From Pseudomonas phage pPa_SNUABM_DT01, in the sequence record MW735835.1: DNA of 64,000 bases, one strand, 5' to 3'. Below the pieces are notes generated by a model. That model saw nothing but the letters and a program-made list of their open reading frames with translations. It was not told the origin of the DNA and made no database searches. Within the stretch, counting starts at the first letter, position 1; every line of letters begins with the position of its first letter. Made by a program: the position numbers and the translations under genes. This document shows, one piece after another, positions 1-64,000 of the stretch.

Positions 1-498
1 TTCCGGGTCGTTGCCGAGAGCTGCGGCGATTTCCTGGATGGTGTCCAGGGTGCCCGGAGCAGCGCCAACGAGGTCGTCGATCTTCTTCTGGGCGATCTTG
101 TCGGCCAGGAAGGCAGTGACGTACTTGTCAGCAGCGCCAGCCAGCGCTTCGGCTTCGGTGGCGACGCCGTAGTTCTCGACGTTACCCAGGCCGACGTCGG
201 CTTTGGTCAGAGCGTCGATGACGCCGTTCAGCTCGCCTTTGGCGGCTACGATCGCGGCGGCGATAGCAGCAGCGTAGTCGGCTTCGACGGTGGCCAGGGA
301 CTTGCCGCCCAGGGCCAGGGCGTTGTCGGCGGTGCCGGCAGTGGCGGCCTTACCGGCCAGGATCTCGGTGGTGATCTCGGCAAGAGTCTTGCCGTTCAGC
401 TTCAGAGAGTTCGGAGCGTCTTTGTTCGCCAGAGCGGCGACCAGACGCTGAAGGGCCGCCTTCATTGCGGCTTCGAGTACAGCGTTGGACATTGCCAT
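1..498 (-). CDS. Tail-fibre-like protein, N-terminal 166 aa only; the gene runs off the left edge of the window. N-terminus MAMSNAVLEAAMKAALQRL..KLNGKTLAEITTEILA is paralogous to the gene at 6806..7393. It contains one VGLGNVENYGVATEAEALAG fibre repeat.
   Basis: Hand translation of the reverse strand from the ATG at 496-498. Shares its N-terminal module with 6806..7393 and the repeat motif with the fibres at 58-62 kb. Confidence 0.6.
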   Translation of the reverse strand, partial: MAMSNAVLEAAMKAALQRLVAALANKDAPNSLKLNGKTLAEITTEILAGKAATAGTADNALALGGKSLATVEADYAAAIAAAIVAAKGELNGVIDALTKADVGLGNVENYGVATEAEALAGAADKYVTAFLADKIAQKKIDDLVGAAPGTLDTIQEIAAALGNDPE

Positions 499-640
499 TT
501 GTAGCGGTCCTCATGAGGGATGTGTCGACAGTGGGTGAGCTGAGAAAAAAGCTCTCTCACATACTATCAGATCCTATGAATGCAGGAAATGAACCATTCT
601 GCTCTTACATTCTTTTCCACTAACGCATCGAGGCATCGAC

Positions 641-2707
641 ATGCGCATACATCTCATGGCGGCTGCGATCCGTCAGGTCATTGCACCACCAATTCAGGCG
701 GTGGACCAAAGGAACTTTTGGGATAACACTGTTTCCCAACTGGTAGTGGATGAAGGAGTTATCCGCGACCTTAAACGTGCCGGTTATACCAGTCGAGTCG
801 GTAACCTCGGCACGGGCCCGTTCAGTAAACAGTCCATTCAGTTCAATACCACTTCCCAGGTTCGTTATGGTAGTTCCCCGTTCTCCCTGTACGGAAACTT
901 CACCATTGAAGGCCATGTCAACTTCGATTCTGCTGGCTTCGCCACCAACACGAACCAATACATCTTCGACATCGGGACCAACAACTTTGTGTTCCGTCTG
1001 TACAACAAGAAGTGGCACTTGAGCGCGCCTGCCAACACCACGTTGTTGCAGTCTACTGAAGAAGCGGTGCCGGATAAGTGGTACCATTACGCCATCAGTC
1101 GCTATAACGGCGTGATCAAACTGTTCATCGACGGGGTGATGGTAGCACAAGTGGCTAACACCGCTAGCTTCTCGTTTGCTCAATTCACCTGGGGCAACTA
1201 CGGCGGTGGTGGCTATGGTCTGCGTGGTCGGATGACTAACTGCCGGGTGGTCATGGCTGCCTGCTACACCGAGAACTTCCTGCCACCGACTTCCGATCTG
1301 CCAGCAGGTAACGAGTTCGAAGCAACCTACGATCCGTACTGGGACAATGTGGCATTCCTGTCTCGCGGGGGCGTTGCTGCTCCGGCTGACGATAAGGGTG
1401 CAACCCTCACGGTGACAGGACCGAGTGCAGCACAGATCCTCAATTCGAGTATCTATCGATTTGGTCCTAACGCTTACTTCTTCAATGGTGACGGTACCCG
1501 TGCATCGACACCAAACACCAGTGGAAAGTTCGACTTCGGTTCCGGCGATTTCACAATAGAGGCTTGGGTCCGCCCGACCCTCACTACAGGTGCTTCGGTC
1601 ATCCAGACTATCTGCGGTGTACGCGGGATCTCGGGTGTCGATCAACTGGGCTCGTTCGTTCTGGTGATTGAAGGCAACCGTCCTCGGTTCTACTTCAACA
1701 TGGCTGTTGGTGGATGGTCCAGCATCGCTCCTGCCAGCGGGTTTGAAGTCCTGTTGAACGTGTGGAGCCATATTGTGGCGATGCGCGTAGGCAACACTAT
1801 CCGTCTGATGGTCAATGGTATCCAAGTGGCCACCGTGGCCGTATCTGGAGCCATGACGTCCTCCACCGAGCAGTTGCACATCGGCAGTGTTAACAACGGT
1901 ACATTGCCGTTCAATGGGTATATCGACAGCGTCCGCATTACCAAAGGTATTGCACGTTACTCGATGGACATCTCGCCTAAATGGAACTCCGATTGGGCCG
2001 TCCGCGCGAAGAACGGCACTGACCCAGAACGTCCAGCAAACGACGACCGCTTCGGTCAGGTTTCCTTGAGCCTGCCCTTGAGTGACACACTGTACGAACG
2101 TCGTAATTCCCTGTGGCCTACTGCCGTAGGTAGCCAGACGGCGTTCAGCGGTAGCAAGATGCTCTTCGGTAAACCTACCCTGAACCTCAACACCGGCGCT
2201 AATGGTGATGTGGCCTGGGAGCCCAATAAGGCTCTCTTGAACGGCATGGGCAGTGCAGTCGCTGATTTCACGGTGGAAGGCTGGATCAACACTGACTTCT
2301 ACCACTCTTCGGTACCGATTCCGTTGGTGACCCAATGGCATACCTCTTCCACTGGGACGTGGATGCTGGGCGTGCGAGACCGTAAGCTCTGCTGGGCTTA
2401 TAACGCCACGCAATATCATCAAACTGAAGCCGTGGTGGCCGATGGCCAATGGCACCACATTGCGGCGGTTCGTAAGAACGGGCAGATCACCTTGTTCCTC
2501 GATGGTGTGGCCGTTGGCACGTTTGCCAACTCCATCGTCTATGGTTACGGTGGTACTCTGCATGTGGGCGGTAACCCGCGTAACGTGCTCACCGAAGGCT
2601 TCACGATGGCTGCGGCCGATATCCGTGTCACTGCGGGTCTCGCTCGCTATGAAGGGAACTTCGCGGTACCCACTGCGAACCTGCCCATTCGGGCACTCGC
2701 TGCCTAA
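641..2707 (+). CDS. Receptor-binding / tail-fibre protein with three concanavalin-A-like (LamG) lectin domains, 688 aa.
   Basis: Three repeats of the LamG pattern (WHH/WYH .. R.NG...LFIDGV .. G); tandem paralog of 2818..4845 with a shared MRIHLMAAAIR N-terminus. Confidence 0.75.
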   Translation: MRIHLMAAAIRQVIAPPIQAVDQRNFWDNTVSQLVVDEGVIRDLKRAGYTSRVGNLGTGPFSKQSIQFNTTSQVRYGSSPFSLYGNFTIEGHVNFDSAGFATNTNQYIFDIGTNNFVFRLYNKKWHLSAPANTTLLQSTEEAVPDKWYHYAISRYNGVIKLFIDGVMVAQVANTASFSFAQFTWGNYGGGGYGLRGRMTNCRVVMAACYTENFLPPTSDLPAGNEFEATYDPYWDNVAFLSRGGVAAPADDKGATLTVTGPSAAQILNSSIYRFGPNAYFFNGDGTRASTPNTSGKFDFGSGDFTIEAWVRPTLTTGASVIQTICGVRGISGVDQLGSFVLVIEGNRPRFYFNMAVGGWSSIAPASGFEVLLNVWSHIVAMRVGNTIRLMVNGIQVATVAVSGAMTSSTEQLHIGSVNNGTLPFNGYIDSVRITKGIARYSMDISPKWNSDWAVRAKNGTDPERPANDDRFGQVSLSLPLSDTLYERRNSLWPTAVGSQTAFSGSKMLFGKPTLNLNTGANGDVAWEPNKALLNGMGSAVADFTVEGWINTDFYHSSVPIPLVTQWHTSSTGTWMLGVRDRKLCWAYNATQYHQTEAVVADGQWHHIAAVRKNGQITLFLDGVAVGTFANSIVYGYGGTLHVGGNPRNVLTEGFTMAAADIRVTAGLARYEGNFAVPTANLPIRALAA

Positions 2708-2708
2708 A

Positions 2709-2738
2709 CATAGAGAGGGCCTTCGGGTCCTCTCTATG
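2709..2738 (+). terminator. Stem-loop CATAGAGAGG-loop-CCTCTCTATG followed by CTGTTTATC (CATAGAG family).
   Basis: Perfect 10-bp inverted repeat immediately after the stop codon at 2707. Confidence 0.5.
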
Positions 2739-2817
2739 CTGTTTATCAAATCCTATGGGAGCCTTTAACGAGCATTTCGTTCACGAAGATGTCTTCCTTT
2801 CTCAAGAGGCGATAAAC

Positions 2818-4845
2818 ATGCGCATTCATCTCATGGCTGCGGCCATTCGGAATGTCATCACGCCACCTGTTGTTCCCGCTGGGACATGGGAAAACGTGGT
2901 GGCACAGATCTACGAAGAGGGCGGTAGTTTTTACGACATCCGCAACCCGTCTCTCGGTACCAGGACGGCACTGATCGGGACCGGCAAGTTCGGGGGCAAC
3001 TGCCCACGGTTCACGTCTGCCGAGCAACTGACTTTCACCAGTACGCCTTTCGCGCTGCATGGCGACTTCTGCATCGAGGCCCATTACAACTTCGACGATG
3101 TAGCCAACAACAATCAGTACATGTTCGACTTGGGTAGCAACGGCTTTACTCTGCGCTATCGTAATGATGGTGCTGGTAACGGCCTGCGTATCAGCCAGGG
3201 CGCCGCCAACCTCGTCATCACCTCGTTCGTTCCGGTCCCTGGGACTTGGTACCACGTGGCGGTGGTACGTCGTAATGGCCTCATCATGCTATTTGTGGAC
3301 GGTGTCTTGCGTGGCACTGGCACTTACACCCCGAGCATGGCTTATACGTCGTACACGGTCGGCTGCTATGGTGGCAGCGGAGCGTACTCGATCCATGGTC
3401 GGATCGACCAGTTCCGCGTTTCGGTCTGGGCAGTCTACACCGAAACCTTCAGTCCGCCGATCATGCCATTCCCGACGCACGGTGAAGAAGCCGACTTCGA
3501 CCCGATGTGGTCCGATGTGGTACTGCTTCTGAAAGATGCTTCGGGTGGCATTCCAATCGACGCAACTGGTTTCCACACGGTTACCAAGTTGGGCAATGCT
3601 GCAACCACTACTGCCGCAATGCGCCTGCCAAAAATGAGCATGCAGTTCAGCGGCGCGGCTGGCGAAGCGTTCAACGTGGCCGACTCCAGTGACCGGTTCG
3701 ACATGGGGGCTCTCGACTTCTGCGTTGAAGCCTTTGTACGACCCACCGTTACGTTGCCGGCCTCGTTCGTTCAACTGGTAGGGCGTTCTGGCGCGGCCTA
3801 TGGCGGCTGGTGCCTTGGTTTGAACAACGGTGTTCTCCAGGCACGATTGTCCAACACGGGCACCTCGACTTGGGCGGTATCCTTCACTGCGCCGACCGAC
3901 ACCAAGTTGCAACTCAACCGCTGGTACCATGTCGCACTCACCCGTTACAACGGCTTGTGCACCCTGTGGATCGACGGGAAAGCGGTGGCGACATACACCT
4001 ACGGCACTGCATTGTTTGCAGGCACCGCGGCAGTCAACATCGGCGCCGACAGCAACGGTAACTTCCAATTCGGTGGGCAGATCAACAGCGTCCGTATCAC
4101 TCGGAACAATGCCCGTTACTCCAACAACTTCTCTCCGAAACGAGTCAAAGAGTTGGGTCACGTCACTGGCGACAGCGTTGACTTCGATGCGTACTACTGC
4201 CGTACTTCGGCCATGTTTGAACTGGCAACCGAACTCCAGTCCGGCCTGCGTCAGCTTCAGATCGCCACCCAGCGTTCGACCTCGCAGCTCGATGCTACCC
4301 GGCTGCTACACGGCAAGCCTACCCTGACGCTCACCTCCGGTGCCAACGGCGGGATCAACTACAACTCCTTCAACCGGGCTCTATTGGTTGCTGGAGATTG
4401 TACTGTTGAAGCGTGGGTGAATACCGACTATTCGGGAGCTGCCACGGTACTGCCGATTATTGGTCAGTATCACGCTACCACGTCCGGTGCTTGGATCTTG
4501 GGCGTCTACGATCGTAAAGCCTACTTCTTCATCCGGGGAGGCATCAACGTCGCAGGTACCACCATCATTGCTGACGGTAACTGGCACCATGTGGCAGTAG
4601 TGATTCGTAGCGGTGTAGCTTACCTGTACATCGATGGTGTGCGGGAAGGTAATACCCCCAATGTGGGCTCGGTGTGGCCGTCTTACATCGGTGCCATCCA
4701 ACTGGGTATGAACATCGCATCGGAAGCTCCGGCAGGCGCCCGCATGAACATCGGTCGTGTACGTACCACTCATGGCAAGGCTCGCTACACGGCGAACTTC
4801 ACCCCGAGTGAGAAGACGGTTCAGACGTTGTCCATGGCGGCATAA
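2818..4845 (+). CDS. Second triple-LamG receptor-binding / tail-fibre paralog, 675 aa from the ATG at 2818.
   Basis: Same MRIHLMAAAIR start and three LamG-like repeats (WYHVAVVRRNGLIMLFVDGV; WYHVALTRYNGLCTLWIDG; WHHVAVVIRSGVAYLYIDGV). The track ORF begins 63 nt upstream at a non-RBS start. Confidence 0.75.
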   Translation: MRIHLMAAAIRNVITPPVVPAGTWENVVAQIYEEGGSFYDIRNPSLGTRTALIGTGKFGGNCPRFTSAEQLTFTSTPFALHGDFCIEAHYNFDDVANNNQYMFDLGSNGFTLRYRNDGAGNGLRISQGAANLVITSFVPVPGTWYHVAVVRRNGLIMLFVDGVLRGTGTYTPSMAYTSYTVGCYGGSGAYSIHGRIDQFRVSVWAVYTETFSPPIMPFPTHGEEADFDPMWSDVVLLLKDASGGIPIDATGFHTVTKLGNAATTTAAMRLPKMSMQFSGAAGEAFNVADSSDRFDMGALDFCVEAFVRPTVTLPASFVQLVGRSGAAYGGWCLGLNNGVLQARLSNTGTSTWAVSFTAPTDTKLQLNRWYHVALTRYNGLCTLWIDGKAVATYTYGTALFAGTAAVNIGADSNGNFQFGGQINSVRITRNNARYSNNFSPKRVKELGHVTGDSVDFDAYYCRTSAMFELATELQSGLRQLQIATQRSTSQLDATRLLHGKPTLTLTSGANGGINYNSFNRALLVAGDCTVEAWVNTDYSGAATVLPIIGQYHATTSGAWILGVYDRKAYFFIRGGINVAGTTIIADGNWHHVAVVIRSGVAYLYIDGVREGNTPNVGSVWPSYIGAIQLGMNIASEAPAGARMNIGRVRTTHGKARYTANFTPSEKTVQTLSMAA

Positions 4846-4846
4846 A

Positions 4847-4880
4847 GCATAGAGGGAGGGCAGCTGCCCTCCCTCTATGC
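4847..4880. terminator. Bidirectional terminator hairpin GCATAGAGGGAGGGCAG/CTGCCCTCCCTCTATGC between convergent genes.
   Basis: Perfect 17-bp palindrome between the + gene ending at 4845 and the - gene ending at 4884. Confidence 0.55.
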
Positions 4881-4883
4881 CGT

Positions 4884-5534
4884 TTAGCTGTTGGTGTACA
4901 GATCCTGCACCTCTTCCAAGGACAAGGCCTTGTCGTAGATACGGAGATCTGCTTGCCAGCCTCGCGAGTACTCACCCGTGCCCACACCGTTACCGATGCG
5001 GAAGGTTTTTGCCGCGATGTTCATGGTTACCGAGTAGGTACCACGCAGAACGCCGTTGATGTAGAACTTCAACGTGCCGGCATCGTAGGTGATAGTGATC
5101 AGGTGCCACACATTCACGCTGATGTTGACGTTGGCAAATTTGCTTCCAGCGGGTGCCATGGTCTTAGCGTAGAGGTAGGTCCTGGTCGGTGTCGGATCAG
5201 ACGTCGGAGAGATCTTGAACAGGAACTCGGTGTTGTCAGAGCTGCTCAGCAGGTGTTGATAACCCGCCAGCGTCTCTGGGCAATACCAAGTACTGACCGT
5301 CCAAGGCCCGGCACCGATAGTCAGGCTAGGCAAGTCAATCCAGTTGTTGATCGAACCTGGGAGCTTGACCGCTTTACGACCCAGCTTGGTTTCGAATGTG
5401 AGTCCAGCCGTACCGGTACCGTTCTTACCACCTACGCTGTCAACGTAGTCAGTTTGGAACTTCCACCAGTTCTTCAGGTTGGCAGAGATAGCAGAAGCCT
5501 GCTTGATCGCTGCGGGAAGTAACATGCGCACCAT
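4884..5534 (-). CDS. Single-domain LamG / ConA-like lectin protein, 216 aa; probable fibre or baseplate accessory.
   Basis: WHLITITYDAGTLKFYINGV .. LRIYDKALSLEEV, the classic LamG core. Confidence 0.7.
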   Translation of the reverse strand: MVRMLLPAAIKQASAISANLKNWWKFQTDYVDSVGGKNGTGTAGLTFETKLGRKAVKLPGSINNWIDLPSLTIGAGPWTVSTWYCPETLAGYQHLLSSSDNTEFLFKISPTSDPTPTRTYLYAKTMAPAGSKFANVNISVNVWHLITITYDAGTLKFYINGVLRGTYSVTMNIAAKTFRIGNGVGTGEYSRGWQADLRIYDKALSLEEVQDLYTNS

Positions 5535-5548
5535 GATCGGTACCTTTC

Positions 5549-6739
5549 TTAGAAGCGCAGATCTACCACTTCACTTACGGTGAGTGGTTGGTACAGACCG
5601 GTCGTGTCAAAAGTCAAACGGGTGTAGTTCGATCCAGCGACGTAGTCGTGGACGATCCGTTTGGTCAACATGATGCCGTCGATCTGTGCCTCGGTGATGT
5701 TGTCTGCACGCACATCACCTGTGATGTACAGGTTGAACTGTTTGTCGGTGGTGTTCCACTGAGCGAAGAAGATCGCATTGGTACCTTTGTACAACGGGTT
5801 GGCAATGGAGCCCATGCCGTTGTTCGAAGGATCGCGATAACCCAGCAGTACGAGGCCGGTGAGGGTGCGGGTACCTACGGTGATCTGGCATTCGTGACGA
5901 TATGCCGGGACCGAGGTCTTACCCGTTGCAGTGAAGATCACGACTGGGAGCTTCGCACCTTCTACTTTGGAAATATCCATACCCAAAGTATCGAATACCA
6001 ACGTGGTCTGGTCTGCCGTTGGGGCGTAACGAGAATACTTGAAAGTCAGTAGCACCCCGCCCACCATGACCAACCACTGCTTACCAGCTACACGAGCGTT
6101 ACCCGTGATACCGATGCGGAATTCGTTGAGGGCGTCATGCCAGTTCATGGCATAGATTGGAAGACCTTCCAGATTCACGTCACTCAATGCACCCATCGGG
6201 TTGGGTAGCGAGTTATCACGGAAGCCGTAGGACGGATTTGGAGCATACACGTCGGTGCGCTTGCCGACAATGATCTCTGCTTCGTAAACCTGCACAGGGA
6301 GGTCTCTCGGCGTCGATGTGACGAGTTGGATGGTGACGGGTCGTCCTGGGCCAGTACTTCCAGGAAGAGCCACAGAGGACCAATCGAAGGTCACTGAGGT
6401 GGTATTGGCGCCTGCGTTGTACGAGACCCCTGTCACCGGCACTACCAGGCCATTGATGACGCACTTGGTGAAACTGAGGTTACGATGGTCGCCTTTAATC
6501 ACGAAGCCGCCAGTTCGGTCATAGACGTGCCAGTTGGCCATTAAGACTTCGTATTGGTTATTGAACTGGTTGTTCGACACCGAACCCATTGGGTATTGTT
6601 CTGTGCTTGCGCGGTAACCATAAGAGGGCTGTCCGCCATAGAACGTCCGAGTACCGATGACCAAGGTGGTTTCGAACGCCACCGTGGATTTGTACTTGGC
6701 GTATCTCCGCGCGGCCGCAGCTAGATATCCAATTCGCAT
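5549..6739 (-). CDS. Hypothetical virion / tail protein, 396 aa from MRIGY.
   Basis: Long ORF with an RBS (GAGGACAGG) before the ATG at 6739, tightly packed in the structural block. The track start at 6766 lies inside the upstream terminator hairpin. Confidence 0.55.
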   Translation of the reverse strand: MRIGYLAAAARRYAKYKSTVAFETTLVIGTRTFYGGQPSYGYRASTEQYPMGSVSNNQFNNQYEVLMANWHVYDRTGGFVIKGDHRNLSFTKCVINGLVVPVTGVSYNAGANTTSVTFDWSSVALPGSTGPGRPVTIQLVTSTPRDLPVQVYEAEIIVGKRTDVYAPNPSYGFRDNSLPNPMGALSDVNLEGLPIYAMNWHDALNEFRIGITGNARVAGKQWLVMVGGVLLTFKYSRYAPTADQTTLVFDTLGMDISKVEGAKLPVVIFTATGKTSVPAYRHECQITVGTRTLTGLVLLGYRDPSNNGMGSIANPLYKGTNAIFFAQWNTTDKQFNLYITGDVRADNITEAQIDGIMLTKRIVHDYVAGSNYTRLTFDTTGLYQPLTVSEVVDLRF

Positions 6740-6760
6740 GAACCTGTCCTCGAAAATAAA

Positions 6761-6786
6761 GACCACCGGGGATATCCCCGGTGGTC
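6761..6786 (-). terminator. Hairpin GACCACCGGGGATATCCCCGGTGGTC followed by a T-run in the minus-strand sense.
   Basis: Perfect inverted repeat downstream of the gene 6806..7393; GGGGATATCCCC-loop family. Confidence 0.5.
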
Positions 6787-6805
6787 TAGGACTGAGCAGA
6801 CTGGC

Positions 6806-7393
6806 TTACGCCGGCAGCTTCATGTCGCGGCCGATGTGGTAGCCGTCCCAGGTCGCACCACCGTCGTAGGAGGTGAAGGCCAGGACGTCGCGACCGGCAG
6901 CTTTCAGGGTGGGCTTGGTGCCTTCCGACCAGCTGATGTTCGGCCAGTAGTTCACGGCAGCGGAACCGCCGTTGACCAGGTGCAGGGTGAAGCTCACCAC
7001 GCGACCGCTCTCCGGGACGTTGCTCACCGAAAGGGTGGTGGCGCCGGTGATGGTCTTTTTGTAGTGGTTGGCCAGGCGGACATCGATGGCGGTGCCAGCG
7101 GCCAGGTCGGCCAGCTTCTCGATGATGGCGACGTTCATCTCGCCGCCGACCGGCAGGCCAGCTTCGTTGATGGCTTCGTCGATGGCCGCTACCAGCGCGT
7201 TACCTTCAACGAGGTCGATGACTTCGCCGTCGGTGTAAGTCGCTGCTTGGGCCAGAATTTCAGAGGTGATCTCGGCAAGAGTCTTGCCTTCGAGTTTTGC
7301 AGCATCGTCGGCCTGACGAGCGGCCAGCGCGGTAACGACGCGCTGAATAGACGCCTTCAGCGCGGCTTCAATTACCGGATTGGACATTGCCAT
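6806..7393 (-). CDS. Tail-fibre-like protein, 195 aa from MAMSNPV, sharing an N-terminal attachment module with the partial gene at 1..498.
   Basis: MAMSNPVIEAALKASIQRVVTALAA..KLEGKTLAEITSEILA aligns residue-for-residue with gene 1; the C-terminal part is different. Confidence 0.6.
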   Translation of the reverse strand: MAMSNPVIEAALKASIQRVVTALAARQADDAAKLEGKTLAEITSEILAQAATYTDGEVIDLVEGNALVAAIDEAINEAGLPVGGEMNVAIIEKLADLAAGTAIDVRLANHYKKTITGATTLSVSNVPESGRVVSFTLHLVNGGSAAVNYWPNISWSEGTKPTLKAAGRDVLAFTSYDGGATWDGYHIGRDMKLPA

Positions 7394-7486
7394 GGTTTTG
7401 TACCTTTCAGTTGTTAGAGAGCGTGGTTGATGCTCCCGCATAACATTGGACCAGGCAAAGAGGAGGCCTGAGCCTCCCTCCGCCAA

Positions 7487-7990
7487 TTACTGCTGTTCAG
7501 CTTCCAAGCCGGCGGCAATATCGTCAATGTCATTGGTCACATTGGTCATCACTTGCTGGAATTCGTCACGCAGCAGGTATTCGGAGGCGTTCACCCCACC
7601 CAGCTGCTCAGAGTCTTTAACGGTGCCATCGCGGGCTTCGGTAATGATCTCTTCGCGAGTCTTTCCATCCAACTTCAGTGCGTTGACTGCAATATCTTCA
7701 ACGCCCAACTTTTCCTTGAGCAGGTCTTCGATCTCAGTCCGCGAGAAAGTACCTACTTGGGCAGCAGTTACCTGGTTGGGGTTATCCCGCCTTGCGGCAA
7801 AGATAGCAAGGATAGCATTGATAGTGGTGCGGTAGGTTTTCTTCTCCATACCTGCACCGCCGTCAGCCCGTGTTCTGACGGTAATCTCAATGCTATCCTC
7901 ACCAGAGAGCTGCTCAGGATCGATTGGGGGAAGTTGGAAGATCGTGGCGGTCCAATCATTCGCCGGTACCGGCGGGTTCTCTTCTGCCAT
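7487..7990 (-). CDS. Hypothetical structural protein, 167 aa, with fibre-type motifs (KLDGKTREEI, LGGVNASEYLL).
   Basis: ORF with a clean start; motif similarity to the K(L/F)xGKTxxEI elements in the fibres. Confidence 0.5.
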   Translation of the reverse strand: MAEENPPVPANDWTATIFQLPPIDPEQLSGEDSIEITVRTRADGGAGMEKKTYRTTINAILAIFAARRDNPNQVTAAQVGTFSRTEIEDLLKEKLGVEDIAVNALKLDGKTREEIITEARDGTVKDSEQLGGVNASEYLLRDEFQQVMTNVTNDIDDIAAGLEAEQQ

Positions 7991-8036
7991 GGTCCTTCCC
8001 TCAATTATCCGTGATTAGCTGATCAGATCCGTTGAC

Positions 8037-8561
8037 TTAGGTAGGCTGAGCTTCGCTGTCAACGATTTCGATCTGGAGGCCGCCGAGTTCCGGGTTACCG
8101 ACGGCTTCAGTCAAAGGGAGCTTGTCAACCACCAGGCTGACCAGCAGTTGACCTTTGAACGCGAAGGAGCCCGGCAGGGCTTCCAGGACGATGCTGTCGC
8201 TGCCCGGCTCGATGGCCTGGGCGAAGTCGAAGTCATCGTCGGTGAAGCCCAGGTCGAAGCGGGTGTTCAGCTTCTCGACCAGTGCACCAACGGTCTCGTC
8301 GCCCTGGAGGACTTCGATGTTGTTGATGTTGTAGCTGGCGAACCAGGCGGTCAGGTCCAGACGGTCGTAGAAGGCGGTGGCGCTGCCTTCGAACAGGCTG
8401 TCCGGAGTGGCGGAGTAGACGACCTGAACCTCGCGGTTCGGGTTGGTGGAGGCTTCCGGAGCGGCGAAGCTCAGATCGGAGGCCAGGAAGGAAACGCCTT
8501 CGTTGGCGGCAGCGTTCAGGGCTGCCAGCAGGGCGGCGCGACCAGTTTTGGCGCTGTTCAT
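8037..8561 (-). CDS. Hypothetical protein, 174 aa from MNSAKTG.
   Basis: ATG with GAGGAT upstream; the track ORF extends further to a non-RBS start. Confidence 0.5.
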   Translation of the reverse strand: MNSAKTGRAALLAALNAAANEGVSFLASDLSFAAPEASTNPNREVQVVYSATPDSLFEGSATAFYDRLDLTAWFASYNINNIEVLQGDETVGALVEKLNTRFDLGFTDDDFDFAQAIEPGSDSIVLEALPGSFAFKGQLLVSLVVDKLPLTEAVGNPELGGLQIEIVDSEAQPT

Positions 8562-8676
8562 GCGGTAATCCTCGTTGGGATGGATGAATGCAGCCGTTGA
8601 TGGTAAAAAACAACTGCACATAGGATGTCGGCATAAAACCCTCACGATACCATTACAGTATCGTGAGGGCTGATGC

Positions 8677-9831
8677 TTATTGACGCGGCAGCCAGATTTG
8701 ACTGGATGCGGGGCGGTGCAGCTCGAACGGGAAGGTCATGCCATGGTCATTGTGGCGTACCACGTTGACACGGTATTGGCCGTTGTCCTGCTCTTGCGGA
8801 GCGGCTTGAGTCGCTGCCACATCGAGCCACTTCTCCATGTAGGGGAGCGGCATTTCCAACGGTGCCTTGAAGTCCACCGGACGTTCGAGCACGTCCATGG
8901 CGTCGGCACAGTTGAAGTTGATGTAGGAACCGATCTCGTCCCAGCCCACACCCGGCACCTTGGAACCGGAGTCACGCTGGAAGTTGCGCCAGCGCATTTC
9001 CGAAGCACGGACCTCCAGCATCATGTCGTCGATGAGCTGGCGGTTGGCCTTCCAGGCAGCACGACCACGGGCAGTGGCCATTTCGGTCTGGAGCACGTAC
9101 TTGCCGACGTTCACATGGATCTCGGCTTCGTCCTGAGCGATACGCTGTACCGCTTTGCAGATCGGCATGTAGTCGCCAGTCTGAGCGATAGCGCCGGTCA
9201 CGGCGAAGGAGCCCATGAAGTGGACGCGCTCCAGCAGGAACAGGGCCACGGTGAACATGAAGGCAGCCGAGTAGGCTTCTTCGGAGTTGCGGTCGATCTC
9301 GCCCAGGGAAACACGCAGACCAACGCGGTAGGAATGACCCATGACCTTGCTGACGGTTTCCATGCGGGACATGGCTTCCTTGATCGCCAGGACTTCGGAG
9401 AGCACCTGGTTCGGCGCATCGAAGCTGTACCGCACGATCTCGGAGTAGGTAGTGGCGTGCAGGTTCTCGTTCGCCACGATCTGGTCCCACAGCACTTTGA
9501 GGGCCGGGTTGGTGACGAAGTGGTTGCCTACTGCCATGATGGAGTTGGCTGCGATGGAATCGCCTTCCCACTGCCAGCCGAGGTTCTGGATCATTGCCTG
9601 AGCGATCCACTTGTCCCCGGTCTTGAATTCGAGCAGGCACGGACTGAAGTCGAACTCGTTGGTGTCCCAGTCCAGACCACGCAGCGAACGCCACATCTCC
9701 CACAGACGCGGGTGCGGGTCGTTCACGGTATCCAGCAGGCCCTTTGGTTCACCAAGGAATAGACGCGTGTCCCCATAATCGCCCTTGTTGGCGTTGAAGA
9801 TCACGGAGTCGATGATTGCAATTTCCGACAT
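8677..9831 (-). CDS. nrdB: Ribonucleotide reductase class Ia small subunit (R2, diiron-tyrosyl).
   Basis: 384 aa; ferritin-like R2 signatures (ERVHFMGSFA, NLHATTYSEIV, EAYSAAFMFTVALFLLE); lies immediately downstream of nrdA. Confidence 0.85.
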   Translation of the reverse strand: MSEIAIIDSVIFNANKGDYGDTRLFLGEPKGLLDTVNDPHPRLWEMWRSLRGLDWDTNEFDFSPCLLEFKTGDKWIAQAMIQNLGWQWEGDSIAANSIMAVGNHFVTNPALKVLWDQIVANENLHATTYSEIVRYSFDAPNQVLSEVLAIKEAMSRMETVSKVMGHSYRVGLRVSLGEIDRNSEEAYSAAFMFTVALFLLERVHFMGSFAVTGAIAQTGDYMPICKAVQRIAQDEAEIHVNVGKYVLQTEMATARGRAAWKANRQLIDDMMLEVRASEMRWRNFQRDSGSKVPGVGWDEIGSYINFNCADAMDVLERPVDFKAPLEMPLPYMEKWLDVAATQAAPQEQDNGQYRVNVVRHNDHGMTFPFELHRPASSQIWLPRQ

Positions 9832-9890
9832 GGGTTTGAATTCCGAAAGAGGGAGGAAAGTCGGGGATTGCTCCCCGACTACCGTAGCAG

Positions 9891-12389
9891 TTAAACCGAG
9901 CAGCCGCCCGAGGTGCAGACCGGACCGGAGGTGTCGATGCCGTCGTCTTCCACGACTTCACGACGCACACGGGTCATCACCGCCTTGAGTGCTTCCTTGT
10001 CGGAAGTCTCGGAGTTGGTGTAGTAGACCGTCTTCTGACCCATGTGGGCCATGTAGTTGGTCTCTTCGATCAGCTGAGAAGAGTCGATCTTCTCGTCGCC
10101 CTTGAAGGTCGCGTACCAGTCGGCACTGATGGACTGATCGCCCCACTTCTGGAAGATCGCGTAGGTGTTGGTATGTTCCTTACGCGTGCGGTTCCAGGCA
10201 ATGGAGTACCATTCCTTCAGGGTGTCGGCTTCCGGCGCTACCCAGTAGATGGAGTTGTCGCCATCGGTCTTGACGATCGACAGGTAACGCAGGTCCATCA
10301 GACTGTTGGTGCAGGCACTGTACTTCGAGGACGACTCACCCGGCATGTGAGCAATGAGCGAGCTGAAGCGACCACCGCCTTGTTCGATCAGGCGACGCGA
10401 GACGTCATCCCAGTCGTACTGGTCAACGAACGGCGCCAGGGTGTCGACGTTGCGGTTGTAGGTGGACTTGGGAGTCCAGCCGCGCGGCCAGTCAGTCTTG
10501 TGAATCCACTCGGCGTTGCCGCGCTCCTGACCCAGGCGAATGGACGCATTGATCAGGTGGTACGCATGACGTTCTGCCAGACGGTGCAGTTCCATCATGC
10601 CCTCTTCCGAGGTATAGCTCAGATGGCGCTGAGCCATGTAGTGCGCGACGTCCATGAGGCCCACACCTGCGTTACGTCGTGCTTGTGCGGTGAGCTTCAT
10701 GTGCGGCAGAGCGTAGTCGTTGTGATCGATGCAGTAGTCGATCATGTACAGTGCGTTGTAGGCAGTCTCTGCGTACTGCTCTTCGCTGTGGATGTTGGTC
10801 GGGATGATGGCAGCCAGGGCACAGAGGGACACCTCCGGCTCTTGACGCTTGTCGTTGACCTGGGTCACGCGGGACCAGTCGTCATCGCCTTCCTTACGAT
10901 CCTGCGGCGCACGACGGTACATGACACCCGGCTTGAGTTCCAGCGCTGCCACGCAGCCCGGGATGCCCTTCACTTCGACCGGCACGTTGGAGTCGAGGAA
11001 CACGTCCTTCTTGTCTTCGGTGTCGAACTTGATGAAGCCCAGGAACTTGGTGCTGTACAGCTCAGTCAGGTGGTTGTAGTACCAGGTTGGCTGGGTGATC
11101 TCGACGCACAGGTTGGAGGAGTAGATCGAATCACGGTGCGGCGTGTGATAGTTGATCTCGTCGATCATGGCCAGGTAGAAGCGGCCAGTCTCGAAGCCTT
11201 CCGAACGAGCGTTCACCACCAGCTGACGGGCAGAGATGAACTTCTTCTTGAACTTCTCATCGGCTTCGTACTTGTTGTACAGCTCGATGAAGTGCCTCAG
11301 GTCCTTACCGTACAGCGCGGCGTACAGGTCCGGCGCGGTGTAGATGTTGAACAGGAAGACTTGTTCGCCCTTGGCTGACTTGTCGAGCAGCCAACGGTTC
11401 AGCATCATGGTGTAATCGATGCTGCGGTTACGCTTGTTGATCGGAGTCCGCGGGTTCTTGAGAACCATGATTTCCTGGACTTCCGGATCGTAGCAGCTGA
11501 AGTACTCGTTCAGGCTGCCGCCACGGCTACCTTGCTTGTTCGACTTGACGATGCCAGTCTGCTTGCCGTAGTACGGGATCTTGCCGCTGTGGATGATGGA
11601 ACCACCACGGATGGGGTCGCCCAGCGAGCGCACCTGCATGTTCTCGCCCAGACCGGCGGACATGTAGGTCATGACTTCGGCGATGTGGCTGGCCGCTGCG
11701 ATGGACTCTTTGGAGTCGCCAGCAGTGAACAGGCAGCACGAGAAGAAGCCGTTGTGGCCAGTGCCGAAGTTGTTGTGGTTCGGAGTCGGTGCCGACAGAC
11801 GCTCGCTGTAGAGGTCTTCGTAGATCGACTTCAGGCGAGCCATACGAAGGATCGGGTCGTGATCCTCACACATGACCATCGCGACACGCGCCAGGGCGTG
11901 CTGACGGGTCTCGTAGACCTTGCCGGTGATGCGGTTGCGCAGGGAGTACTTGTCGCGACCCTGCTTGAGTTGGTAGTGCGCGCAATGGAAGTCACGCTCG
12001 TGGTCGATCCAGGTCTCGATCAGCGCGTACTCTTCTTCGGAGTAGTTGAGCTGGACCATGACACCGGCGGCGATCATGATTTCGTGCACTTGCTTCAGCG
12101 GAAGCTTCTTCTTGCTGCCGAATACCTCTTTGTGGATATCGGCGGCATAAATGCGCCCTGCCATCAATTGGCCGGCCCAGCTGTCCTCATTCAGCGCATT
12201 GCGGATGAGGCCGTTGTTGAATTCCTTGGCTGTGCAGCGCTCAGACATCTGCGAGACGGTCTGGACGACGATCTTCTGCCAGTCGATGTATTTGGAGAAG
12301 CCACGAGCACCCCACTTACCCCAACCAAGGGCTTTCTCTGCCTGGAAAGGCACTACTCGTCCGTCGCGTTTGATGAATTCTTTGATCAT
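9891..12389 (-). CDS. nrdA: Ribonucleotide reductase class Ia large subunit (R1).
   Basis: 832 aa; active-site SSNLCVEITQP; ATP-cone-like N-terminus; C-terminal CTSGGCSV redox Cys pair. Confidence 0.85.
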   Translation of the reverse strand: MIKEFIKRDGRVVPFQAEKALGWGKWGARGFSKYIDWQKIVVQTVSQMSERCTAKEFNNGLIRNALNEDSWAGQLMAGRIYAADIHKEVFGSKKKLPLKQVHEIMIAAGVMVQLNYSEEEYALIETWIDHERDFHCAHYQLKQGRDKYSLRNRITGKVYETRQHALARVAMVMCEDHDPILRMARLKSIYEDLYSERLSAPTPNHNNFGTGHNGFFSCCLFTAGDSKESIAAASHIAEVMTYMSAGLGENMQVRSLGDPIRGGSIIHSGKIPYYGKQTGIVKSNKQGSRGGSLNEYFSCYDPEVQEIMVLKNPRTPINKRNRSIDYTMMLNRWLLDKSAKGEQVFLFNIYTAPDLYAALYGKDLRHFIELYNKYEADEKFKKKFISARQLVVNARSEGFETGRFYLAMIDEINYHTPHRDSIYSSNLCVEITQPTWYYNHLTELYSTKFLGFIKFDTEDKKDVFLDSNVPVEVKGIPGCVAALELKPGVMYRRAPQDRKEGDDDWSRVTQVNDKRQEPEVSLCALAAIIPTNIHSEEQYAETAYNALYMIDYCIDHNDYALPHMKLTAQARRNAGVGLMDVAHYMAQRHLSYTSEEGMMELHRLAERHAYHLINASIRLGQERGNAEWIHKTDWPRGWTPKSTYNRNVDTLAPFVDQYDWDDVSRRLIEQGGGRFSSLIAHMPGESSSKYSACTNSLMDLRYLSIVKTDGDNSIYWVAPEADTLKEWYSIAWNRTRKEHTNTYAIFQKWGDQSISADWYATFKGDEKIDSSQLIEETNYMAHMGQKTVYYTNSETSDKEALKAVMTRVRREVVEDDGIDTSGPVCTSGGCSV

Positions 12390-12493
12390 GGGTTACTGCC
12401 CTAGCTGGTGATTCCTTGACCGATTCCGTTAAGTGATGGTCCTCTATGCATAATGTATCCGGGGGTCTATTTCTTTTGTAAATTCGACGGATA

Positions 12494-12513
12494 TATAACG
12501 ATACATTATCGCG
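12494..12513 (+). promoter_or_regulatory. Promoter-like motif TATAACGATACATTATCGCG, about 60 nt upstream of the + gene at 12575.
   Basis: Recurs with variations at 23159, 41087, 42281 and 62320, each time upstream of a plus-strand gene block. Confidence 0.4.
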
Positions 12514-12574
12514 GTGTGAAGGCCCAGTTAAAATAAAAGGACCAACACTTTACTATGCTGTAAGGGGAGTTTTT

Positions 12575-12889
12575 ATGGAAGCCATAACCGTCCACAAGCT
12601 CAACGATAAGCTCATTGTGAGCCTCCTTGAGTTACCGGGGTTTCGCCGCTTGGGGGCAGTGGTAGTGCGGAACGAGCAAGGAGAGAAGTCAGGCGACGTG
12701 GATGTCTACTTCTCGGGCGATTACTTCGATCATCAACTTGAACCAGGGGAGTTCGATAAAACGCGTAACCAGATGACCAAGCTGGTCAGGAACTACGCAA
12801 TCAAAAATAAGCTGGGCGTCTCGACAGGGCGGTTCAATCTGTCCCTGACGTTGCGCGAACGAGCAAACGCAAAACTCGCAGTGGTATAA
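12575..12889 (+). CDS. Hypothetical protein, 104 aa.
   Basis: ORF with GGAG upstream; first gene after the divergent intergenic region. Confidence 0.45.
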   Translation: MEAITVHKLNDKLIVSLLELPGFRRLGAVVVRNEQGEKSGDVDVYFSGDYFDHQLEPGEFDKTRNQMTKLVRNYAIKNKLGVSTGRFNLSLTLRERANAKLAVV

Positions 12890-12899
12890 GGGGAACTCA

Positions 12900-13235
12900 A
12901 TGGGTTGGATCAGAAACATGCGCGGTCGCCAAGAAGAGCGTGAAAGACTGTACAAAAGCATCGAGATCAACGGGAGAGCACTCCTCGGTCTGATCAAGGT
13001 ACCTCCAGCTCGAGCGTACGGGTTAGAAACCCTGAATGAAGAAATCCGTTCCATCTACCGTGAATTCCTTGATCAAGGGAAGCGGCTGGGTGAACTGAGC
13101 AAAGGTCAACCCTGGTATGTGGTTTCCTGGTACGGAACCCGTATCTGTGAAATGGCAACGAATGCCAAAAACTACTTAACCATGATCGAGAAGAAGATCT
13201 ATGGTCCACCATTAACACCCTCGGAAGAAGGTTAA
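12900..13235 (+). CDS. Hypothetical protein, 111 aa.
   Basis: Tightly packed ORF. Confidence 0.45.
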   Translation: MGWIRNMRGRQEERERLYKSIEINGRALLGLIKVPPARAYGLETLNEEIRSIYREFLDQGKRLGELSKGQPWYVVSWYGTRICEMATNAKNYLTMIEKKIYGPPLTPSEEG

Positions 13236-13239
13236 CGAC

Positions 13240-14064
13240 ATGTCCCTCAAGAGCGATGGCTGGATCATCCACCAGTGTTCCAAGCCCACTCACCGTTATC
13301 ACGTTTACGGTCATCCTGAGAAGTTCAGGCTGATCTCTCCGCCTTACTCGTTCGAAGAACGTCAGGCCATCGACAACTGGTGTCCTGAGATGGGTCACGA
13401 GCGCCTGATGCGTCGCGACTACGCCATGCCTCTGGAAGAAGCAGAATTGGCTGACTGGAAGCCAATGATCGAGAACTTCCATGAGCAGCCGGTCCGTTAC
13501 GTGGACAAGACCACGGGTGAGCCGGTGAACCTAGCCGATGGCGTCGACCCTGATGGCGCCCTGCGCAAGGTCATCTCCTACGGCACGTCGTCGTACGGCT
13601 ACGATGTCCGCCTGGCTGGCAACGTCGAACACCTCAAGGTCTTCACCAACGTCTACGAAGCCGAGATCGATCCCAAGCGCATGAAGGCTACGAACTTCGG
13701 CACCCCGGCGATCAAGGTGGATGAGGACGGTGCACGTTACGTGATGATCCCGCCGCACAGCTACCTGCAAGGCCCGACCATGGAGTACTTCCGCATTCCG
13801 CGCGATGTACTCGTGATCGTGTTGGGTAAGAGCACCTACGCCCGCTCTGCCCTGATCTGCAACGTCACTCCGATCGAGCCTGAGTTTGAAGGCGAAGTTG
13901 TGATCGAAGTGGCCAACACCACCAACAGCCCTGTCCGCTGCTACCTGGAAGAAGGCATCGCACAGTTCGTCTTCTTCCAAGGCGACGAAGCCTGCCTGCG
14001 TTCCTACAAGGACAAGCTCGGCAAGTACATGGGACAACGCGGCCTGCAACTGGCTAAGGTATAA
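13240..14064 (+). CDS. dcd: dCTP deaminase / dUTPase-fold enzyme with a ~100-aa N-terminal extension.
   Basis: Dcd-like core: ISYGTSSYGYDVRL .. GKSTYARSALI .. VTPIEPEFEGEVVIEVANTT. Confidence 0.75.
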   Translation: MSLKSDGWIIHQCSKPTHRYHVYGHPEKFRLISPPYSFEERQAIDNWCPEMGHERLMRRDYAMPLEEAELADWKPMIENFHEQPVRYVDKTTGEPVNLADGVDPDGALRKVISYGTSSYGYDVRLAGNVEHLKVFTNVYEAEIDPKRMKATNFGTPAIKVDEDGARYVMIPPHSYLQGPTMEYFRIPRDVLVIVLGKSTYARSALICNVTPIEPEFEGEVVIEVANTTNSPVRCYLEEGIAQFVFFQGDEACLRSYKDKLGKYMGQRGLQLAKV

Positions 14065-14068
14065 CGAG

Positions 14069-14449
14069 ATGAAAGAAGCAGTACTGAAACTCGGCGTGGG
14101 TCAAATCCAGATTTCCGATGAGACCCTGGAGAAACTCAAGGCCAAAGCCGACAAAGGCCAGCTCCTCTCTGAGTTCGGCGCACCTCGATTGCCGGAGGGT
14201 GTAGGTGGCGCTGAGAAAGCTGACCGTTACCGCACCATTCTGCCATCCCGTGTCTGTGCCCAGATCACTAATCTGCACCGTGGTGATGACGGCAACGTCT
14301 ACGGCACTGTCAAACCCCACGGCCCCATGGCCAAGGTGTTGAAGCAGGCAATGGAAGGCGGTAATGCCGAAGCACTTCAATTCGGTGTCCGCGTCGTCAC
14401 CCGCGCCAGCGTCTCTGAAGCCATCACCTACGACCTCGTCAAGTTCTGA
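14069..14449 (+). CDS. Hypothetical protein, 126 aa.
   Basis: ORF coupled to its neighbours. Confidence 0.45.
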   Translation: MKEAVLKLGVGQIQISDETLEKLKAKADKGQLLSEFGAPRLPEGVGGAEKADRYRTILPSRVCAQITNLHRGDDGNVYGTVKPHGPMAKVLKQAMEGGNAEALQFGVRVVTRASVSEAITYDLVKF

Positions 14450-14456
14450 GGACAAC

Positions 14457-15407
14457 ATGAAAGACACCATCGTTCTGTATCACCGTGGCTGCAATGACGG
14501 TATCGTTGCTGCCTGGGCTGTACGCCAGAAACTGGGCATGGGGCCGCACGTCAAGTACTTCCCTTACCAGTACGGCGAGAAGCTGCCGGTAGAAGTGTTC
14601 GGCAACCATGTCATCATGGTCGACCTGTCCGTCCCGGAGAAGCAGCTTGCTGAGCTGCGTCAGGAAGTGGAGTCGGTGCTCATCATTGACCACCACAAGA
14701 CGGCTGAACCGCTGCAAGCTGCCATGCGCCCGGTGAGAACCTACAGCGAGTACATCCGCTATCGGTCGCAGGGCGATATGACGTTCCTGTACTTCGATAA
14801 GGAACATTCGGGTGCGGTCTTGACCTGGGCCTTCTTCAACGACCACAAGGACATCGACACCGCGTTGATGCCTATGGCGCTGAAATTGATCGAGGACTAC
14901 GACCTGTGGAAACACGAGCACCCGGACTCGAAGGCAGTCAACGCCTGGCTGATCAATGGTGGCCTCTCCATGGACCGTGTCGACCAGCTGATGTCGCATG
15001 ATGGCGAAGTACCGGAAGAAGTCTTGCTCGTTGGGCGCGCCCTGATGCGTTACGACGACAAGATCATCAAGTCGGTGCTGCGTGAATACGTGGTCGAGGA
15101 AACCCTCGATGACGGCACCACGCTCGCCATCGTCAACGCTCCGCACCACCTGCGTAACGAGATCGGTGATCGTCTCGCTGACAAGTACGACTTCGTGGCG
15201 CTCTACACCTACCGCAAGGAGAAGGTGATCTGGAGCCTGCGATCCAAGTCCTACGACGTCTCGAAGGTAGCCGAGAAGTTCGATGGTGGTGGTCATCACC
15301 TGGCTGCCGCCTTCGCTCGGGTTCATCATCCGATCCGTCATCCATTCCACCGTTTCAGTATCCGCCGCCGTCTGAAGGCTGCGTGGTACGGCCTGATAGG
15401 GAAATAG
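14457..15407 (+). CDS. DHH-DHHA1 phosphoesterase (NrnA / pAp-phosphatase-like nanoRNase), 316 aa from MKDTIVLY.
   Basis: YHRGCNDGIVAAWA (DHH motifs I/II), LIIDHHK (DHH), GGGHHLAAAF (DHHA1 GGGH). Confidence 0.7.
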   Translation: MKDTIVLYHRGCNDGIVAAWAVRQKLGMGPHVKYFPYQYGEKLPVEVFGNHVIMVDLSVPEKQLAELRQEVESVLIIDHHKTAEPLQAAMRPVRTYSEYIRYRSQGDMTFLYFDKEHSGAVLTWAFFNDHKDIDTALMPMALKLIEDYDLWKHEHPDSKAVNAWLINGGLSMDRVDQLMSHDGEVPEEVLLVGRALMRYDDKIIKSVLREYVVEETLDDGTTLAIVNAPHHLRNEIGDRLADKYDFVALYTYRKEKVIWSLRSKSYDVSKVAEKFDGGGHHLAAAFARVHHPIRHPFHRFSIRRRLKAAWYGLIGK

Positions 15408-15409
15408 CA

Positions 15410-15640
15410 ATGGCAAAAAAGAAACTGCGTGCTCCCGCTCGTGTCAATGCTTACGAGCATTACATGCGCGGTCGTGATCTCTGCGACACCAGCGTGGAGA
15501 TCACTCAAGGCAACGGCCACAAGGCCTGGGTCCCTGCTCGGTTCATGGGCTATGACACCATCCTCGAACGGATCAAGCTCACCTGGGCGGTCTTCACGGG
15601 CCGTGCAGACGCACTGTTCTGGCCGGGGCAGGAGGACTGA
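15410..15640 (+). CDS. Hypothetical protein, 76 aa (MAKKKLRAP..).
   Basis: ATG 3 nt after the preceding stop. Confidence 0.4.
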   Translation: MAKKKLRAPARVNAYEHYMRGRDLCDTSVEITQGNGHKAWVPARFMGYDTILERIKLTWAVFTGRADALFWPGQED

Positions 15641-15642
15641 GC

Positions 15643-15852
15643 ATGACCGACAACTCCGTGCTGATCATCGCATCTGTCGTCATGGCTGCGGTGGTTCAGA
15701 TGCTCGTCCCGTTCCTGTTCCAACTCTGGCGACCGAGCAAGACCGTCCCCAACCCGCTGCTGGTGATCTTCGTTTACTGGCCAGCGGCATCGCTGGTCAT
15801 CTGGGCGATCCTCTGGATTGCCTACCGGCTGTATTTCAACTCTTACCCCTGA
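15643..15852 (+). CDS. Small two-helix membrane protein, 69 aa.
   Basis: Two hydrophobic stretches. Confidence 0.4.
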   Translation: MTDNSVLIIASVVMAAVVQMLVPFLFQLWRPSKTVPNPLLVIFVYWPAASLVIWAILWIAYRLYFNSYP

Positions 15853-15868
15853 GAAAGGGTATAACCCA

Positions 15869-15888
15869 CCGGCTACATGAGTAGCCGG
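15869..15888 (+). terminator. Hairpin CCGGCTACATGAGTAGCCGG followed by TTTTT.
   Basis: Canonical intrinsic terminator after the gene ending at 15852. Confidence 0.5.
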
Positions 15889-15946
15889 TTTTTAACCGTC
15901 CGCAAGGACATCACCCTAAAGCTACCCAAGTAGCAGGAGACTTCCC

Positions 15947-16366
15947 ATGGAAGCCAAAGAAACCGCCCGTCAAGCCGCACTGCACGAGAACCTCGAAGTC
16001 CTGACCATTCGCCAACTGAAGGCGTTGCTCTGCTTCCAGACTCTCCAGATGATGGCCACGCGGAAACAGACCGTCAACTACGAGACCCTGGCGATCATGT
16101 TAGGCATGCCTTCTCAAGGCAGCCAATTGGCCCAGTCGATCTCGCCGGTCCTGTACGACGTCTTCAACTTCTGCATCGAAGCAGGCCTACCGCACCTGAC
16201 CGTCCTGGTGGTGCGTAAGTCCGGCCGTGACCGCGATCTCCCTGGTCCGGGCTTCTGGAAGGTGTACCGCCCGAATGAAGAGCTGAACATGGCTCAGAAG
16301 GTGGAACTCACCGAAGAAGAAACCACGAAGTGCTTCCGCCTGTTCGAGAAGCTTGGCGCCTCGTAA
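15947..16366 (+). CDS. Hypothetical protein, 139 aa.
   Basis: ORF with GGAG upstream. Confidence 0.45.
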   Translation: MEAKETARQAALHENLEVLTIRQLKALLCFQTLQMMATRKQTVNYETLAIMLGMPSQGSQLAQSISPVLYDVFNFCIEAGLPHLTVLVVRKSGRDRDLPGPGFWKVYRPNEELNMAQKVELTEEETTKCFRLFEKLGAS

Positions 16367-16385
16367 CGCCTAGAAGGAACCTATC

Positions 16386-17189
16386 ATGAAACGAATTCTC
16401 AGCATCCTGTTACTGTCGTTCTGCGCCAATGCACTGGCCGCGGTGGACTACACATGGACCAGCCTCGCCATCCCGGATGAGACCTCCACCAAGGGCCTCC
16501 CTGCCGTGATCCCTTGCGTAACCAAGACGGCACAGGACGGCAAGCCTCTGCTAGTGTGCACCTGGATGGAGACTTCGCGTGAAGTCCTTATCTGGGATGC
16601 TCAGCGGCAGCAGGATGTACGCTACGTCAACCAGGTGGGTGGCACGTGCCTCCGTGGCAAATGTCGCACCAGCAACGCCATTGTCGGTCAATGGAACCAA
16701 GACGGCTATTTCCGGCTGTCCATCTGGTACCAGATCGGCGTGAGCACCGATGGCTTGCCGGTGGCCTACCGCATTGATACCAACAAACAGGTGTCGTACC
16801 TGGATGCTGGGATTTCGTTGCTGCAATTCTATCTGGACATCGGGGTGCCCGACGATCAGATCCGTCCGACCTTCGAAAACCGCTACCAAGGCGGTTATCA
16901 AGGTTTCCGTGATGCAGGCGGTTACCTGTCCAGCGATCCGTTGGACTTGCCGCCTACTAACGTCACGGCCAGCGCTACTCAATCCGAGTGGCCTGAAGTC
17001 AAAACTGCGTGGTGTAACCCGCGCATGGATGACGACTGCTACATCAACGGGAAGAAGGTACCGATTGCCGAGTTGGGCAAGTGGCTCCCAGACGTCGCCG
17101 AATCGAACATAGACCAGATCGGCGGCTACTGCGAGACCATCCTCTGCTTCGACAAGGACAATCAGCCGATCGGCTACCTGTTGCAATAA
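16386..17189 (+). CDS. Secreted / periplasmic Cys-rich protein, 267 aa, with an N-terminal signal peptide.
   Basis: MKRILSILLLSFCANALAAV, a signal peptide with an AxA cleavage site. Confidence 0.5.
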   Translation: MKRILSILLLSFCANALAAVDYTWTSLAIPDETSTKGLPAVIPCVTKTAQDGKPLLVCTWMETSREVLIWDAQRQQDVRYVNQVGGTCLRGKCRTSNAIVGQWNQDGYFRLSIWYQIGVSTDGLPVAYRIDTNKQVSYLDAGISLLQFYLDIGVPDDQIRPTFENRYQGGYQGFRDAGGYLSSDPLDLPPTNVTASATQSEWPEVKTAWCNPRMDDDCYINGKKVPIAELGKWLPDVAESNIDQIGGYCETILCFDKDNQPIGYLLQ

Positions 17190-17244
17190 CTTCGTTCCAC
17201 AGGGGCTGCCCATGTAGCCCCTTTGACCACTATGGGGTAACAAA

Positions 17245-17787
17245 ATGTCTGTAATGATCCTGAAGACCGGCTACATCATTCATGACCTCGGTCTGGTTCC
17301 GCGTATCAAAGGCTTGTCCCGTGACCCGCACAGCGGACGTGACCGCTGGGTCGTCAATCCGACCAACAGCAACACTGTCGAAGAGCGCACCGTGTTCCAC
17401 GACGGTTGCTACGGCCAGTCTGCTGCCATGTCTTACAAGGCTGCCATCGAGTTCCTCTACGCCCACAGCGAACGCCTCTACACCGGCGGCATGCGTCGTA
17501 CGCTCCACGAGCGTCGGGACAAGAAGAACAAGACAGGTACAGTCGGCGTGTGCTTGAACATCACGCACCGTGGCAATCTGGATTACTACTGTGTGGTGGC
17601 CACACCTCTGGCTGAGCAGCCGGGCATGATGATCTATGCGGGTAACGAGAACACCAAGGATAAATACCTTGCTGCTGCACTCGTGCTGGCTAAGGACCAT
17701 CGGGATAACGCTGTGCACAAGTACAGCAAGCGACGCCGCGTGAAACTCAAGGACGCCATGCCATGGCGAATCCCGGGTATCATGTGA
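17245..17787 (+). CDS. Hypothetical basic protein, 180 aa; possible AP2-like DNA-binding fold.
   Basis: KTGTVGVCLNITHRGNLDYYCVVA .. KDKYLAAALVLA loosely resembles an AP2 / integrase DNA-binding domain; weak. Confidence 0.4.
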   Translation: MSVMILKTGYIIHDLGLVPRIKGLSRDPHSGRDRWVVNPTNSNTVEERTVFHDGCYGQSAAMSYKAAIEFLYAHSERLYTGGMRRTLHERRDKKNKTGTVGVCLNITHRGNLDYYCVVATPLAEQPGMMIYAGNENTKDKYLAAALVLAKDHRDNAVHKYSKRRRVKLKDAMPWRIPGIM

Positions 17788-17797
17788 CGATCTCTAG

Positions 17798-17821
17798 CAG
17801 GGAGGGGTCATCCCCTCCCTG
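17798..17821 (+). terminator. Hairpin CAGGGAGGGGTCATCCCCTCCCTG followed by TTTATTTTTTCTTTG.
   Basis: Inverted repeat plus T-run. Confidence 0.5.
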
Positions 17822-17854
17822 CATCCCTTTATTTTTTCTTTGTTCGAGGACGCC

Positions 17855-18466
17855 ATGGCTCGTAACACTCCTCCGATGAATGTCTCGGGTGCCTTCCTCC
17901 TACGTTCCCCATTTGTGGCCGACCCAGCGAAAAGCTACACGGTCACTGCCCTGCGTAGCTTCGCAGAACTGGTGGCACGTGGACAGGACCCACTCAAGCT
18001 GATCTACCTGCCCGTCAACCTCAGCGAAACCAACTACGCTGAAGACCAACTGGAAGGTGCGCTGGTTGTTGCACTGCGTGACAGCACTGGCAAGATCCTC
18101 TATGTCCCTGACACCTGGATCGACCGTTACCCGAACATGGGCAGCGTACCGTACAGTCGTCTGGTGGCTGCGATTGATCTGGGCATGTGGCCTGACGCTC
18201 GTGACCTGGACGATGTCGAACAGGCGATCAAGGAATCCATCCGGTCCAAGATCGGCGTAGACGTCGAAGTCAAGCTGACTCGCGGCATTGCCACCGACTT
18301 CGTCTCTGAGGAACGTCACGTCCAACTCACCCAAGCCCGTGAGAACGCCGTGACCAACAACGAGACCTACACCGCCACCATCATTCGCCTGTCCGATGAG
18401 ATCGCCCGTAAGGACGTTACCATCGCCGAACAAGCGGAATTGATCCAAGCCCTGGCCAACCCCTAG
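17855..18466 (+). CDS. Hypothetical protein, 203 aa from MARNTPP.
   Basis: ATG with GAGGAC 6 nt upstream; the track start is a TTG 15 nt further up. Confidence 0.5.
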   Translation: MARNTPPMNVSGAFLLRSPFVADPAKSYTVTALRSFAELVARGQDPLKLIYLPVNLSETNYAEDQLEGALVVALRDSTGKILYVPDTWIDRYPNMGSVPYSRLVAAIDLGMWPDARDLDDVEQAIKESIRSKIGVDVEVKLTRGIATDFVSEERHVQLTQARENAVTNNETYTATIIRLSDEIARKDVTIAEQAELIQALANP

Positions 18467-18481
18467 AGTACCTGACAAACG

Positions 18482-18517
18482 GCATAGAGAGCAGCTCCTA
18501 GGAGCTGCTCTCTATGC
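18482..18517. terminator. Bidirectional hairpin GCATAGAGAGCAGCTCCTAGGAGCTGCTCTCTATGC (CATAGAG family).
   Basis: 36-nt perfect palindrome between convergent genes. Confidence 0.55.
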
Positions 18518-18527
18518 TGCTGTGCTG

Positions 18528-20093
18528 TTACGCGGCTTCGTTCATCTCGTCGATGTCGTTCCACTGCATCCCACCACCTTGGGAATTCGGACGACCACCC
18601 ACGATCTTGTAACTCAGATCCTCCTCGAGGTCAAAGTCGTACGGCAGACCATACATCGGGCTCTCATGGAACTTCATGACGAAGTACTTGTGAGCTTCCG
18701 GTGTCGGCTCTACCACACCCCGGTGCTTGCCCCAGAGGTATTCCAGGTACGCACCATCGTTGACCACTTGCTTGTTGACGTAGAACTCCCAGTCCACTTC
18801 GGTGTCAAGCTTCTTGCACCCTTGGTAGTAACCACCACCCGGCATATCACGAATGAACTTGGTGGGGTTCATCCGCTTCTCTTCCTTGGCTTGGGTCGAG
18901 AGCTGGTGGGCAGTGACTTGCAAGATCTTCTCAGCGGCCGTGTATTCACGGGTACGCTTGTACAGGTCTTGCAGGTCGTCGCCAGTGGCGCCTTGGATAC
19001 AGCCGTCTTTGCTGAACATTGCCAGGTAATCGACAAAGGACGCGCAGACTTCGTAACCCTTGGCCTTGTACTGCTCCAGGTGCTTGATGTACTTGGCATA
19101 GGTGAACGCCGAGCCCTTGATCCGGTGAATCTCGACGAACCATCCACGGGCCTGGAGTTTCTCCATGACGTACGCAGCTGCTTCGGCTGGGTCGATGCCC
19201 TTGACGGACACTGCATAGCCCAGCTCACGCTGCTTGAGGATGACGTAGATCTTCTGGATGATGACAGGAACATCGTCCTCGGTGCTGTACAGCATGCACA
19301 GGGGCTTCTTGGTCGTGTCGAACAAGAACGGATCGTTGAACAAGCAGGTCCCGATGAACAGGTCCAGCAAGGTACCCGACTTGTTGTTGTGCGGCAAGGC
19401 GTTGACCAAGCCGAACTCACCCCGACGTCCACCGGATTGGACGCCCATCATCCGGTTCAGTGCCTTGAACGGGAACTTGATGATACCTTCTGTACTCAAG
19501 GACTTGTTCATGTCCTCGAACGCAGCGGTCACCGAGCCAATGTCGTTGAAGTTCACCGAAGTGATGAAGGCCGGGTCTACCCGTTCTTCGGTCTCCATGT
19601 CCACCGAGAGTAGGTCCTGGGCGGTTTGCAGCACGAAGCTGTCCCAGTCTTCCACATCGGCTTCGTTGAAGTTCAGGGTGTACGACGCTTTCTTGATGAT
19701 CTCGTGGAGCTTTTCGCGGTTCTTGTACCGGCGCATCTCCCGAGCAATGTCGTTGATGTGTTTCCGAATCACCGATTCATCGGCATACTTCCGGATGGCC
19801 TTTTCAAAGGCCTTGTAGGTCACATCGTCGGTCTGCACGTTCATCCGTAGACGCTGTAGCAGCATTTCCGGTTCATATCTCTGTGAACCACCGCTATTTA
19901 GCATCTCCAGTACCGTGGAGCGCAGATTCGACAGGACGTTCCGTCCTTCTCCTAGGTCACCAATGTTCTCTGGGAGCTTGATTTCCGACAGCATCTCCCG
20001 AATCACCGATGCGTTGCTCGAGCTGAATCCTTCGATTTGGCTTTCGAGATACAACATGGTGATGGATTTGACTAGGAATAACTTGATGTCCAT
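18528..20093 (-). CDS. Hypothetical protein, 521 aa.
   Basis: Long ORF with a clean start; no motif I can assign confidently. Confidence 0.55.
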   Translation of the reverse strand: MDIKLFLVKSITMLYLESQIEGFSSSNASVIREMLSEIKLPENIGDLGEGRNVLSNLRSTVLEMLNSGGSQRYEPEMLLQRLRMNVQTDDVTYKAFEKAIRKYADESVIRKHINDIAREMRRYKNREKLHEIIKKASYTLNFNEADVEDWDSFVLQTAQDLLSVDMETEERVDPAFITSVNFNDIGSVTAAFEDMNKSLSTEGIIKFPFKALNRMMGVQSGGRRGEFGLVNALPHNNKSGTLLDLFIGTCLFNDPFLFDTTKKPLCMLYSTEDDVPVIIQKIYVILKQRELGYAVSVKGIDPAEAAAYVMEKLQARGWFVEIHRIKGSAFTYAKYIKHLEQYKAKGYEVCASFVDYLAMFSKDGCIQGATGDDLQDLYKRTREYTAAEKILQVTAHQLSTQAKEEKRMNPTKFIRDMPGGGYYQGCKKLDTEVDWEFYVNKQVVNDGAYLEYLWGKHRGVVEPTPEAHKYFVMKFHESPMYGLPYDFDLEEDLSYKIVGGRPNSQGGGMQWNDIDEMNEAA

Positions 20094-20134
20094 TCTGTAG
20101 TCCCAAAACTGCTCTTTGAGAGGATGAAATTCTG

Positions 20135-20677
20135 ATGAGCAATCTCAAACTGGTCATCATGCCCGCTTGGCTCGACCTCATTAAGAAGGAGCTGGGCATC
20201 ACGTCCGATGATCTTGCGAAGTGTGAAAAGCTTTCTGGCATAGTATCGCCCCGAGATCTTTTGATTTACAAGATGCTCAATTTCCGCAGCGATGAAGTCT
20301 TCCTTCAGCTGCTGGGCGATGCGGGTTTGGCCCGTGAATTGGGCTACGATTTCGACGCAGGCTTCCCGACGCCGACGCTCGAAGAGCGTGCGTTCTGCGC
20401 CAACATGGACATCGACACTCTTATCTATGGGGCAACTTCGCTTCGTGATAAGGGTCAGCCTCTGCTGGCGGACGTCTTCATGGCGGACACCGAAGTGCTG
20501 TGCATTCGCCTGGTCCCGCAGTCTCGCGCCAGCGACGAACTGAAGGAAACCAGCGCCGGCCTGCCCGAACGCATGTTCAAGGCCGTGTTCGAACGACTGG
20601 GTCTGGAAAGAGCGGTTCAGTTCCGCGCTTTCAAACAGTATGTAAAGGAAATTCCTTTTAACCCGGTATTCTATTGA
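20135..20677 (+). CDS. Hypothetical protein, 180 aa.
   Basis: GAGGATG RBS-start context. Confidence 0.5.
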   Translation: MSNLKLVIMPAWLDLIKKELGITSDDLAKCEKLSGIVSPRDLLIYKMLNFRSDEVFLQLLGDAGLARELGYDFDAGFPTPTLEERAFCANMDIDTLIYGATSLRDKGQPLLADVFMADTEVLCIRLVPQSRASDELKETSAGLPERMFKAVFERLGLERAVQFRAFKQYVKEIPFNPVFY

Positions 20678-20799
20678 GACCAGTGCGGTAAAAAACTGCA
20701 ATGGTATGCAAACATGCGGAAGTACTGAGGGACGGCAATGAGAACTCAGTATGTCCGCTGTAAATCGCTGCGCGCGCAGCAAACCTCCGGAGAAACATA

Positions 20800-23040
20800 A
20801 TGAGCGTAGTAGGTAAAAAGGCTCGTACGGCCCAGGAGACCCTGGCCGCACAAGCGGACGCGATTCAGCACCGTTACGGCCAAGGCGGTTTCACTGCCAA
20901 CGGCCACATCACCGCTTCCTTCGAAAGCCTGAGCGAACTGGACCACGAGAACCTGACCGGTTCCATGGAATCCGCCGTCAAGGGCCTGGAAGCGTCGATG
21001 GAATCCCTGGGTGGCTTCGGCGACCTGACCACCGCTCAGAAGGACGCCATGGCCGTTCTGGCAGTGGCCACCGGTGACCTGGTTGGTTACCACCGCCAGG
21101 CCCTGGGCCAGAGCGACACAGGAGCGCCGAAAGGTGCCGGTTCCGTCGTTTCCGTCGAGTCGCTGGGCGACTTCGACTTCATGGACAAAGCCGTTCCGTC
21201 GATGGAAGCCTTCGACAACAGCAACCTGACCGACTTCATCGGTCTGTCCATGGTCTACAACCAGAAAGTGGCCAAGCAGGGCGAGTTCGCTGAAGCGTTC
21301 TACCGCACTGTGATCCTGACCCCGGAACAAGGCGGCGCCGACGTAACCATCCGTTCGCACCTGGTTCTGAACCACTTCCTGCACAACACCCGTGGCGACC
21401 ACGCTGACTTCAAACAGCGCCGTCTGCTCGAAGCCGCGATCAACTACAAGATCCTGGCTGACCAGAGCACCACTCTGGTTCCGGAAGTGCACAGCGGCAA
21501 CGCCGATCTGTTCGTTCCCGAGTCCAAGGTCGAGCGTCGCAACGTCGAGCTGGGCAACCGCACCGTGACCACCGCTCCGCTGCTGCTCGGCAAGCGCGTG
21601 AACCTGGTGGGCCTGGCCCAGAACACCCTGGTCAAGATCGCCGGTCAGGCGAACCAGACCGATGCCCTGGACCGCGCCGTTGGCCTGAAGTCCCTGTACC
21701 TGCAACTGGGCGACGCTGACGTTCTGTCCTTCGACGTGGAAACCATGCCGCGCGCTGCCTTCATCAAAGGCAACCAAGGTCTGGCCCGCGAGCTGGAACT
21801 GAACTTCCGCACCTCCTCGCTCCAGCTGAACGCTCACAGCGTCAACTACAAGGGCGAAGCTCTGGTCGCTCCGGTTCTGAAGCAGATCGTCGACGGTGGC
21901 TACACCGTGACCCTGTCCATGACCGTTACCGGCCAGGTCGACACCGAGAAAGGCAACGCTTCCGTGAACGCTGCCCCGATCAACGTCGAGAAGGTCGTGA
22001 ACGCCGCTGGCGAAATCCTCTCCACCACCGCTGCCGGTGTGGGCAAGGACATCGCTGATGGTCTGGCCGAACTGGCCATCATCGGCTGGGAACCGAACGC
22101 TCGTCTGTCCAACGCCAACCGCCGTCTGCGCGGTCTGCAACTGAACAGCTCCGAGTACACCGAGCGCTACCCGGTAATGCTGGGCAGCCCGCTGTCGATC
22201 CCGAGCCCGCTGGCCGAAGCTCGTGGCATGGCTGACATCGACCTGCTGGTCACCGCAGCTCGTCTGCGTAACGACAACATGGCGATCACCACCCTGCTGC
22301 GCTTCACCGACGGCCTGAGCCGCTGGCGCTTCCTGACCGACGTGGTCAACAGCGACGACCTGCTGCCGGAAGTCGAAGGTATCGCACGCTTCCTGGTGAA
22401 GCCGTGGTACCGTGAGCGTGATCTGGACCTGCGTACCCTCGTGGTATCGCTGCGTTCCTACGAGCGCGTTCAGGACGTCCAGGCTGCCCTGGCCAACGTC
22501 CTGCGTAGCGACATCCAGGACGCCATCCTGGAATCGAACTACAAGACCGCTCTGGACGCCTACACCGGCTACACCGGCGAGAAAGTGAACGTGCTGATCG
22601 GTTCCGATCCGAAGACCGCCAGCTACATCCTCCAGACCGGCGACAGCCGCACCCTGGGCGATGACATCACCTTCGAGAAGGTGTCCTCGGTTGACCAGCG
22701 CATCCGCAAGCAGATCTTCTGGACCTTCAAGCGTCCGACCGAAGGTCTCGATCCGCTGAACTGCGGTACCCACTTCTGGATTCCGGAGCTGATCTCCCAC
22801 GTGAACGTATCGCGTGACGAGACCCAGATCCGCGAGGCCATGGTGCAGCCGCGTAACCGTCACGTGAACCACCTGCCGATCTTCGGCAAGATCAACGTGA
22901 TCGGCCTGGACGAAGTGCTGTCGGAGGGCTGGGCTATCCCTGTCGCCACATTTCCCGGAGACGCCGACGACACCACCGGTCAAGACCCCGTTGGCGGGGC
23001 TGGTACCGGAAGTGATACCGGCGCTGGCACTCAGCCCTAA
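20800..23040 (+). CDS. Putative major capsid protein of the phiKZ-like / jumbo type, 746 aa.
   Basis: Size (about 750 aa) matches jumbo-phage HK97-fold capsid proteins; balanced composition; monocistronic with a strong RBS and flanking terminators. Assignment is by size and context, not by a motif. Confidence 0.45.
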   Translation: MSVVGKKARTAQETLAAQADAIQHRYGQGGFTANGHITASFESLSELDHENLTGSMESAVKGLEASMESLGGFGDLTTAQKDAMAVLAVATGDLVGYHRQALGQSDTGAPKGAGSVVSVESLGDFDFMDKAVPSMEAFDNSNLTDFIGLSMVYNQKVAKQGEFAEAFYRTVILTPEQGGADVTIRSHLVLNHFLHNTRGDHADFKQRRLLEAAINYKILADQSTTLVPEVHSGNADLFVPESKVERRNVELGNRTVTTAPLLLGKRVNLVGLAQNTLVKIAGQANQTDALDRAVGLKSLYLQLGDADVLSFDVETMPRAAFIKGNQGLARELELNFRTSSLQLNAHSVNYKGEALVAPVLKQIVDGGYTVTLSMTVTGQVDTEKGNASVNAAPINVEKVVNAAGEILSTTAAGVGKDIADGLAELAIIGWEPNARLSNANRRLRGLQLNSSEYTERYPVMLGSPLSIPSPLAEARGMADIDLLVTAARLRNDNMAITTLLRFTDGLSRWRFLTDVVNSDDLLPEVEGIARFLVKPWYRERDLDLRTLVVSLRSYERVQDVQAALANVLRSDIQDAILESNYKTALDAYTGYTGEKVNVLIGSDPKTASYILQTGDSRTLGDDITFEKVSSVDQRIRKQIFWTFKRPTEGLDPLNCGTHFWIPELISHVNVSRDETQIREAMVQPRNRHVNHLPIFGKINVIGLDEVLSEGWAIPVATFPGDADDTTGQDPVGGAGTGSDTGAGTQP

Positions 23041-23069
23041 TCCGTAAGGATCGGGTTGATCCACGTCCA

Positions 23070-23101
23070 CATAGAGAGGAGCCTTCGGGCTCCTCTCTAT
23101 G
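23070..23101 (+). terminator. Hairpin CATAGAGAGGAGCC-ttcg-GGCTCCTCTCTATG followed by CTGCC (CATAGAG family).
   Basis: Inverted repeat directly after the capsid-like gene. Confidence 0.5.
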
Positions 23102-23236
23102 CTGCCTCTCTTTATTTTCCGTGTTGCCATTATAGTGCCATGTCTGCTCAACCAATTTAAAGCAATACATTATCTAACAGAGCAAACGTGTGGTAATAAA
23201 ATACACGTGTAATTTTTTAAAGAAGAGCCATCATCT

Positions 23237-24364
23237 ATGGACGAGTTCTCGCGTATCGACCAACGCCGTAATACCGCAAAACGCACAGACACCCAGTACC
23301 ATCAGTCCAAACCGGCTCTGCCGTTTCAGAACAGAAGCGCGAACCGGATGCGGGGCGCGAGTCGCACACACGAGAACGGCATCAAAGGTGCCCCGGTCGT
23401 CACCATCTCTTATTTCAACTACATGGACCGCGATCTTCTGGTTACCACGCGAGACGGTACCAGTGTCGTTGTCTCTCCCATCGGAGATTATTCGTCGGAC
23501 GAGTTCGTTGTCTGTGTCACGCATGCCATGAGCCGTGAGGCGATGGAGCGAGCACTGGACTTCCTGCGTAATCGGACGAGTACCGAAGATCGGGAAACCT
23601 ACTACTGGATCAGGGCGTACGAGAACGCGTTGTACAACAACACGCGTCAGTCGCTCAGTGCCAGTGTCGAGTACGTCATTTATCATCGCGACATCCAGGA
23701 CGCCGCAGGGCGTTGCTATATGCCGGATGTTGATTTGCTGGTGGAGTTTCTGGCAGATCACGGAGCCGTACATCCGTTTGACAAGGTCAAGCGTGATGAG
23801 GCCATGGTGCAGTCCATTGCGCCTGGGGTGGGTGAATCGACTTTCGTCTTTATGGTGAAGTTGGTTGACAACTCCCAGCACGTGCAGCGGGCAACGCGCT
23901 ACGTCAACCTGGGTGGCGACATCTTCATGCTCCCGATCGAACGGGATCTCAACTATCAGACGGGCGTCCATGTAGTCAGTCGTTCACCGATCCGTGATGG
24001 AGAAGTGGTGACAGACATCATCGCTCGAACGTATACTTTCGAGGAGGCAGATGAGAAGCTAGGCCTACGCCGGACCATTGAGGACGCCATCCAAGGCGGG
24101 CCGCTCAATGACATGGTGAAAGCTATCATCGAACGCGAGACGACCTTGAAGAAGGTTGAGGAAGTAAAACTCCGTGGGGAGCAGGTGGGCGATGACATTA
24201 CCCTCCAGCGCCTGCGGAACGAGGGAGCCCTGTCGCGAGCCCAGCAAGATAAAGAAGCCGCGATGCGGCGCAACTATGTCGAATGGGCCAAGACGGGTGT
24301 CGCTCTGCTAGGGGCGGCAATAACCATTTATGGGATATTGTCAAAGTTAAGATCCGACAAGTGA
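23237..24364 (+). CDS. Hypothetical protein, 375 aa, with a C-terminal transmembrane helix.
   Basis: Hydrophobic GVALLGAAITIYGIL near the C-terminus. Confidence 0.5.
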   Translation: MDEFSRIDQRRNTAKRTDTQYHQSKPALPFQNRSANRMRGASRTHENGIKGAPVVTISYFNYMDRDLLVTTRDGTSVVVSPIGDYSSDEFVVCVTHAMSREAMERALDFLRNRTSTEDRETYYWIRAYENALYNNTRQSLSASVEYVIYHRDIQDAAGRCYMPDVDLLVEFLADHGAVHPFDKVKRDEAMVQSIAPGVGESTFVFMVKLVDNSQHVQRATRYVNLGGDIFMLPIERDLNYQTGVHVVSRSPIRDGEVVTDIIARTYTFEEADEKLGLRRTIEDAIQGGPLNDMVKAIIERETTLKKVEEVKLRGEQVGDDITLQRLRNEGALSRAQQDKEAAMRRNYVEWAKTGVALLGAAITIYGILSKLRSDK

Positions 24365-24374
24365 AGGCGTTCCA

Positions 24375-26021
24375 ATGGACGACAAACTATTCGAATTCAG
24401 TCACCGTAAACGCGCACCGGTTTTTAACCAGGACGTGGTGAAAGGGATTGCCTGCAAGGATGTGCCGTCGGCGCGCAAGTATGTCGATAACATCATCCGT
24501 TGCGGGGAGTCGCAGTATCCCGATGAATTCGTCTTCATCAGAAGTGAGCGTTGCAATCCTCTCGAGGAGTACAACGTCATCACTCGAGCCAGGGCTGGTA
24601 ATAATCGGATCTACGACATCGCGCGAAGTGACGTCTACCTGGTGAAGTACCTCTTCTCCTACAAGGGGAAAGAGCTGGCACCGATGTACATGTACCTGCC
24701 ATTCGTCCGGCAGGCGGGCATGCTATACATTTCCGGTAAGCAGTTTGCCATTGCACCGGTGATGGGGGATATAGCATTCGAGATCGAGGAGAATAGCATC
24801 TTCATCCGCATTCCTCGAGCGCCCATCAGTTTCAACCGTGAAGCACACACGGTGGTGATTGACGGGATTCGGGTCAAGCCGTTCGTGGTCTACTCGTTGC
24901 TGCACAACAAGGGCGGCAAGAAATCACGCAACCGTTCCGACCTGATTCGATTGGGCCATGTACACAGTTCGCTGCCGCACTACCTGTTCTGTAAGCACGG
25001 AATGTACGGCGCGTTCGAGAAGTATTGCGGTACCCGCCCCATCGTGCTGAAAGAAGAAGACTACAGCGAAGAGCAGTACCCCAACGAACATTGGGTGAAG
25101 ATCTCCTCGCTGCGCAAAGCGCCTGACGGCATCAACCCCCGTCGGCAGTACGAGCACATCGCTACCAAGCTGATCATGCTCGTGGACCGCGGTGCGTGGA
25201 CGGACCTGACCAAGTCGTTCGCCACGGGCTTCTTCTACGTGATTGACCACTTCCCAGAATTCGTGACAGAACCAGCTGAGCTGGATGATACCTGGTGGTG
25301 GAAAGTCTGGATGGCCTTCATCCTCTGGGGTGAGGGTAACAACTATGGTCGACTCGTGGACGATGTCGAGACGCACTTGAACTCTCTGGACGGCTATGTC
25401 GACCAAGAGACTGTCAAGACGCTCGCTCAGGTGAACGTGCACTGTAAAGATCTGTACGATCTCATGGCTTACATCATGCGTGAGATGAACACGATGCTGG
25501 AAAACAACCGCGGCAAGGAAGCTTGCCTGTACAACAAGCGGTTGGAAGTGCTCCGGTATCTGTTGCGTAACATCAACAACAACATGTTCGAGTTCCTGTT
25601 CAAGATCACGGGCAACAGCAAGAAGGTCCTCCAACCGAAAGAGTACGAGGACATCCTGCGCAAGTATTTCAACCCTTGGCTGATTCATGGCATCAGCTCA
25701 GCAGCTGAGCATCCTGAAGTCTCCTCGGTATCCAACCCGAGCGACAACATGTTCTTCAAGGTCACCTCGGTGATCGTGCAGCAGACTGACACGCATGGTC
25801 GTGGTAAGTCGCAGGATGCCAAGCCGATCGGCCCCACCATGTACTTGGATTCCTCCTTCGCCGAAGTCACCGGCTTCGGGGTTCTGCCCAAGTCGATGCC
25901 GATTGGTAACAATCGGTTCAACCCTTGCGTCAAGCTTGATCCGGAAACCCGCACCACGGTAGCGAGCCCGGAGCACGAGCCTGTTCTCGGCGGTGTACAA
26001 CGCCTGATTCAACGCATTTAA
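24375..26021 (+). CDS. Hypothetical protein, 548 aa.
   Basis: Long ORF with GAAGG upstream. Confidence 0.5.
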   Translation: MDDKLFEFSHRKRAPVFNQDVVKGIACKDVPSARKYVDNIIRCGESQYPDEFVFIRSERCNPLEEYNVITRARAGNNRIYDIARSDVYLVKYLFSYKGKELAPMYMYLPFVRQAGMLYISGKQFAIAPVMGDIAFEIEENSIFIRIPRAPISFNREAHTVVIDGIRVKPFVVYSLLHNKGGKKSRNRSDLIRLGHVHSSLPHYLFCKHGMYGAFEKYCGTRPIVLKEEDYSEEQYPNEHWVKISSLRKAPDGINPRRQYEHIATKLIMLVDRGAWTDLTKSFATGFFYVIDHFPEFVTEPAELDDTWWWKVWMAFILWGEGNNYGRLVDDVETHLNSLDGYVDQETVKTLAQVNVHCKDLYDLMAYIMREMNTMLENNRGKEACLYNKRLEVLRYLLRNINNNMFEFLFKITGNSKKVLQPKEYEDILRKYFNPWLIHGISSAAEHPEVSSVSNPSDNMFFKVTSVIVQQTDTHGRGKSQDAKPIGPTMYLDSSFAEVTGFGVLPKSMPIGNNRFNPCVKLDPETRTTVASPEHEPVLGGVQRLIQRI

Positions 26022-26037
26022 TCCAGCTGGAGTCATC

Positions 26038-27963
26038 ATGAGCGATTTTGTCAACTACGTCTACGACCGCACCATCGATTACATCGAGAACCGTGCACCC
26101 GATAACCCGCTACGTGAAGAGTACGCTCGTTACATGAGCGCGCAGAACTACAACAACCGCGACATGCAAGACCTGGTGGACGTGGTAGCCACCATCGCGG
26201 ACAACGAAGTCCGTGGCGCTCGCAACGACCGCGAGGCCGAAGCCATCGTACGCGATATCGTCACCCTGGTGATCGATGCGCACGTGGGTCACTTCGGTAT
26301 CTCCGATCAGCGCATCGCCAATGCGGTAAGCGACGACGTCTACCAGGACATGCGTCGTGCCAATGCCAAGTGGGAAGAGATCATCGGTCGTCTGACTGGC
26401 CGTGGTCGTGGCATGGGCGGTAGCCGCAGCAGCTTCGGTGGTGGTCGCAGCAGCGGCGGCCGCAGTGTGTTCGAGACCGATCGTGGTTCCTTCGGTTCCG
26501 GCCGGGGTGGCAGCATCTTCGGTGATCGTGAGCAGCCGGATGAGCGTGCCAGCAACAGCGTCTTTGGCGGTGGCCGTAGCTCGCAGCGTCCGCAGCGCAG
26601 CAGCAGCCCGGTGTTCCAGAACGCTGAAGAGCGCGGTACCCAGCAGCGCAGCAGCTGGGCAGGTGGTGGTCGTCAGGAAGAACAACGCCAGGGGCAACGC
26701 CGCGAAGAACCGGCACCGGCTCAGAGCGCTCGCCAAGAAGAGCGTAAAGAAGACGGCCCGGACATGACCAAAGATCGTCCGTACGACGATTTCTGGATCA
26801 ACGGCGAGAATTGGCAGATCGCTCACCGCTCCAAGTTCGTCTGGACCTGGAGTCCGAAACAACAAACCCGCCGTGCCTACGATCCGGATAACGAAGTTCG
26901 TTTCCTGGTCAAGGGGAAAGACGGCCTTGTCCGCGAGGAGTTCATCGCAATGACCGACGATTTGGTCGAATCCGCTCACGAGATCCGTGAACAGCAGCGC
27001 CCCAACCGCACCCGCCACACCATCGACCGTGTCGACGGTGACGCCATGTTCGTCGGCAGCGATCCCGACGCCGTGGACCTGAACGCGCTGGGCGAAACCC
27101 TGAAGCTGGCCCGCAAGGAATTCCTGGCCGAGCTGGAAGTCAGCAACCCGACCATCATTGGTCAGGGCACCTCCGTGAGCAACCTGGAAGAAGCCATCGT
27201 TCGTGTGGCCGGTGAAGCCCACCGTTCCGACACCGACGTTACTTCGGTGAACACCATCCAGGGCATCATGCTCCCGGCTGACCAAGTCACCATGGAAGCG
27301 CTGGATTCCATCAAGTCCATCGGGCAATCCGACGGCGATCTGCTGATCCTCCAGAAGCGCCTGAAGTCGCTGCGCGGCACCATGGCGGAAAACGTGCTGA
27401 CCTACCTGGACAAGCACTTCACCGGTGAAGTCAACGCGGCTCTGCGCGATCAGTTCGGCATGCCGAAGCTGAACATCGACAGCTTCATCGACGACTTCGA
27501 AGATCTGCTCAACTGCAAGGCGTTCCAGAAGCACGGCACCGCCTACTCCAGCCAGTTCCTCAGCCGTACCCGGGTTCTCCTGGCGTCGCTGCACTACATG
27601 ACCGAGGCCGACCAACGTGCCGAGTTCCTGGACTGTGCCGACATGCTGCCGGCAGGCGAGAACGACCCGGAGGTCTTCACCGAGTTCCGCAAGAACGTGG
27701 TGGTGATCTTCAAACCGCTGGCGATGGTACACATCAAGCTGGACAGCGACCAACTCGGCTTCGTCAACGACGAGGTTCGTGTGCCGCAGCGTAGCGGCAA
27801 GGGCGCAGATCCGGCCATGGCCGAAGCTCTGAACGTGCTGTACACCATCGGTCGTAAGACCAGTGGCGCTGGTCATGTCTACCTGGTATCCGCTGACAAC
27901 ATCTGCTTCGAGCTGGTGCCGATCAGTGGTGCACGTGACATCATCGGCATCCGTACTGCCTAA
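26038..27963 (+). CDS. Hypothetical protein, 641 aa, with an internal RGG / Gly-Ser-Arg low-complexity segment.
   Basis: GRGRGMGGSRSSFGGGRSSGGRS...GGGRSSQRPQRSS between two ordered regions. Confidence 0.55.
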   Translation: MSDFVNYVYDRTIDYIENRAPDNPLREEYARYMSAQNYNNRDMQDLVDVVATIADNEVRGARNDREAEAIVRDIVTLVIDAHVGHFGISDQRIANAVSDDVYQDMRRANAKWEEIIGRLTGRGRGMGGSRSSFGGGRSSGGRSVFETDRGSFGSGRGGSIFGDREQPDERASNSVFGGGRSSQRPQRSSSPVFQNAEERGTQQRSSWAGGGRQEEQRQGQRREEPAPAQSARQEERKEDGPDMTKDRPYDDFWINGENWQIAHRSKFVWTWSPKQQTRRAYDPDNEVRFLVKGKDGLVREEFIAMTDDLVESAHEIREQQRPNRTRHTIDRVDGDAMFVGSDPDAVDLNALGETLKLARKEFLAELEVSNPTIIGQGTSVSNLEEAIVRVAGEAHRSDTDVTSVNTIQGIMLPADQVTMEALDSIKSIGQSDGDLLILQKRLKSLRGTMAENVLTYLDKHFTGEVNAALRDQFGMPKLNIDSFIDDFEDLLNCKAFQKHGTAYSSQFLSRTRVLLASLHYMTEADQRAEFLDCADMLPAGENDPEVFTEFRKNVVVIFKPLAMVHIKLDSDQLGFVNDEVRVPQRSGKGADPAMAEALNVLYTIGRKTSGAGHVYLVSADNICFELVPISGARDIIGIRTA

Positions 27964-27984
27964 TAGGCACTGACGGGTAATAGG

Positions 27985-28004
27985 TGGGGGCCTTCGGGCC
28001 CCCA
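27985..28004 (+). terminator. Hairpin TGGGGGCC-ttcg-GGCCCCCA followed by TTTATTATG.
   Basis: GC stem with a TTCG tetraloop after the stop codon. Confidence 0.45.
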
Positions 28005-28057
28005 TTTATTATGACACAGTTCCTTTTTCTTTTTTCTCCCTTTAGGCAGAACCGGTT

Positions 28058-28768
28058 ATGAACAAAGCAATGATGAAGCAATACCTCGGCGTAGTCGAAA
28101 TGACCACGTCGCTGGAATCACTCGAGGGCGTGACCCAAGAAGAGCGTGAATATGAAATCTACGGTCGGGTGGATGATCTGGCTGCCATGAAAGCGGCTGC
28201 CAGTCGTTCTGAGTACCAGGAACAGTGGGGCCTGCCCTGCAATGCTGGTGCCGATGCGGGCGTCTTTGGTAACATCCGCGTGCGCATGACCCGCGAGGGT
28301 GATGACGGCGAACCGAAGTACACCCAGACCATCAAGGTCAAGAAAGATACCGGTAACGATGAGAACGAGATGGACATCTCTGCCGGTACCTTCGAGATCT
28401 TCTCCCGACTGGTGCCGACTGGTCTGCTGAAGACCCGTTACTTCTTCCCGCTGGAAGGTACTGACTACGAACTGGAAGTGGACGTGTTCCATTCCCCGGA
28501 CGGTAAGCAGTGCCCGGTGGTCAAGATCGACCTGGAAGTGCCGGAAGGCGCCACCGTGGATCAGATCAAGATCCCGTTCAAGTTGGAAGACGTACGTGTC
28601 ATCAAGCCTGGCAAGAAATCGCCTGAAGATGCCGACTTCGCCCGTAACCTGTTCGCGAACCACTACGAGTTCAAGAACCCTCTGCATATCAAGGCCGCTC
28701 CTGAGCAGCCTGAAGAGCCCGTAGAGAGCGGCGAAGGCGAAACCCAGGGCGACGCCCAGCCTGCGTAA
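28058..28768 (+). CDS. Hypothetical acidic protein, 236 aa.
   Basis: ORF followed by a hairpin. Confidence 0.5.
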   Translation: MNKAMMKQYLGVVEMTTSLESLEGVTQEEREYEIYGRVDDLAAMKAAASRSEYQEQWGLPCNAGADAGVFGNIRVRMTREGDDGEPKYTQTIKVKKDTGNDENEMDISAGTFEIFSRLVPTGLLKTRYFFPLEGTDYELEVDVFHSPDGKQCPVVKIDLEVPEGATVDQIKIPFKLEDVRVIKPGKKSPEDADFARNLFANHYEFKNPLHIKAAPEQPEEPVESGEGETQGDAQPA

Positions 28769-28780
28769 GAACATGCGTCA

Positions 28781-28822
28781 TAGAGCCACTCCAGTCCCCT
28801 TACGGAGGCTGGAGTGGCTCTT
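28781..28822. terminator. Hairpin TAGAGCCACTCCAG..CTGGAGTGGCTCTTATG (CATAGAG-family variant).
   Basis: Inverted repeat between convergent genes. Confidence 0.45.
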
Positions 28823-28827
28823 ATGCA

Positions 28828-29058
28828 CTATTCGCCGGATGGCGGAGACCCTAGCAAGGTCAGCAGCGTGTCCAGAGCCTTGTTGATAAGCTCCATGTTC
28901 ATGCTGCGGCCCTCTTTCAATGCTGCGATTGCTTCCACAGCGAAAGAGGCAATAGTCAGTATGATGATCGTGATGATCACGTACCGACTGAGGCCCGACT
29001 TTGCTGCCGGGCTTTTATTTTCGTCTGGCTCAGCCATGGTAGCCTCCCTAGAAGCCAA
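28828..29058 (-). CDS. Small membrane protein (about 69-76 aa); holin-like candidate.
   Basis: One strong transmembrane segment (YVIITIIILTIASFAVEAIAAL). Start ambiguous; MAEPDE at 29037 is likely. Confidence 0.4.
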   Translation of the reverse strand: MASREATMAEPDENKSPAAKSGLSRYVIITIIILTIASFAVEAIAALKEGRSMNMELINKALDTLLTLLGSPPSGE

Positions 29059-29524
29059 AGACTTTCCAGAACGCCGAGAAGACAGCGCTCCAGTCGATGC
29101 CGTTGTGCACCGACAATGTCGAGATCATGTAGCCAGCCATACACAGTCCAAGGAAGACCATGAAAAACACCCCCATGAACTGAGGGTTCATCAGCGCGTG
29201 CCGCAGGGCGGCAGTGTCCGCAGTAACTTCATCAGAGTCAGGAGCAGGTTCCGGCTTGCGATCCACGTGCTCCACTACCATCCCTCCCCCGATGGGAGTA
29301 GTGGTGCAACGGCGGTTCGGGTCGATGCTTGCCCGCATGACGAGGTCACGGTTTTCTTCTGGCAGAGACTCAAGGGCGGCGAGGACATCGACGCCGGTGG
29401 ACGCATCCGTCAACCTGTACGGGTCAACAGCGAACACGTTCACCGTATCGCGTACTGCACAGCCCCAAGGGAACTCTTTCAAGGTCGTGTTCCCCAAGAC
29501 CTTTATTACGTCAGAGATTAACAT
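29048..29524 (-). CDS. Membrane protein, 158 aa.
   Basis: C-terminal hydrophobic helices (FMGVFFMVFLGLCMAGYMI). Confidence 0.45.
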   Translation of the reverse strand: MLISDVIKVLGNTTLKEFPWGCAVRDTVNVFAVDPYRLTDASTGVDVLAALESLPEENRDLVMRASIDPNRRCTTTPIGGGMVVEHVDRKPEPAPDSDEVTADTAALRHALMNPQFMGVFFMVFLGLCMAGYMISTLSVHNGIDWSAVFSAFWKVFGF

Positions 29525-29542
29525 GACGTGATCCTCACAGGC

Positions 29543-30133
29543 TTATCCCCTGAGGAACCCGGCCGCTTTCCGAATGGCTTCACCATGTGCAATGATGACG
29601 GCAATGGCGTCGTACTCGTGCTCCGTCAGGGCATCTTTGCGAATGTCTTCATTATAGGTGATGAACGGCAATGCGAGGACGCAATCCTTGATTACGACCT
29701 TCTTCATTGAGAAGTTGGCAGTTTGGACGGCACGCTTGGCTTCACCCGGAGTGACCCGGTAGATGTCCGATGAAGGATTATACTCCTCAACCGCTTGGCG
29801 GATGAAGATCATCATCTCTGTCAGCGTCTCGAAGCTCTGCACGCGTCTTGGCATGAAGAACGGAGTTTCGACAGCAACAGCGTGAGGGTTGTGGAACCGG
29901 AGTTCCCTGCGTAACGCAGCTTGCAGGGTGTTCTGGCGGGCCCAGCGAGCACCATGAGTCGTTACCAACCCAGAGTACTCGCCAAGCATTTTCTCTGCCA
30001 CAAACGTGTCTTTAAACAGGATGTGGTAGGTACCGTGCCTAAGGTCAAGATCGGCAATCACCATTCCCAGTTGGGATGAACCATTGTCGATCCCCATAAT
30101 CCGGTAGATGAATGACTCGTCAGAGAACTGCAT
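29543..30133 (-). CDS. RuvC-like Holliday-junction resolvase.
   Basis: MGIDNGSSQLGMVIADL (RuvC motif I) and a C-terminal EHEYDAIAVIIAHG acidic motif. Confidence 0.7.
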   Translation of the reverse strand: MQFSDESFIYRIMGIDNGSSQLGMVIADLDLRHGTYHILFKDTFVAEKMLGEYSGLVTTHGARWARQNTLQAALRRELRFHNPHAVAVETPFFMPRRVQSFETLTEMMIFIRQAVEEYNPSSDIYRVTPGEAKRAVQTANFSMKKVVIKDCVLALPFITYNEDIRKDALTEHEYDAIAVIIAHGEAIRKAAGFLRG

Positions 30134-30155
30134 AAACTTTACCTTAGGCGGTTAC

Positions 30156-31031
30156 TTAGCCGCCAAGCAGAGACATGGTCACGGTCGGAATCTGACCGGT
30201 GGCGAGCAGCGGTTGAACGGCACCCACTTCGAGGCTGAAGTCGAAGCCTTTGCTGTTGAAGATCAGCTCGTAATGACCACTGATGTGCGCTGCGATCTGG
30301 GCGGCAATCACTTCCTTGAAATTGACTGCACCAGCCGAGGTGTTGATGGAAACGTCGGCGTCAACGCCGGTCACGAAGCCGAACTCGGAGATGATCGCCA
30401 TGCGGCGGTCACCGAAGAGGGTCTCGGCTACGTTGTACAGCTCAGCGACGTCTTTCTCGGTGAACGGCATCGGTACGATGGCGCTGGTGGCCAGGTACTC
30501 GTTGCTGGTGGTGACAGCGCCGGTGTTCGGGATCTCCGGCGGAGTCGGGCTCAGGTTCGCTTCGGTGTAGACGTAATCTTCGATCACGGTCTGACCGTCA
30601 ACGATGGTGCGCTTGGTCATCTTCGGCAGGACGCCGGTCTTGTCCAGACGCTTGCCGTAGTAGGCGATCTTGTTGACGCTGTCGACCGAAATGATCTTGC
30701 GCAGGAAGTACTTCGAACGCTCACCGGCCGTCAGGTCGTCGTTCATGTCACGGATGACGAACGGCAGGTGCTTGTACAGACCAGCATCACCCGAGCTGTG
30801 GTCCACGACCTGGCTCAGCGGGATGTTGTTGGCGCCCATGGTGTACGCGTGACCGCCGATACCGATGGTGAAACCCTTCAGGTTCGGGATCATGCCCGGC
30901 TGAATGACGGCGTTGGCTTGGACGTCGAACTTCTGGTTCAGCGTGGTGTTGTCTTTCTTGTCGAAGTTCACACCCAGGAAGTTGGATACCTGGAGGAAGT
31001 TCGACAACTGAGTTGGAACGATCTTTTGCAT
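30156..31031 (-). CDS. Hypothetical virion protein, 291 aa; possibly tail-tube-like.
   Basis: Start of the minus-strand structural run; no motif. Confidence 0.45.
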   Translation of the reverse strand: MQKIVPTQLSNFLQVSNFLGVNFDKKDNTTLNQKFDVQANAVIQPGMIPNLKGFTIGIGGHAYTMGANNIPLSQVVDHSSGDAGLYKHLPFVIRDMNDDLTAGERSKYFLRKIISVDSVNKIAYYGKRLDKTGVLPKMTKRTIVDGQTVIEDYVYTEANLSPTPPEIPNTGAVTTSNEYLATSAIVPMPFTEKDVAELYNVAETLFGDRRMAIISEFGFVTGVDADVSINTSAGAVNFKEVIAAQIAAHISGHYELIFNSKGFDFSLEVGAVQPLLATGQIPTVTMSLLGG

Positions 31032-31086
31032 GACTGAGGCCTTTAAAGGTCAGGGACGAATAGGGTTCATACGATTGGCAGCGAGG

Positions 31087-32106
31087 TCACTGATCGCCGA
31101 TCGGCAGGTTATCGATGCGATCGCGCCTGAGCCAGGTATCACGGTTGTAGTAACCGATGATCCACTGACCGCGGATGTTCTTGCAGTACACATCCGAGAA
31201 CTGGATGATGAGCAAGTTGGTGACCTTGGGGTCGTCAATGTAGACTTCGCCCGTGTTCAAGCCGTTGTAAATCACCTTGGCGCCATAGAGGTTGAACGGC
31301 ACCATGTCTTCACCGGTGAAGACCCAGTTGTCGTGGGTCACGGCTTTCGCTGTATCGACAATCCATTCCCCTACCAAATCGCCGACCTTCTGGCCTTGCA
31401 TCACATGGTAGTGGTCTACGAACTTGTGGTTCGGCAGAATCATCTCAGCCGGCATCTTGTTGTGATCACCCGGGCCGAGGTACGTACGGACTTCCAGGGT
31501 GGTCTTGATGTCACGGTCGAGGAACTGCACGGCCTCGCGGATGAAGACGTTGATTTCACCCATGAAGATCGGGTGCTCAGGCTTCATGCGAATGACCACG
31601 TTCTGGGCAATCGGAGCGACGAAGTCACCGCACGTATCGGTTTCCAGGATGGAGCCCATGTGCGTGCGGAACAGTACGTCGTTCAGATCCACTGGCTTGA
31701 ATTCAAATTCCACCAGATCCAGATCAAGAAAGAGACCATATTGTTCCAGCAAAGCTTTCAAAATTACTTCATGAGCCATGTCCACCGCGTAGATCACGAA
31801 GGGAACAGATACGAAGTAATCCTGGATCACCAGACGGCGGTAGGTGAGCTGTTGCTCCTTGCGCCAGCCCGATTCCGGTGTCGGCTTGACAACGATACCG
31901 GTCAGGGTGCCCTGAGTGGGTCGCGGGTTGTCGTAAGCCTGCATGTGAGTCAGTTTGATCTGCGGTTCCGTCTCTTGCATCGGGAACGGCGCACCAAAGG
32001 TGATCTGCCACGGCTCGACAGCGGTCTTGTTGGTAAAGTTGAAGATGTCCAGCAACATCTCGTTTGCGGGCTTGTTATACCGCAGGGGACGTACGTAAGC
32101 AGACAT
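31087..32106 (-). CDS. Hypothetical virion protein, 339 aa.
   Basis: ORF in the structural block. Confidence 0.5.
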   Translation of the reverse strand: MSAYVRPLRYNKPANEMLLDIFNFTNKTAVEPWQITFGAPFPMQETEPQIKLTHMQAYDNPRPTQGTLTGIVVKPTPESGWRKEQQLTYRRLVIQDYFVSVPFVIYAVDMAHEVILKALLEQYGLFLDLDLVEFEFKPVDLNDVLFRTHMGSILETDTCGDFVAPIAQNVVIRMKPEHPIFMGEINVFIREAVQFLDRDIKTTLEVRTYLGPGDHNKMPAEMILPNHKFVDHYHVMQGQKVGDLVGEWIVDTAKAVTHDNWVFTGEDMVPFNLYGAKVIYNGLNTGEVYIDDPKVTNLLIIQFSDVYCKNIRGQWIIGYYNRDTWLRRDRIDNLPIGDQ

Positions 32107-32115
32107 GTGAACCTC

Positions 32116-32559
32116 TTAGGCTTTCTGGATGGTCATCTGACCGTACCACCGCAGGGAGTTTGCAGCTGCCTGTAGGGTAAAGGACGGTGTGTTGAAGACC
32201 ACTGAATCGAAGTCGCTCTGAGCGAAGACGATGCCGGTCTTGGCGGAGATCGCATTGCCTACGTCGTGGCTGAGGATCTCGCCGTCGAACGGCACAGGGA
32301 ACGGCGTGCTGAACAGAGCACCCAAATCGATGCGTTTGATCGTGATGTCGCACTGACCACTGAAGCGGTTCGCCTCCGAGTTCGGGAGCGAAGCGCGGGC
32401 CTTTATGCGCAGCACGATGTCAGGGCCATTGCTGCTGACCACGGAAACCAGTTCCACGAAACGCGGATTAAACTGGGTGCCGTGCACTTCATTGAAAGCA
32501 ATCAGCGCGGCCTCGAACGGTTCGTACTTGAGCAGCTGCTCGAGGGTAAAGTTGGCCAT
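32116..32559 (-). CDS. Hypothetical virion protein, 147 aa.
   Basis: Coupled to its neighbours. Confidence 0.45.
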   Translation of the reverse strand: MANFTLEQLLKYEPFEAALIAFNEVHGTQFNPRFVELVSVVSSNGPDIVLRIKARASLPNSEANRFSGQCDITIKRIDLGALFSTPFPVPFDGEILSHDVGNAISAKTGIVFAQSDFDSVVFNTPSFTLQAAANSLRWYGQMTIQKA

Positions 32560-32561
32560 GA

Positions 32562-33545
32562 TCAGTTCGCCTTGTAGTCGATGGTCAGCTCGCCGGTGTA
32601 ACGCAGGTTGTCAGCCCGGAAGACGATAGTCAACGTCACCAGCTGACCAGAAGGCACTGGCTGGTAGGTTTCGATCTCCACGTCAACCAATGCGATAGGC
32701 AAGCCGGTCTGCTGAGCCACCGCAGCGATCATGTACATGGTGGTCGGGACACTCGGACCCTGGACCACGAACTGTGCACCGCTCTGGCTCCAGCCAAAAT
32801 CGTAACGGGTGTAGACCAGTTCGACATTGCCCAGGTAGTAGCCATCACCGGAAGCAGTGGCCACGATCTTGGTGTTGTCGTACCGGTAACCGCTGATCTT
32901 TTCCGGCGTACCAAACGTCATCCGAGCCGGCTCCAGAGGGTACGGCAGAGTGGCGTTGTTATCGGCTTGCATCTGGGTGATGAGTCTGGCCTGGGCCTCG
33001 CCAGTGAAGTCGGCTGCCGCGCGGAACCCACTGAGAGTGGTGTCAGCGATGACATCGACCAGCTGTCGCTGTTTCGGCTTGAGCACGAAAGTGTCCGACC
33101 CGTAGAGCAGGAACTGGCCCGGATTCATCGTCAGAGTGACGTTACCCAGTGCATTGACCGGAGCGTTCACCACCTGGTCCGAACGATCGGCCAAACCGTT
33201 GGCATGGCAGAAGATCGCCATCAGCTCTTTGGTGGTGGTGGGGAGGTCTGCTCGGATGGTCGAACCGAACTTGCTCTTGAGCGCTGCCAGTGCGATCCGG
33301 CGGTACCGGATGTCCTGGCTGTTCTGATAACCCCACAGGGAGACATCAGCTTTACTGCGGTTGATCGACACAGCAGTCTTGGCAAACTGAGCATCAGCCT
33401 CCACGCGAATGGGGCCGTATTGGAATCCCGAAGCATCTACGCCCGCAGTAAGCAAAGAGCCCAGGAGGCGCTGGAACGCCTCCTGGTCGGATTCCTTCAG
33501 TGCTGCCAGGGTCAACTGGGCGCCACTAAGGATTTGTGAAGGCAT
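32562..33545 (-). CDS. Hypothetical virion protein, 327 aa.
   Basis: 3-nt spacing to the next gene. Confidence 0.5.
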   Translation of the reverse strand: MPSQILSGAQLTLAALKESDQEAFQRLLGSLLTAGVDASGFQYGPIRVEADAQFAKTAVSINRSKADVSLWGYQNSQDIRYRRIALAALKSKFGSTIRADLPTTTKELMAIFCHANGLADRSDQVVNAPVNALGNVTLTMNPGQFLLYGSDTFVLKPKQRQLVDVIADTTLSGFRAAADFTGEAQARLITQMQADNNATLPYPLEPARMTFGTPEKISGYRYDNTKIVATASGDGYYLGNVELVYTRYDFGWSQSGAQFVVQGPSVPTTMYMIAAVAQQTGLPIALVDVEIETYQPVPSGQLVTLTIVFRADNLRYTGELTIDYKAN

Positions 33546-35715
33546 CGGTTTCTGTCCTGTCGAAAAGGTCAGCGATTGGCTTGGACTGGAGGCTCGGGAT
33601 AGCAGCCACTTTACCGTTCAAGGTAGTCAGGTCCACCGTCGGTTGCGTAATCGCCCCGAACAATGTTCCCAGGGACACACCTCGTTCGATGTATTGGTTC
33701 ATCCCAGACATGTCCCAGTCCAACCCGATCTGCATTTCCATGTCGTGAGCAGCGTGCTGATCGAATGCCCGAATGGACACGCCGCTCAGGTCGATCAACT
33801 GCTTCCACTTGGCCTTGCCGTAGAAGTCCAGCGGGACTGCCAAGGTGACCGGGAGACGCATGTGGTGGTGGGAAATGCCGCCTTGGTTGTGCCAGCGGAT
33901 GTGCGGCCAGTCAAACATCATGACCGCTTCTTCGTTGATCTGTTGAATGAACTGGATGCTGTAGGACGACAGCTGCGACATGATGTTCAGCATCGCACGC
34001 TGGATGTCTTTCAGGGTCATGGCGGTGCGCAACGACAGACCAGTGGCCTGGTTGAGGATACCGAGCATGATTTCATCAAGTTCAGACGGGGTGTAGTTCT
34101 CGAAGCTAAGTCCACGGTCACGCAACCACTGGGAATAGTTCTGCCCGTGGTCCATGTCGACTGGGATGTCGGCATAGAAGCGATTGGTCATCAACTGGAT
34201 CTCGGCGTATTGCAGGAGGTCTTCCCGGAACACGTAAAGATCACGGTGCAGGAGCATCCGGGCTTGGATTTCTTGACACGCCTTGAGGAATGAGTCCACC
34301 GACACGTAGTTGGTGATAACGACATTGTCCTTCAAAGCTTCATTGATGAATGCATCGCTGGTGACTTCGCGAGTGGTGATGCTGCGCAGCTCTTCGAAGG
34401 TCGGCAAAGGCATCCGACGTACCCGTTTGGCCATGATCCGAGGGATCTCGACCATCTCCACGCCCAGACGGAGCATGTAGAGGTACTGGTAGACGATGTA
34501 CGCCTCTTTCATGGACAGCTTGAAGCTCTCGCCGCCATTCGGCATCTGCAAAGTCAGCACCGTGCGGTACAAACCCTTGTCTGCGAAGTAGATCCACTGG
34601 TTCAGTAGCACTTCCGAGAGGGTGTACGGCTCGGATTCCTTCAGATCGAGGACGTTCGACTCAAGCGTCTTGGTCTCGACCTCGGCATTGAGGCTTCTGG
34701 CCGCCAATGTCGGGATGTATTCCTCAGCATACTCCTGTTCGGAGAGGTTCGAACGGGCCAACGTGCGCTGAAGATCCAACATCTGTCGGGTATTCTTGAT
34801 GTCTTCACCCAACGCCGACGGAATTCCGTTGATGCTGGAGCGGAAGTACTGAATTTCCGGGTCGTAGTTCTCAGCGACCGCCTCATCTTGTTGCTGGAGG
34901 GTGTATTCGGCCACCGGGAAGTTCCGTTTGGTCATGACTTGCTCGACCAGTTCACGGAAAATCTCGTCTTTACCGTTGTTGCGCATGATGTAACGAATGT
35001 TGCGGTAGAAATACAGCCGCTGGAACTCGTTCATCTCGTTGTAGTACTGGTCCAAGGGACCAAACGACGCCAGGTAACGACGAATGTGGTAGCTGTGCAC
35101 CTTCTCGGTACGGCAGTTGTCCAAACGAATGGACTTGATCTGCTTACCCATGGCCATGAACATCACGCCGAGGCGTGCTGCGATGAACATGCTGTTGTTG
35201 ATGCGGTAATCATCAGCTGCCCAACGGATAAAAAGACCGTTGATCCACTCTTGCAGCTGTGGGATCAGGTTGGTTTCCCGCGATTCGACCAGGGACGGGT
35301 CATAATAGAGAATACTATGATCCGGCGCGGCGATTGCCTTAGCCATATCCACTGGATACAAGATTCCGTGGATAAGCATGTCTTGATGCGGGTACCGAGC
35401 AATCAGCTCTCTATAGTAGCGGGAGTCGTACTGATACTCTCGCCACGTGGCTCGGTGGATGTCCATGTTCTCACGGGTGAAATCAATCTCCTCGTGGGTA
35501 TCCATGGAGGTGACTTTCATGGGCGTGTCAGTAGAGTGGTACTGACCCGCCAGGTTGAGGTAGTATTTCCAGGTCTCTGGCTTGCCGGCGAGTACTTCGT
35601 GTCCCATGATGGACAGTCGGCTGTTGATGATCTCGCAAGTCGCCTCATCCTTCACCACCATAGTGGCAGCCAACCTGACCACCGACTCGTGATAGATCTG
35701 ATAAAGAGTACTCAT
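33526..35715 (-). CDS. Hypothetical large virion (baseplate / tail) protein, 729 aa.
   Basis: Long ORF overlapping its neighbour by 20 nt. Confidence 0.55.
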   Translation of the reverse strand: MSTLYQIYHESVVRLAATMVVKDEATCEIINSRLSIMGHEVLAGKPETWKYYLNLAGQYHSTDTPMKVTSMDTHEEIDFTRENMDIHRATWREYQYDSRYYRELIARYPHQDMLIHGILYPVDMAKAIAAPDHSILYYDPSLVESRETNLIPQLQEWINGLFIRWAADDYRINNSMFIAARLGVMFMAMGKQIKSIRLDNCRTEKVHSYHIRRYLASFGPLDQYYNEMNEFQRLYFYRNIRYIMRNNGKDEIFRELVEQVMTKRNFPVAEYTLQQQDEAVAENYDPEIQYFRSSINGIPSALGEDIKNTRQMLDLQRTLARSNLSEQEYAEEYIPTLAARSLNAEVETKTLESNVLDLKESEPYTLSEVLLNQWIYFADKGLYRTVLTLQMPNGGESFKLSMKEAYIVYQYLYMLRLGVEMVEIPRIMAKRVRRMPLPTFEELRSITTREVTSDAFINEALKDNVVITNYVSVDSFLKACQEIQARMLLHRDLYVFREDLLQYAEIQLMTNRFYADIPVDMDHGQNYSQWLRDRGLSFENYTPSELDEIMLGILNQATGLSLRTAMTLKDIQRAMLNIMSQLSSYSIQFIQQINEEAVMMFDWPHIRWHNQGGISHHHMRLPVTLAVPLDFYGKAKWKQLIDLSGVSIRAFDQHAAHDMEMQIGLDWDMSGMNQYIERGVSLGTLFGAITQPTVDLTTLNGKVAAIPSLQSKPIADLFDRTETDAFTNP

Positions 35716-35746
35716 CGTTTAGATTCCAGATGGATAAGAGGTAAAC

Positions 35747-38700
35747 ATGAATGACCAAGTGAGGCGGTTTCCGCAGTTCGCTGGCCAGCGTTCGATCCCG
35801 AACGAGGTAAAGGCTGCGATCTCGAAACTCGGCGCAGATCCGCACGGTTCCGCCAATAAACGCGGAAATATGCGGCTACCCGATGGTCGTGTGATGGCAC
35901 ACGTTGCCAACACGACCATCGGTAACATCCGCGATGCACGCAACCTCTTCCAAATCCTGCCGGACATGGACTATGCGCGGCAGATCCTGATCTCGGCCAC
36001 CATCTCCCCCGGTGACCTGACGGACACGAAGGTTCTGTACAGCCTGGCGGATGACTCGCTCGATAGCAACCTGTCCGGACCTCTCTTGAGGATGGTCCAG
36101 GAGTTCTTCGATAATTCCTATAGGATTAGGCCGCTGCTACACCCGATCCTGAACGACGTTATGTTCGAGACGGGCTCCTATCCGATCATGATGATGCCTG
36201 AGTCGTCTATCGACCGAATCATCAACTCGGAGAACTATGGCGGCGTGTCCATGGAGTCTGCCCAACAGACCCTCGACGCGTACATGCAGGAAGAAACCAA
36301 GGATGGCAAGTACATCCCGTGGGGCATCCTGGGTAACGCCAACGCAGCCAAGGACAACGTCGATAGCTACACCGGCGTGTCGTTTGAAAGTCTGACCTTC
36401 AACGGTAGCAGCTACAACTCGGCGGTGCAAACCACCGAACTGAAGGTATCGTTCGAAAACCTGCTGGTGGACAACGAGGCCAACAAGAAGTACCGCAGTG
36501 ACCTGCAAGTGCAGTCCACTGAGATGAACAAGATCCTCAACAGCAAGGGATCGACGGTTGACGTCATCGACAACCTGACCATCCTGAAGCGTCCGCAGAT
36601 CGTGGAGACCCGTCGTAAGTTGGCCGTGCGCCGCATTTATGGCGGCAAGCTGCATCAGCGCGCTTCGCTGGAAAGTCGTGCTCAGAACGGCGACAGAGAT
36701 GCAGCACGTAACCTGGCCGCTGTTGAACGCAGCATGTACCAGAAGCGCCGCTACCAGCACATCCCTGTCCAGCCGATCATGACCCACTCCCAGACCGGCA
36801 CCGAGACCTATGGTCATCCGCTGGTCATGCACCTGCCGTCGGAATCGGTGATCCCGATCCACGTCCCAGGCAACCCGGCTGAACACGTTGGCTACTACGT
36901 CATGTTGGACATCGATGGCAACCCCATCAGCGTGGCTGATCAGACGTCGTACTACGACGACATCAAGTCGCAGATGAACAACGTGGACAGCTACGCCTCG
37001 CAAATCATCCAACAGGCCCGTCGGGGCTTCGAGGGGATGGGCGACTTCCACAACGAGATCATCGACGAGATGGGCAAGGTGTATTCCGAGGCCATCGAAC
37101 GTGATCTGCTGGCGCGGCTGCGTGCCGGTGCCCTCTCTGGCAACTACGAGCTGGGCAAGACCGAGAACATCAACCGCATCATGTTCGGTCGTCACATGAA
37201 GGGTCAGAAGACCATCATGCTGTACGTGCCTGCTGAACTGATGACTTACATCGCATTCGACTACAACGAGTTCGGTGTCGGTAAATCGGTCCTGGAAGAC
37301 GGCAAGATCCTGGGCGCTATCCGTGCCTCGCTGATGCTGTCCAACACCCTGGCTACCCTCAACAACGCGGTCGGTGGTAAGACCATCGAGATCGAGCTGG
37401 ACCCTGAAGACGAAGACCCGGTATCCACGGTGGAGTTCATGCTCTCCGAGTACGCCAAGGTCAACGCCCAAGGCTTCAGTCGCATCATCGGTTCTACTCA
37501 CCCGTTGGGCCTGGCTGACCAGATCCAAAACCACGGCGTCAACGTGGTGGTCTCGGGTAACACCCGTTATCCGGAAACCAAGCTCAACGTCAGCTCGCGT
37601 GATGGCACCAACAAGCCCATCGACTCTGATTTCGAAGAGACGATGCGTAAGCGTCACATCCAGATGTTCGGCTTGTCGCCGGAGGTCATGGAGGGCATCA
37701 ACCAGGCTGACTTCGCGACTACGGTCGTGCAGAACAACCTGATGCTGCTCAAACGCGTGATCATGAACCAGGAGAAGTTCGAGCCATTCCTCACCGACTT
37801 CGTGCGGCGGTACATCTTGAACAGCGGTACCTTCCTGGAAGACATGCGTGCCTTGATCATCGAGAACAAGACGCTCATCCCAGACCACATCAAGCAAGAC
37901 GAACGCTTCAAGGACGACGAAGCCGCTCAGGTGGATGCGTTCCTGTTCGAGTTCATCGACAGCCTGATGGTAGGTCTGCCTTCGCCGGAAGTGGGCGACA
38001 TCAGAAAGGCCATGGAGTCTTTCGATTCGTACAGCGAGGCGCTGGACAAGGTCATCGACGCGTACGTCAACGAGGAGATGTTTGCTGCCGATTACTCGGT
38101 GGGCATGGAACAACTCATCCCCAACATCAAAGCGGTCACCAAAGCGGAGTTCCAACGCCGCTGGTTGCGCAAGCACAACGTCATGCCCGAGCTGGATGTG
38201 TTCAACACGGTCAGGGAAGAAGATCAAGGCCCAGCCTTCGATCTCCTGGGCGCGGCGGAAGAACACCTCGACGGCCTCAATGGCTCCATTGCCAGCTACG
38301 TCAAACGTCTGGTTAAGGCAGCCAAGAAGCGCGCCAAAGTGCTCGAGAAACTCACCGAAGAGAAGACCGAACTGGAAAATCTCAAGAACGACGCCGCCGG
38401 CGCCGGTGGTGACGACTACGGCAGCGATGCCGGAGGCGGTGATGGTGGTGATGATCTGGGTGACGGCGGTGACGCCGGTCTGGATCTGGATGGCGGTGAT
38501 GCAGGAGACGGGGGTACTGACGAGGGCGGAGACGGCCTTGACATGGACCTCGATGGAGGTGACGGCACTGACACCGGCGATGCCGGTGATGGCACCGATG
38601 GTCTCGACCTTGACGGTGGAGATGGTGCTGACGGTACCGACGGTGGTGAATCCGGCGCCGATGCAGAGCTTGCCGCTCTGGACGCTGGTGGGGAGGGCGG

Positions 38701-39322
38701 TGACGCAGAACCTGCTGCCGCTGAAGCTGCATCTGCTGATGCTGACCTGGCTCTGGATGACACTGCTGCTGACGCTACTGGCGATGAGGCTCCGGCCGAA
38801 CCCGCAGAGGCTGACGCAGACCTCGACCTGGATGAAGGTGATGGAACCGGAACTGACACCGACGCAGACAATGCAGGTGCTGGTGACGATCTGGATCTGG
38901 ATGCAGGCACTGAACAACCGGCAGAAAACGAAGGCGCTGAGTCTGAATTGGAAGTAGAGGACGAACCTGAAGCTGCTCCTGAGCCGAAGGAAGACACCCC
39001 TGCTGAACAACCGGCTGAGAGCAACGTAGAACCGGTCACTGAAGAAAACCTCCAGATCAAGGATATCCCGATCGAAGAGGAAGAAGAGCCTGAACTGGAA
39101 GGCGCTGCTGCCACTGACGAACCCGCTGCTCCGGCAGAAGGTACCGACGGTGAACAGCCTGCTGCGGAAGAACCTGAGCCGGAACTGGAGGAGACCCCAG
39201 AAGCCCCGCAGGTAGACGACGAAGCAAACAAGCCAGAAGGTGAGGAAGAAGAGGAAGAGAGCAAGGATAAGTCCGACAAGGACGATCTGGATCTCGACCT
39301 GCCGACTCCTCCTAAGGCGTAA
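35747..39322 (+). CDS. Large protein, 1191 aa, with an ~300-aa hyper-acidic D/G/E/A low-complexity C-terminus.
   Basis: The C-terminus is GGDDYGSDAGGGDGGDDLGDGGDAGLDLDGGD... then EPE/AAE runs ending DDLDLDLPTPPKA. Confidence 0.6.
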   Translation: MNDQVRRFPQFAGQRSIPNEVKAAISKLGADPHGSANKRGNMRLPDGRVMAHVANTTIGNIRDARNLFQILPDMDYARQILISATISPGDLTDTKVLYSLADDSLDSNLSGPLLRMVQEFFDNSYRIRPLLHPILNDVMFETGSYPIMMMPESSIDRIINSENYGGVSMESAQQTLDAYMQEETKDGKYIPWGILGNANAAKDNVDSYTGVSFESLTFNGSSYNSAVQTTELKVSFENLLVDNEANKKYRSDLQVQSTEMNKILNSKGSTVDVIDNLTILKRPQIVETRRKLAVRRIYGGKLHQRASLESRAQNGDRDAARNLAAVERSMYQKRRYQHIPVQPIMTHSQTGTETYGHPLVMHLPSESVIPIHVPGNPAEHVGYYVMLDIDGNPISVADQTSYYDDIKSQMNNVDSYASQIIQQARRGFEGMGDFHNEIIDEMGKVYSEAIERDLLARLRAGALSGNYELGKTENINRIMFGRHMKGQKTIMLYVPAELMTYIAFDYNEFGVGKSVLEDGKILGAIRASLMLSNTLATLNNAVGGKTIEIELDPEDEDPVSTVEFMLSEYAKVNAQGFSRIIGSTHPLGLADQIQNHGVNVVVSGNTRYPETKLNVSSRDGTNKPIDSDFEETMRKRHIQMFGLSPEVMEGINQADFATTVVQNNLMLLKRVIMNQEKFEPFLTDFVRRYILNSGTFLEDMRALIIENKTLIPDHIKQDERFKDDEAAQVDAFLFEFIDSLMVGLPSPEVGDIRKAMESFDSYSEALDKVIDAYVNEEMFAADYSVGMEQLIPNIKAVTKAEFQRRWLRKHNVMPELDVFNTVREEDQGPAFDLLGAAEEHLDGLNGSIASYVKRLVKAAKKRAKVLEKLTEEKTELENLKNDAAGAGGDDYGSDAGGGDGGDDLGDGGDAGLDLDGGDAGDGGTDEGGDGLDMDLDGGDGTDTGDAGDGTDGLDLDGGDGADGTDGGESGADAELAALDAGGEGGDAEPAAAEAASADADLALDDTAADATGDEAPAEPAEADADLDLDEGDGTGTDTDADNAGAGDDLDLDAGTEQPAENEGAESELEVEDEPEAAPEPKEDTPAEQPAESNVEPVTEENLQIKDIPIEEEEEPELEGAAATDEPAAPAEGTDGEQPAAEEPEPELEETPEAPQVDDEANKPEGEEEEEESKDKSDKDDLDLDLPTPPKA

Positions 39323-39324
39323 CA

Positions 39325-39358
39325 GCATAGAGCGGGAGCCATTGGCTCCCGCTCTATG
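39325..39358. terminator. Bidirectional hairpin GCATAGAGCGGGAGCCA/TGGCTCCCGCTCTATG (CATAGAG family).
   Basis: Palindrome between convergent genes. Confidence 0.5.
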
Positions 39359-39365
39359 TCGCGTG

Positions 39366-40040
39366 TCACAGATCGCCGATATTGGTCGATGGGTACGCTC
39401 GATTCGGACCCCAGATAATGCGGACGGCACCCTTACCACCAGCCGAGTGGTTATACGGGTAGCCAGGACCAGCGTTATAAGAACCACCACCACCACCGAA
39501 GTCACTACCAGTACGAACAGCTGGCCAGTTATAGCCAGCAGGGCGAACGGTGTACTGTGTCCAGGTTTTGATGTTGAAGCCGTATTCGTTGTTGGCGGGG
39601 GCTAGACCACCTGCGTTACCACCACCTATCGAAGGACTGTTAAGGTAAGTAGGTGCTGCATCCATACCCTGGATCTTCCCACCGAGTGGATCTTCCGAAG
39701 AATACCCAAATGCGGTGGCAGGGGAGCCGATGCCGGACACTGCTCCTGCTCCACCACCCGGTGGCACTACGATGGTGTATTTTTCACCTGGGGTAACGGG
39801 GATGTCGTTGATGTACCGGACGTTACCACCTCGTCCGTTATGACACAGTGCAGCACTGGAAGAACTGCGAGCACCACCACCGGCACCGACCATGGCCAAG
39901 CTGATACTGTAGACGTTATCCGGACAAGTCCATTCGAATGTACCTACGGTGGTGAAGTACTGCTGACCATTCACCAGCGTCAGCTTTTTAGCAGGAGGCC
40001 CACCTGCAAGAAGAAAGGTTCTCACGTTGTGATCTCTCAA
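39366..40040 (-). CDS. Glycine-rich protein, 224 aa; probable virion or fibre accessory.
   Basis: GGGARSSS, PPGGGAGAVSGIG, GGGNAGG, GGGGGSYNAGPGY. The track start is TTG, no in-frame ATG lies upstream, and a GTG is 15 nt downstream, so the start is uncertain. Confidence 0.5.
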   Translation of the reverse strand: MRDHNVRTFLLAGGPPAKKLTLVNGQQYFTTVGTFEWTCPDNVYSISLAMVGAGGGARSSSSAALCHNGRGGNVRYINDIPVTPGEKYTIVVPPGGGAGAVSGIGSPATAFGYSSEDPLGGKIQGMDAAPTYLNSPSIGGGNAGGLAPANNEYGFNIKTWTQYTVRPAGYNWPAVRTGSDFGGGGGSYNAGPGYPYNHSAGGKGAVRIIWGPNRAYPSTNIGDL

Positions 40041-40249
40041 TCAGTTAAAAAAGGTCGTACATAGGATTTCCCCGTAATTTATTCCGGGTGGGGGTAATCC
40101 TCTGAATAAATTCGAAATGCTATAAAAAGCATTGTCGGAGCCTGCGTAGACAATGCGCTAGCGGAGGAGCGAAGCGACGACTTCTTCTATTCTTTTCTGT
40201 GGGACGCGAGTCCGAGTACAGTATGAAGTACTCCTAGGCTCATCTGGAC

Positions 40250-40465
40250 GTGACTATGGACATCAAACTGTTTTCTGACGTAGCGTTGTTTCTGGCATTG
40301 TTGGTCTCTACAGTGACCATCAGTCATTGTGCAGGTTTCGTGAAGCATAACAACATCCAACCGATCAAGATCCATCTGGATGCAATCGAGATGTTGAACA
40401 TCGTATTGACCCTGACGATTGCAGCAAAGATCGGTATCCAGGTATGGAATTGGAGTAATCCCTGA
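40250..40465 (+). CDS. Small membrane protein, 71 aa.
   Basis: Two hydrophobic segments; first gene of the accessory array. Confidence 0.35.
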   Translation: MTMDIKLFSDVALFLALLVSTVTISHCAGFVKHNNIQPIKIHLDAIEMLNIVLTLTIAAKIGIQVWNWSNP

Positions 40466-40680
40466 TGTACACCCTTGCGTTGATGGTCATTGCCCTGTGC
40501 TTAGTGTTTTCGATCATCGTGACTTTCGATGTCCACCACAAGTTGAGTTACACCAGTATCCGAGATCACCGTAAGGTCTTGAGGCTGGCAGGGACGGTGC
40601 AGATCTTGATCCTCCTGTGGATCATTGGTGTCATCCTGTATCGCCACGTGCGCATTGTGAACGGATGGTGGCCACTATGA
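40465..40680 (+). CDS. Small membrane protein, 71 aa.
   Basis: ATGA overlap with the previous gene; two hydrophobic segments. Confidence 0.35.
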   Translation: MYTLALMVIALCLVFSIIVTFDVHHKLSYTSIRDHRKVLRLAGTVQILILLWIIGVILYRHVRIVNGWWPL

Positions 40681-40898
40681 GCGAGATCTCTGAGAAAGCC
40701 CAACTGGAAGCGGATCTGGCGTACATCGATGCTATCTTGATTGCCATTGATGATGCAGCAGAGAAACGTCAACAGGCCCTCCATACGAAGCATAAGGACT
40801 ACCTGTCACCTTCTGTCGTAGAAGCCCGGAATACCCTGTCTATCCGTCGGGTAGGGATCGCGGCTAAGCTGCAACGGATCAAGCTCATCGGGCGTTAG
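40677..40898 (+). CDS. Hypothetical protein, 73 aa (MSEISEKAQLEAD..).
   Basis: ATGA overlap coupling with the gene before it. Confidence 0.4.
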   Translation: MSEISEKAQLEADLAYIDAILIAIDDAAEKRQQALHTKHKDYLSPSVVEARNTLSIRRVGIAAKLQRIKLIGR

Positions 40899-41086
40899 AT
40901 AGAGGGGTGGAAATCTCAGCTAACTCCCCCAAGACGGATAAGCAAAAATCAAAGCGTAGCAGGGGGCTTTTCCCTGCTTATGCTCCGCGTCACCGTGAAA
41001 TTCGGGGAGGACGGAAGCTGCATCTAGTTATATAGCTTTTAGACACCCTATTTATATCGGGATTAAGAATTCCATCCGAATCAATT

Positions 41087-41106
41087 ATAACGATACATCA
41101 TTAACA
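41087..41106 (+). promoter_or_regulatory. Promoter-like motif TATAACGATACATCATTAAC.
   Basis: Near-identical to 12494..12513; sits 50 nt upstream of the RBS-ATG at 41157. Confidence 0.4.
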
Positions 41107-41156
41107 TGAAGTGGCGTCACTTCTTCGCCCTAATCTTCCAACTTACTGGAGGCATA

Positions 41157-41360
41157 ATGAAACCGTATATCTGGATAGTCCTCATCATCGGCGCTATCTT
41201 CTTCTTTTCGGGATGTCTCCTCGGCCGTGCTGAAGGTGGGGAGGCAGAACGGCAAGTGACTGTTCGCGAGATGGTGACCTTTACGTTTATCGTTAATGGC
41301 GGAACGACCATGGCGCTGGGTCTGATATGGATGATCACCTTCCATGTTCAAACTGGCTAA
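41157..41360 (+). CDS. Small membrane protein, 67 aa from MKPYIW.
   Basis: GGAGG RBS before the ATG at 41157. The track start at 41106 lies inside the promoter-like motif. Confidence 0.35.
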   Translation: MKPYIWIVLIIGAIFFFSGCLLGRAEGGEAERQVTVREMVTFTFIVNGGTTMALGLIWMITFHVQTG

Positions 41361-41519
41361 ATGGTAAATAAATACTAGGTCGGGTAATGATGTAGGGGAA
41401 GGGTACCAGCATCCCCGGGACAGACCAGGCGCGCGGTTAGGCAACGGCCACCGCCCCTGGCTGTCAGCTATGCCGCGTGACAGGTAGTCTACACTAACGA
41501 TGCACTATGGGGACTCGTC

Positions 41520-41714
41520 ATGAGTGAAGCCGTAGCACTGCTCCGTCGTTCTACCGAGACAAAGCAAGATACCCTGGACCTCCATTCACCGGAGATAGAG
41601 GCTAAGAACCGTGAGGCACTCCTGCTGGTCAGGAAACTACTTCGCGATTCAGTGGTCATGCCAGTGAATGAGATCGTGCTGCACAGGCTTTACCAACCCG
41701 AGTTGATTGCGTAA
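41520..41714 (+). CDS. Hypothetical small protein, 64 aa.
   Basis: ORF only. Confidence 0.3.
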   Translation: MSEAVALLRRSTETKQDTLDLHSPEIEAKNREALLLVRKLLRDSVVMPVNEIVLHRLYQPELIA

Positions 41715-41851
41715 CCGCTACACCACTAAAACTCTTTACTATGCTGCTGCTCCTTCAGCATTAACCCGTAGCCGACATTGTCGGTCCTACCCAGAGCCTC
41801 CCATAGGGCTCTGGGTAGGGGGTCTATTCCCTTTGACCATGAGAGGTAACC

Positions 41852-42229
41852 ATGAAGTTCCTACGTAGACTGTACGCTCGAATCTGTCACCGCATCACCG
41901 GTGAGATGCCCACCCTGTACGAAGGCTATATGTACGGCATGGGTTTCACGCCTCCGAACTTCCTGATCCGTTTCAGACCAGGCTGTCCCTTTGTCAAGAA
42001 CAACGTCCCTGTCTCCCTCAACCATCAGGTGATCCACCTCAGCTATTACGATCAGAACGGTCTGGGGGATTTCTCCTACGTCATGACACTCAAAGACGAG
42101 CAAGATCGTCTCATCAAGATCCGTACCGGTAAGAAAGAGATCGGAGACATCGGCATCGAGTTCGTCCCGTTCTATGACATCTTCATCCGGCCTGGGCTTG
42201 CTCAGCCGATAGAGTCTATCGAGAGCTAG
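41852..42229 (+). CDS. Hypothetical protein, 125 aa.
   Basis: GAGAGGTAACC before the ATG; followed by a terminator. Confidence 0.45.
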   Translation: MKFLRRLYARICHRITGEMPTLYEGYMYGMGFTPPNFLIRFRPGCPFVKNNVPVSLNHQVIHLSYYDQNGLGDFSYVMTLKDEQDRLIKIRTGKKEIGDIGIEFVPFYDIFIRPGLAQPIESIES

Positions 42230-42246
42230 GGGATATCCCCTAGCTT
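42225..42246 (+). terminator. Hairpin AGCTAGGGGATATCCCCTAGCT followed by TCTTTTTTCTTTG.
   Basis: Inverted repeat plus T-run; GGGGATATCCCC-loop family. Confidence 0.5.
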
Positions 42247-42355
42247 CTTTTTTCTTTGTCAGAAAGTCGATTCGAATATTTTTCAGCAATACATAGTACT
42301 GGTGATCCACTGGAATAATCCATTGGTTAACCATGTACTGAACTGGAGATACATC

Positions 42356-42880
42356 ATGCTGAAGAATGTCCTGGGTGTTGCTGCTGTTGCTGGCGTAGCT
42401 TTCGTTGGTTACAAAGCCATTCGCCACTTCAAGAAAGACAGCCCTGCCGAGCTGCAAGTGTCGGCAAAGGAAGCAGTTGATAACGCACTGAAGGGCGTGC
42501 GTGAAGACCTGGCCAAGCCGGCTCCGGCCAAGTCCGATCTGCACCAGACCTTCGAGGCCTACTACGCCACCATCGCCACGTCGATTGGTTTCGAGCAGTC
42601 CTGGAAGAACGGCACCGACTACCTGAACGGTGCCATCAAGAACGTGAAGCTGGAAGATGGCAAGCTGGCCAAGTCGATCGACGATCACGGTCGTCGCATC
42701 ATCCTGATCGGCACTCAACACGGCACCATCGTGCTGTTCGAGCGTTTCAGCCCGCAAGTCCCCAACCAGCCGTTCGTCGTGGTTCACAACGAGCCACGTG
42801 AGCTGATCAACGACATCCCGCGCAGCAACCTGACCATGGAACAATTCGTTTCCGTGGTCGGCACGTTCGCAAAGCGTTAA
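42356..42880 (+). CDS. Protein of 174 aa with an N-terminal signal / anchor helix (MLKNVLGVAAVAGVAFVGY).
   Basis: ATG with GGAGAT upstream; the track start is 54 nt further up. Confidence 0.45.
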   Translation: MLKNVLGVAAVAGVAFVGYKAIRHFKKDSPAELQVSAKEAVDNALKGVREDLAKPAPAKSDLHQTFEAYYATIATSIGFEQSWKNGTDYLNGAIKNVKLEDGKLAKSIDDHGRRIILIGTQHGTIVLFERFSPQVPNQPFVVVHNEPRELINDIPRSNLTMEQFVSVVGTFAKR

Positions 42881-42983
42881 TGATGAAGGGCTGGGGTCAC
42901 ACCCAGCCCCATCACTTAGTTTCATTCCGAGAGTGAGACTAAGTGATGGACCGTGTACCCACAATCCCAACTGGAGATAGAAC

Positions 42984-43184
42984 ATGACTAAGTTCTTCAG
43001 GTTGGTAAATGGTGAGTACCTTCCCATGAGTACTAGCGAGCTTAGGTTCTACCCGCTAGTGAAGTTTCTGAAGGAAACCTTTTACCAACTTCCCGACGGC
43101 CAAATGGTCAAGTCGGCTGTCGTACCAACCGAGTATCCCGAACTCATCGACGAGTTCACCAGCGCCCTCATGGCGTCTGAATAA
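42984..43184 (+). CDS. Hypothetical small protein, 66 aa.
   Basis: GGAGATAGAAC before the ATG. Confidence 0.35.
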   Translation: MTKFFRLVNGEYLPMSTSELRFYPLVKFLKETFYQLPDGQMVKSAVVPTEYPELIDEFTSALMASE

Positions 43185-43206
43185 CCCTGTTCTTAGGAGA
43201 ACAATC

Positions 43207-43770
43207 ATGAAAGTTTCCAAAGCCCCGGTTACCTCCACTGTAGCCGCCCTGATGTCCGCTGCCCGTGTTACTGAACCGACGCGCGTTGAGTGGGGCAGTG
43301 GTACCCGCGTTGAGTTCAAGCGCGGTAACAACCATTCTGGCATCGCCCTGAAATACGTGATGGACGACTACGATCGCGAAAGCATCTGGTTGTCTTCCGA
43401 ATGGAGCGATCTGGATAGCGACAAACAAGACCTGGTGCTGGCTGCGGCTATCAAGCTCGGCTACACCTGCTTCATGGTCAACAAGGACCTGGTCTCCATC
43501 ATCTCCTCGATCCACACCGTGATCATCGAGCCGGATGTGAGCGTCAAGTCCAAACCCCGTCATGCCACTTCCTGGGAGAACGCTCAGGAGTACGGCCTGT
43601 CGGGTTATCGCAAGAACGCCGATCGCCGTGTCGAGACCAAAGTCGAAACCGGCCCGGTCACCGTCAGCACCAACGTGAAAGTCACCGGTAAGGGTCTGAT
43701 GATCGGTCTGGGTGTCCTGGCTGTAGGCCTGGGCATCTGCGCCATCGCAGCCTCTGTATCCGACAACTGA
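43207..43770 (+). CDS. C-terminally membrane-anchored protein, 187 aa.
   Basis: C-terminal helix GLMIGLGVLAVGLGICAIAA; AGGAGAACAATC before the ATG. Confidence 0.45.
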   Translation: MKVSKAPVTSTVAALMSAARVTEPTRVEWGSGTRVEFKRGNNHSGIALKYVMDDYDRESIWLSSEWSDLDSDKQDLVLAAAIKLGYTCFMVNKDLVSIISSIHTVIIEPDVSVKSKPRHATSWENAQEYGLSGYRKNADRRVETKVETGPVTVSTNVKVTGKGLMIGLGVLAVGLGICAIAASVSDN

Positions 43771-43801
43771 TCCATAACCCCGTCCCATTAGGAGAGACAC
43801 C

Positions 43802-44080
43802 ATGCAACAAGCCCAAGCCGCCAAGAAAGAATACCACGACGCCAACGGCAAGTTCTTCACCCGTCGTGAGACCCCCGACATGGTCTACTGGGAACTGTGC
43901 CGTTACGGTTCCTCGGTGTCCGATGCCCAAGCGGTAGAAGACATCAAGAAGAACGGCTACAAGCGTGTGGAAACCCGTGGCCAGAACGATCACGTCTACG
44001 TGAAAGTCTCGGTGCTGCTGGCCACCACTGCGAAAGACGAAGTGCTGAAAGAAATCAACGCCCACATGGGCATCCAGTAA
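43802..44080 (+). CDS. Hypothetical protein, 92 aa.
   Basis: AGGAGAGACACC before the ATG. Confidence 0.45.
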   Translation: MQQAQAAKKEYHDANGKFFTRRETPDMVYWELCRYGSSVSDAQAVEDIKKNGYKRVETRGQNDHVYVKVSVLLATTAKDEVLKEINAHMGIQ

Positions 44081-44156
44081 GCGTTGAGTCTCTCAGAGGG
44101 GTTCGTAAGAGCCCCTCTCGGAGAAACAACCCATAACCTAATCTTGGAGATACACC

Positions 44157-44579
44157 ATGTCTTATTACACCTACCAGCTGAACCCTGGTGCTGAATCCGC
44201 CGTCAAAGCCGTCACCCATGATGGCAAGCGCGGTACCGTAGAAGCTGGTCTGTGGGTCGATTACGAAGTCGCTGGTGACACGATGGTGGTCAAAGCCATC
44301 GCCAGCGGTATCCTCCCACCTGTAACCATCACCCGCTTCACTTCCTTCAATCGCCTGGCCCAAGGCGATCAAGGAGTGATCGCCGTAGTGGCAAAATCCC
44401 TCAACATGAAGAAGATCAAAGTCGGCTCCGACACTGTCCACCTGGTGGATTCTGCGGCAGAATCGGACAAGGTCTTCAGCAAAATCAAACGTGACAGTGC
44501 ACTGAAGACTCTGGGCGTTCTGGCCGGGGTTGCCGTAGTCATCGGCGTTGGTTCCTGGCTGTCCAACCGTAACAACTAA
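44157..44579 (+). CDS. C-terminally membrane-anchored protein, 140 aa.
   Basis: C-terminal helix TLGVLAGVAVVIGVGSWL. Confidence 0.45.
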   Translation: MSYYTYQLNPGAESAVKAVTHDGKRGTVEAGLWVDYEVAGDTMVVKAIASGILPPVTITRFTSFNRLAQGDQGVIAVVAKSLNMKKIKVGSDTVHLVDSAAESDKVFSKIKRDSALKTLGVLAGVAVVIGVGSWLSNRNN

Positions 44580-44603
44580 CCACACCTGAAAGGAGGAGTG
44601 GCC

Positions 44604-44825
44604 ATGTCTAGCATCAACAAGCAAATCATCGCCACTCGTCTCCGTGTGGCCAAGAACTTCAATCTCCTGATCGGCGCTGGCGTTGACAGCATGGTCGCCG
44701 CGGAGATTGTCAGTAAGCACAACAACCTGGCCTTCAACGACATCCGTGTCGCTGACGACCGCATCGTAATCGAATACAAGACCTGTACTTCCAAACACAG
44801 TGTCGATTTCCCTATCGCTGCATAA
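44604..44825 (+). CDS. Hypothetical protein, 73 aa from MSSINKQ.
   Basis: AGGAGG RBS before the ATG at 44604; the track start is a GTG 6 nt upstream. Confidence 0.4.
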   Translation: MSSINKQIIATRLRVAKNFNLLIGAGVDSMVAAEIVSKHNNLAFNDIRVADDRIVIEYKTCTSKHSVDFPIAA

Positions 44826-44836
44826 GGAGCAATACC

Positions 44837-45004
44837 ATGGATAAGAAAGAAGTTGCGCTGTACGTTGGAGCTGCTGTTGTTGGTACTATCATCGGTACCG
44901 TCACTGGCAACTGGCTGAGCAAGAAACTGTTCCACCCGCTGATGTGCGATTGCGACAAGTGCAAAGCTGAGAACGATGCGCTGGCTGCCAAAGGCAACAA
45001 GTAA
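44837..45004 (+). CDS. Small membrane protein, 55 aa, with a C-terminal CDCDKC cluster; not in the ORF track because it is under 60 aa.
   Basis: AAGGAG RBS 6 nt before the ATG; a transmembrane helix then MCDCDKCKAEN. Confidence 0.35.
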   Translation: MDKKEVALYVGAAVVGTIIGTVTGNWLSKKLFHPLMCDCDKCKAENDALAAKGNK

Positions 45005-45071
45005 GACAGCATAAGAGGGAGGGCAACCTCCCTCTATCCTCTCATCTCATTTTATCTTTGGAGGATCTGGC

Positions 45072-45809
45072 ATGAGCGAGATCTTGGTTGTAGAACTTCG
45101 TCGAGGTAAGCTTGGCAAAGAAGAACAACTGTTGGTCGATATGGCCAATGAATTGGGTATCGAGGTACAGACCACGTACGAGAAAGTGGTCTCTCGTAAC
45201 CAATTCGCCTTCAACGAGAATCACATCGTTGCGGGTGGGGTGCAATTTATCAAACATGCGCTCCGGGCCTACGGTAAAGAGTTGCCAGTTGAGAACTCTT
45301 ATCCGGAATGCTTGCACAAGTACTTGAAACGTGAAGTGAGGAAGGTTCGCACTCTGCGCGAAGCCAAGGCGATGCTCGATGAGGGCAGAACACTCTTCAT
45401 CAAACCGTGCAACATAAAGCGATTCACAGGCTTCGTCACCTGCGATCGAAACGACTTCCGGTTTAATGGCGCATCGGATCAAACGCCGGTGTGGATTTCC
45501 GAACCGGTGCAGTTCGACAGTGAATGGCGCTGTTATGTGGCCAACGGTATCATCGTGGGCGTGGAGTTCACTGACAATAGCGGTATGATTTCAGTCAAGC
45601 CTCACGTAGGCGTCATCTACGATGCCGTGCGGATCTTGACGGAGAATGGTGGTCATGCGGGTTATGCCATTGATTTCGGTGTCCTGAAGAACGGCCAGAC
45701 TGTGTTGGTTGAACTCAACGACGGTTTCTCCATAGGTGCCTACGGTGACATAGACCCAGAAGCGTACTGGGAAGTCATCCGTCAACGCTGGAAAGAGATG
45801 ATCCGCTAG
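45072..45809 (+). CDS. ATP-grasp fold protein (phage R2K / DUF4343-like), 245 aa.
   Basis: RTLFIKPCNIKRFTGFV .. WRCYVANGIIVGVE .. GYAIDFGVLKNGQTVLVELNDGFSIGAYG. Confidence 0.6.
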   Translation: MSEILVVELRRGKLGKEEQLLVDMANELGIEVQTTYEKVVSRNQFAFNENHIVAGGVQFIKHALRAYGKELPVENSYPECLHKYLKREVRKVRTLREAKAMLDEGRTLFIKPCNIKRFTGFVTCDRNDFRFNGASDQTPVWISEPVQFDSEWRCYVANGIIVGVEFTDNSGMISVKPHVGVIYDAVRILTENGGHAGYAIDFGVLKNGQTVLVELNDGFSIGAYGDIDPEAYWEVIRQRWKEMIR

Positions 45810-45817
45810 ACGGCATA

Positions 45818-45841
45818 AGAGGGAGCCCTAGGGCTCCCTCT
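45818..45841. terminator. Hairpin AGAGGGAGCCCTAGGGCTCCCTCT followed by TAGCTTTCTTTTTTCTTTTTTGC; between convergent genes.
   Basis: Palindrome plus T-run (CATAGAG-family variant). Confidence 0.5.
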
Positions 45842-45863
45842 AGCTTTCTTTTTTCTTTTTTGC

Positions 45864-46589
45864 TTACGCGATGCGCAGGTTGCTCGGATGCAGACCTTCC
45901 ACCAACTTCTGCTCGACCTTGGCCGCAGCTTCCGCTTTGGTGATCAGACCGTCCTTGTTTGCATCCAGGCCCTTGTTCTGCATGTAGGCTTTGGACTTGG
46001 CGTTCGCTTCGCTGAACAGCACGTAGTCTTCAGGCTTACCGACAGCAACCGGGTAGAGGATGCGCATGTAGACGTCGGAAAGGGTCTGCAACTTGCCTGC
46101 GTAGGGCTTGAAGAAGTTGTAGACGTAGGTCAGCTGTTCTTCAGCGGTCATCTTCAGAAGCTTGGCCACGGTGGTGCCAGCATCCTTAGCGGCCGCATCG
46201 CCGAACTGGATGATGCCGTAGTACGGAGCACCCGCGCCGTTCTTGATGGTCGGGGAGAACGTACCGCCGGTCTCGAACGCCATGCAGGCCATCAACTGAT
46301 CCTGACCCTGCCAGCCCATCTTCAGCTTCTGGGCGATCTCGCCAGTCTTGAAGCAGAAGTCCAGGGACACCCGTTCAGACCACGCAGGAGCCTTGCAGTA
46401 AGCGAAAAGCAGGACACCAATACCATCGGGTGCATTCGACGGTTTGGACATCGTGGAGGCCTTCCTACGGGCGTTCAGGAACGCCCCGTGAGATGCCGGA
46501 CCCCACAGGCCGTCAATGACGCCGGTGTAGAGGCCCATGGCCTTCATGTTGCGCTGAAGTTCCTTCAGCTGTTCCTTAGTTGCTGCCAT
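45864..46589 (-). CDS. Endolysin: N-terminal peptidoglycan-binding domain plus a C-terminal muramidase / GH19-like catalytic domain, 241 aa from MAATKEQ.
   Basis: LQRNMKAMGLYTGVIDGLWGPASHGAF (PG_binding_1 pattern); C-terminal AFETGGTFSP..YYGIIQFGD. Confidence 0.6.
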   Translation of the reverse strand: MAATKEQLKELQRNMKAMGLYTGVIDGLWGPASHGAFLNARRKASTMSKPSNAPDGIGVLLFAYCKAPAWSERVSLDFCFKTGEIAQKLKMGWQGQDQLMACMAFETGGTFSPTIKNGAGAPYYGIIQFGDAAAKDAGTTVAKLLKMTAEEQLTYVYNFFKPYAGKLQTLSDVYMRILYPVAVGKPEDYVLFSEANAKSKAYMQNKGLDANKDGLITKAEAAAKVEQKLVEGLHPSNLRIA

Positions 46590-47226
46590 TGCCAAGGCCC
46601 TCGAGGAAAGTCTGCATGGCCGGATACATGTCACGCAGCTTGGTGAATGGGAGGTTGCTGATCTGGGCGGACTGCGGCTGTTCGATGCCAGTGACCTTCC
46701 AGTCGAAACGCAGGCCCTGCTGGGTCAGCGTCAACGGAGTCGAACTGGTTGCCTCGAACTTGGTGATGTGCACCGCGTTCTGGTAAGACCACTTGGTTTT
46801 CTCCAGCACACGCCACAGTGCTGCCGATGCCACCTGCTCAGCGGACTCCTGAGCGTAGGTCAGCAGGCTCATGGAGTCGGCCAGGACCTTGGCGTTCAGG
46901 AAGTCGTTGATGATGGCGTCTTCCACGTAGAGCATCTTCGGCGTGATGGTGCCCTTGGTGCGGAAGTACAGACGGGAGATCTGCGGACGGTTACGCGGGA
47001 TGTACGGTTGAGCGTTGCCACCTTCGTGAGGGGCATCGGCTTCTTCCGGCCACCACTCGATGGTGTAACCCACGATGGCGTATTGCAGATCGCTCAGGAA
47101 GTTGAAGACCGTGGCTTCCTTGATGCGGCAGTTGGCGCGCAGTTGCACACCGGAGTTGTCGATCAGGCGCAGGCAGCGGAAATGCCCACGATCTGCACCG
47201 GCATAGAGGGGTTGTTCTTCAGCCAC
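46576..47226 (-). CDS. Hypothetical protein, 216 aa.
   Basis: Coupled ORF in the late operon. Confidence 0.45.
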   Translation of the reverse strand: MAEEQPLYAGADRGHFRCLRLIDNSGVQLRANCRIKEATVFNFLSDLQYAIVGYTIEWWPEEADAPHEGGNAQPYIPRNRPQISRLYFRTKGTITPKMLYVEDAIINDFLNAKVLADSMSLLTYAQESAEQVASAALWRVLEKTKWSYQNAVHITKFEATSSTPLTLTQQGLRFDWKVTGIEQPQSAQISNLPFTKLRDMYPAMQTFLEGLGNGSN

Positions 47227-47235
47227 GATGGCCTC

Positions 47236-47826
47236 CTAAAGGTCTTTGACGACGTAGTACTCGTGCAGCAGACTCAGCCGCATCTCTTCCGTCACGTGCG
47301 TCACGCTGTGCTGGATATAGCTGGGGAAGATGTAGACATCACCAGCTTTGGGTGAGATGCGATAGTTGCCGAAATGGAACTGACGCATGGGTTTGGGATA
47401 CCCGCGACATGCGTTACCACGAGGGTCGAACATGTTCAAACCATTTGCCGAGTCCGACGGGTAGCAAATTGCCGACAGGACAGACCCGGGATGGTAATGC
47501 GGATACAGGCCTTCACCGCTTTCGATCCACTTGCCATTGGTCTCGACGTAGAACTCTTCCATGCTGGTGCCGAAGGCATGCTTGGAGAACTCTTTGACCG
47601 CCGGAGTGATCACGTCGTCACGGATCTCGATGATCAGTGGCATGACATCGCGCAGGACTTTCACCTGCGAGGCGTCTTCGCCCTGGGTCATGGTGAACAG
47701 CAGGAAGATCTCTTCTGCGTAGGCTTCCATGTCGAAGCGGTCAGCCACGTTGAAGTGTGCAATCTCGGTTTTCCACGGTTGGATGATTTCCACGTTACGC
47801 TCCATTAACAGAAATGATGCCCTCAT
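47236..47826 (-). CDS. 2OG-Fe(II)-oxygenase-like protein (phage / cyanophage-associated PF13759-type), 196 aa.
   Basis: LYPHYHPGSVLSAICYP .. GDVYIFPSYIQHSV (HxH .. FPS..H.V pattern). Confidence 0.55.
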   Translation of the reverse strand: MRASFLLMERNVEIIQPWKTEIAHFNVADRFDMEAYAEEIFLLFTMTQGEDASQVKVLRDVMPLIIEIRDDVITPAVKEFSKHAFGTSMEEFYVETNGKWIESGEGLYPHYHPGSVLSAICYPSDSANGLNMFDPRGNACRGYPKPMRQFHFGNYRISPKAGDVYIFPSYIQHSVTHVTEEMRLSLLHEYYVVKDL

Positions 47827-48226
47827 CCGTGCACTCGAGCAGACAGTACCGGACAGTCTGCGGAGCCCAACCCGAATTGATCCAATCAGGGATCTCCTTT
47901 AGACGCTCAATAATGGCGTCGTAGGTGGCTTGGTCTTGGTCGTAAGTGACGAAGTAAGGATCTTGACCCAGGAACAGGTCCTCATCACGCAAGGTCTCGT
48001 AAATGTCAATCCCGAAGAGTTCATTCAGCTTGTAGGCGTAAATGATCGCTACCGAGTAAGACTTGGCCGGGTAGTAAAGCGGGAAGGTCGCCTCTTTGAA
48101 GTAGTGCAGGGCGTTTTCGATCTTCTCCTCGCTCTCGACCATCTCCATCAACTCGAAGTCGTCGGTGTGGTCTCGGACAAGTTGGTTGTACAGGCGCTGG
48201 TTGTCTTTATACGGATGGGAACTCAT
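47795..48226 (-). CDS. Hypothetical acidic protein, 143 aa.
   Basis: ORF overlapping both neighbours (32 and 20 nt). Confidence 0.45.
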   Translation of the reverse strand: MSSHPYKDNQRLYNQLVRDHTDDFELMEMVESEEKIENALHYFKEATFPLYYPAKSYSVAIIYAYKLNELFGIDIYETLRDEDLFLGQDPYFVTYDQDQATYDAIIERLKEIPDWINSGWAPQTVRYCLLECTDEGIISVNGA

Positions 48227-48644
48227 AGTTGCTCACAAACGAGATGCGCAACTCATCATGAGGTGACCGCTCAACATGATGCAACAGTCGAGCTGAGAAG
48301 ATGACCAAGCGGCCTTCCTTCGGGTGCACACGGTGATGGTTGCCTTGTTGATCGTGGATCACCAATGGTCCTTCGGCATCCAGTAGGTAGAGTACCGAAG
48401 TGAACACATGAGGCAGGTGATCATGAGGGGTGAGGCCTCCCGGACCGATGTGCACGTGGTTCGCACAGATGACCAAGTCCTGGAGTTGCAGATGCTGCTG
48501 CGTCAGGGGCAGGATTGTTTCGTCCGCCCACTTGATCAGGTCTTCATTGATCACGACATCTTTGTCGATCTCGCAGAAAGCCTGATCTACGACCCAGTCG
48601 GGGACAGGTATCCCTTCAACCTGGAAGAACAAAGGCTCGTTCAT
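48207..48644 (-). CDS. Second 2OG-Fe(II)-oxygenase-like paralog, 145 aa from MNEPLFF.
   Basis: GLTPHDHLPHVFTSVLYL .. GRLVIFSARLLHHV; ATGA overlap with the upstream radical-SAM gene. Confidence 0.5.
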   Translation of the reverse strand: MNEPLFFQVEGIPVPDWVVDQAFCEIDKDVVINEDLIKWADETILPLTQQHLQLQDLVICANHVHIGPGGLTPHDHLPHVFTSVLYLLDAEGPLVIHDQQGNHHRVHPKEGRLVIFSARLLHHVERSPHDELRISFVSNYEFPSV

Positions 48645-49666
48645 ACCAGCACGTCCCATTTATTTTTCATGTTGACAAGGCAGGTATCGTGCTTGAGATG
48701 ATTCATGACCGCATGGATATCGCCACGCGCACAACGATCCAAATGCAAGCACTTCCCACACTCAGGCGAATGACTGCGCTGCACCAACTGCTCGAAGTAC
48801 ATCTCTTCTTCGAACTGCTCGAGGTTGATCCCAATCCATGGCTTCTTCAGTTCGAAGTCTGGCGCAAAGATGGGGAACTTCTCGATCAAGGTAGGTGTGT
48901 AGTACAACTTGCCTTGTCGGTAGGTAGCCTCCAGACTGTCCGTCTTGGGCTTGATCAGGAACCGGTTGTACTGGGTATCCTTGCAGGCCTGAATGACGTC
49001 ACAGAAGCGACTGAAGGCGTTCAGGAATGCTTGCCGGTTGACGAGGTCATCGAAGCCCTTACGCACATGCGGAAACACGTACTCGACCAAACGACGCATG
49101 CCGAATTCCAGCTCATGGATTTGCTGATTGGTCTCCACGGAGAAGTTCTCAATGGAGTCGCCAGTCATGTTCACCGTCAGGTACAGCAGCTCGAACTTCA
49201 CGTCCGGCAGGTGGTCAATCACGTACCGGACACGCTGACGGATCAAGTCCTGGTGCTTAGGGTTGTTGATACTCTTGAGCGGGAAGGGTGTCGCCAAGGT
49301 GAAAGACTTGCCTTTCATCAGGACGTTGATCTTCTCGCAGAGCACATCGAGCCCTGTGTCGTCTAACAAGGCCAAGGGCAATACCACGCTGTCAAAGCGT
49401 TCAGCGAGTCCCTGGATCAGAGCATGTTCCAGGATACCGACACTCGCCTTAGAGGCAATGACGTCCACCGGACCAATGGTGAACTCCCGCAAGCGGTAGC
49501 CTTCCTGCTTCATGTCATCGACCAGATCCAACAGATCCCGTCGATCTTTGTTGAACGGACCGGGATCGAAGTCCCGGTCTACCATGCAACCCACGCAGTG
49601 GTACTTACAGCCTTGAAGAATCTCAAGCGTCAGGTTGAACGCTCTGTTCGGAACCAGTGCTGACAT
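48641..49666 (-). CDS. Radical SAM enzyme 1, 341 aa.
   Basis: LEILQGCKYHCVGCMVD (CxxxCxxC) at residues 20-27; C-terminal CGKCLHLDRCARG. Confidence 0.75.
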   Translation of the reverse strand: MSALVPNRAFNLTLEILQGCKYHCVGCMVDRDFDPGPFNKDRRDLLDLVDDMKQEGYRLREFTIGPVDVIASKASVGILEHALIQGLAERFDSVVLPLALLDDTGLDVLCEKINVLMKGKSFTLATPFPLKSINNPKHQDLIRQRVRYVIDHLPDVKFELLYLTVNMTGDSIENFSVETNQQIHELEFGMRRLVEYVFPHVRKGFDDLVNRQAFLNAFSRFCDVIQACKDTQYNRFLIKPKTDSLEATYRQGKLYYTPTLIEKFPIFAPDFELKKPWIGINLEQFEEEMYFEQLVQRSHSPECGKCLHLDRCARGDIHAVMNHLKHDTCLVNMKNKWDVLV

Positions 49667-50672
49667 ATTGGAGCCCTACCAGGCAGTCTTTTATTTTCAT
49701 GCGTTCCATGATGTTGATGATGCCCTTCTCACTGCAACTGGACATGTAGACGCAGGACATGCATGGCGTATCTGCCAGATAGTCCAGGGCGCGTTCTAGG
49801 GCCTTCTGACGGGTGTTCAGAAGATTCTCCATAGTCCAGGGGCGGGGAATGACGAAGTCGTCTTCTAGGAAGGGACAATCGTCTTTGAGGAAGGGTACCC
49901 AGTACAGCTTGCTGTCGGTGTACAGCAAGTTCACCATAGTGCCGGTGTGGTAGCAGAGATCGGGGTTACGGCGGCGCTCATCCTCACCCGACAGACCCGA
50001 GTAGAACTGGGTGATGCGGTGAGACATACGCTTGATGTTCTGGGCGACCATCAGGTCCTTCACTGGCACACGCCCGTACGGGATGTTCAGGATGTCGTCC
50101 TTGTCCACCGGGAAGTCGACCTTGAAACCGTTCTTCATCATCTCGTCGAAGTCTTCGCCCACGGTGTCCGTGGTGCAGTTGACCACAAAGCCTGCTTCGT
50201 TGAGGTAGGCCTTTTTCAAGTGCTCCTTCACGAAGTCCAGCTTGGAGACGATCATCTTGCTGAACTTGTCCGACTTGAAGAACGATGGCGCAGCTGGCAT
50301 CAGGAACCGCACAGCCTTGCCGGGTATGGCCTCGTCGATCTCTTCGCACATGACCTTGTACAGGTCCATGTTCTTCTCAAGGAACGCCGCGTTGAAGGTG
50401 ACCTGATGAAACCCCTGAGCCATCTCACGGAACACCGGATGTTCCATGACCTCAGCCACGTTGTCCGCAGACATGTAGTCGGTCGGGCCGATCCCCATGT
50501 CGAACGCCACGTAGCCATTGGCCACCATTTCGTTGACCAAGGCAGCCAGTTTAGGAATGTCATCGACATCCCCTCCCAACTCACGGTCAATCATGCAGCC
50601 GGCGCAATGGTTCGCGCAACCCCGGAAGATGTCCAGGGTGATTTCCAGCCGTTGACGATGTTGTACGATCAT
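49623..50672 (-). CDS. Radical SAM enzyme 2, 349 aa; paralog of enzyme 1.
   Basis: ITLDIFRGCANHCAGCMID; C-terminal CMSCVYMSSCSEKG; overlaps enzyme 1 by 44 nt. Confidence 0.75.
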   Translation of the reverse strand: MIVQHRQRLEITLDIFRGCANHCAGCMIDRELGGDVDDIPKLAALVNEMVANGYVAFDMGIGPTDYMSADNVAEVMEHPVFREMAQGFHQVTFNAAFLEKNMDLYKVMCEEIDEAIPGKAVRFLMPAAPSFFKSDKFSKMIVSKLDFVKEHLKKAYLNEAGFVVNCTTDTVGEDFDEMMKNGFKVDFPVDKDDILNIPYGRVPVKDLMVAQNIKRMSHRITQFYSGLSGEDERRRNPDLCYHTGTMVNLLYTDSKLYWVPFLKDDCPFLEDDFVIPRPWTMENLLNTRQKALERALDYLADTPCMSCVYMSSCSEKGIINIMERMKIKDCLVGLQYVSTGSEQSVQPDA

Positions 50673-51601
50673 TTCTTACGTCCAGCCCAATTGTCCAATA
50701 GACCCCGGAAGCCGTTACAGGAATTCTTCAGGGAGGTGACTTCACGCAAGTGTTCGGAAAGGCAGTTGCCAAAGTACGGGCAGGAGGAGCAGAAGGGATT
50801 GTCTTGGACCCGGTCGCGTTCAAAACCACACCAGTCCAGATACCCTTGTACTCCATCGACCGTCAGGAAATACTCACGGTCGTCCTTGTCGAACTCCAGT
50901 ACTGCAAAATCCCCAGAGGGCGTGATGTAGATGTGGTCGTCGCTGAATGCATTGCGCTTACCTTCTACCGCCTCTTTTACTTGGGTCTCGTTCTCGAAGT
51001 AGAACTTGCGTGCAGGATGCTTGATCACTGCCCATACAAACTCTTCGAATTCCTTGAACGACACCTCGTGCTCGTTAGCCTGGTTGGTGCTGTACGGCTT
51101 GATCTCACACCCCATGAGGTGCGGGAACATGTTCATCGTCTCGACGTAATCGTCAGGCGTTGTCTTATCGAGGAACGCACGACTGGCCAGCGTCAGCACG
51201 TTGAAGCGCTGACTCAGCAGGAACATGTTGTTCAACACCAGCTCATGTTTCTCACGGGCTTCGAAGTCGTACGACACCGAGATCATGAACGCCTTGTCAT
51301 GGACGATGTCTGGCACGTGAGACAGGTTGGTCACCAGCACGATGTCAGTGATCCCACGGGTCAACAGAACCTGCTTGACGCCAATGAGGTACTCTTGAGG
51401 CAGCACCAGCACCTCACCACCGTAGATGTCGACATGACCAATTTCGAAGTGCTCCATCAGAGCATCGAGCCGATCAGCAAAGACATCCACAGGCAACAGA
51501 GTGCGGTCGCTTAACTGTTGCTCGGTGAGGTAACAAAACGAGCACCGGAAGTTGCAGTAGTACCAGGGGTTGAAGCTGATGTTGAGGCTGGGTTTGGCCA
51601 T
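50669..51601 (-). CDS. Radical SAM / SPASM-domain enzyme 3 (anSME / peptide-maturase-like), 310 aa.
   Basis: NPWYYCNFRCSFCYL; C-terminal CGFERDRVQDNPFCSSCPYFGNCLSEH Cys cluster. Confidence 0.8.
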   Translation of the reverse strand: MAKPSLNISFNPWYYCNFRCSFCYLTEQQLSDRTLLPVDVFADRLDALMEHFEIGHVDIYGGEVLVLPQEYLIGVKQVLLTRGITDIVLVTNLSHVPDIVHDKAFMISVSYDFEAREKHELVLNNMFLLSQRFNVLTLASRAFLDKTTPDDYVETMNMFPHLMGCEIKPYSTNQANEHEVSFKEFEEFVWAVIKHPARKFYFENETQVKEAVEGKRNAFSDDHIYITPSGDFAVLEFDKDDREYFLTVDGVQGYLDWCGFERDRVQDNPFCSSCPYFGNCLSEHLREVTSLKNSCNGFRGLLDNWAGRKK

Positions 51602-51780
51602 GATTGCAACGATTCCAGGAAGCGGCGTTGGTAGGGATGCAGGGGCTTGGTGTGACCGAGCGCCATCTCGGCAAAATCAGCGAGGTTGTCTCGGCAACGC
51701 TTGACGACTACTTTCTTGAGGACTTCGGGGATCTCAAGCTTGAGTTCGTATCCCGGAGGGAAGAATGCCATTTGATCCAT
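51511..51780 (-). CDS. Small ORF, 89 aa, between radical-SAM genes; its 3-prime 91 nt overlap the enzyme-3 start.
   Basis: ORF only; begins 3 nt after the enzyme-4 stop. Could be a precursor or accessory peptide, or spurious. Confidence 0.3.
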   Translation of the reverse strand: MDQMAFFPPGYELKLEIPEVLKKVVVKRCRDNLADFAEMALGHTKPLHPYQRRFLESLQSWPNPASTSASTPGTTATSGARFVTSPSNS

Positions 51781-51782
51781 GA

Positions 51783-52874
51783 TTAACCTTTCGCGATGAG
51801 TTGGACGGATTCGTCCTCGTAAGGGGTCGGTGTCAGATGGGCCGACATGCCATTGATCTCGATGATCTTGGCTGCCTGACTCTTCATCTTCCGACAGTGG
51901 TGTTCGGTCAAGCCAAACCGCTTGGTGTCCGAGATGGTCTTACGGCAACCATTGCAGATGGCAAACATCGGGCAGATGTAGCAGGATTCCTTCATCGACT
52001 GAAGGTGTTCCTGATCCCGTAACGGCAGGACCAGTTCCTTGCCAGACATCTCGGTCTCGAAGTCAATCGGGAACGCCATGTCGTCAGCAAAGGCACCGCA
52101 GGAGAAGTAATGACCACCGGGCTGCAAGGTACGGATACCTTCATCGCAGTTGCGAGCCAGAGGACACGTGGTGTGCTTGCCTTTAAGGCGCTTGGCCATC
52201 TGTTTGGTGTTGTACTCCCACTCCATCAGACCGGCTTCGTAGATCTGGATGTAGTGGCCGTAGATATCGGCTTGGGTGAAGAAGTTGTTCTCACTACCCA
52301 TCACCGTGCCGCGGTTGTTCACTTCAGGCCCAGAGGCCACGACATGGTTCACCTTGGCCTCGACACCCATCTCCTTGGCCAGCCTGACCGTATCCAAGAC
52401 AGTGTGCTCGTTGTCCTTGTCGATCACCGCAATGAAGTCCAAGCGGTAGCCGATGCGTTCAAAGAACAGGTCCGAGACCTTACGGAAATCCTCTTCAGTG
52501 AACGGCGTACCATCACCCTTCAGGCGTTTGTCGCCGTATTGGAACGACGTGGTGATGCCCAGACGTTCATGCTTGAACAACTCTTCCCACATCTCGGGCT
52601 TCTTGTAGAAAGCCCAGAGGTTAGAAGTGAAGCTGATGGATGCATCGCAGTTGTTGCGGTCCAGGATGGCGATCATGTCCCAGTAGTACTGGGGCGGCAT
52701 CATCAGAGGATCGCCACCGTTGACGATGATGGTGTTGGTATCGGGGAAGCGCTGAATGAAGCGTTCGATCTGATCCAGCTCAACGATGTCCTTGGGGTCC
52801 TCGGACAGGTAAGTACTGGAGCAGAACGTGCACTTGAAGTTACAGGCTACCGTTGGCTTGACGATGAGATCCAA
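51783..52874 (-). CDS. Radical SAM / SPASM-domain enzyme 4, 363 aa.
   Basis: VKPTVACNFKCTFCSS; C-terminal CPLARNCDEG .. SCGAF .. CYICPMFAICNGC (two auxiliary-cluster-like motifs). Confidence 0.8.
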   Translation of the reverse strand: MDLIVKPTVACNFKCTFCSSTYLSEDPKDIVELDQIERFIQRFPDTNTIIVNGGDPLMMPPQYYWDMIAILDRNNCDASISFTSNLWAFYKKPEMWEELFKHERLGITTSFQYGDKRLKGDGTPFTEEDFRKVSDLFFERIGYRLDFIAVIDKDNEHTVLDTVRLAKEMGVEAKVNHVVASGPEVNNRGTVMGSENNFFTQADIYGHYIQIYEAGLMEWEYNTKQMAKRLKGKHTTCPLARNCDEGIRTLQPGGHYFSCGAFADDMAFPIDFETEMSGKELVLPLRDQEHLQSMKESCYICPMFAICNGCRKTISDTKRFGLTEHHCRKMKSQAAKIIEINGMSAHLTPTPYEDESVQLIAKG

Positions 52875-53028
52875 TTGCCTGCTCCTGAGGTTGAGTGGTC
52901 CAAAGGTTGAAGTAATCGCGCTTGTCGATCTTGTCCGGGTTCTCGATAGTGAGTTGTTTCAGCTTCTCGGCTATTTCTTTTTCGGACATCTTGAGAAAAT
53001 TACGGGGAGGTACGGCCATGGCAGTCAC
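52840..53028 (-). CDS. Small ORF, 62 aa (MTAMAVPPRNFLKMSEKEIAEKLKQLTIENPDKIDKRDYFNLWTTQPQEQ..); overlaps enzyme 4 by 35 nt.
   Basis: ORF only; located between two SPASM maturase-like genes. Confidence 0.3.
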   Translation of the reverse strand: MTAMAVPPRNFLKMSEKEIAEKLKQLTIENPDKIDKRDYFNLWTTQPQEQAIGSHRQANGSL

Positions 53029-53116
53029 CCTCTTTAAAGAAAAGATTCATAAGAAAGGTTCCGCATGTTTTAAGACACACGGCATAAAGGCCCGGTCTAG
53101 CCGGGCCCCTATGTTG

Positions 53117-54118
53117 TCACGCAAGGATCACCTTGAACATGGCCTTGATCGAGCAGTCTTTCGACTTCTCGCCCAGGACCGTGTCATGCAGGAAACACCG
53201 TAGGCCACAGCGCTGATAGAACTCGCAACTGAAGCACCCGTAGTGTTCCACAAATGTCACTTCTGCGTTGTCCTTCGCGATCAGGCCTTCCTTCTCATCG
53301 AGGATTGCATCTTTGCCCGCTTCAGACCAACAGGTACTGATCACCCCATCCTTGTTGATGATCTTGGTGGAACGGCACGTGGTCTCGTTGACGACGTTAC
53401 GTTTCCAGTCCTTGATCGGATAGGAGTTCGGGTACTTGTCGTTCAGCTTGATGTACAGCTGACTGATCAGGTCTTCGTCGGGTTGATGATAGGCGTACAG
53501 CTGACTGGGGATGTAATGATCGAAGTACACGTCGTACTTGTCACAGAGCCAGACGAACTCGTCACCTTCCTTGCCATCGAGGAAGATTTGGATGTTCTGC
53601 TTGGTGATCACCACGTTGACCGTCTGAACGTACTCGCCCAGGACTTCGAGGTTCTGGAAGAACAGTTCACGCTGAGCACCATTGAAGCGCCCAGCAGGGT
53701 CGTAGGACGTGGCTAGCCAAACACGTGGGTCGATCAGCCGGAGCCGTTCGATCAGGTGCTTGACGCGGTCGGTGTTGTGGTAGACGAGATTGGTACCGAA
53801 GACCAACTTGACATCCTTGAAGTGTTCCAAGCACATCTTGCCGACTTGGTAGTACGCCTCGAAGACGTCATCACCAATCTCGTTCATGAACAGTTCACCG
53901 CCGGTGATGTTGACCACCATAGCCGTGTCTGGGTGCGTGGTTGCCAAGAGCTTGGCAGCCTTCTCGATCATCAGATCCCCGTCGAGACCCACTTTGGAAT
54001 CATGGTCCTGGTGGCAGAACGAGCAACGCATGTTGCACAGCTCGAACAGGATCAGGTGGGCTTCTTTCCACTTGCCCTTCTTGTCACGCAGGATGTCTAC
54101 AACAGGGATCAGGTCCAT
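53117..54118 (-). CDS. Radical SAM / SPASM-domain enzyme 5, 333 aa from MDLIPVV.
   Basis: ILFELCNMRCSFCHQD; C-terminal CWSEAG .. CFSCEFYQRCGLRCF. The track start is a TTG 6 nt upstream; the ATG shares one nucleotide with the upstream stop (TAATG). Confidence 0.8.
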   Translation of the reverse strand: MDLIPVVDILRDKKGKWKEAHLILFELCNMRCSFCHQDHDSKVGLDGDLMIEKAAKLLATTHPDTAMVVNITGGELFMNEIGDDVFEAYYQVGKMCLEHFKDVKLVFGTNLVYHNTDRVKHLIERLRLIDPRVWLATSYDPAGRFNGAQRELFFQNLEVLGEYVQTVNVVITKQNIQIFLDGKEGDEFVWLCDKYDVYFDHYIPSQLYAYHQPDEDLISQLYIKLNDKYPNSYPIKDWKRNVVNETTCRSTKIINKDGVISTCWSEAGKDAILDEKEGLIAKDNAEVTFVEHYGCFSCEFYQRCGLRCFLHDTVLGEKSKDCSIKAMFKVILA

Positions 54119-55173
54119 TACCAACGCGCTCCGGTGAGAGCCGCCTTCAGGCCTGCCAGGTCAGTGGTCAGGATGTGGCGGATCAGGTTCTCGTCGTACT
54201 TGCCGGTGTCACGCATCGCCAGGGCAATACGCATCTCGCCAGCAAACATGTCGGTCACACGACGCAGGCAGTTCTCGGGTTCACGCATGTTGGCTTCGTC
54301 GTTCAGCAGCGAGAGGATCTGAGCAGCACGGCGGGACGAGGATTCGTCTTCGAGCTGGTGCATCAGTTCAACGGCCTCCATCAGCATGCCCTTGATCCAG
54401 ACGTCGGTCGGACGGAAGTCGTACAGGCCCGGACGGAGCAACTGTTGAGACGCCAGGTGCGGCAGATTGAGGCAACCTTCGAACACGGTCGGTGCGTTCA
54501 GCAAGGTGTCGACGTCGGCGCCGGCCAGTTCCCAGTTCTCGGGACGGGTCAGGTGACGAGCCCAGACGTCCATGGCATCGTGGGCGTTCGACAGTGCGAT
54601 ACGACGCAGGATGTTCTTGGTGGTCTTCGGGATCTTGCCGACACGGGCATCGGTACGCAGGCGAGCAATGTGCCACTCCAGCGAGAGGGCTTCCGGGTTA
54701 CGGAGTACCAGCTCGTTCATGGCCTCTTGCAGCGGTTCGTCCTTGTCGAACAGCGCCTGCACGACCTTGGTGTCGATCTTGATGCTGGACAGCACATCGA
54801 CGCGAGGTTCGCCCATGGCGACGATCAGGCTGTTGAAGGTGGCCTTCTTGCACACGAAGAACCAACGGAAGTTCTCGAAGTCGATCTTCGGGAACAACGC
54901 CTTGATCAACATGGCGTACAGGCGGGTATAGGTGTCGCTGTCGCAGTACACCATGACCTTGTCCTTGCTCTCGAGCGCTGCACCGAAGACCTCGGTGAAT
55001 TGCTCGGGTTCGAACTGGTCGAGGCTCTGGGCGAAACCCAGCTGCACACCGACTTCTTCGAACTCGCCCGGGCTGTGTTTCCAGCCGATCTGGGGCGAGA
55101 TGGTAATGACGTTCTTCGAGCGGTCAATCCGCAGTTCGGAGTCGACGTACGCCTGGTTAAACAGATGGTACAT
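54118..55173 (-). CDS. Hypothetical protein, 351 aa, within the radical-SAM cluster.
   Basis: Coupled ORF; no recognisable motif. Confidence 0.5.
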   Translation of the reverse strand: MYHLFNQAYVDSELRIDRSKNVITISPQIGWKHSPGEFEEVGVQLGFAQSLDQFEPEQFTEVFGAALESKDKVMVYCDSDTYTRLYAMLIKALFPKIDFENFRWFFVCKKATFNSLIVAMGEPRVDVLSSIKIDTKVVQALFDKDEPLQEAMNELVLRNPEALSLEWHIARLRTDARVGKIPKTTKNILRRIALSNAHDAMDVWARHLTRPENWELAGADVDTLLNAPTVFEGCLNLPHLASQQLLRPGLYDFRPTDVWIKGMLMEAVELMHQLEDESSSRRAAQILSLLNDEANMREPENCLRRVTDMFAGEMRIALAMRDTGKYDENLIRHILTTDLAGLKAALTGARW

Positions 55174-56032
55174 GTTCGATACCTTTCAGGACATTGAGGT
55201 TGGACTGGAGTTCCGCACGTCCAGCTTGCTCGAGTCGAACCAGCTGCTCGGGTTCGCTCAGCGACAGCAGACCCAGGAAGTAGGGGTTGTGCTCGCTATC
55301 GAAGAAGGCGAACAGGTTCTTGCCGGCGAAGCAGTACTCGTTGAAGAACATCTTGTTCCAGCACCAGTCTTCTTCCGGGATGTCTTGCATCAGCACCGGG
55401 AACAACGGGTGTTGGATGAGCTTCACGAAGTTCAGGCCCAGCAGGCTTTCACCTTCGATCTCGGGGTAGTTGGCTACCTGATCCTTCAGCGTGGCGTAGC
55501 TGTGCAGGGCGTAGACCGGGACCATGCAGACGTTCTGCATCCAGGTCTCGAGGATGTCGCGATGCTCCTCGATGAACGGGACGGGATTGAACGGCAGCAG
55601 GTAAGGCTTGCCCGACGCAGCCAAAAGCAAGTTGATGGCCAGGTCTTCCATCTCAGGCAGATTCACCATGGAGGTGATGTAGAGATAGTCCTTCAGCATG
55701 TCCAACTTGGCTTCCAGCGAGGAGAACTTGATCTCGCACTTGATGTCCAGGTTGGTTAGGTAGGTGATCAGCACACTGCCTTTGTACTTGCTGTTGTCGT
55801 AGTCGACGATGAACTTCACGTTCTCCGAGAACTTACGCTTGAGCGTCAGCATCGGGATCGGAACGGTCACTTCGAGCACGACCAACTTGTCCCGCCACTC
55901 CTGCTCTTCTTTCAAGAGCAGTTTGTATTCCAGCTTCATGCCGAGAGACATGCTGTTCAGGCGCTCTCGGTCTTTTCTCGGATTGCCGGTCAACTTGTGC
56001 CGTTTGCGGAACTCGTCGAGTTGCTTCTCCAT
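55157..56032 (-). CDS. Hypothetical protein, 291 aa, within the radical-SAM cluster.
   Basis: ORF overlapping the downstream gene by 17 nt. Confidence 0.5.
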   Translation of the reverse strand: MEKQLDEFRKRHKLTGNPRKDRERLNSMSLGMKLEYKLLLKEEQEWRDKLVVLEVTVPIPMLTLKRKFSENVKFIVDYDNSKYKGSVLITYLTNLDIKCEIKFSSLEAKLDMLKDYLYITSMVNLPEMEDLAINLLLAASGKPYLLPFNPVPFIEEHRDILETWMQNVCMVPVYALHSYATLKDQVANYPEIEGESLLGLNFVKLIQHPLFPVLMQDIPEEDWCWNKMFFNEYCFAGKNLFAFFDSEHNPYFLGLLSLSEPEQLVRLEQAGRAELQSNLNVLKGIEHVPSV

Positions 56033-56044
56033 GGTGAACTCCTA

Positions 56045-56581
56045 TTACCGGCGGCCGCGAGCAGAGTGACAGCTCGTGTGGCAGCTGGTGTGACAGATGG
56101 TATTTTGCAGGGTGAGGACCTGTGCACGGCAGGCATTCTGATAAGCGCTCAGGAGAGCGTTACATGCGTTGTTATAGACGTTGAGGTCCATGTTGGTGCC
56201 TTCGGTCAGAGCGCCGAGGTTAGCACCAGAGGCGAAATCCACTCCATAGACCGTATGACCAACAGCGGTCACATCGAAGATCAGTTCCTGACCAACAGCG
56301 TAATGGGTACGCCAGATCAGGACACGGCACGTCCGAATACCACTGAATAGGTTGGCCACGTAACGAAGAACCTGGGTGGCTTGCAGTGCTTGCGGCTCAC
56401 CGGCGGTGAATTGCTCGGTAGCGAACAGTGCGCCTTTGCCACCGGTAGTGCCAGCGAACCAGCCTGGCAGGCCATTCGGCGGTACGTTGTTGGTACCCCA
56501 GGCGATACCGGCGTTCATGTTGTTGCTGAGAATCGTGTTGGCGTTGGCAGCCAGTCGACTCCGACGAATCACTTCGGTCAT
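56045..56581 (-). CDS. Protein of 178 aa with a Gly/Ala/Thr/Asn-rich body and a C-terminal tandem Cys motif ..NTICHTSCHTSCHSARGRR; candidate radical-SAM substrate.
   Basis: Starts 1 nt after the stop of radical-SAM enzyme 6; three tandem CHTS/CHS units at the extreme C-terminus. Confidence 0.55.
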   Translation of the reverse strand: MTEVIRRSRLAANANTILSNNMNAGIAWGTNNVPPNGLPGWFAGTTGGKGALFATEQFTAGEPQALQATQVLRYVANLFSGIRTCRVLIWRTHYAVGQELIFDVTAVGHTVYGVDFASGANLGALTEGTNMDLNVYNNACNALLSAYQNACRAQVLTLQNTICHTSCHTSCHSARGRR

Positions 56582-56582
56582 A

Positions 56583-57623
56583 TCACACCTTCAGAATCAG
56601 ATTGGTCTGTTGCGTTCGACCGGAGAGGTAACGCAGGGTGTTCTTGAGACCCCCACAGCGACCCTTCTGCCAAGGCAGTCGGTGACAGTCGCCCCCACAC
56701 AGATCAAACACGTCGCACGTAATGCACGTATCGCCCCAAGTCAGTTCTTTGGCTTGTTGCTCCACCCGGCCATCCGAAATAAGGAAAGCGTCGACACCAT
56801 CCTCCAAGCGTGCATGGTGCAGCTTAGCGGCAGCGTTAGGGCAACCAGACAAAGAACCGTCCGAGTTGATGGTCACCAGGTTCTGCTCGCAGTTGCGGCA
56901 GTTGGTGTCCACCTTGACGACGTTCTTCTTGAGCTTTTCCTCGAGGATGTCGAGGGTCTTGATGCGCACACGTGGCTTGCGTTCTTTGTAGCGCAGGTAC
57001 AGCGCAAGGTACCAGTTGTCCTGGTCCTCATTGTTAGGGAAGATCTCGGGGTTATCGACAGCACTGCCATCGTTGGTCAACCGTTCCAAGGACGCTTCAT
57101 CCACTGCAAAGCTGTCCAACTGGTCCATCAGCCAATCGGGCGACATGGCGATGAGTTGCTTGCTGACCGACACCTTGACATTGATGCCCACGCCGTGGGA
57201 CTTCAGGGTCTCGAGGTTCTTCTTCCATAGCTGGAACTGCTTGTCGTTGCTCCAGCGAATCCAGTGGTCCCAGCTGGTCCCAATGAATGCACCGAAGTAA
57301 TCCTTGATGAAGGCGATGTGCTCATCCGTCAACTTGAAGGTCAGGTTGCTGGCGGCACACATCGACACGTTCGGCAGATCCACGAAGTGATCAGCGAAAC
57401 GCTTGAGCTTTTCCAACGGGACCAGGAACGGTTCCCCACCATGGAACTCCATGTGGTAGTGCGTGCTCTTGGGGTACTTGGACATGAAGTCCTTCACCCA
57501 ATCGCTGACCTGGTCCGGATCGAACGGGGTCTTATCCCCGGCCTTGCCGTTGGTGAAACAATGCTGACAGTTCAGATTGCAAGTGCCCGTGGTCTTGACA
57601 TAGATGGTTTTGTAGGCGTTCAC
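56583..57623 (-). CDS. Radical SAM / SPASM-domain enzyme 6, 346 aa.
   Basis: VKTTGTCNLNCQHCFTNG; C-terminal CRNCEQN .. GCPN .. CITCDVFDLCGGDCH. Confidence 0.8.
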   Translation of the reverse strand: MNAYKTIYVKTTGTCNLNCQHCFTNGKAGDKTPFDPDQVSDWVKDFMSKYPKSTHYHMEFHGGEPFLVPLEKLKRFADHFVDLPNVSMCAASNLTFKLTDEHIAFIKDYFGAFIGTSWDHWIRWSNDKQFQLWKKNLETLKSHGVGINVKVSVSKQLIAMSPDWLMDQLDSFAVDEASLERLTNDGSAVDNPEIFPNNEDQDNWYLALYLRYKERKPRVRIKTLDILEEKLKKNVVKVDTNCRNCEQNLVTINSDGSLSGCPNAAAKLHHARLEDGVDAFLISDGRVEQQAKELTWGDTCITCDVFDLCGGDCHRLPWQKGRCGGLKNTLRYLSGRTQQTNLILKV

Positions 57624-58177
57624 AGCTTCGCTTCCAAAAAGAGTTCCAAGCCGAAACTAATCATCAGGGAACTGTCGACATTGATGGCCTGGTGAAGTTC
57701 ACCACGCGGAATATGGATGCTGTCCCCGGCAGTGAGTTCGATCTCGCCATCAGGGAACTTGAAAACTTTACGGCCTTCGACCATGTAGATGACGACGTCA
57801 TCTAGGTCTGTGTGCATCGGGAAGCTGACGCCCCCTTTCGGCGAAATGAAAAGATGAGCGCTCACTGGCCCCACGTGTCCGAAATGCGCAGCAAGCCGCG
57901 CACAGTTCTGGAACATGGTGGCATTGAGGCGCTCGATCCCTTCGATCTTGACCGGGCAATCGCTGTTCTCCAGGAAGTCAGACTGACTGTAGAGGTCGAA
58001 CGATTGCGCGTTCTTGATGTATTTCACCAGGCACTGCTCGTACAGATGCGGGCTTGACAGCAGAAGGTCCACATCGAGAAGCTCAGGAGTGATCCCCTCG
58101 AATTGAAAACCAAGACGTTCGAACATGTTCAAGCCCTCTCTGAAGTTGGTGTCTATAGGATTGCCTAGAAGGATCAA
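57620..58177 (-). CDS. Cupin / JmjC-like Fe(II)-oxygenase-fold protein, 185 aa.
   Basis: SFPMHTDLDDVVIYMVEGRKVF .. GDSIHIPRGELHQA (HxD .. H triad in a cupin-like spacing); ATGA-coupled on both sides. Confidence 0.55.
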   Translation of the reverse strand: MILLGNPIDTNFREGLNMFERLGFQFEGITPELLDVDLLLSSPHLYEQCLVKYIKNAQSFDLYSQSDFLENSDCPVKIEGIERLNATMFQNCARLAAHFGHVGPVSAHLFISPKGGVSFPMHTDLDDVVIYMVEGRKVFKFPDGEIELTAGDSIHIPRGELHQAINVDSSLMISFGLELFLEAKL

Positions 58178-59748
58178 TCCTGCCAGAGCGGCGGCCAGAC
58201 CTGCTGCCAGACACTGTTCACGGAGGCGTACAGACGGCCACCGGCGTTCAGCAGGGCAATGGTCGGATCGCTACCCAGGTTCGGGTCATTAGCCCCCGGA
58301 GCAGCGAAGCCGGTCCAGGTAGCCGGCCACAGTTGGCGCCAGGCACCAGAGATGTAACCTTGCAGGGTGCTACCCACTACACGAAGCGAGGTGTTCTGCG
58401 AGACGTTGATCTTCACATAACGCGAATCGTGGTCACCCGACTGCACGTGATCGTACATCCCGCCTGCGGTGAGCAGGTAGGCATCGGAGTTCAGCGTACG
58501 GGAACGAGTGATGGCGTTCGGCAGGTTGCCGAGGCCCACTTGTGCCTTGGTCGTTTGGTGCGGGTTGTTGAGGTTGGACACGTGGGAGTTGATCAGGTTA
58601 CCGGCGATTGCGTCGATGGCCTGCTTGGTCCGCAGAGGTGTCATGAACCGGTCATTGAGAACACCGGCTACCGCTTCGGCTTGGGTGGCGGTCTGGAAGT
58701 TGTCTACCAGGCCCAGGCCCACCTGTGCTTTCGTGGTGTTGTGCGGGTTGTTCTTATCGTTGACGTGGTTCTGGATGAGGGTACCGGCGTGGACCATGAT
58801 GGCCTGGTAAGTGCGCTGCGGCGTCATGAACGCGTTAGCAGCAGTACCGGCTTCGGCTTGAGCCTGGGTCGCTGTCGGGAAGTTGTCCACGCTACCGAGC
58901 CCGACTTGGGCCTTGGTGGTATTGTGGGGGTTGTTCTTGTCCGCGATGTGCGTGTCGACGGCTTCATTGGCCAGACGAGCAGCAAGCACTGCCACCAGAC
59001 TCGGGGTCATGTACTTGTTGTTCACGACACCGGCCAGCGCTTCTGCGTTGGTGGCGATACCGTAGTTCTCGACCGAACCCAACCCTACCTGCGCCTTGGT
59101 GGTGCGGTGTGGGTTGTTGAAGTCGTTCAGGTGCGCATCGACTTTGTCATCCAGAGCATCGATGTTCGCCTGGAGCTGGTCACGGATGAATTGCATCTGT
59201 TGACGCAGTTCGTCGTGAGACGCCTCATCACCCACCAGGATGGCATTGGTGATGCGTTCCAGCTGCCATACGACGTATTCCCAGCCATAGCTGTCGCCGA
59301 TGTCGTGGATGTGCGGAGCCGGCGGGTAAGCCGTCGGACGACCGATGATCGAACCCCACTTGATGGGGCGTTCATCGAGGTCCAGCTCAGCGATGAGGTC
59401 AGCCAGGGCACCCAGGTTCCAGGAGTACTCGCCACCGACGACTTGGTAGTCCATGCGGACTGCAACCGGGGCTTGTACCTTCAGAACGACGGCACACTGC
59501 ACGTCCTTGCCGCTGCGCAGAGAAGCTTGAGCGAATGGTTGAGCGAGCACGTAGTCGTCGACCGGAATCAACGGCTCACCGGTGTCGTCGTTGACCAGGA
59601 CCATGCTCTCAGTGTAGAACGGGCCAGCCTTGGGAACGAAGACCCGCTCGTTGTTGGCGGAGATCTCTCGGCGTTCCCCGACGATCTTGTTCGTCGGCGA
59701 GGTACCCTTGAGATCAAGAGGGTACTGAATGATCGGTGGTACTGGCAT
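58174..59748 (-). CDS. Tail fibre protein B, 524 aa, with about 3.5 tandem ~60-aa repeats (NNPHxTTKAQVGLGSVxNF..ATxAxAxAG..FMTP).
   Basis: Repeats at residues about 211-415. N-terminal domain YPLDLKGTSPTNKIVGE..FVPKAGPFYTESM is paralogous to the fibre A N-terminus. Confidence 0.7.
   Translation of the reverse strand: MPVPPIIQYPLDLKGTSPTNKIVGERREISANNERVFVPKAGPFYTESMVLVNDDTGEPLIPVDDYVLAQPFAQASLRSGKDVQCAVVLKVQAPVAVRMDYQVVGGEYSWNLGALADLIAELDLDERPIKWGSIIGRPTAYPPAPHIHDIGDSYGWEYVVWQLERITNAILVGDEASHDELRQQMQFIRDQLQANIDALDDKVDAHLNDFNNPHRTTKAQVGLGSVENYGIATNAEALAGVVNNKYMTPSLVAVLAARLANEAVDTHIADKNNPHNTTKAQVGLGSVDNFPTATQAQAEAGTAANAFMTPQRTYQAIMVHAGTLIQNHVNDKNNPHNTTKAQVGLGLVDNFQTATQAEAVAGVLNDRFMTPLRTKQAIDAIAGNLINSHVSNLNNPHQTTKAQVGLGNLPNAITRSRTLNSDAYLLTAGGMYDHVQSGDHDSRYVKINVSQNTSLRVVGSTLQGYISGAWRQLWPATWTGFAAPGANDPNLGSDPTIALLNAGGRLYASVNSVWQQVWPPLWQD
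58503..59118 (-). repeat. Coding tandem repeats (about 180-nt units) inside tail fibre B.
   Basis: Near-identical NNPHNTTKAQVGLG blocks; they also generate the spurious plus-strand ORFs at 58508..58810 and 58883..59065. Confidence 0.6.
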
Positions 59749-59816
59749 GGATTACTCCATTTCCTAAAAGGGGATCGAATAATGACACGCTCCGCCGAAA
59801 CGGAGCGTGTTCATGG

Positions 59817-62210
59817 TCAGGCGAACAGGTTGGTCATCGCGTTATCGATAACCGAGATCAGCCCATCGCAGAGCAGACCAATGTCGTTGTCCACCTTGGC
59901 CGCGGTCGATTTCGGAGTCATGTACAGGTTGGTCGCAGTGCCAGTTACAGCTTGAGCGTCAGTCGCCGTACCGTAGTTGTTGACGCTGCCGAGGCCCACC
60001 TGAGCCTTCGTCACTTGCATCGGGTTGTCCCGACGGGCAATGAAGGTTTGCAGGGCTTCGATATCTGCCGAACCGTCAGCGATGACTTCCGGGTACACGA
60101 TGCCAGCAGGTTCTACACGGATCAGATCCGCGACATCTTCCCACACGGGGTATTCAGCCCCAACGAACCGCTTGAAGGACAGTTCGGTGATGGTCAGACG
60201 GTTACGCGAACCGGTGGACTTCAGCCACACTTCCATGATCGCATCGGTACCGGTGCCCACAGCCAGCACACCGATCTCGATGGGCTTGTCGGCAGGCGAC
60301 AGATGCTTGACCGAGGCACCCTTGAGCACCATCAGGAACGGACCAGCGCCATCGATGTTGTCGTACACCGCACCGATCTCTACCAGCACCGTGTGGTGTT
60401 TGAAATCACCGAGGCTATCGTCGTCACGACCACCGCTGATCAACAGGGTCAGGTCAGCAGTCAGGTCTTCAGCAGTGTTGCTGAAATGACCCAGCTTGAC
60501 CCAGTTCGTTGGCGCCTGGACTTCGTTGCCCACGTCATCGAACAGCTGCGGCATCGGCGGTACATCCCACTGGATGGAACTGCCTTCCACGGCCGTGGCC
60601 ATGTCTGCCTTAACCTGAGCGTAGGTCTTGCCGTCGAACTTGCTGGTGTCGGCCGCTTTACCGGTCAGGATGTCGGTTTTGGCTTCGAGGTAGGTCTTAC
60701 CTTCGAACTTCAGCGCGTTACCCGCAGTCTGGGTGGCCAGCCAAGCGATCATCTCTGCCTGACTCATGCCGTAGACACGGTTGGAGTTGGCAGCGGTGTC
60801 GTTCAGCCCGATCTTGTCCTCGAGGAGGGTATCGATCTCTTGCTCGGTGTACGTGCCGACCTGTGCAGCGGTCACCCGGTGTGGGTTGGTGTAGTCGGTC
60901 ACGTGAGCATTGGAGCTGTCACCCACAAGTTCGTTGATCGCATAACGCACCTGGAGCGGGGTCATGTAACGATCGTTGGCAGTGGCTGCCCGAGACTCGG
61001 CTTCCGTAGCGATGCCGTAGTTCTGAACGAGGCCCAGACCTACTTGTGCTTTGGTAGTGCCGTGTGGGTTGTTGAAGTTGTTGACGTGATCGCTCACGCC
61101 CGAACCAACGGTCTGGCTCAGCACCAGCGCCAGCAGACGCGGGGTGATGATGCCGGAGTCATCCACGCCCGACAGGGCCGCAGAGTCACTGGCAACGGGG
61201 ATGTTCGGGACGTTACCCAGACCTACCTGAGCCTTGGTCGTTTGGTGCGGGTTGTTCTTATCGGCAACGTGAGCATCGAAGGCATTGCCAATGATGGCGA
61301 CGATGGCCTCACGGACACGAACCGGGGTCATGTAACGGGCAGCGGATGCACCGGCCTCGGCTTCTGCCTGAGTGGCGATCGCGTAGTTCTGCACGTTACC
61401 CAGGCCGACCTGAGTCTTGGTGACCTGGTGAGGATTGTTCATGTCGGCCATGTGCAGGTTGAGGTTTGCCTGCGCGGTCGCATCGATCAGCTGCTTGACG
61501 CGCAGCGGCGTCATGAAGCGATTGTTCGCTGTACCGGTGGTCGCTTCACCAACGGTAGCCGTCGGGAAGTTATCGACCAGACCCAGACCCACTTGGGCCT
61601 TGGTCACATCGTGCGGGTTACTCTTGTCCGCCAAGTGGTCAGCCAGGCCGCCAGCGTTCTTCATCAGAATCGCTTGTTCGATGTCACCCAGTTCGTCGAC
61701 CACTTCCGACATGCCGACGAAATCGTCGATATTGAAGTCGTGGTTGACCACCGGGAACTGATGCGGCAATTCGACGACCTGTTCCCAGGTGCCGATACGC
61801 GGGTTGAAGGCGACGTTGAGCAGCAGCTCGCTGTACTTCTGATCATCGAGCACCCACTCGCCGCCGATGTTCTGGTATTCCATCCGCAGCTGACCGGCCA
61901 AGTTGCGGTCATAGAACGTGATGGCACCGTAGACGGGCAGTCCAATGGTATGCGATGCGTGAGCGAAGTGGTAACCGAAGTTATAGTGCACGCCCTCTTC
62001 GAGGGCCTGACCTAGTGCCGGATTGTTGGTGTTGGCTCCAGCCGGATAGAGGCGGAGTTTAACGCTTTCGGCATAAAACGGGCCACTGCGCGGAATGATG
62101 TAATAATGGTCGAACATCCCACGAGATTGGATCTGTTGGGTTTCGACCACCTTATTCGTCGCCGCAGTCCCCGTCGGATCGAAAGGGTATTGTGGAAGGA
62201 CAGTACTCAT
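59817..62210 (-). CDS. Tail fibre protein A, 797 aa, with at least five tandem NNPHxxTKAQVGLGxVxNY..ATxAEAxAG..YMTP repeats plus one more near the C-terminus.
   Basis: Repeats at residues about 197-455 and about 720-760. Also has K(F)EGKTYLEAKTDIL / KFDGKTYAQVKADM elements like the other fibre-type proteins. Confidence 0.7.
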   Translation of the reverse strand: MSTVLPQYPFDPTGTAATNKVVETQQIQSRGMFDHYYIIPRSGPFYAESVKLRLYPAGANTNNPALGQALEEGVHYNFGYHFAHASHTIGLPVYGAITFYDRNLAGQLRMEYQNIGGEWVLDDQKYSELLLNVAFNPRIGTWEQVVELPHQFPVVNHDFNIDDFVGMSEVVDELGDIEQAILMKNAGGLADHLADKSNPHDVTKAQVGLGLVDNFPTATVGEATTGTANNRFMTPLRVKQLIDATAQANLNLHMADMNNPHQVTKTQVGLGNVQNYAIATQAEAEAGASAARYMTPVRVREAIVAIIGNAFDAHVADKNNPHQTTKAQVGLGNVPNIPVASDSAALSGVDDSGIITPRLLALVLSQTVGSGVSDHVNNFNNPHGTTKAQVGLGLVQNYGIATEAESRAATANDRYMTPLQVRYAINELVGDSSNAHVTDYTNPHRVTAAQVGTYTEQEIDTLLEDKIGLNDTAANSNRVYGMSQAEMIAWLATQTAGNALKFEGKTYLEAKTDILTGKAADTSKFDGKTYAQVKADMATAVEGSSIQWDVPPMPQLFDDVGNEVQAPTNWVKLGHFSNTAEDLTADLTLLISGGRDDDSLGDFKHHTVLVEIGAVYDNIDGAGPFLMVLKGASVKHLSPADKPIEIGVLAVGTGTDAIMEVWLKSTGSRNRLTITELSFKRFVGAEYPVWEDVADLIRVEPAGIVYPEVIADGSADIEALQTFIARRDNPMQVTKAQVGLGSVNNYGTATDAQAVTGTATNLYMTPKSTAAKVDNDIGLLCDGLISVIDNAMTNLFA
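60845..61622 (-). repeat. Coding tandem repeats inside tail fibre A.
   Basis: Five consecutive about 60-aa units beginning (N/S/T)NPH. Confidence 0.6.
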
Positions 62211-62322
62211 TTAAGCTCTCCGTGGGGGAACTCCATCGGTTTCAAATAGCCGCGTGGAAGGCCTCGAAATCTGAGTCATTCTTTAAAAACAAAGTCTGTT
62301 TAATATTGGATATCAAACAACT

Positions 62323-62339
62323 GGCATACCATTATCGTG
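62323..62339 (+). promoter_or_regulatory. Promoter-like motif GGCATACCATTATCGTG just upstream of the gene at 62353.
   Basis: Variant of the ATACAT(T)ATCG motif family in an AT-rich intergenic region. Confidence 0.3.
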
Positions 62340-62352
62340 GGAGACTCGATAA

Positions 62353-63654
62353 ATGTACGAATACCAAGGCGCTTTGGTCAAGCACCGTAAGCCTGACGTC
62401 CGCTTTGAAGAAAAGGACGTGAAGGATATCGCGGTCAAGACCCTCCTGCGTGATTATGCCGAGGTCTACCTCACCCTGACTCATCCGAGTCTGGAAGGGA
62501 AACACACCCTCGTGTTGACCGAAGTGGCAGACCGGACAGGCAGCCTTCTCGAAACCACCACCGTAGCGCAGTGGTTGGTCGATAACGGCAATCTGACCCT
62601 GCCCACGCACGAAGGAATCCCATTCACCAAGACCAGTGTCGTCATGGCGCGTGATGCCTGGATGGCAGGGTATCGGGTGGATCGCTGCATCCCCAATGGT
62701 TCTCCGTTCAACGACGCCATTGACTCGGACAAGACCGACATCTGGCTGACTCGCGACGACACCGACTACGTGGATGTCCAACGCCACTGCTTGGGCACAG
62801 TCAACGGCCTGTTCCACCGGGTGGATGCAGACAACGATGGCGTCTACCTGAAAGACGGCGGTATCACGTTCCGTAAAACCCAGAACGCGCTGGTCGGTCT
62901 GGTGAGTTTCAAGAACATCGGTCGAGTGCACACTGCCAGCATCACGCCGGACATGGTGTACAACCCCGACATCACCAAGCGTTACTCGGACAACTTCTAC
63001 CTGAAGGTCCCGTTCGACACCAGCAACAAGGTAATGGGCATCGTGATCGGTGGTTACCTGCATCTGCACACCAACGACATCCAAGTCATCGGCGGCAATG
63101 CGATGAAGGTACGCATGAACAAGATCCCGTTCCTGGATCGTTACATGGTTTCGCGCTACCTGATCGACCAGTCGTCTATGGAACGCTTCCACGAGGTGTC
63201 GGCCACCAACGAATTGGACTATGACCTGCAAGGGTTCCTGTCCAATGAATGCATGTTGGAACTGTTGACCCTGAGTCAGTCGTTCATCGTTGGTATCGAA
63301 GTGGATCATCTGACCACCAAGGTGTTCCAGACCTCGCGCACTCATCTGCCGGGTCGGTTCTACCATGACCAACGTCCCCTGCTGCCGCTGCGTACCCAAC
63401 TGGGCCTGATGCCCTCGTACATCAGTGAAGAAGAGAACGGTGTCTGGGTTATCCGGGTGGACAACAACCTGCAACAACACCGCTTCATGAACACCCGTGA
63501 TTACAGCCTCCAACCCAAGGTCGATGAGAAACGCATCTCCTCGGAACCGGAGACGCTGGCCCGCGGCGAACTCGTACAGTGGGCAACCCACACGGTCGAG
63601 ATCAAGGTTCCTGAAGTGCAAGTCCCGGCAGACATCCTGCCAATCGTGCCCTAA
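62353..63654 (+). CDS. Hypothetical virion / baseplate-like protein, 433 aa.
   Basis: Long ORF followed by a CATAGAG-family terminator. Confidence 0.5.
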   Translation: MYEYQGALVKHRKPDVRFEEKDVKDIAVKTLLRDYAEVYLTLTHPSLEGKHTLVLTEVADRTGSLLETTTVAQWLVDNGNLTLPTHEGIPFTKTSVVMARDAWMAGYRVDRCIPNGSPFNDAIDSDKTDIWLTRDDTDYVDVQRHCLGTVNGLFHRVDADNDGVYLKDGGITFRKTQNALVGLVSFKNIGRVHTASITPDMVYNPDITKRYSDNFYLKVPFDTSNKVMGIVIGGYLHLHTNDIQVIGGNAMKVRMNKIPFLDRYMVSRYLIDQSSMERFHEVSATNELDYDLQGFLSNECMLELLTLSQSFIVGIEVDHLTTKVFQTSRTHLPGRFYHDQRPLLPLRTQLGLMPSYISEEENGVWVIRVDNNLQQHRFMNTRDYSLQPKVDEKRISSEPETLARGELVQWATHTVEIKVPEVQVPADILPIVP

Positions 63655-63661
63655 CGGCAAA

Positions 63662-63686
63662 AGAGGAGGGCCAGTGGCCCTCCTCT
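63662..63686. terminator. Hairpin AGAGGAGGGCCAGTGGCCCTCCTCT followed by ATGCTGTC; between convergent genes.
   Basis: Palindrome; CATAGAG-family right arm (CTCTATGCTG). Confidence 0.5.
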
Positions 63687-63694
63687 ATGCTGTC

Positions 63695-63958
63695 TTACGG
63701 GATGTCCATATCACTGGAGCCTGTGGCTCCGTGGCCGCACGAGGCGACGCTTCCGACCCGAGTCACGGGAATGCCATTGATCGTCATCCAAGGACTTGCT
63801 GTGGAGATTACAGGGGCGTTGTGAGGGGGTTGTCCGTGGCCACTGACGCCATCACCCAGCAACGAGATGGGTTTACCGTTCCAGGTCCAATTGGGAGCGC
63901 CTGGTCCAGTGATCACAGCGCCAGCAGAGTCGGCTCCGACTAACGATACGATGCCCAT
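63695..63958 (-). CDS. PAAR-repeat protein (spike-tip sharpener), 87 aa.
   Basis: GDGVSGHGQPPH .. INGIPVTRVGSVASCGHGATGSS pattern (G-H-G .. INGxP..RVGD/S .. CGHG). Confidence 0.6.
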   Translation of the reverse strand: MGIVSLVGADSAGAVITGPGAPNWTWNGKPISLLGDGVSGHGQPPHNAPVISTASPWMTINGIPVTRVGSVASCGHGATGSSDMDIP

Positions 63959-64000
63959 CAGCTCATCCCTTTGAAGGTTGGCGTTACGAGAGTGGTGCCG

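Follow-up and report, generated by a model that had tools for sequence, protein, structure and literature searches.

Repeated stem-loops at gene boundaries of a phiKZ-like Pseudomonas phage are probably sequence-conserved transcription terminators

Stem-loops recur at gene boundaries in a 64,000-nucleotide stretch of Pseudomonas phage pPa_SNUABM_DT01 (MW735835.1; the window, by which the whole stretch is meant), and the base of the stem is shared in sequence, which raises the question of what this sequence does. The original prediction regarded such conservation as an anomaly for terminators. That argument fails in this phage family, because a conserved terminator motif has been published both for phiKZ, 5'-BCCYCCCCHWWDGGGRRGGBYTTATKYYGT-3' at 61 terminators (Putzeys et al. 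2024, PMC10914365), and for 201phi2-1, where motif A (n=59) resembles the phiKZ motif and motif B lengthens the hairpin (PMC11512511). Transcript 3' ends map to such elements in both phages (PMC10914365, PMC11512511). We put the probability at about 0.8 that the stem-loops of the window are transcription terminators of this type. The kind of element is already known from phiKZ and 201phi2-1, and the window adds the set of another phage, in which transcription would, judging from the sequence, end at these sites.

The source phage is, by its gene content and order, a phiKZ-like (chimallivirus) jumbo phage. The capsid protein matches PF25620 PhiKZ_MCP (E 9e-210), the gene order at 20135-39974 parallels phiKZ gp119-gp130, and a homologue of nvRNAP beta (gp123) is found at 24375-26021, in which F151, H185, N186, K190, H331, S334, N398 and Q466 are retained and Y406 is changed to F. 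A megablast of 10 kb against a phage collection gave no match. Metagenomic relatives have 75-85% capsid identity, and the phiKZ capsid protein is only ~30% identical to that of the window.

The heptamer CATAGAG occurs 16 times in the window, counting both strands, as compared to 4.4 ± 1.9 in shuffled sequences, none of which reached 16. Five perfect elements of the form CATAGAG-N(4-30)-CTCTATG were found, at 2709-2738, 4848-4879, 18483-18516, 23070-23101 and 39326-39358, where 0.00 were expected and the shuffles gave none. The outer stem CATAGAG/CTCTATG, said earlier to be common to nine sites, is thus exact at these five; the remaining four (28779, 45006, 45810 and 63654) are true hairpins, but their outer stem is only approximate. 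All nine hairpins are stable as RNA, with ΔG from -19 to -37 kcal/mol and z from -3.6 to -7.3 against shuffles, and the stems of the elements are GC-rich and 9-19 bp long. The nine sites are as follows.

2709-2742, plus strand: predicted terminator between tandem plus-strand genes, CATAGAGAGGGCC-UUCG-GGUCCUCUCUAUG with tail CTGT, following the virion-protein gene 641-2707; ΔG -23.6, z -5.1
4840-4883, either strand: predicted two-way terminator between convergent genes, GCATAGAGGGAGGGC-AGCU-GCCCTCCCTCTATGC, stop codons at 4843-4845 and 4884-4886, tails TATGCCGT (plus) and TATGCTTTATGCC (minus); ΔG -36.5, z -6.5
18479-18523, either strand: predicted two-way terminator, CGGCATAGAGAGCAGCUCC-UAGG…CTCTCTATGCTG, between 17855-18466 (plus) and the helicase-like gene 18528-20093 (minus), TATGCYG on both strands
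23070-23105, plus strand: predicted terminator that follows the major capsid gene at 20800-23040, UUCG loop, tail CTCTATGCTGC, at the position orthologous to the phiKZ terminator after gp120
28779-28826, either strand: predicted two-way terminator, degenerate, at the junction 28058-28768 (plus) / 28828-29037 (minus), which is gp125|gp126 in phiKZ; outer stem CATAGAGCC…GGCTCTTATG with one bulge, 3' arm also given as GGCTCTTATGC; ΔG -37.1, z -7.3
39322-39361, either strand: predicted two-way terminator, ACAGCATAGAGCGGGAGCC-AUU-GGCTCCCGCTCTATG, at the junction 35747-39322 (plus) / 39366-39974 (minus), which is gp129|gp130 in phiKZ
45006-45037: hairpin between tandem plus-strand genes, ACAGCATAAGAGGGAGG-GCAA-CCTCCCTCTAT, outer stem CATAAGAGGG…CCCTCTAT, full tail TCTTATGCTGT on the minus strand only
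45810-45841, either strand: predicted two-way terminator at the junction 45072-45809 (plus) / 45864-46589 (minus), outer stem GCATAAGAGGG…CCCTCT, 3' side without TATG; an ordinary U-tract (CTTTCTTTTTTCTTTTTT) in the plus direction, tail TCTTATGCCGT in the minus direction
63654-63693, either strand: predicted two-way terminator between 62353-63654 (plus) and a minus-strand ORF extending past the window edge (stop ~63694), outer stem CAAAAGAGG…CCTCTATG, tails CTCTATGCTGT (plus) and CTCTTTTGCCGT (minus)

All copies are intergenic and start 1-13 nt past a stop codon, except the one at 23070, which starts 29 nt past the stop of the capsid gene. An element is present at 6/6 convergent junctions of the window (4847, 18480, 28779, 39325, 45810 and 63654, the last counted as convergent because the minus-strand ORF extending past the window edge ends at ~63694) and at 0/6 divergent ones, which agrees with the earlier observation of hairpins after stop codons and often between convergent genes. 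Taken together, the counts, the stability and the placement confirm that these are terminator-like hairpins with real sequence conservation at gene boundaries.

Each terminator would have a GC-rich RNA hairpin and after it, in place of the usual U-tract, a fixed tail, and between convergent genes a single element would stop transcription from both directions. An element that serves both directions needs the tail on both strands, and as the CTCTATGC copies on opposite strands are mutually reverse-complementary they are read as an outer stem, GCATAGAG…CTCTATGC, by which the hairpin is lengthened. The simplest account of the conserved outer stem is therefore that two-way terminators carry the tail on each strand. 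Convergent-junction hairpins from the window and the loci of 11 relatives have TATG on both sides in 18/20 cases. In one-directional contexts it was found on the terminating side in 29/61 and on the other in 18/61 (a modest excess, p≈0.06; the loci are orthologous and the cases not independent). Three copies, at 2709, 23070 and 45006, lie between tandem genes and are nevertheless palindromic, and that at 45006 has its full tail on the strand without a gene to terminate.

Twelve tails of the window give the consensus C-T-C-TATG-C-Y-G-T, and 58 distinct tails of the clade give the identical one. The CTG that had been seen to follow the outer stem often does so, as part of this longer tail, TATG-C-Y-G-T. 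TATGCYG was observed 25 times where 10 were expected; 15 of these copies are intergenic, though only 7% of the sequence is, and 12 are directly 3' of a hairpin. Four further members have the tail on one side only and were absent from the original list.

8627-8671, minus strand: one-sided hairpin with tail TTTTATGCCGAC, after gene 8677-9831 (minus), directly followed by the promoter-like ATCCTATG
53080-53107, minus strand: one-sided member, GGCCCGGCTAGACCGGGCC, tail TTTATGCCGT, after gene 53117-54118 (minus)
40958-40986, plus strand: one-sided member, AGCAGGG-GGCTTTT-CCCTGCT, tail TATGCTCC
27985-28015, plus strand: one-sided member, TGGGGGCC-UUCG-GGCCCCCA, tail TTTATTATGAC, of which ATYTATTATGAC is kept in 7 relatives

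The member at 53080-53107 reads GGGCCTTTATGCCGT, the closest match to the GGBYTTATKYYGT part of the phiKZ consensus. The elements share with the phiKZ-type terminator a GC-rich stem of at least ~7 bp with a short loop, a tail of the B-Y-T-TAT-K-Y-Y-G-T kind directly 3' of the stem, an intergenic position downstream of genes, with two-way use predicted between convergent ones, and occurrence in a phage that encodes multisubunit RNA polymerases. A canonical intrinsic terminator has at least 5 U in the 8 nucleotides directly after the stem, but the tails of the family are U-poor, with 3 U in CUCUAUGC and ~3 U among 8 tail bases, and of the three family hairpins within positions 1-20000 a consensus terminator scan detected only that at 2709. 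A distinct class with genuine U-tracts is seen at 15868, 17797, 42224 and 45818 (plus). Rfam at gathering thresholds gave no family match to the elements, and a tRNA scan found nothing. TATG is depleted within genes when compared to shuffling of synonymous codons (z -5.4 for the sense strand, -6.0 for the antisense strand), but we rejected this as evidence for a signal since TATC, taken as a control, is depleted to the same degree (z -5.6), which means that it reflects a general avoidance of TA.

The same junctions carry a terminator-type hairpin in 11 relatives and in phiKZ. Three of the sites align with phiKZ terminators, the post-capsid one, gp125|126 and gp129|130, and after gp120 phiKZ has ACATAGGCCCTCCC-TTCG-GGGAGGGCTTTATGTTGT. 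The outer stem changes in a compensatory manner across the orthologous sites of the relatives. After the capsid gene the paired changes are CATAGAG/CTCTATG, CATAAAG/CTTTATG, CAAAAAG/CTTTTTG and ATAGAT/ATCTAT, read from loop-centred sequences because MAFFT put the arms out of register, and at the helicase junction CATAGAG/CTCTATG covaries to CATACAG/CTGTATG. TATG is mostly fixed and far more constant than the adjoining stem positions, with TTTG or TATT in its place in some orthologues. Furthermore, TATG(YYG) is enriched 3' of hairpins in phiKZ, Xoo-sp14 and RP12 (p 1e-12 to 1e-19), and Y-Y-G-Y after TATG is common to all three. No enrichment of TATG tails was seen in lambda or AR9, but this is weak evidence, as strong hairpins are few in these two (5 and 10). 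In Goslar, a phage of E. coli, the post-capsid terminator was the only one seen (…GGGGGAGGTTTCTATGCCGTTT), the perfect hairpins being too few for statistics.

A stem base conserved beyond what pairing requires could also be expected if mRNA 3' ends were processed or stabilised through it, whether it is cut, for example by RNase III (as in T7), or bound by an RNA-binding or export factor of the phage. Chimallivirus mRNAs do need export from the phage nucleus, with no export signal known, and the longest stems, 15-19 bp (4847, 18480, 28779, 39325), come near the length of RNase III substrates. However, the stems of 9-12 bp (45006, 45810, 63654, 2709) are short for this enzyme, the whole range of 9-19 bp falls below the ~20 bp or more of duplex in T7-type sites, and no element has the internal loop that is usual in these. 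The one-sided members retain the 3' tail without a double-stranded outer stem, Rfam holds no matching family, and ChmC, the sole known chimallivirus RNA-binding protein, has its binding sites near start codons and shows no detectable motif; a 3'-hairpin binding motif was sought in the ChmC paper and none was found. We consider a recognition site of this kind improbable. Still less credible, and close to negligible, is a REP- or MITE-like repeat, all copies of which would go back to one origin and have spread through the genome by copying. Several copies do have purine-rich arms in common, for example GAGGGAGGG at 4847, 45006 and 45810, and GAGAGG…CCUUCGGG at both 2709 and 23070. The inner stems and loops vary by site, however, and the occupation of the same junctions in the 11 relatives and phiKZ, with compensatory changes in place, speaks against the shared origin that had been proposed. 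REP and MITE elements are near-identical over their full length and present or absent among relatives, which is not the pattern here, and neither flanking target duplications nor intragenic copies were seen.

The suspected link to late promoters proved correct insofar as the TATG of the tail is the start-site core of the phiKZ nvRNAP. In phiKZ the late-promoter core is TATG with G as +1, each base is required in vitro, and TATG by itself is insufficient as a promoter (PMC4666361); a pocket of gp123 recognises it in the single-stranded non-template strand (PMC12809450). It is conceivable that the elements are composite, with the TATG at the stem base as an nvRNAP start (+1 = G), so that one transcript ends and the next begins, and at convergent junctions outward antisense RNAs would be fired. 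The identity of the four bases, their recognition in the gp123 pocket, most residues of which are kept in the homologue of the window, and the constancy of TATG relative to its neighbours in orthologues all fit with this. So does TTTATGCCGTC, found in Xoo-sp14 and RP12 10-20 nt past the post-capsid U-tract, as though separable, and so does AR9, whose nvRNAP has a different promoter and which shows no TATG tails (2/20, with a background of 0.08). A late promoter would lie upstream of, and co-directional with, a late gene, but at 6/6 convergent junctions TATG is on both strands and no downstream gene is there. The tandem copies have promoter-like motifs of their own nearby, AAATCCTATG at 2748-2757 and the early-promoter-like AATACATTAT-N6-G at 23164, separate from the tandem copy, the paralogous gene 641 bears the same ATCCTATG without a hairpin, and TTTG or TATT can substitute for TATG. 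Composite elements are on balance unlikely. Slightly less doubtful, and offered tentatively, is that the tail, rather than being a degenerate U-tract, is the TATG element of the late promoters, which nvRNAP recognises on the single-stranded non-template strand through the beta-lobe pocket of the gp123 homologue; one contact might then mark starts and, after a hairpin, pause and release or re-initiation.

Under the preferred reading, as terminators of the phiKZ type, TATG may act as a signal for pausing or release, the RNA ending in U and the next base being G, much as cellular RNA polymerases make an elemental pause at Y(-1)G(+1). The elements suggest a rule for the ends of transcription units in nucleus-forming jumbo phages, a hairpin followed by TATG-Y-Y-G, palindromic at convergent junctions, and standard terminator finders that depend on a U-tract would miss most such sites. 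The tail is retained while GC content shifts from 38% to 58% and in phages of Pseudomonas, Xanthomonas and Ralstonia, which suggests that the polymerases of the phages themselves read it as a signal. As the invariant TATG is the nvRNAP start-site core, it gives a concrete lead on how these polymerases terminate, and if the contact is indeed shared, chimallivirus termination would be polymerase-specific and sequence-read.

Bacterial bidirectional intrinsic terminators consist of an A-tract, a hairpin and a U-tract. As in these, one palindrome serves both strands here and base pairing between the upstream flank and the downstream tract extends the hairpin, but the tract is a specific sequence with an invariant TATG and not a U run (3/8 U). 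The RNase III sites of T7 are intergenic processing hairpins with a typical internal loop; they too are sequence-related intergenic hairpins in a phage with its own RNA polymerase, but the stems described here are shorter, perfect and without the loop, and the one-sided members have no conserved duplex. With the phiKZ late promoter the elements share TATG, and hairpin-free ATCCTATG stands upstream of virion genes, but the TATG of the tails follows genes, occupies both strands of convergent junctions and has a conserved YYGT extension that is unreported for late promoters. The closest likeness is to the terminators of phiKZ and 201phi2-1, which have the same GC-rich stem-loop and yTTATKYYGT tail after genes and at convergent sites, dozens per genome. 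A second motif extends the stem as in 201phi2-1, and the post-capsid terminator has a UUCG loop as in phiKZ. The differences from phiKZ are that the Us around TATG have become C in this 56% GC clade (CTCTATGCYGT as compared to CTTTATGTTGT), that the polarity of the arms is reversed, the 5' arm being purine-rich AGAGGGAGG here and CCYCCCC in phiKZ, and that in many copies of the window the tail is fully paired as a perfect outer stem.

The window contains a repeated family of sequence-conserved stem-loops, as the original prediction held. Both strands together hold 16 copies of the heptamer CATAGAG, as compared to 4.4 ± 1.9 expected from dinucleotide-preserving shuffles, none of which reached 16, and the inverted pair CATAGAG-N(4-30)-CTCTATG is found five times in the window and never in 100 shuffles. 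The outer stem CATAGAG/CTCTATG had been assigned to all nine listed hairpins, but it is perfect at five sites and merely approximated at four.

Listed hairpins
2709-2738, perfect inverted pair
4848-4879, perfect inverted pair
18483-18516, perfect inverted pair
23070-23101, perfect inverted pair
39326-39358, perfect inverted pair
28779-28826, true hairpin, approximate stem with a one-base bulge
45006-45037, true hairpin, approximate stem, CATAAGAGG…CCTCTAT
45810-45841, true hairpin, approximate stem, GCATA on the 5' side only
63654-63693, true hairpin, approximate stem, TATG on the 3' side only

All nine are stable in RNA folding (ΔG -19 to -37 kcal/mol, z-scores -3.6 to -7.3) and intergenic on a map of 70 genes made with a self-trained codon model. 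They follow stop codons, as predicted, eight of them at 1-13 nt and the one at 23070 at 29 nt from the stop of the capsid gene. Copies between tandem genes at 2709, 23070 and 27985 have UUCG loops, and at three convergent junctions the hairpin centres are self-complementary (CAGCTG, CCTAGG and CCCTAGGG); both features are compatible with a role at the RNA level. The elements are most likely conserved terminators of the chimallivirus type, a type already known, here with a hairpin followed by the TATG-containing tail CTCTATGCTGT.

Judged by its genes, the window, with a GC content of 56%, comes from a phiKZ-like (chimallivirus) jumbo phage that is uncultured. The ORF at 20800-23040 matches PF25620 PhiKZ_MCP (E 9e-210), and further ORFs match phiKZ-type virion proteins, ribonucleotide reductase and PHROG 2943 "polymerase". 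Megablast found no close catalogued phage, the best capsid identity by tblastn being about 34%, and IMG/VR holds contigs of 250-277 kb with 75-85% capsid identity. The phiKZ gene order gp119-gp130 is kept in 20135-39974, where 24375-26021 encodes the homologue of gp123, the beta subunit of the non-virion RNA polymerase (nvRNAP). Two tandem paralogous virion-type proteins, 641-2707 and 2818-4845, have three Laminin_G_3 domains each, both start with MRIHL and have duplicated upstream regions (…TATCARATCCTATG…); the true start of the second is probably 2818, not 2755 or 2896.

The frequent placement between convergent genes was borne out, as all six convergent junctions of the window carry the palindromic form, and none of the six divergent junctions does. 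Five are on the gene map, and 63654-63693 can be read as the sixth because a minus-strand ORF with its stop at ~63694 runs off the window. This ORF, 63694-64000(-), ends in …GHGATGSSDMDIP* and is missing from the ORF tool listing. The convergent spacers are just 38-61 nt, so the element fills them. A single palindromic terminator serving both strands, and needing CTCTATGC 3' of the hairpin on each, would have to read GCATAGAG–hairpin–CTCTATGC, in which case the conserved outer stem would consist of the tail paired with its complementary copy. The simplest explanation for the sequence conservation of the outer stem is a sequence-specific tail used in both directions. Among 20 convergent-junction hairpins from the window and the loci of 11 related phages, which are orthologous and not independent cases, TATG is on both sides in 18 and TATGYYG in 14. 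The outer stems of orthologous post-capsid terminators are CATAGAG/CTCTATG, CATAAAG/CTTTATG, CAAAAAG/CTTTTTG and ATAGAT/ATCTAT, and those at the helicase junction CATAGAG/CTCTATG or CATACAG/CTGTATG; such compensatory changes show that the stem is truly paired. In both sets TATG is mostly invariant (exceptions TTTG and TATT) and the adjoining stem positions co-vary. Tandem genes flank three of the palindromic copies, and 45006 has a full tail on a strand with no gene to terminate, comparable to a phiKZ case after gp138. Where transcription is one-directional the preference is modest, with the tail on the terminating side in 29/61 cases and on the opposite side in 18/61.

Aligned on TATG, the terminator-side tails of the window (n=12) have the consensus C-T-C-TATG-C-Y-G-T, which is also that of 58 distinct tails from the window and the loci of the 11 relatives. 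The window tail reads as the phiKZ tail with some U replaced by C. In a motif search over the window the tail was enriched between genes: TATGCYG occurs 25 times, with 10 expected, and 15 of the 25 are intergenic, though intergenic DNA makes up 7% of the window; 12 are directly 3' of a hairpin. Four one-sided members, with the tail on one side only, had been missed by the original prediction.

One-sided hairpins
8627-8671, minus strand, tail …GAGGGTTTTATGCCGAC
53080-53107, minus strand, tail …GGGCCTTTATGCCGT
40958-40986, plus strand, tail …CCCTGCTTATGCTCC
27985-28015, plus strand, tail …CCCCCATTTATTATGAC

A second terminator class, at 17797-17840, 28016-28040, 42224-42262 and 45842-45863, has a true T-rich tract, CTTTTTTCTTT(G), after the hairpin or, at 28016, after the TATG tail.

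A shared origin by REP-like spread through the genome is unlikely, since three sites positionally match phiKZ terminators, and so appear inherited in place, and the inner stems differ between sites. The proposed dual role as terminator and late promoter is a less likely explanation. The tail TATG is identical to the late-promoter core used by the phiKZ nvRNAP, where +1 is the G and each base is needed, TATG alone being insufficient (PMC4666361). A pocket of gp123 reads these four bases on the single-stranded non-template strand (PMC12809450). The window homologue, 27% identical overall, keeps F151, H185, N186, K190, H331, S334, N398 and Q466, has F for Y406 and differs further at S144, K158, Y399 and S402. 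However, convergent junctions require no promoter, and the tandem copies possess separate promoter-like motifs. At 2748-2757 stands AAATCCTATG, which matches the AGATCCTATG upstream of gene 641, a paralogue lacking a hairpin, and AATACATTAT-N6-G at 23164 fits the AT-rich early promoter pattern of the virion RNA polymerase, with the start 6 nt downstream. The equivalent phiKZ position, after gp120, reads TATATTAC. The shared TATG is a lead, and a promoter role for the tail is not established. The gp123 pocket is reported to be incomplete in the transcribing complex (PMC12809450), which speaks against that role and also makes reading of TATG by the elongating enzyme less likely.

Other motifs in the window resemble promoters. 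RATACATYAT has five matches, with 0.1 expected, all intergenic. Those at 12450-12459(-), 12500-12509(+), 23164-23173(+) and 41092-41101(+) lie 56-66 nt upstream of start codons, with N6 and then G (A at 12450) after the motif; the fifth (42348) shares bases with a start codon. A stray CATAGAG at 12442 is accounted for by this motif, which relatives also keep 3' of the capsid terminator, at the place of the phiKZ early promoter. The motif is likely a virion-polymerase early promoter, for example of the gp122/gp123-like operon. ATCCTATG without its own hairpin, at 572-578(+), 2751-2757(+), 8619-8625(-), 40060-40066(-) and 58154-58160(-; a TATA variant), precedes gene starts by 28-86 nt; the five sites are candidates for late promoters of the nvRNAP (TATG, +1 = G). 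CTTTACTATGCTG occurs twice without a hairpin (0.1 expected), at 12549-12560(+), 18 nt upstream of the start of gene 12575, and at 41735-41746(+), 109 nt upstream of gene 41852 and separated from it by a 13-bp hairpin (41786-41819); it may be another promoter class that has TATGCTG in common with the terminator tail. No gene was called in the 491 nt at 41361-41851, which contain TATG motifs and a strong 13-bp hairpin; a small ORF or a non-coding RNA could lie there.

As terminators, the elements would act by letting the polymerase transcribe the hairpin and then halt in the tail. An elemental pause at Y(-1)G(+1) is known for cellular multisubunit polymerases, and UAU|G could plausibly be such a pause, in which the RNA ends in a pyrimidine and G is the next base to be added. 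Transcription in chimalliviruses is described in a review as taking place inside the phage nucleus, away from ribosomes, which would permit hairpins a few nucleotides after stop codons.

In phiKZ, for which 149 start sites and 133 termination sites are published, 5'-BCCYCCCCHWWDGGGRRGGBYTTATKYYGT-3', in which a "TTAT" tail comes after a hairpin, is common to 61 experimentally mapped terminators (PMC10914365). Motif A of 201phi2-1 (n=59) is similar and motif B is a hairpin extension; eight of its terminators were assayed in a reporter with the host polymerase (PMC11512511). In both phages transcript 3' ends are located at such elements (PMC10914365, PMC11512511). Three phiKZ terminators align with window sites by position, and the first shares the UUCG loop and the CATA/TATG flanks with the window's post-capsid site.

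phiKZ terminators aligned with the window
after gp120, ACATAGGCCCTCCC-TTCG-GGGAGGGCTTTATGTTGT
gp125|gp126, GGCATAAACCCCTCTCC…GGAGAGGGGCTATGTC
gp129|gp130, ACATAATGCCCTCCC…GGGAGGGCTTATGACGT

TATGYYG on hairpin sides, with background per 20 nt
window, GC 56%, 11/42 sides, background 0.004, p 2e-17
phiKZ, GC 38%, 9/36 sides, background 0.006, p 1e-12
Xoo-sp14, GC 58%, 7/32 sides, background 0.002, p 1e-12
RP12, GC 53%, 13/38 sides, background 0.007, p 2e-19

Tail enrichment was absent in lambda, in a sample of 5 hairpins, and in AR9, where 10 hairpins gave 2/20 sides (background 0.08). Y-Y-G-Y directly follows TATG in all four genomes of the table, and the post-capsid terminator of Goslar ends in …GGGGGAGGTTTCTATGCCGTTT. 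The Us flanking TATG track genome GC, while TATG and YYG do not, which argues for selection on a specific tail sequence rather than on U-richness. After the capsid genes of Xoo-sp14 (22236-22290) and RP12 (22035-22095) a hairpin and a U-tract are followed by TTTATGCCGTC 10-20 nt beyond, which implies that the TATGCCGT element is separable from the stem. The main interest of these elements is that the TATG tail is found family-wide and is identical to the late-promoter core.

Follow-up and report, generated by a model that had tools for sequence, protein, structure and literature searches.

Gene content of the minus-strand row

The window is a 64,000-nt stretch of Pseudomonas phage pPa_SNUABM_DT01 (MW735835.1), a phiKZ-like jumbo phage. 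All features described here lie on its minus strand, where a gene row encodes six radical-SAM (rSAM) enzymes, E1 to E6, and three oxygenases, namely a JmjC-type cupin and two PF13759 proteins. "Six radical SAM genes" were already listed in the genome paper of this phage, with a generic role only, and the cassette is widespread, so the arrangement, which a reading made from the sequence alone had not recognised from described phage modules, is not confined to pPa_SNUABM_DT01.

E1 (56583..57623), an rSAM/SPASM maturase by its sequence, has C15/C19/C22, a GGEP motif and eight invariant C-terminal Cys. The rSAM/SPASM enzymes E2 (53117..54124; C30/34/37, GGE) and E3 (51783..52874; C11/15/18, GGDP) have seven and eight conserved C-terminal Cys, respectively. 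E4 (50669..51601; C16/20/23, GGE) is an rSAM enzyme with a four-Cys auxiliary motif, C271/C274/C280/C295. E5 (49623..50672; invariant C19/C23/C26, GPTD, C304/C307/C313/C330) and E6 (48641..49666; C20/24/27, C303/306/312/329) are divergent rSAM-like enzymes. Because seven to eight C-terminal Cys are conserved in E1–E3 and only the four of a CxxCx5C...C motif in E4–E6, the set divides into three full-SPASM and three shorter enzymes. The sequence-only reading had assigned SPASM-type clusters to its enzymes 3–6 and shorter ones to enzymes 1 and 2; this holds only when the genes are numbered from the low-coordinate end, and E4 is short too. Likewise, all six ORFs carry the N-terminal CxxxCxxC motif that had been reported, its Cys being invariant or nearly so (at least 90% conservation) in the family alignments, but the ORFs do not directly follow one another: E1 and E2 are separated by three non-rSAM genes, and small ORFs intervene between E2 and E3 and between E3 and E4.

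Profile searches, which had been proposed as a check, gave a divided answer. The Pfam Radical_SAM cut-off was passed by E3 (53.5 bits) and E4 (32.2 bits); E1, E2 and E6 (20.9 bits) fell below it, and E5 had no match in the Pfam search. E1–E4 all match PHROG 1802 'radical SAM' (1e-31 to 1e-53; E2 at 3.5e-31). In hhalign comparisons E2 matched E1 with probability 99.4 and E5 matched E2 with probability 92; E5 and E6 (probability 100) are paralogues. The most conserved member, E3, is 54–58% identical to its RSF1 and Atu_ph07 homologues, and E6 is related to RSF1 ORF074 (both by tblastn). The best NCBIfam matches of E1 are anSME, YhhB, PapB and FxsB; the other named families nearest to it are DynA, DarE, HxsB and a CXXX-repeat-target family, all of them peptide or protein maturases. 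Its best PDB matches by profile are 8vpo, CteB, anSME and ChlB. These similarities place E1 in the peptide/protein-maturase clade of rSAM-SPASM enzymes; scores against characterised maturases are all far under the family cut-offs, and therefore no specific chemistry can be transferred.

The cupin gene (57620..58177), just upstream of E1, encodes a JmjC/cupin-type Fe(II)/2OG oxygenase. Its matches to Cupin_2 (37.1 bits) and JmjC_2 (33 bits) both exceed the cut-off, and across 66 homologues H122-x-D124...H162 and K137 reach 90% conservation or more, in agreement with the proposed identity. It was found in 72 of the fetched loci and is a conserved cassette member. The two genes previously described as oxygenase-like also proved to be so, both products exceeding the PF13759 cut-off. 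The 150-aa protein (48207..48659) scores 28.0 bits and also passes PF13640 (27.9 bits); the 196-aa protein (47236..47826; 46.6 bits) has conserved H110, H112, H173 and R183 and is related to RSF1 ORF080/082 (tblastn).

Three further cassette proteins showed no recognisable fold or motif. Conserved u291 (55157..56032) has a non-structural homologue in Atu_ph07. Its neighbour u351 (54118..55173) has no Pfam or PHROG match; phmmer matched it in 27 loci, each time at a position flanked by u291 and E2, and its N-terminus resembles that of RSF1 ORF072 by eye. Conserved u143 (47795..48226; PHROG 20737 at 7e-39) has homologues in RSF1 (ORF085) and Atu_ph07 (gp149) and was found in 24 loci, usually downstream of E4. 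A small ORF of 59 aa (52840..53019), starting at an ATG at 53019 that is preceded by the Shine-Dalgarno-like AAAGAGGG, is probably the annotated gp061; its homologues were found in close relatives only. The status of s89 (51511..51780), which overlaps the E4 start by 91 nt, is uncertain because it too is conserved in close relatives only.

The 4-nt ATGA junctions and the 44-nt E5/E6 overlap are as described in the sequence-only reading. Its single late operon with no intervening terminator is less secure. E2 is followed by a 242-nt gap, and directly after its stop codon lies a GC-rich hairpin, GGCCCGG-ctaga-CCGGGCC (53089..53107), followed by TTTAT and an AT-rich spacer. This hairpin is a possible terminator or processing site splitting the gene row, and the phage uses its own RNA polymerases.

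The flanking genes provide context. Tail-fibre-like protein 1 (59817..62210; 797 aa) contains NPHxxTKAQVGLG repeats, matches PHROG 2163/13857 (tail or virion protein) and is homologous to RSF1 ORF066; among cassette loci it occurs in close relatives only. Tail-fibre-like protein 2 (58174..59748; 524 aa; PHROG 2163 at 1e-139) is homologous to RSF1 ORF067, a 'virion structural protein'. Neither is a conserved cassette member, nor is the cell-wall-hydrolase-like protein at the end of the row (45864..46634). Previously called an endolysin, the latter has no Pfam match and only a weak endolysin match; it resembles the lysin domains found in baseplate-hub or large tail proteins, with matches to PHROG 4928 and to C-terminal regions of PHROG 196 'baseplate hub', and may be either an endolysin or a virion lysin. 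A PAAR gene as well as the fibre genes lie near the cassette in pPa_SNUABM_DT01.

The C-terminal tail of gp065 and its neighbours

The gene adjoining E1 encodes gp065 (PA10_00065; 56045..56581), a 178-aa protein consisting of an alpha/beta domain (residues 1–163) and a short tail. The tail codons (56048..56095; residues 163–178) specify C-H-T-S-C-H-T-S-C-H-S-A-R-G-R-R, and the C-terminal pattern is C-H-x-S-C-H-x-S-C-H-x-x-R-G-R-R-stop. In 93 homologues found by HMM search, C163, H164, S166, C167, H168, C171, H172, R175, R177 and R178 are invariant, in a family whose average column identity is 26%. The tail residues are likewise invariant across three isolated phage lineages.

A search with a nucleotide pattern of the tail returned at least 120 viral and 32 genome contigs, and almost every one carries the same syntenic enzyme set. 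The order cupin-E1-tail protein-u291-(u351)-E2-E3-E4-u143-2OG recurs in more than 100 viral contigs, whatever their size, and also in genomes of Bdellovibrionota, which answers the question of gene order in related phages in the affirmative. In 68/83 loci E1 lies directly upstream of the tail protein, and in 64/77 u291 lies directly downstream of it. In the reciprocal test, performed with the best 80 of 391 viral E1 loci, a tail-family gene adjoined E1 in all 76 that had enough downstream DNA, and 75 of these 76 neighbours carried the CH-repeat tail. The tail protein is the near-obligate neighbour of E1. The E5/E6-type enzymes also track the tail, because four to six such genes adjoin the tail proteins on contigs with two short tail proteins. 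The cassette is repeatedly found behind genes for giant tail or baseplate proteins.

Metal binding via His and Cys is a feature of phage spike tips and PAAR proteins, and invariant Cys/His spacing of the kind seen in gp065 is typical of metal sites. The tail could be a metal- or Fe-S-binding motif that needs no covalent modification. It might form a Zn or Fe site at a tail tip, or supply the rSAM enzymes with electrons in the manner of a small ferredoxin; these enzymes would then modify something else, for instance the large fibre or baseplate proteins encoded nearby, a component of the host envelope or a small molecule. The nearby PAAR gene and the closeness of the cassette to giant tail genes are consistent with this. 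However, the adjacency to E1 (76/76, among the best 80 of 391 loci) is what one classically expects of an rSAM maturase and its target, the invariant tail Ser and Arg are not required for metal binding, the cassette shows no co-occurrence with any one fibre family, and an electron donor fits poorly with incorporation into virions. We consider metal binding an unlikely explanation.

Published annotations, in the genome paper of this phage and in marine viral genomes, instead suggest auxiliary metabolic, DNA-repair or Fe-S-economy genes; a related alternative is nucleotide/DNA hypermodification, for example of the 7-deazaguanine type. Weak matches to QueE, MoaA, NrdG and viperin models agree with such roles but span only the generic cluster-binding N-terminus; the best full-length matches are SPASM peptide maturases, and QueC, QueD and FolE are absent. 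DHFR genes are inserted within the module, but together with an HNH endonuclease and in the RSF1 group only. A metabolic role is at odds with the synteny to a conserved protein tail and to tail structural genes, and readings of this kind are very unlikely.

Virion association of a gp065 homologue

In the published virion proteome of Atu_ph07, the gp065 homologue gp170 (31.9 kDa) was detected with 8 peptides and 35% coverage, and gp165, gp168, gp171, gp172 and gp169 were absent. Thus, in Atu_ph07 the gp065 homologue is a virion protein and the cassette enzymes are not. RSF1/RSL2-type annotations give the homologue no virion-protein label. Atu_ph07 gp170 was most abundant in the top gel band, whereas other proteins of about 30 kDa peaked in band 8. 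This migration, far above the predicted mass, comes from one published table and could just as well be due to a non-covalent oligomer that resists SDS.

The location of the homologue also bears on whether the modified tail is cut off and released, as in a RiPP-like pathway, to act on the host or on competitors as a bioactive peptide, or as a cofactor on the model of PQQ, mycofactocin or methanobactin. Several rSAM enzymes with 2OG hydroxylases resemble multi-enzyme RiPP clusters, E1 relatives are RiPP maturases, and a C-terminal core fits RiPP logic, with the N-terminal domain as a large leader. Nevertheless, no protease, RRE/PqqD domain or exporter is recognisable in the cassette. The tail, with its final RGRR, forms the very end of the protein, and a logo of 154 unique tails revealed no conserved cleavage motif upstream of it. 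Release of a peptide is improbable. The classical leader-peptide RiPP that had been suggested is unlikely as well, because the 'leader' is a conserved, folded domain of 160 aa and is incorporated into virions; E1–E4 have no RRE-type N-terminal extension and no PqqD matches. The repeat-rich tail fibres, another suggested target, are also unlikely, the fibre family being missing from most cassette-bearing contigs.

Proposed maturation and comparison with known systems

The region is probably a protein-maturation cassette whose substrate is the C-terminal 16 residues of gp065. The sequence-only reading had named the Cys-tailed product as one candidate target of a system modifying a structural protein. 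The near-obligate adjacency to an enzyme of the maturase clade, the invariance of the tail, and the presence of the Atu_ph07 homologue, without the enzymes, in virions all favour that suggestion, and gp065 is presumed to be both a virion protein and the cassette substrate. The 4–12 rSAM enzymes set against 16 tail residues were counted against the tail as substrate.

In the proposed scheme, gp065 would be made as a folded 160-residue domain with a disordered tail. E1, encoded immediately upstream, would bind the tail and initiate radical chemistry. E2–E4, the variable E5/E6-type enzymes, the JmjC-type cupin and the 2OG oxygenases may add cross-links, oxidation or hydroxylation, with u291, u351 and u143 serving as non-catalytic helpers or enzymes. 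Matured gp065, probably an SDS-stable or covalently linked species, would be assembled into the particle close to the baseplate or the tail fibres. We infer the tail as substrate, the convergence of all enzymes on it and the tail/baseplate location. If true, modification of the gp065 tail would constitute a new type of particle maturation in viruses, effected by a widely conserved, hitherto uncharacterised cassette.

Known systems suggest candidate chemistries. In its build E1 resembles anSME and the synthases of triceptides, being an rSAM enzyme that has two auxiliary Fe-S clusters and lacks a domain for leader recognition. Of those synthases, HaaB, HtkB and YhhB modify His-x-x motifs, and triceptides offer a precedent for three-residue cyclophanes joining His-C2 to Ser-C-beta, which by analogy might form on the H-x-S motifs of gp065. 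Cys thioethers and, at the terminal C-x-x-x-R, conversion of Cys to formylglycine are further candidates.

A third comparison is with the bacterial HXS system, in which the effector HxsA carries His-x-Ser repeats, rich in basic residues, that are matured by an rSAM enzyme (a +8 Da modification) and block phage DNA entry. The system is reported to be abundant in Pseudomonas, and the gp065 tail has three H-x-S motifs and RGRR in a protein whose Atu_ph07 homologue is virion-borne. The matured tail could act in the periplasm during DNA ejection, shielding incoming DNA from HxsA-like gatekeepers or excluding other phages by HxsA mimicry. This likeness is by analogy only: E1 scores 26 bits against HxsB (cut-off 370), and neither a peptidoglycan-binding domain nor HxsD is present. 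HXS is 99.7% confined to Pseudomonadota, whereas the cassette extends to marine phages and Bdellovibrionota, well beyond that range. The HxS repeat motif, as described for HXS, contains nothing equivalent to the invariant Cys of the gp065 tail. Such a counter-defence or superinfection device is highly improbable. The best reading of the system is an anSME-, triceptide- or HXS-like maturation of a tail-associated virion protein.

Radical-SAM and oxygenase genes of the window

The six radical-SAM (rSAM) genes of the window, E1 to E6 from high to low coordinate, are part of a compact row of minus-strand genes. The row begins with two tail-fibre genes (59817-62210 and 58174-59748) and continues with a cupin gene (57620-58177), E1 (56583-57623) and the gene for a 178-aa protein, gp065 (56045-56581), here called the tail protein. 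Two ORFs named by their length in amino acids, u291 (55157-56032) and u351 (54118-55173), precede E2 (53117-54124), and a gap of 242 nt with a 59-aa ORF inside separates E2 from E3 (51783-52874). The remaining genes are s89 (51511-51780), E4 (50669-51601), E5 (49623-50672), E6 (48641-49666), the oxygenase-like gene 2OG-150 (48207-48659), u143 (47795-48226), a second oxygenase-like gene, 2OG-196 (47236-47826), u216 (46576-47226) and a lysin-like gene (45864-46634). The rSAM genes had been described from the sequence alone as six consecutive ORFs; they are interrupted by other genes, for example by those for the tail protein, u291 and u351 between E1 and E2. The genes are joined by short overlaps as that sequence-only reading had it, most junctions being overlaps of 4-44 nt or gaps of at most 12 nt. 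Its single operon lacking a terminator is not established, because a GC hairpin (53089-53107) directly 3' of the E2 stop codon is followed by TTTAT and an AT-rich spacer. The last gene, previously called an endolysin, has no Pfam match; its likeness is to lysin modules in proteins of the baseplate-hub type.

Just beyond the fibre genes lies a gene for an 87-aa PAAR-motif protein (63695-63958, minus strand; PF05488, 54.5 bits), which puts the cassette, the conserved gene set within this row, in a spike-tip, baseplate and fibre neighbourhood. At the other end, an R2K-clade ATP-grasp peptide-ligase-like gene (45072-45809, plus strand; PF18299, 108 bits) converges on the row, with a strong GC hairpin and T-run (45818-45841) in between. 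This gene was rejected as a cassette member since it shows no linkage to the cassette at other loci. The 59-aa and 89-aa ORFs were likewise rejected as RiPP precursors; their homologues occur only in close relatives and they have no Cys-rich core. The tail protein of the window is 100% identical to PA10_00065 of pPa_SNUABM_DT01 (genome of 265,520 bp), whose genome paper describes multisubunit RNA polymerases, both virion and non-virion. Also encoded in the window are a phiKZ-type major head protein of 746 aa, whose identity to the head proteins of other jumbo phages is 35% or less, as well as ribonucleotide reductase, a polymerase and large baseplate or virion proteins. Megablast of 48207-58177 against a collection of 50,697 phage records gave no match, which is not a sign of novelty because the published GenBank record of this phage is apparently missing from that collection.

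As expected from the earlier reading, a CxxxCxxC motif, that of the SAM-cleaving [4Fe-4S] cluster, is present near the N-terminus of all six ORFs, and in the family alignments each of its Cys residues is either invariant or conserved to at least 90%. PF04055 (Radical_SAM; gathering threshold 29.5 bits) scored 53.5 bits for E3 and 32.2 for E4, the only two above threshold, then 27.2 for E1, 25.0 for E2 and 20.9 for E6, with no match for E5. E1-E4 match PHROG 1802 'radical SAM' (1e-31 to 1e-53) and are mutually linked by hhalign on family alignments (probabilities 96-99). The rSAM-like E5 and E6 are related to each other (probability 100) and are tied to E2 by hhalign only (E5 to E2, 92). The SAM-binding motif is conserved as GGEP in E1, GGE in E2, GGDP in E3 and GGE in E4; in E5 and E6 a conserved G-P-T/x-D variant stands at the equivalent position, a partial likeness to the GGEP type.

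In the family alignments, conserved N-terminal plus C-terminal Cys residues number 3+8 in E1, 3+7 in E2 and 3+8 in E3, which, as judged from sequence, are full SPASM patterns. E4, E5 and E6 have 3+4, with a C-terminal CxxCx5C...C, and the seven-Cys SPASM motif (C...C...CxxCx5Cx3C...C) was not present in these three. Four C-terminal Cys leave room for at most one auxiliary cluster, of a twitch-like or partial SPASM kind. Against the earlier claim of at least four SPASM-type enzymes, three (E1-E3) have the full pattern and three (E4-E6) a shorter one. The SPASM model TIGR04085 is matched at 1e-5 or better by 29 of 32 E1-family members, the window's own E1 reaching 25.7 bits (cut-off 27); PF13186 (SPASM) matched none of the cassette ORFs.

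Comparison with NCBIfam models placed these enzymes close to several maturase families. The best match of E1 is the anSME model TIGR03942 (50.9 bits, E of 1.2e-13, nearly full length), which is also the second-best match of E3 (38.0 bits); both fall far below the cut-off of 349, and membership was rejected. The same applies to YhhB, a His-modifying triceptide synthase (NF041707; E1 49.5 bits, 2.8e-13, full length; cut-off 445), and to FxsB (TIGR04269; E1 44.1 bits, full-length alignment; cut-off 370). Further families near E1 are PapB, AmcB, DynA, DarE and HxsB. All 32 E1-family members match PapB (best 3e-15) and 15 of the 32 match TIGR04115 (best 1e-9), a bioinformatically defined family of 'CXXX-repeat target' maturases; as a ranthipeptide, sactipeptide or CXXX family member E1 was again rejected, with scores far under the cut-offs. 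The solved structures nearest to E1 by profile are 8vpo, CteB, anSME, ChlB and 7tol (GDGT-macrocyclic archaeol synthase). Because all scores are far under the curated cut-offs, E1-E6 are placed in the peptide- and protein-maturase clade and in no characterised family. A profile search of solved structures with the E5/E6 family found no relative by sequence. E1-E4 have no N-terminal extension, as their rSAM motifs begin within residues 11-37.

Metabolic or DNA-modification roles offer another reading of these genes. Annotations have so far cast phage rSAM genes in Fe-S 'auxiliary metabolic', DNA-repair or MoaA/QueE-like roles, and the cassette rSAM genes do give weak QueE-like matches (E of about 1e-3 to 3e-4). 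These matches are N-terminal only, and queuosine-, MoaA- and NrdG-type readings were rejected for this reason. QueC, QueD and FolE models matched none of the cassette ORFs, which agrees with the earlier statement that no queuosine or dpd-type cluster is present. Membership in a defence system was also rejected, PADLOC giving only generic, N-terminal viperin-like matches.

The cupin and the two 2OG-oxygenase-like genes noticed earlier were borne out by domain searches. The cupin exceeds the cut-offs of Cupin_2 (37.1 bits; cut-off 27.2) and JmjC_2 (33 bits; cut-off 22), and its HxD...H metal triad (H122/D124/H162) is conserved in 66 homologues; by sequence it is assigned as a JmjC-type Fe(II)/2OG oxygenase, a class marked by a double-stranded beta-helix and an HxD/E...H triad. 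PF13759 (2OG-FeII_Oxy_5; threshold 27) gave 46.6 bits for 2OG-196 and 28.0 bits for 2OG-150. The cassette thus combines rSAM/SPASM with Fe(II)/2OG enzymes. For u291, u351 and u143, comparisons with Pfam, PHROG and profiles detected no relatives of known function.

A virion protein with an invariant C-terminal tail

The tail protein of the window ends in ...ICHTSCHTSCHSARGRR. Its counterparts in two isolated phages end in ...VCHSSCHSSCHGSRGRR (RSF1 ORF071) and ...FCHSSCHASCHNSRSRR (Atu_ph07 gp170), while overall identity to these homologues is only 24-27%. In an alignment of 15 sequences, ten residues never vary: C163, H164, S166, C167, H168, C171, H172, R175, R177 and R178. Nor do these positions change in 93 homologues retrieved by HMM, in which column identity averages 26%. 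The consensus of 154 unique tails is V-C-H-[SAT]-S-C-H-[ST]-S-C-H-[GS]-S-R-G-R-R-stop. An exhaustive profile search of 1.84 billion representatives collected 769 clusters of this family at 50% identity, all of whose source names are 'hypothetical' or 'uncharacterized'. No Pfam domain was detected in the family, and no NCBIfam target-peptide model matched the tail protein. AlphaFold2 confidently folded residues 1-163 into an alpha/beta domain (mean pLDDT 89.9, pTM 0.84), which has no match in the PDB, and modelled the C-terminal tail at low confidence.

Foldseek against BFVD found a domain like the N-terminal one in A0A8S5USJ8, A0A8S5USJ7 and A0A8S5USV2 (E of about 3e-4 to 7e-4), proteins of 504-660 aa from one uncultured myovirus (Myoviridae sp. 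ctijX18), so this domain can belong to larger, presumably structural, proteins. Repeat number in the tail can vary: on a 4268-bp contig of the Dysosmobacter segnis BX15 assembly (L020; gene at 3907-4266) the tail is expanded to eight CHxx repeats, CHSSCHSNVVCHTSCHDSCHSNVVCHASCHDSCHSARGRR. This gene adjoins E2, u351 and u291 genes very near those of the window (E2 at 2e-141), and the contig is probably phage DNA within a bacterial assembly. Rare degenerate tails beside an intact E1 were seen on three viral contigs (L180, L222 and L187). They include a tail of two repeats only, CHSNCHINRSRR, and one in which the third His is replaced by Asn, CHTSCHSNCNCNRGRR; a 317-aa family member in the same set has no tail, E1 being intact.

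The published virion proteome of Atu_ph07 shows that the tail-protein homologue of that phage, gp170, is part of the particle. This protein was detected with 8 unique peptides and 35% coverage (PMC6102473, Supplementary Table S5); the gp numbering was checked via the predicted masses of gp170, gp176 and gp177. In the gel of that study, higher band numbers correspond to lower mass, proteins of 75-140 kDa peaking in bands 1-2 and those of about 30 kDa in band 8. Gp170 occurred in bands 1-9, with its highest abundance in band 1 (PMC6102473). A 31.9-kDa protein that peaks at the top of a boiled SDS gel points to an oligomer that withstands SDS and heat or to a covalent adduct. This virion proteome lacks the rSAM proteins gp165, gp168 and gp171, the cupin gp172, the u291 homologue gp169 and gp166/167 (PMC6102473). 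Of the three large structural gene clusters described by the Atu_ph07 authors, one (CDS 170-215) begins with gp170. A place in the virion is thus demonstrated for the Atu_ph07 homologue, whose disordered tail of Cys, His, Ser and Arg is invariant in the family.

Linkage of the tail protein to the enzyme genes

A degenerate DNA pattern for the tail was used to scan a one-genome-per-species set of bacteria and archaea as well as IMG/VR. It matched 32 stretches in the genome set and at least 120 IMG/VR contigs. Bdellovibrionota MAGs account for 18 of the 32 (L005-L031), several on Mb-sized contigs; other matches are in a few marine bins, one Methanobacteriota archaeon MAG and the small contig of the Dysosmobacter assembly. 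Phmmer with the window proteins found the same families around almost every match. Gene order in related genomes had been suggested earlier as a check, and it recurs there, usually as cupin-E1-tail protein-u291-(u351)-E2-E3-E4-u143-2OG. A 40.8-kb contig has exactly this order following genes for a 2134-aa DUF4815 protein and a Gp8-like baseplate protein.

Where the tail protein is of the 'long' kind, E1 lies directly upstream in 68 of 83 evaluable loci and u291 directly downstream in 64 of 77. A reciprocal test was started from E1, relatives of which are encoded at 391 viral loci. Among the best 80 of these, 76 have at least 700 nt of downstream DNA, and a tail-family gene is next to E1 in all 76, with the three-repeat tail in 73, a degenerate tail in two and none in one. 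The enzymes and the tail protein are therefore in near-obligate genetic linkage. The most serious rival to a modified tail is that the tail is purely metal-binding and the enzymes act elsewhere; the invariant Cys and His of the tail speak for this reading and the linkage speaks against it.

A second architecture (L035, L063, L112, L157 and others) has two tandem tail proteins of about 127 aa (N-terminus ...QLRTFDK...) directly after a giant protein (about 2900 aa; 2893 aa), followed by 4-6 E5/E6-type genes, with E1-E4 nearby. It probably corresponds to a published marine T4-like genome with '12 radical SAM genes'. Isolated phages with the cassette are the Ralstonia/Burkholderia Chiangmaivirus group and Atu_ph07/Phosso, in the papers on which the cassette genes are merely listed. 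In all, cassette sources comprise soil, compost and marine samples, jumbo and small phages, and Bdellovibrionota. The sequence-only reading had named the tail fibres as a possible target. They were rejected as primary substrate; the cassette is spread much more widely than the fibre family, which occurs only in close relatives and RSF1.

In the RSF1/FLC6 group (L001), an HNH endonuclease gene and two dihydrofolate-reductase genes lie between the E2 and E3 homologues (RSF1 18497-19786), and a GIY-YIG nuclease gene lies between fibre 2 and the cupin. These insertions look like mobile elements rather than pathway members. The Bdellovibrionota cassettes are on chromosome-sized contigs, for example of 2.8 Mb (L016) and 2.4 Mb (L031). 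Several extra, unassigned ORFs of about 330-365 aa lie near them, one locus (L025) has a B12-binding rSAM gene, and no phage hallmark genes were seen in a Pfam search of 8 kb per locus.

Proposed tail modification and relation to known systems

These results suggest that the tail is the substrate of the enzymes. E1 would act first, because its gene adjoins that of the tail protein, and E2-E6 and the oxygenases would add further modifications. The product may be assembled near the fibres or baseplate, since the cassette follows giant tail genes elsewhere and here lies just downstream of the PAAR gene and two fibre genes. By analogy with characterised enzymes, four chemistries are candidates. 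The three H-x-S motifs could be converted to three-residue cyclophanes linking His-C2 to Ser-C-beta, such as HaaB, HtkB and YhhB make on HAA, HTK and HNR; the Cys residues could form thioethers in the manner of PapB and CteB; or the Cys of the terminal C-x-x-x-R could become formylglycine in anSME fashion, an aldehyde that could account for covalent high-mass species. The JmjC-type cupin might hydroxylate His or Arg, an idea based on the ribosomal oxygenases of the JmjC_2 family.

At its most far-reaching, and in this form rather improbable, the proposal is that the enzymes build from the (Cys-His-x-Ser)3 tail a structure of a new kind, densely cross-linked or resembling a cofactor. It would either fix the protein covalently in the tail or baseplate or serve as a device for binding metal or escorting DNA, with which phages and predatory Bdellovibrionota cross the Gram-negative envelope. 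If so, this would be the first case of a virus particle matured by rSAM enzymes, and the modification would belong to a new class. Any modification of the tail would make this the first virus structural protein matured post-translationally by rSAM enzymes; it would also probably bring to light new cross-link chemistry on Cys-His-x-Ser motifs and add a new determinant of infection. There is a real chance that the cassette represents both a new chemistry and a new virion-assembly step, and one enzyme with a 16-residue tag makes a tractable test system. Published counts reach 12 rSAM genes in one marine genome and six in pPa_SNUABM_DT01; the listing of six in the genome paper means that the bare observation is already published, and the interpretation is not. 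The comparative evidence recasts such genes as a single conserved machine for which one substrate can be named, a virion protein whose 16-residue tail is invariant.

Common ground with anSME (TIGR03942; PDB 4K36-39), which is among the best PDB matches of E1, is considerable. Like E1 it combines an rSAM core with SPASM, two auxiliary clusters and no leader-recognition domain, and its target is a short motif with Cys in a full-length protein and not a leader-bearing peptide. In the terminal repeat C-H-x-S-R, Cys and Arg are spaced (C-x-x-x-R) as in the sulfatase motif C-x-P/A-x-R. Unlike the anSME target, however, the last repeat (C-H-[GST]-S-R) lacks Pro/Ala, and the tail consists of three repeats in which His and Ser do not vary; E1 is joined by several more rSAM enzymes and by oxygenases, and the whole is encoded by a phage and yields a virion protein. 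The cassette has no sulfatase, the protein in which the anSME substrate motif C/S-x-P/A-x-R lies. PapB, CteB and the CXXX-repeat family TIGR04115 are SPASM maturases that make thioethers from Cys in repeated short motifs, and the tail is literally a C-x-x-x repeat. It lacks the Asp/Glu acceptor of PapB substrates, and E1 lacks the RRE domain of CteB.

The triceptide synthases YhhB, FxsB, HaaB, HtkB and ChlB are SPASM rSAM enzymes without an N-terminal recognition domain, a feature shared by E1-E4 and anSME, and E1 matches the ChlB structure. They link an aromatic residue, including His through C2, to the C-beta two positions on (HAA, HTK, HNR), at a cost of 2 Da per motif. The tail, encoded next to E1, has three His-x-Ser motifs, and His-x-x is a known triceptide substrate motif; it differs in the invariant Cys before every His and in belonging to a 178-aa virion protein. 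In polytheonamide and other proteusin clusters, several rSAM enzymes and Fe(II)/2OG hydroxylases act on one short ribosomal segment, in pathways with leader peptides, cobalamin-dependent methyltransferases, epimerases and a released peptide. This likeness in enzyme content bears on a rival reading, in which the tail is released as a RiPP or cofactor. Here, by contrast, neither a leader nor a protease is recognisable in the cassette, and the product remains attached to the virion protein. Pfam searches of the cassette proteins gave no match to PqqD/RRE or a peptidase. A leader-dependent RiPP was rejected on these grounds, and because residues 1-163 of the substrate are predicted as a confident fold and not a short leader.

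The HXS anti-phage system HxsA-D is a striking functional analogue. Two rSAM enzymes mature HxsA, which has five tandem His-x-Ser repeats rich in basic residues and receives a site-specific +8 Da modification on Ser-His-Arg-Ser-Ser (SHRSS); matured HxsA stops phage DNA entry in the periplasm, the step concerned being DNA passage across the envelope (Nat Commun 2026, PMC13128918). HXS is 99.7% confined to Pseudomonadota, and HxsA has a peptidoglycan-binding domain, N-terminal processing and a repeat motif described without Cys (PMC13128918). The tail protein has H-x-S repeats like HxsA, on a domain with no PDB or Pfam match. An HXS-related counter-defence is a further, unlikely reading. HXS itself is a bacterial defence with two rSAM enzymes, whereas the phage system has 4-12 together with oxygenases. 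No HxsD was found among the cassette proteins, none of which rose above noise against any Hxs model. HxsB (TIGR03978) gave 26.2 bits for E1 and 19.4 for E2 (cut-off 370), and HxsC (TIGR03977) 21.0 for E2 and 25.5 for E3 (cut-off 268), and membership was rejected. HXS does show rSAM-modified H-x-S repeats acting at an envelope-crossing step. This suggests a possible mechanistic parallel, and the proposed tail structure might correspond, on the phage side, to the 'periplasmic gatekeeper' defence with its HxS repeats.

The cassette was not described in the literature searched on phage rSAM-SPASM enzymes, Bdellovibrio and rSAM, and CXXX-repeat systems, coverage of which was incomplete. Maturation of short Cys- or His-containing motifs by rSAM/SPASM enzymes is a known kind of system. 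What is new, relative to that literature, is a conserved cassette of phages and Bdellovibrionota in which 4-12 such enzymes appear to be devoted to the tail of a virion protein.

What the first reader, a model, noticed from the sequence alone, without database searches (positions are those of the whole stretch)
56045..56581. Protein ending in tandem CHTS-CHTS-CHS repeats immediately downstream of an rSAM-SPASM gene: candidate substrate
The 178-aa product is low-complexity (G/A/T/N-rich) and terminates ..LQNTICHTSCHTSCHSARGRR. Its start codon lies 1 nt after the stop of radical-SAM enzyme 6. 

Short tandem Cys-x-x-x units at a peptide terminus are the hallmark of substrates crosslinked by SPASM maturases (sacti- and ranthipeptides, QhpC-type thioethers). 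The Cys-His pairs could alternatively be a metal site. Either way, it is the best candidate for the cargo of the adjacent enzyme set.
Basis: partly seen in the sequence, partly recalled or inferred. Interest (0 to 1): 0.8.

Follow-up and report, generated by a model that had tools for sequence, protein, structure and literature searches.

The report
Conserved Cys-His tail on phage protein
A small folded phage protein ends in a nearly invariant (Cys-His-x-Ser)x3-Arg-Gly-Arg-Arg tail and sits directly after a radical-SAM enzyme in almost every relative found, in giant phages and in predatory bacteria, so it is the likely target of an undescribed protein-modifying pathway; in one related phage it is part of the virus particle.

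Summary
ORF 56045..56581 (-) encodes a 178-aa protein ending ...NTICHTSCHTSCHSARGRR, and its ATG lies 1 nt after the stop of a complete rSAM-SPASM enzyme. It is gp065 of Pseudomonas jumbo phage pPa_SNUABM_DT01.

It is not low-complexity. AlphaFold gives a confident α/β domain (pLDDT 86) with no match in the PDB, followed by a less ordered tail.

The tail defines a large unannotated family: 290 clusters at 50% identity. Of 291 distinct tails, 262 read (C-H-x-x)x3-R-x-R-R-COOH.

Linkage holds in both directions. Nearly all 83 phage loci keep the order cupin/JmjC, rSAM-SPASM, tail protein, p291, p351, then 3-4 more rSAMs. All 76 usable loci picked by rSAM similarity carry a tail ORF just downstream. 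The module also sits in chromosomes of predatory Bdellovibrionota.

The Atu_ph07 homolog (gp170) was detected in virions by mass spectrometry; the neighbouring enzymes were not.

Best reading: a virion, probably fibre-associated, protein whose exposed tail is the substrate of the module. The chemistry is unresolved. H-x-S/N matches the His triceptide motif and resembles the S-H-x-S-S site of HxsA. A metal site is the main rival. No paper found in the searched library describes this module.

The parts
56045..56581 (-). Tail protein (DT01 gp065), 178 aa: folded alpha/beta domain (residues 1-163) plus C-terminal tail
56048..56095 (-). C-terminal motif, residues 163-178: CHTS-CHTS-CHSA-RGRR. Family consensus [VI]-C-H-x-S-C-H-x-[SN]-C-H-x-[SAN]-R-G-R-R-COOH
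   Evidence: Invariant columns in A1. Position tallies. 262 of 291 distinct tails follow the strict pattern. pLDDT 69, falling to 50, over the last 18 residues.
56583..57623 (-). rSAM-SPASM enzyme (gp066), 346 aa, no N-terminal RRE-sized extension; translationally coupled to the tail protein
   Evidence: Pfam Radical_SAM; NCBIfam hits to anSME, YhhB, PapB, FxsB and AmcB, all far below cut-off. SPASM cysteines invariant. PDB profile hits: anSME 7.8e-11, CteB 3.7e-8, ChlB 1.4e-7. An ortholog lies directly upstream of the tail ORF in nearly all loci.
57620..58177 (-). Cupin / JmjC-like Fe(II) oxygenase (gp067), 185 aa; its stop overlaps the rSAM start
   Evidence: Pfam Cupin_2 2.6e-9 and JmjC_2 4.8e-8. 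Conserved directly upstream of the rSAM in most loci.
55157..56032 (-). p291 (phrog_20767), conserved unknown protein directly downstream of the tail protein
54118..55173 (-). p351, conserved unknown protein
   Evidence: Weakly conserved across loci. Profile finds nothing significant in the PDB.
53117..54124 (-). rSAM paralog (gp062), 335 aa
   Evidence: Pfam Radical_SAM, phrog_1802. Conserved in the module.
51783..52874 (-). rSAM-SPASM paralog (gp060), 363 aa
   Evidence: Pfam Radical_SAM 4e-14; NCBIfam DynA and anSME weak full-length hits; SPASM weak. Most conserved member of the module.
50669..51601 (-). rSAM paralog (gp059), 310 aa
   Evidence: Pfam Radical_SAM, phrog_1802. Conserved in the module.
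49623..50672 (-). rSAM-like paralog (gp058), 349 aa, CANHCAGC motif
   Evidence: CxxxCxxC seen in the translation. Listed as rSAM in PMC8541153. Orthologs in the loci.
48641..49666 (-). Sixth rSAM (gp057), 341 aa
   Evidence: Pfam Radical_SAM, weak. PMC8541153 lists gp057.
47236..48659 (-). Two 2OG-Fe(II) oxygenases (48207..48659 and 47236..47826) with a 143-aa ORF between them
   Evidence: Pfam 2OG-FeII_Oxy_5 and 2OG-FeII_Oxy_3. Two 2OG oxygenases also lie next to the module in Halobacteriovoraceae locus L096.
58174..62210 (-). Two tail-fibre proteins (524 aa and 797 aa) directly upstream; the 524-aa gene overlaps the cupin start
   Evidence: PHROG tail and virion structural hits. Fibre-like genes precede the module in divergent loci as well.

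Best explanation
The ORF encodes a real, conserved protein with two parts. The first is a compact alpha/beta domain of a fold not represented in the PDB. The second is an exposed 16-residue C-terminal tail, (Cys-His-x-Ser/Asn)x3-Arg-x-Arg-Arg-COOH.

It is made from one translationally coupled message together with a tail-fibre protein, a JmjC-like cupin and an rSAM-SPASM enzyme. Two unknown proteins, four or five further rSAM paralogs and 2OG-Fe(II) oxygenases follow.

I infer that the tail is the substrate on which the rSAM-SPASM enzyme acts. The other radical and oxygenase enzymes probably act on it too. The modifications would be made in the infected cell, before the protein is built into the virion at or near a tail fibre.

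Shown here:
- the gene is real;
- the tail is conserved;
- gene linkage holds in both directions;
- the protein is predicted to be folded;
- the Atu_ph07 homolog is in virions while its enzymes are not.

Inferred:
- that the tail is covalently modified at all;
- which enzyme does it;
- the fibre association in DT01.

The most likely chemistries, none tested, are these:
- His-to-C-beta crosslinks within each H-x-S/N unit, as in His triceptides;
- an HxsA-like modification of [S/C]-H-x-S-[S/C];
- Cys thioethers;
- Cys to formylglycine at the last C-H-x-x-R;
- hydroxylation of His or Arg by the JmjC-like cupin.
For: Observation and translational coupling.

Conservation:
- Tail invariant in close homologs.
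- 290 clusters at 50% identity in a profile search of 1.84 billion proteins.
- 262 of 291 distinct tails follow the strict pattern.

Synteny:
- The order cupin, rSAM346, target, p291, (p351), rSAM335, rSAM363, rSAM310 is kept in almost all of the 83 phage loci, with target identity down to about 22%. The 83 are 80 IMG/VR loci plus 3 cultured-phage loci. Exceptions: the pair is moved about 5 kb downstream in L050 and L067 and not found in L079 and L082.
- The order is also kept in RSL2, RsoM3USA and Atu_ph07.
- Reverse test: all 76 loci picked by rSAM similarity, and with enough downstream DNA, carry a tail ORF right after the rSAM.
- The same gene set is next to tail proteins in Bdellovibrionota chromosomes.

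Enzyme class: complete SPASM motif. Nearest solved relatives are protein- and peptide-modifying enzymes: anSME, CteB and the triceptide synthase ChlB.

Tail accessibility: pLDDT drops over the last 18 residues of an otherwise confident model.

Product rather than helper: Atu_ph07 gp170 is in the virion proteome with 8 peptides and 35% coverage. gp171 (rSAM), gp172 (cupin) and gp169 (p291 homolog) are not listed.

Fibre link:
- Fibre genes lie directly upstream in DT01 and in divergent loci.
- Family members are fused to Gly_rich_2 or to the Peptidase_S74 fibre chaperone domain.

Motif logic:
- H-x-S/N fits the aromatic-X2-X3 triceptide motif. His-C2 to X3-C-beta crosslinks are known for HAA, HNR and HTK (PMC11499958).
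- HxsA is modified by rSAMs within S-H-R-S-S (PMC13128918).
- Rare variants: three have His to Tyr and five lose a Cys but keep H-x-S/N, against one that loses His and keeps Cys.
Against: - No direct evidence of any modification. The virion data for gp170 do not report the C-terminal peptide.
- The anomalous top-of-gel position of gp170 can be explained by disulfides, because the published loading buffer lists no reductant.
- All family-model hits of the rSAM are far below curated cut-offs. The profile ranks anSME above the triceptide synthase. The enzyme therefore gives no guide to the chemistry.
- Three invariant Cys-His pairs are also what a metal site would look like.
- Six rSAM paralogs for one short tail is unexplained, so some or all may act on other substrates.
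- A few loci lack the rSAM346 ortholog next to the tail protein: L079, L082, L094, L100 and L113.
- The variant statistics rest on nine sequences.
Confidence: 0.6

Rival explanations
1. Metal-binding tail without covalent modification. The three Cys-His pairs, spaced four residues apart along one face of a short helix, bind Zn, Fe or Cu. This could happen within one chain or between chains of an oligomer at a fibre. The comparison is with the His-coordinated metal ions on the axis of T4 gp37 and gp12, which I cite from my own knowledge. The rSAM and oxygenase genes would then act on something else, such as the fibre proteins, p291, p351 or a small molecule.
For: - Invariant C and H at fixed i, i+4, i+8 spacing.
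- AlphaFold places a short helix at residues 165-171.
- In RSL2 the tail holds the only cysteines of the protein.
- The Atu_ph07 homolog is virion-located and fibre genes are adjacent.
- The high apparent mass of gp170 in a gel run without a listed reductant fits reactive free thiols.
Against: - It does not explain the near-absolute adjacency and translational coupling to a SPASM enzyme in both directions.
- It does not explain the Ser/Asn preference at the fourth position of each unit, or the invariant R-x-R-R end.
- It does not explain variants that drop a Cys but keep H-x-S, or that swap His for Tyr.
- Fe(II) oxygenases and rSAMs in such numbers next to one small protein are typical of maturation clusters.
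Confidence: 0.2
2. A leader-core RiPP precursor. The 160-residue domain acts as a leader. The 16-residue tail is crosslinked (sacti-, ranthi- or triceptide-like), cut off, and released as a small bioactive peptide.
For: C-terminal repeated motif next to an rSAM-SPASM, as in many RiPP clusters. One relative, P0022, has 13 units in repeated blocks, like multi-core precursors.
Against: - The N-terminal domain is conserved over its whole length as a folded unit.
- No protease or exporter was recognised in the module.
- The Atu_ph07 homolog is found in virions with 35% coverage.
- The domain occurs fused to fibre-type domains.
Confidence: 0.05
3. A helper for the enzymes. The Cys/His tail would deliver Fe-S clusters or Fe(II) to the six rSAMs and three oxygenases. 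The comparison is with the flexible Cys/His-rich tails of metallochaperones such as SlyD or UreE, cited from my own knowledge.
For: The phage encodes many Fe-S and Fe(II) enzymes in one block with this protein. The Cys/His-rich tail is predicted to be flexible.
Against: - The homolog is packaged in virions while the enzymes are not.
- There is no similarity to known Fe-S scaffolds or carriers.
- The strict S/N positions and the R-x-R-R end are not expected for a chaperone tail.
Confidence: 0.05

Closest known systems
Triceptides: three-residue cyclophane RiPPs made by rSAM/SPASM 3-CyFEs such as HaaB, YhhB, HtkB and ChlB
   Same: - Repeated aromatic-X2-X3 units at the C-terminal end of the substrate, here H-x-S/N three times.
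- His is a proven aromatic partner, with His-C2 to X3-C-beta crosslinks in HAA, HNR and HTK (PMC11499958).
- The maturase is an adjacent rSAM-SPASM.
- ChlB is the only PDB hit of the single rSAM sequence.
- YhhB, FxsB and AmcB models are among the best NCBIfam hits.
- Rare tail variants replace His by Tyr.
   Different: - The substrate is a 178-aa folded protein, and a virion component in Atu_ph07, not a short leader-core peptide.
- Every unit is preceded by an invariant Cys.
- The tail ends in R-x-R-R.
- The enzyme scores are about 45-50 bits against cut-offs of 370-445, and anSME scores higher with the profile.
- Five more rSAMs and three oxygenases are attached.
- The crosslink itself is untested.
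HXS anti-phage system (HxsA with His-Xaa-Ser repeats, rSAMs HxsB and HxsC, and HxsD)
   Same: - A protein, not a peptide, with tandem H-x-S units is matured by more than one rSAM enzyme.
- The modified HxsA site S-H-R-S-S (+8 Da, +C -4H) has the same layout as [C]-H-x-S-[C] here (PMC13128918).
- Both systems belong to phage-host conflict.
   Different: - No hit to the HxsA model.
- HxsB and HxsC models score 19-26 bits against cut-offs of 268-370.
- No peptidoglycan-binding domain or obvious signal peptide.
- The repeats are C-terminal, Cys-containing and not basic.
- The module is encoded by phages and Bdellovibrionota rather than Enterobacteria.
- The homolog is found in the virion rather than the periplasm.
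Anaerobic sulfatase-maturating enzyme (anSME) and its sulfatase substrates
   Same: - An rSAM-SPASM without an RRE that acts on a protein.
- It is the best profile hit in the PDB (4k37, 7.8e-11) and the best NCBIfam hit.
- The last unit C-H-x-x-R keeps the Arg at +4 of the sulfatase motif C-x-P/A-x-R.
   Different: - Position +2 is Gly, Ser or Asn rather than Pro or Ala.
- The substrate has no sulfatase fold.
- The score is 51 bits against a cut-off of 349.
- There are three Cys, not one.
QhpC/QhpD and the sacti- and ranthipeptides (SCIFF/CteB, PapA/PapB)
   Same: Cys-rich C-terminal region crosslinked by an adjacent rSAM-SPASM. QhpC is a protein subunit rather than a released peptide. CteB is among the PDB hits and PapB among the NCBIfam hits.
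   Different: - No Asp/Glu acceptors at Cys+4 as in PapA or QhpC. The residue four positions after each of the first two Cys is the next Cys, and after the third it is Arg.
- The QhpD model scores 20 bits against a cut-off of 453.
- His is as invariant as Cys.
Small proteins encoded just after phage tail-fibre genes (T4 gp38-type adhesins or chaperones); metal ions in T4 gp37 and gp12 fibres (from my own knowledge)
   Same: - The position is directly downstream of fibre genes.
- The homolog is in the virion.
- There are fusions to a Gly-rich domain and to the fibre chaperone domain Peptidase_S74.
   Different: - No sequence or fold similarity was found to any solved fibre protein.
- A cupin and an rSAM lie between the fibre gene and this gene.
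- The module also occurs in cellular chromosomes with no fibre gene seen in the 8 kb held.

Membership tests
Triceptide precursor / 3-CyFE pair | Aromatic-X2-X3 motif(s) in the C-terminal part of the substrate | tested here: met
   H-T-S, H-T-S and H-S-A in the window. In the family, X3 is S, N or A in nearly all of 204 strict tails. Three variants have Tyr in place of His.
Triceptide precursor / 3-CyFE pair | The adjacent maturase belongs to the cyclophane-forming rSAM/SPASM families (YhhB, FxsB, GrrM, XyeB and others) | tested here: inconclusive
   YhhB 49.5 bits (cut-off 445), FxsB 44.1 (370), AmcB 42.4 (425). ChlB is the only single-sequence PDB hit, 9e-4. With the profile, anSME and CteB score higher.
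Triceptide precursor / 3-CyFE pair | Short ribosomal precursor with leader and core | tested here: not met
   178 aa with a confidently folded 160-residue domain. The homolog is a virion protein.
Triceptide precursor / 3-CyFE pair | -2 Da aromatic-carbon to X3 C-beta crosslink | not testable with these tools
   Needs MS/MS and NMR of the co-expressed protein.
HXS system (HxsA) | Match to the HxsA family model (TIGR03979) | tested here: not met
   No NCBIfam family at E up to 0.01 for the 178-aa protein.
HXS system (HxsA) | Tandem His-Xaa-Ser repeats | tested here: met
   Three H-x-S/N units. They are spaced by Cys and sit at the C-terminus.
HXS system (HxsA) | Partner genes hxsB, hxsC and hxsD | tested here: not met
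   HxsB and HxsC models hit the module's rSAMs at only 19-26 bits, against cut-offs of 268-370. No HxsD-like hit.
HXS system (HxsA) | Peptidoglycan-binding domain and export to the periplasm | tested here: not met
   No Pfam domain. No signal-peptide-like N-terminus by eye in phage or Bdellovibrionota members.
anSME / sulfatase | Substrate motif (C/S)-x-(P/A)-x-R in a sulfatase | tested here: not met
   The last unit is C-H-x-x-R with an invariant R, but position +2 is G, S or N and rarely A. No sulfatase domain.
anSME / sulfatase | The enzyme reaches the anSME model cut-off | tested here: not met
   TIGR03942: 50.9 bits against a cut-off of 349.
Ranthipeptide / QhpC-type thioether substrates | Cys with an Asp/Glu (or other defined) acceptor at fixed spacing; PapB, QhpD or CteB-type maturase | tested here: not met
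   No acidic residue in the tail, and C+4 is the next Cys or Arg. PapB 46.8 bits (cut-off 340), QhpD 20.1 (453). Whether thioethers form to other acceptors is untested.
rSAM-SPASM enzymes (the neighbour gene) | CxxxCxxC plus the seven-Cys SPASM pattern | tested here: met
   C15, C19 and C22. C245-x10-G256-x4-C261, C300-x2-C303-x5-C309-x3-C313 and C323, all invariant in 24 orthologs. TIGR04085 SPASM model 25.7 bits against a cut-off of 27.

The most novel reading that the evidence does not exclude
This would be the first virion structural protein matured by radical-SAM enzymes. A module of 9-12 genes is shared by jumbo phages and predatory Bdellovibrionota. It contains six SPASM- or twitch-type rSAMs, a JmjC-like cupin and 2OG oxygenases.

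The module would build a new multiply crosslinked or oxidised Cys/His/Ser structure on the C-terminal (C-H-x-S)x3-RGRR tail of a fibre-associated protein. The matured tail would then act at the envelope of the host or prey, in recognition, penetration or metal capture. It could be the attacker-side counterpart of the bacterial HxS-repeat effector that blocks phage DNA entry.
Probability: 0.3. Interest if true: 0.9.

Novelty: new variant of a known kind. Interest (0 to 1): 0.78.

Why it matters
Radical-SAM maturation of peptides is well known. Radical-SAM maturation of a phage particle protein is not. Here a single, easily assayed 16-residue tail is tied by near-perfect gene linkage to a large set of radical and Fe(II) enzymes.

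The module occurs in cultured jumbo phages of Pseudomonas, Ralstonia, Burkholderia, Agrobacterium and Sinorhizobium. It also occurs in many uncultured phages and in the chromosomes of predatory Bdellovibrionota.

If the tail is modified, three things follow:
- It opens new enzyme chemistry on a Cys-His-x-Ser scaffold.
- It explains why these phages carry so many rSAM genes, which published genome papers attribute to DNA repair or host metabolism (PMC8541153).
- It gives a phage-side parallel to the HxS-repeat defence effector.

The host of DT01 is P. aeruginosa, so the prediction is directly testable.

Tried and rejected
- Pfam, NCBIfam and PADLOC scans of the tail protein found nothing. PHROG gave only a weak C-terminal hit to an unknown family.
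- A profile of the family against PDB sequences found nothing significant.
- Megablast of the region against the phage collection gave no match.
- tblastn with a second family member against the cultured phage collection gave no match.
- The first genome-contig scan used an automatic pattern that was too narrow and found nothing. My own degenerate pattern worked.
- Rejected: "low-complexity protein". The AlphaFold2 model is confident, and 20-residue entropy is 2.8-3.6 bits.
- Rejected: membership of the HXS system. The HxsA model has no hit and the partner models are far below cut-off.
- Rejected: that the Bdellovibrionota hits are all mis-binned phage contigs. Some lie on contigs of 1.3-2.8 Mb with hutU, lspA, ABC-F or DctP genes next to them.
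- Literature searches found no description of this module. The many rSAM genes of Campylobacter phage CP220 were looked at. CP220 has no rSAM346 ortholog at E below 1e-20.
Full report
**1. Observation**

The minus-strand ORF 56045..56581 encodes 178 aa ending ...LQNTICHTSCHTSCHSARGRR, followed by two stop codons. The upstream gene 56583..57623 ends in TGA at 56585..56583. One base follows, then the ATG at 56581. An SD-like GAAGGTG sits 4 nt before the ATG.

Further upstream, the cupin gene overlaps the rSAM start, and the 524-aa fibre gene overlaps the cupin start. These four genes therefore form one translationally coupled string.

A run of two or more C-[H/Y]-x-x units occurs only once within an open reading frame in the six-frame translation of the window. 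The protein is 100% identical to hypothetical protein PA10_00065 of Pseudomonas phage pPa_SNUABM_DT01, a 265.5-kb jumbo phage. The genome paper lists six radical SAM genes (gp057-060, 062, 066) and suggests only DNA repair or a boost to host metabolism (PMC8541153).

**2. The protein**

No Pfam, NCBIfam or PADLOC family matches it. AlphaFold2 with 14 sequences gives pLDDT 86 and pTM 0.81 for an alpha/beta domain covering residues 1-163. Confidence falls to 69 and then 50 over the last 18 residues, which hold the motif.

**3. The family and its tail**

Thirteen homologs at 45-79% identity keep T-I-C-H-T-S-C-H-x-x-C-H-x-x-R-G-R-R invariant. A profile search of 1.84 billion representative proteins finds 290 clusters at E up to 1e-3. 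Most are 170-205 aa and aligned end to end.

Across all proteins and loci collected, 262 of 291 distinct tails read (C-H-x-x)x3-R-x-R-R-COOH. In the 204 strict tails tallied first, the fourth position of the three units is:
- unit 1: S191, N9, Q4;
- unit 2: S136, N62, A4, D2;
- unit 3: S152, A26, N26.

The residue before the first Cys is mostly V or I.

The 29 deviants are informative:
- three replace one His by Tyr;
- five lose one Cys but keep H-x-S/N;
- one loses a His and keeps the Cys;
- six insert one residue before the final R-x-R-R;
- three (plus locus L142) have four units and a Gly/Pro-rich extension;
- three lack R-x-R-R;
- two have two units.

One relative, P0022, carries 13 units in repeated blocks. 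So the unit number is essentially fixed at three. The aromatic-x-S/N part seems at least as constrained as the Cys, although this rests on few sequences.

**4. Gene neighbourhood**

The neighbour gp066 is a full rSAM-SPASM. It has CxxxCxxC at residues 15-22, which leaves no room for an N-terminal RRE. The SPASM pattern is invariant in 24 orthologs.

Its NCBIfam hits are all far below cut-off: anSME 51 bits, YhhB 49.5, PapB 47, FxsB 44 and AmcB 42. The single sequence hits only the triceptide synthase ChlB in the PDB, at 9e-4. The ortholog profile hits anSME (7.8e-11), 8vpo, CteB and ChlB. It therefore belongs with protein- and peptide-modifying SPASM enzymes, but the chemistry cannot be read from it.

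The gene directly upstream of the rSAM, gp067, is a cupin with a JmjC_2 match. On the other side of the tail gene, towards lower coordinates, come:
- p291 (phrog_20767) and p351, both unknown;
- rSAMs of 335, 363, 310, 349 and 341 aa;
- two 2OG-Fe(II) oxygenases.

**5. Linkage across sequence space**

A scan of IMG/VR with the family alignment confirmed 125 loci, and 80 were fetched. I ran phmmer with the window's proteins against all ORFs of these 80 plus three cultured-phage loci. The order cupin, rSAM346, target, p291, (p351), rSAM335, rSAM363, rSAM310 is kept in nearly every locus, with target identity down to about 22%.

The exceptions are two loci (L050, L067) where the cupin-rSAM346 pair sits about 5 kb downstream, and two (L079, L082) where it is not in the flank.

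The order also holds in Ralstonia phages RsoM3USA and RSL2 and in Agrobacterium phage Atu_ph07, whose tail reads FCHSSCHASCHNSRSRR.

The reverse test gives the same answer. Of 80 loci picked by similarity to rSAM346 (40-80% identity), 76 have enough downstream DNA, and all 76 carry a tail ORF right after the rSAM.

Among 50,697 cultured phage records, only jumbo phages of 222-490 kb have the rSAM ortholog: Atu_ph07, Sinorhizobium Phosso, RsoM3USA, RSL2, RSF1, FLC4-x, FLC6, FLC8 and SURPRISE13.

**6. Outside phages**

I scanned one genome per prokaryotic species with a degenerate DNA pattern for CHxS-CHxx-CHxx-RxRR-stop. It gave 32 loci. Twenty are from Bdellovibrionota MAGs: Bdellovibrio, Pseudobdellovibrio, Bacteriovoracaceae and Halobacteriovoraceae. 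Three lie on contigs of 1.29, 2.45 and 2.84 Mb.

The module genes surround the tail ORFs there, in more variable order and orientation, sometimes with two tandem tail paralogs. Flanking genes are cellular: hutU, lspA, an ABC-F ATPase and a DctP binding protein. Two 2OG oxygenases, and in some loci B12-binding rSAMs, belong to the cluster. PHROG scans of unassigned ORFs in six of these loci gave no tail-fibre hit.

Most of the non-Bdellovibrionota hits keep the phage gene order and are probably mis-binned phage contigs. One (L085) has no module gene or tail ORF and looks like a chance match.

**7. Where the protein ends up**

The Atu_ph07 paper reports a virion proteome. gp170 is a 31.89-kDa hypothetical protein with 8 unique peptides and 35% coverage. 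It was found in gel slices 1-9 and was most abundant in slice 1 (PMC6102473, Table S5).

The mass computed from the tail-protein homolog is 31.89 kDa. The neighbouring gp176 (66.07 kDa) and gp177 (21.66 kDa) also match, which fixes the identity. The rSAM (gp171), the cupin (gp172) and the p291 homolog (gp169) are not in the list.

The family protein is therefore a virion component, and the enzymes are not. This argues that it is the product of the module rather than a helper. The top-of-gel position could mean covalent links or an SDS-stable oligomer. However, the loading buffer given in the paper has no reductant, so disulfides through the three Cys are an equally good explanation.

**8. Link to fibres**

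- In DT01 two fibre proteins lie directly upstream.
- In divergent loci the gene before the cupin is a fibre-like protein with a phrog_19602/22593-type C-terminal domain, preceded by a giant phrog_358 protein.
- In L079 and L094, which lack rSAM346 at that place, the tail ORF follows directly after a fibre protein with the same C-terminal domain.
- Some family members are fused to a Gly_rich_2 domain. One carries the family's N-terminal region joined to the fibre chaperone domain Peptidase_S74, and has no tail.

**9. Mechanism**

The best-supported model is that the exposed tail is the substrate of gp066, and probably of further enzymes of the module, and that the matured protein is then built into the particle near a fibre. 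What is shown and what is inferred are separated in the explanation section.

Three features bear on the chemistry.

First, H-x-S/N is the aromatic-X2-X3 unit of triceptides. His-C2 to X3-C-beta crosslinks are proven for HAA, HNR and HTK (PMC11499958).

Second, the bacterial HXS defence effector HxsA is matured by two rSAMs, with a +8 Da change mapped to S-H-R-S-S. The flanking Ser, the His and the last Ser are all essential there (PMC13128918). The layout [S/C]-H-x-S-[S/C] is the same here.

Third, the invariant Cys could form thioethers. The last one, in C-H-x-x-R, could be oxidised to formylglycine as by anSME.

The JmjC-like cupin belongs to a Pfam family that, from my own knowledge, includes ribosomal Arg and His hydroxylases. 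It could therefore act on the His residues or on the R-x-R-R end. None of this was tested.

**10. Rivals**

A pure metal site is the strongest rival. It explains invariant Cys-His pairs at i, i+4 and i+8. It does not explain the linkage to a SPASM enzyme, the S/N positions, the R-x-R-R end, or the variants. A released RiPP and an Fe-S or metal helper role are both made unlikely by the virion data and by the conserved folded domain.

**11. Comparison and novelty**

The system works like known rSAM maturation of repeat-bearing substrates: triceptides, HxsA, QhpC and sulfatases. It is not a member of any of these families by the tests run (see the membership table). No paper in the searched library describes this module.

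I rate it a new variant of a known kind. It has three unusual features: a virion protein as substrate, a very large enzyme set, and a distribution shared by jumbo phages and predatory bacteria.

Noticed in passing
window 58174-62210 (-): Two tail-fibre proteins (524 and 797 aa) are built from many copies of a roughly 40-aa repeat with the core N-N-P-H-x-T-T-K-A-Q-V-G-L-G-x-V-x-N. The 524-aa gene overlaps the cupin start, so fibre, cupin, rSAM and tail protein are translationally coupled.
   Followed up: partly
window 47236-58177 (-): Six paralogous rSAM genes, a JmjC-like cupin and two 2OG-Fe(II) oxygenases lie in one 11-kb block. Only one obvious motif-bearing substrate candidate is present, so the reason for so many enzymes is unexplained.
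   Followed up: partly
L084-L115, e.g. L096 3089-3646, L097 2955-3644, L112 46-744: The tail protein and its rSAM/oxygenase module occur in chromosomes of predatory Bdellovibrionota, on contigs up to 2.8 Mb and flanked by hutU, lspA, ABC-F and DctP genes. Some of these loci carry extra B12-binding rSAMs (L106 2152-3879, L086 4283-6124).
   Followed up: partly
L094 121-6879; L100; L113 (Rhodobacteraceae Water_Bin34 contigs): Short versions of the family (125-140 aa) occur as tandem pairs. In L094 the pair lies directly after a 1979-aa protein with a fibre-type C-terminal domain. There are three such loci in one bin.
   Followed up: partly
L034 862-2439 and 3696-4412; L079 3037-4929: Other tailoring-type genes sit next to the module in some uncultured phages: a tryptophan halogenase homolog, ferrochelatase-like proteins and extra 2OG oxygenases.
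   Followed up: no
window 52840-53028 (-) and 51511-51780 (-): Two small ORFs (62 and 89 aa) lie between rSAM genes and overlap the neighbouring rSAM genes. Whether they are real genes, or further small substrates, was not examined.
   Followed up: no
window 49000-58500: Megablast of 9.5 kb finds nothing in the 50,697-record phage collection, although the encoded protein is 100% identical to one named from phage pPa_SNUABM_DT01. That genome seems to be absent from the collection.
   Followed up: no
window 55157-56032 (-): Most homologs of p291 start about 45 residues later than the 291-aa ORF. The true start in this phage may therefore be an internal Met.
   Followed up: no
window 59736-62015 (+), 58333-59955 (+), 62332-63660 (-): Very long ORFs lie antisense to the fibre genes and to the 433-aa gene at 62353-63654. 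They are probably by-products of composition and not genes.
   Followed up: no
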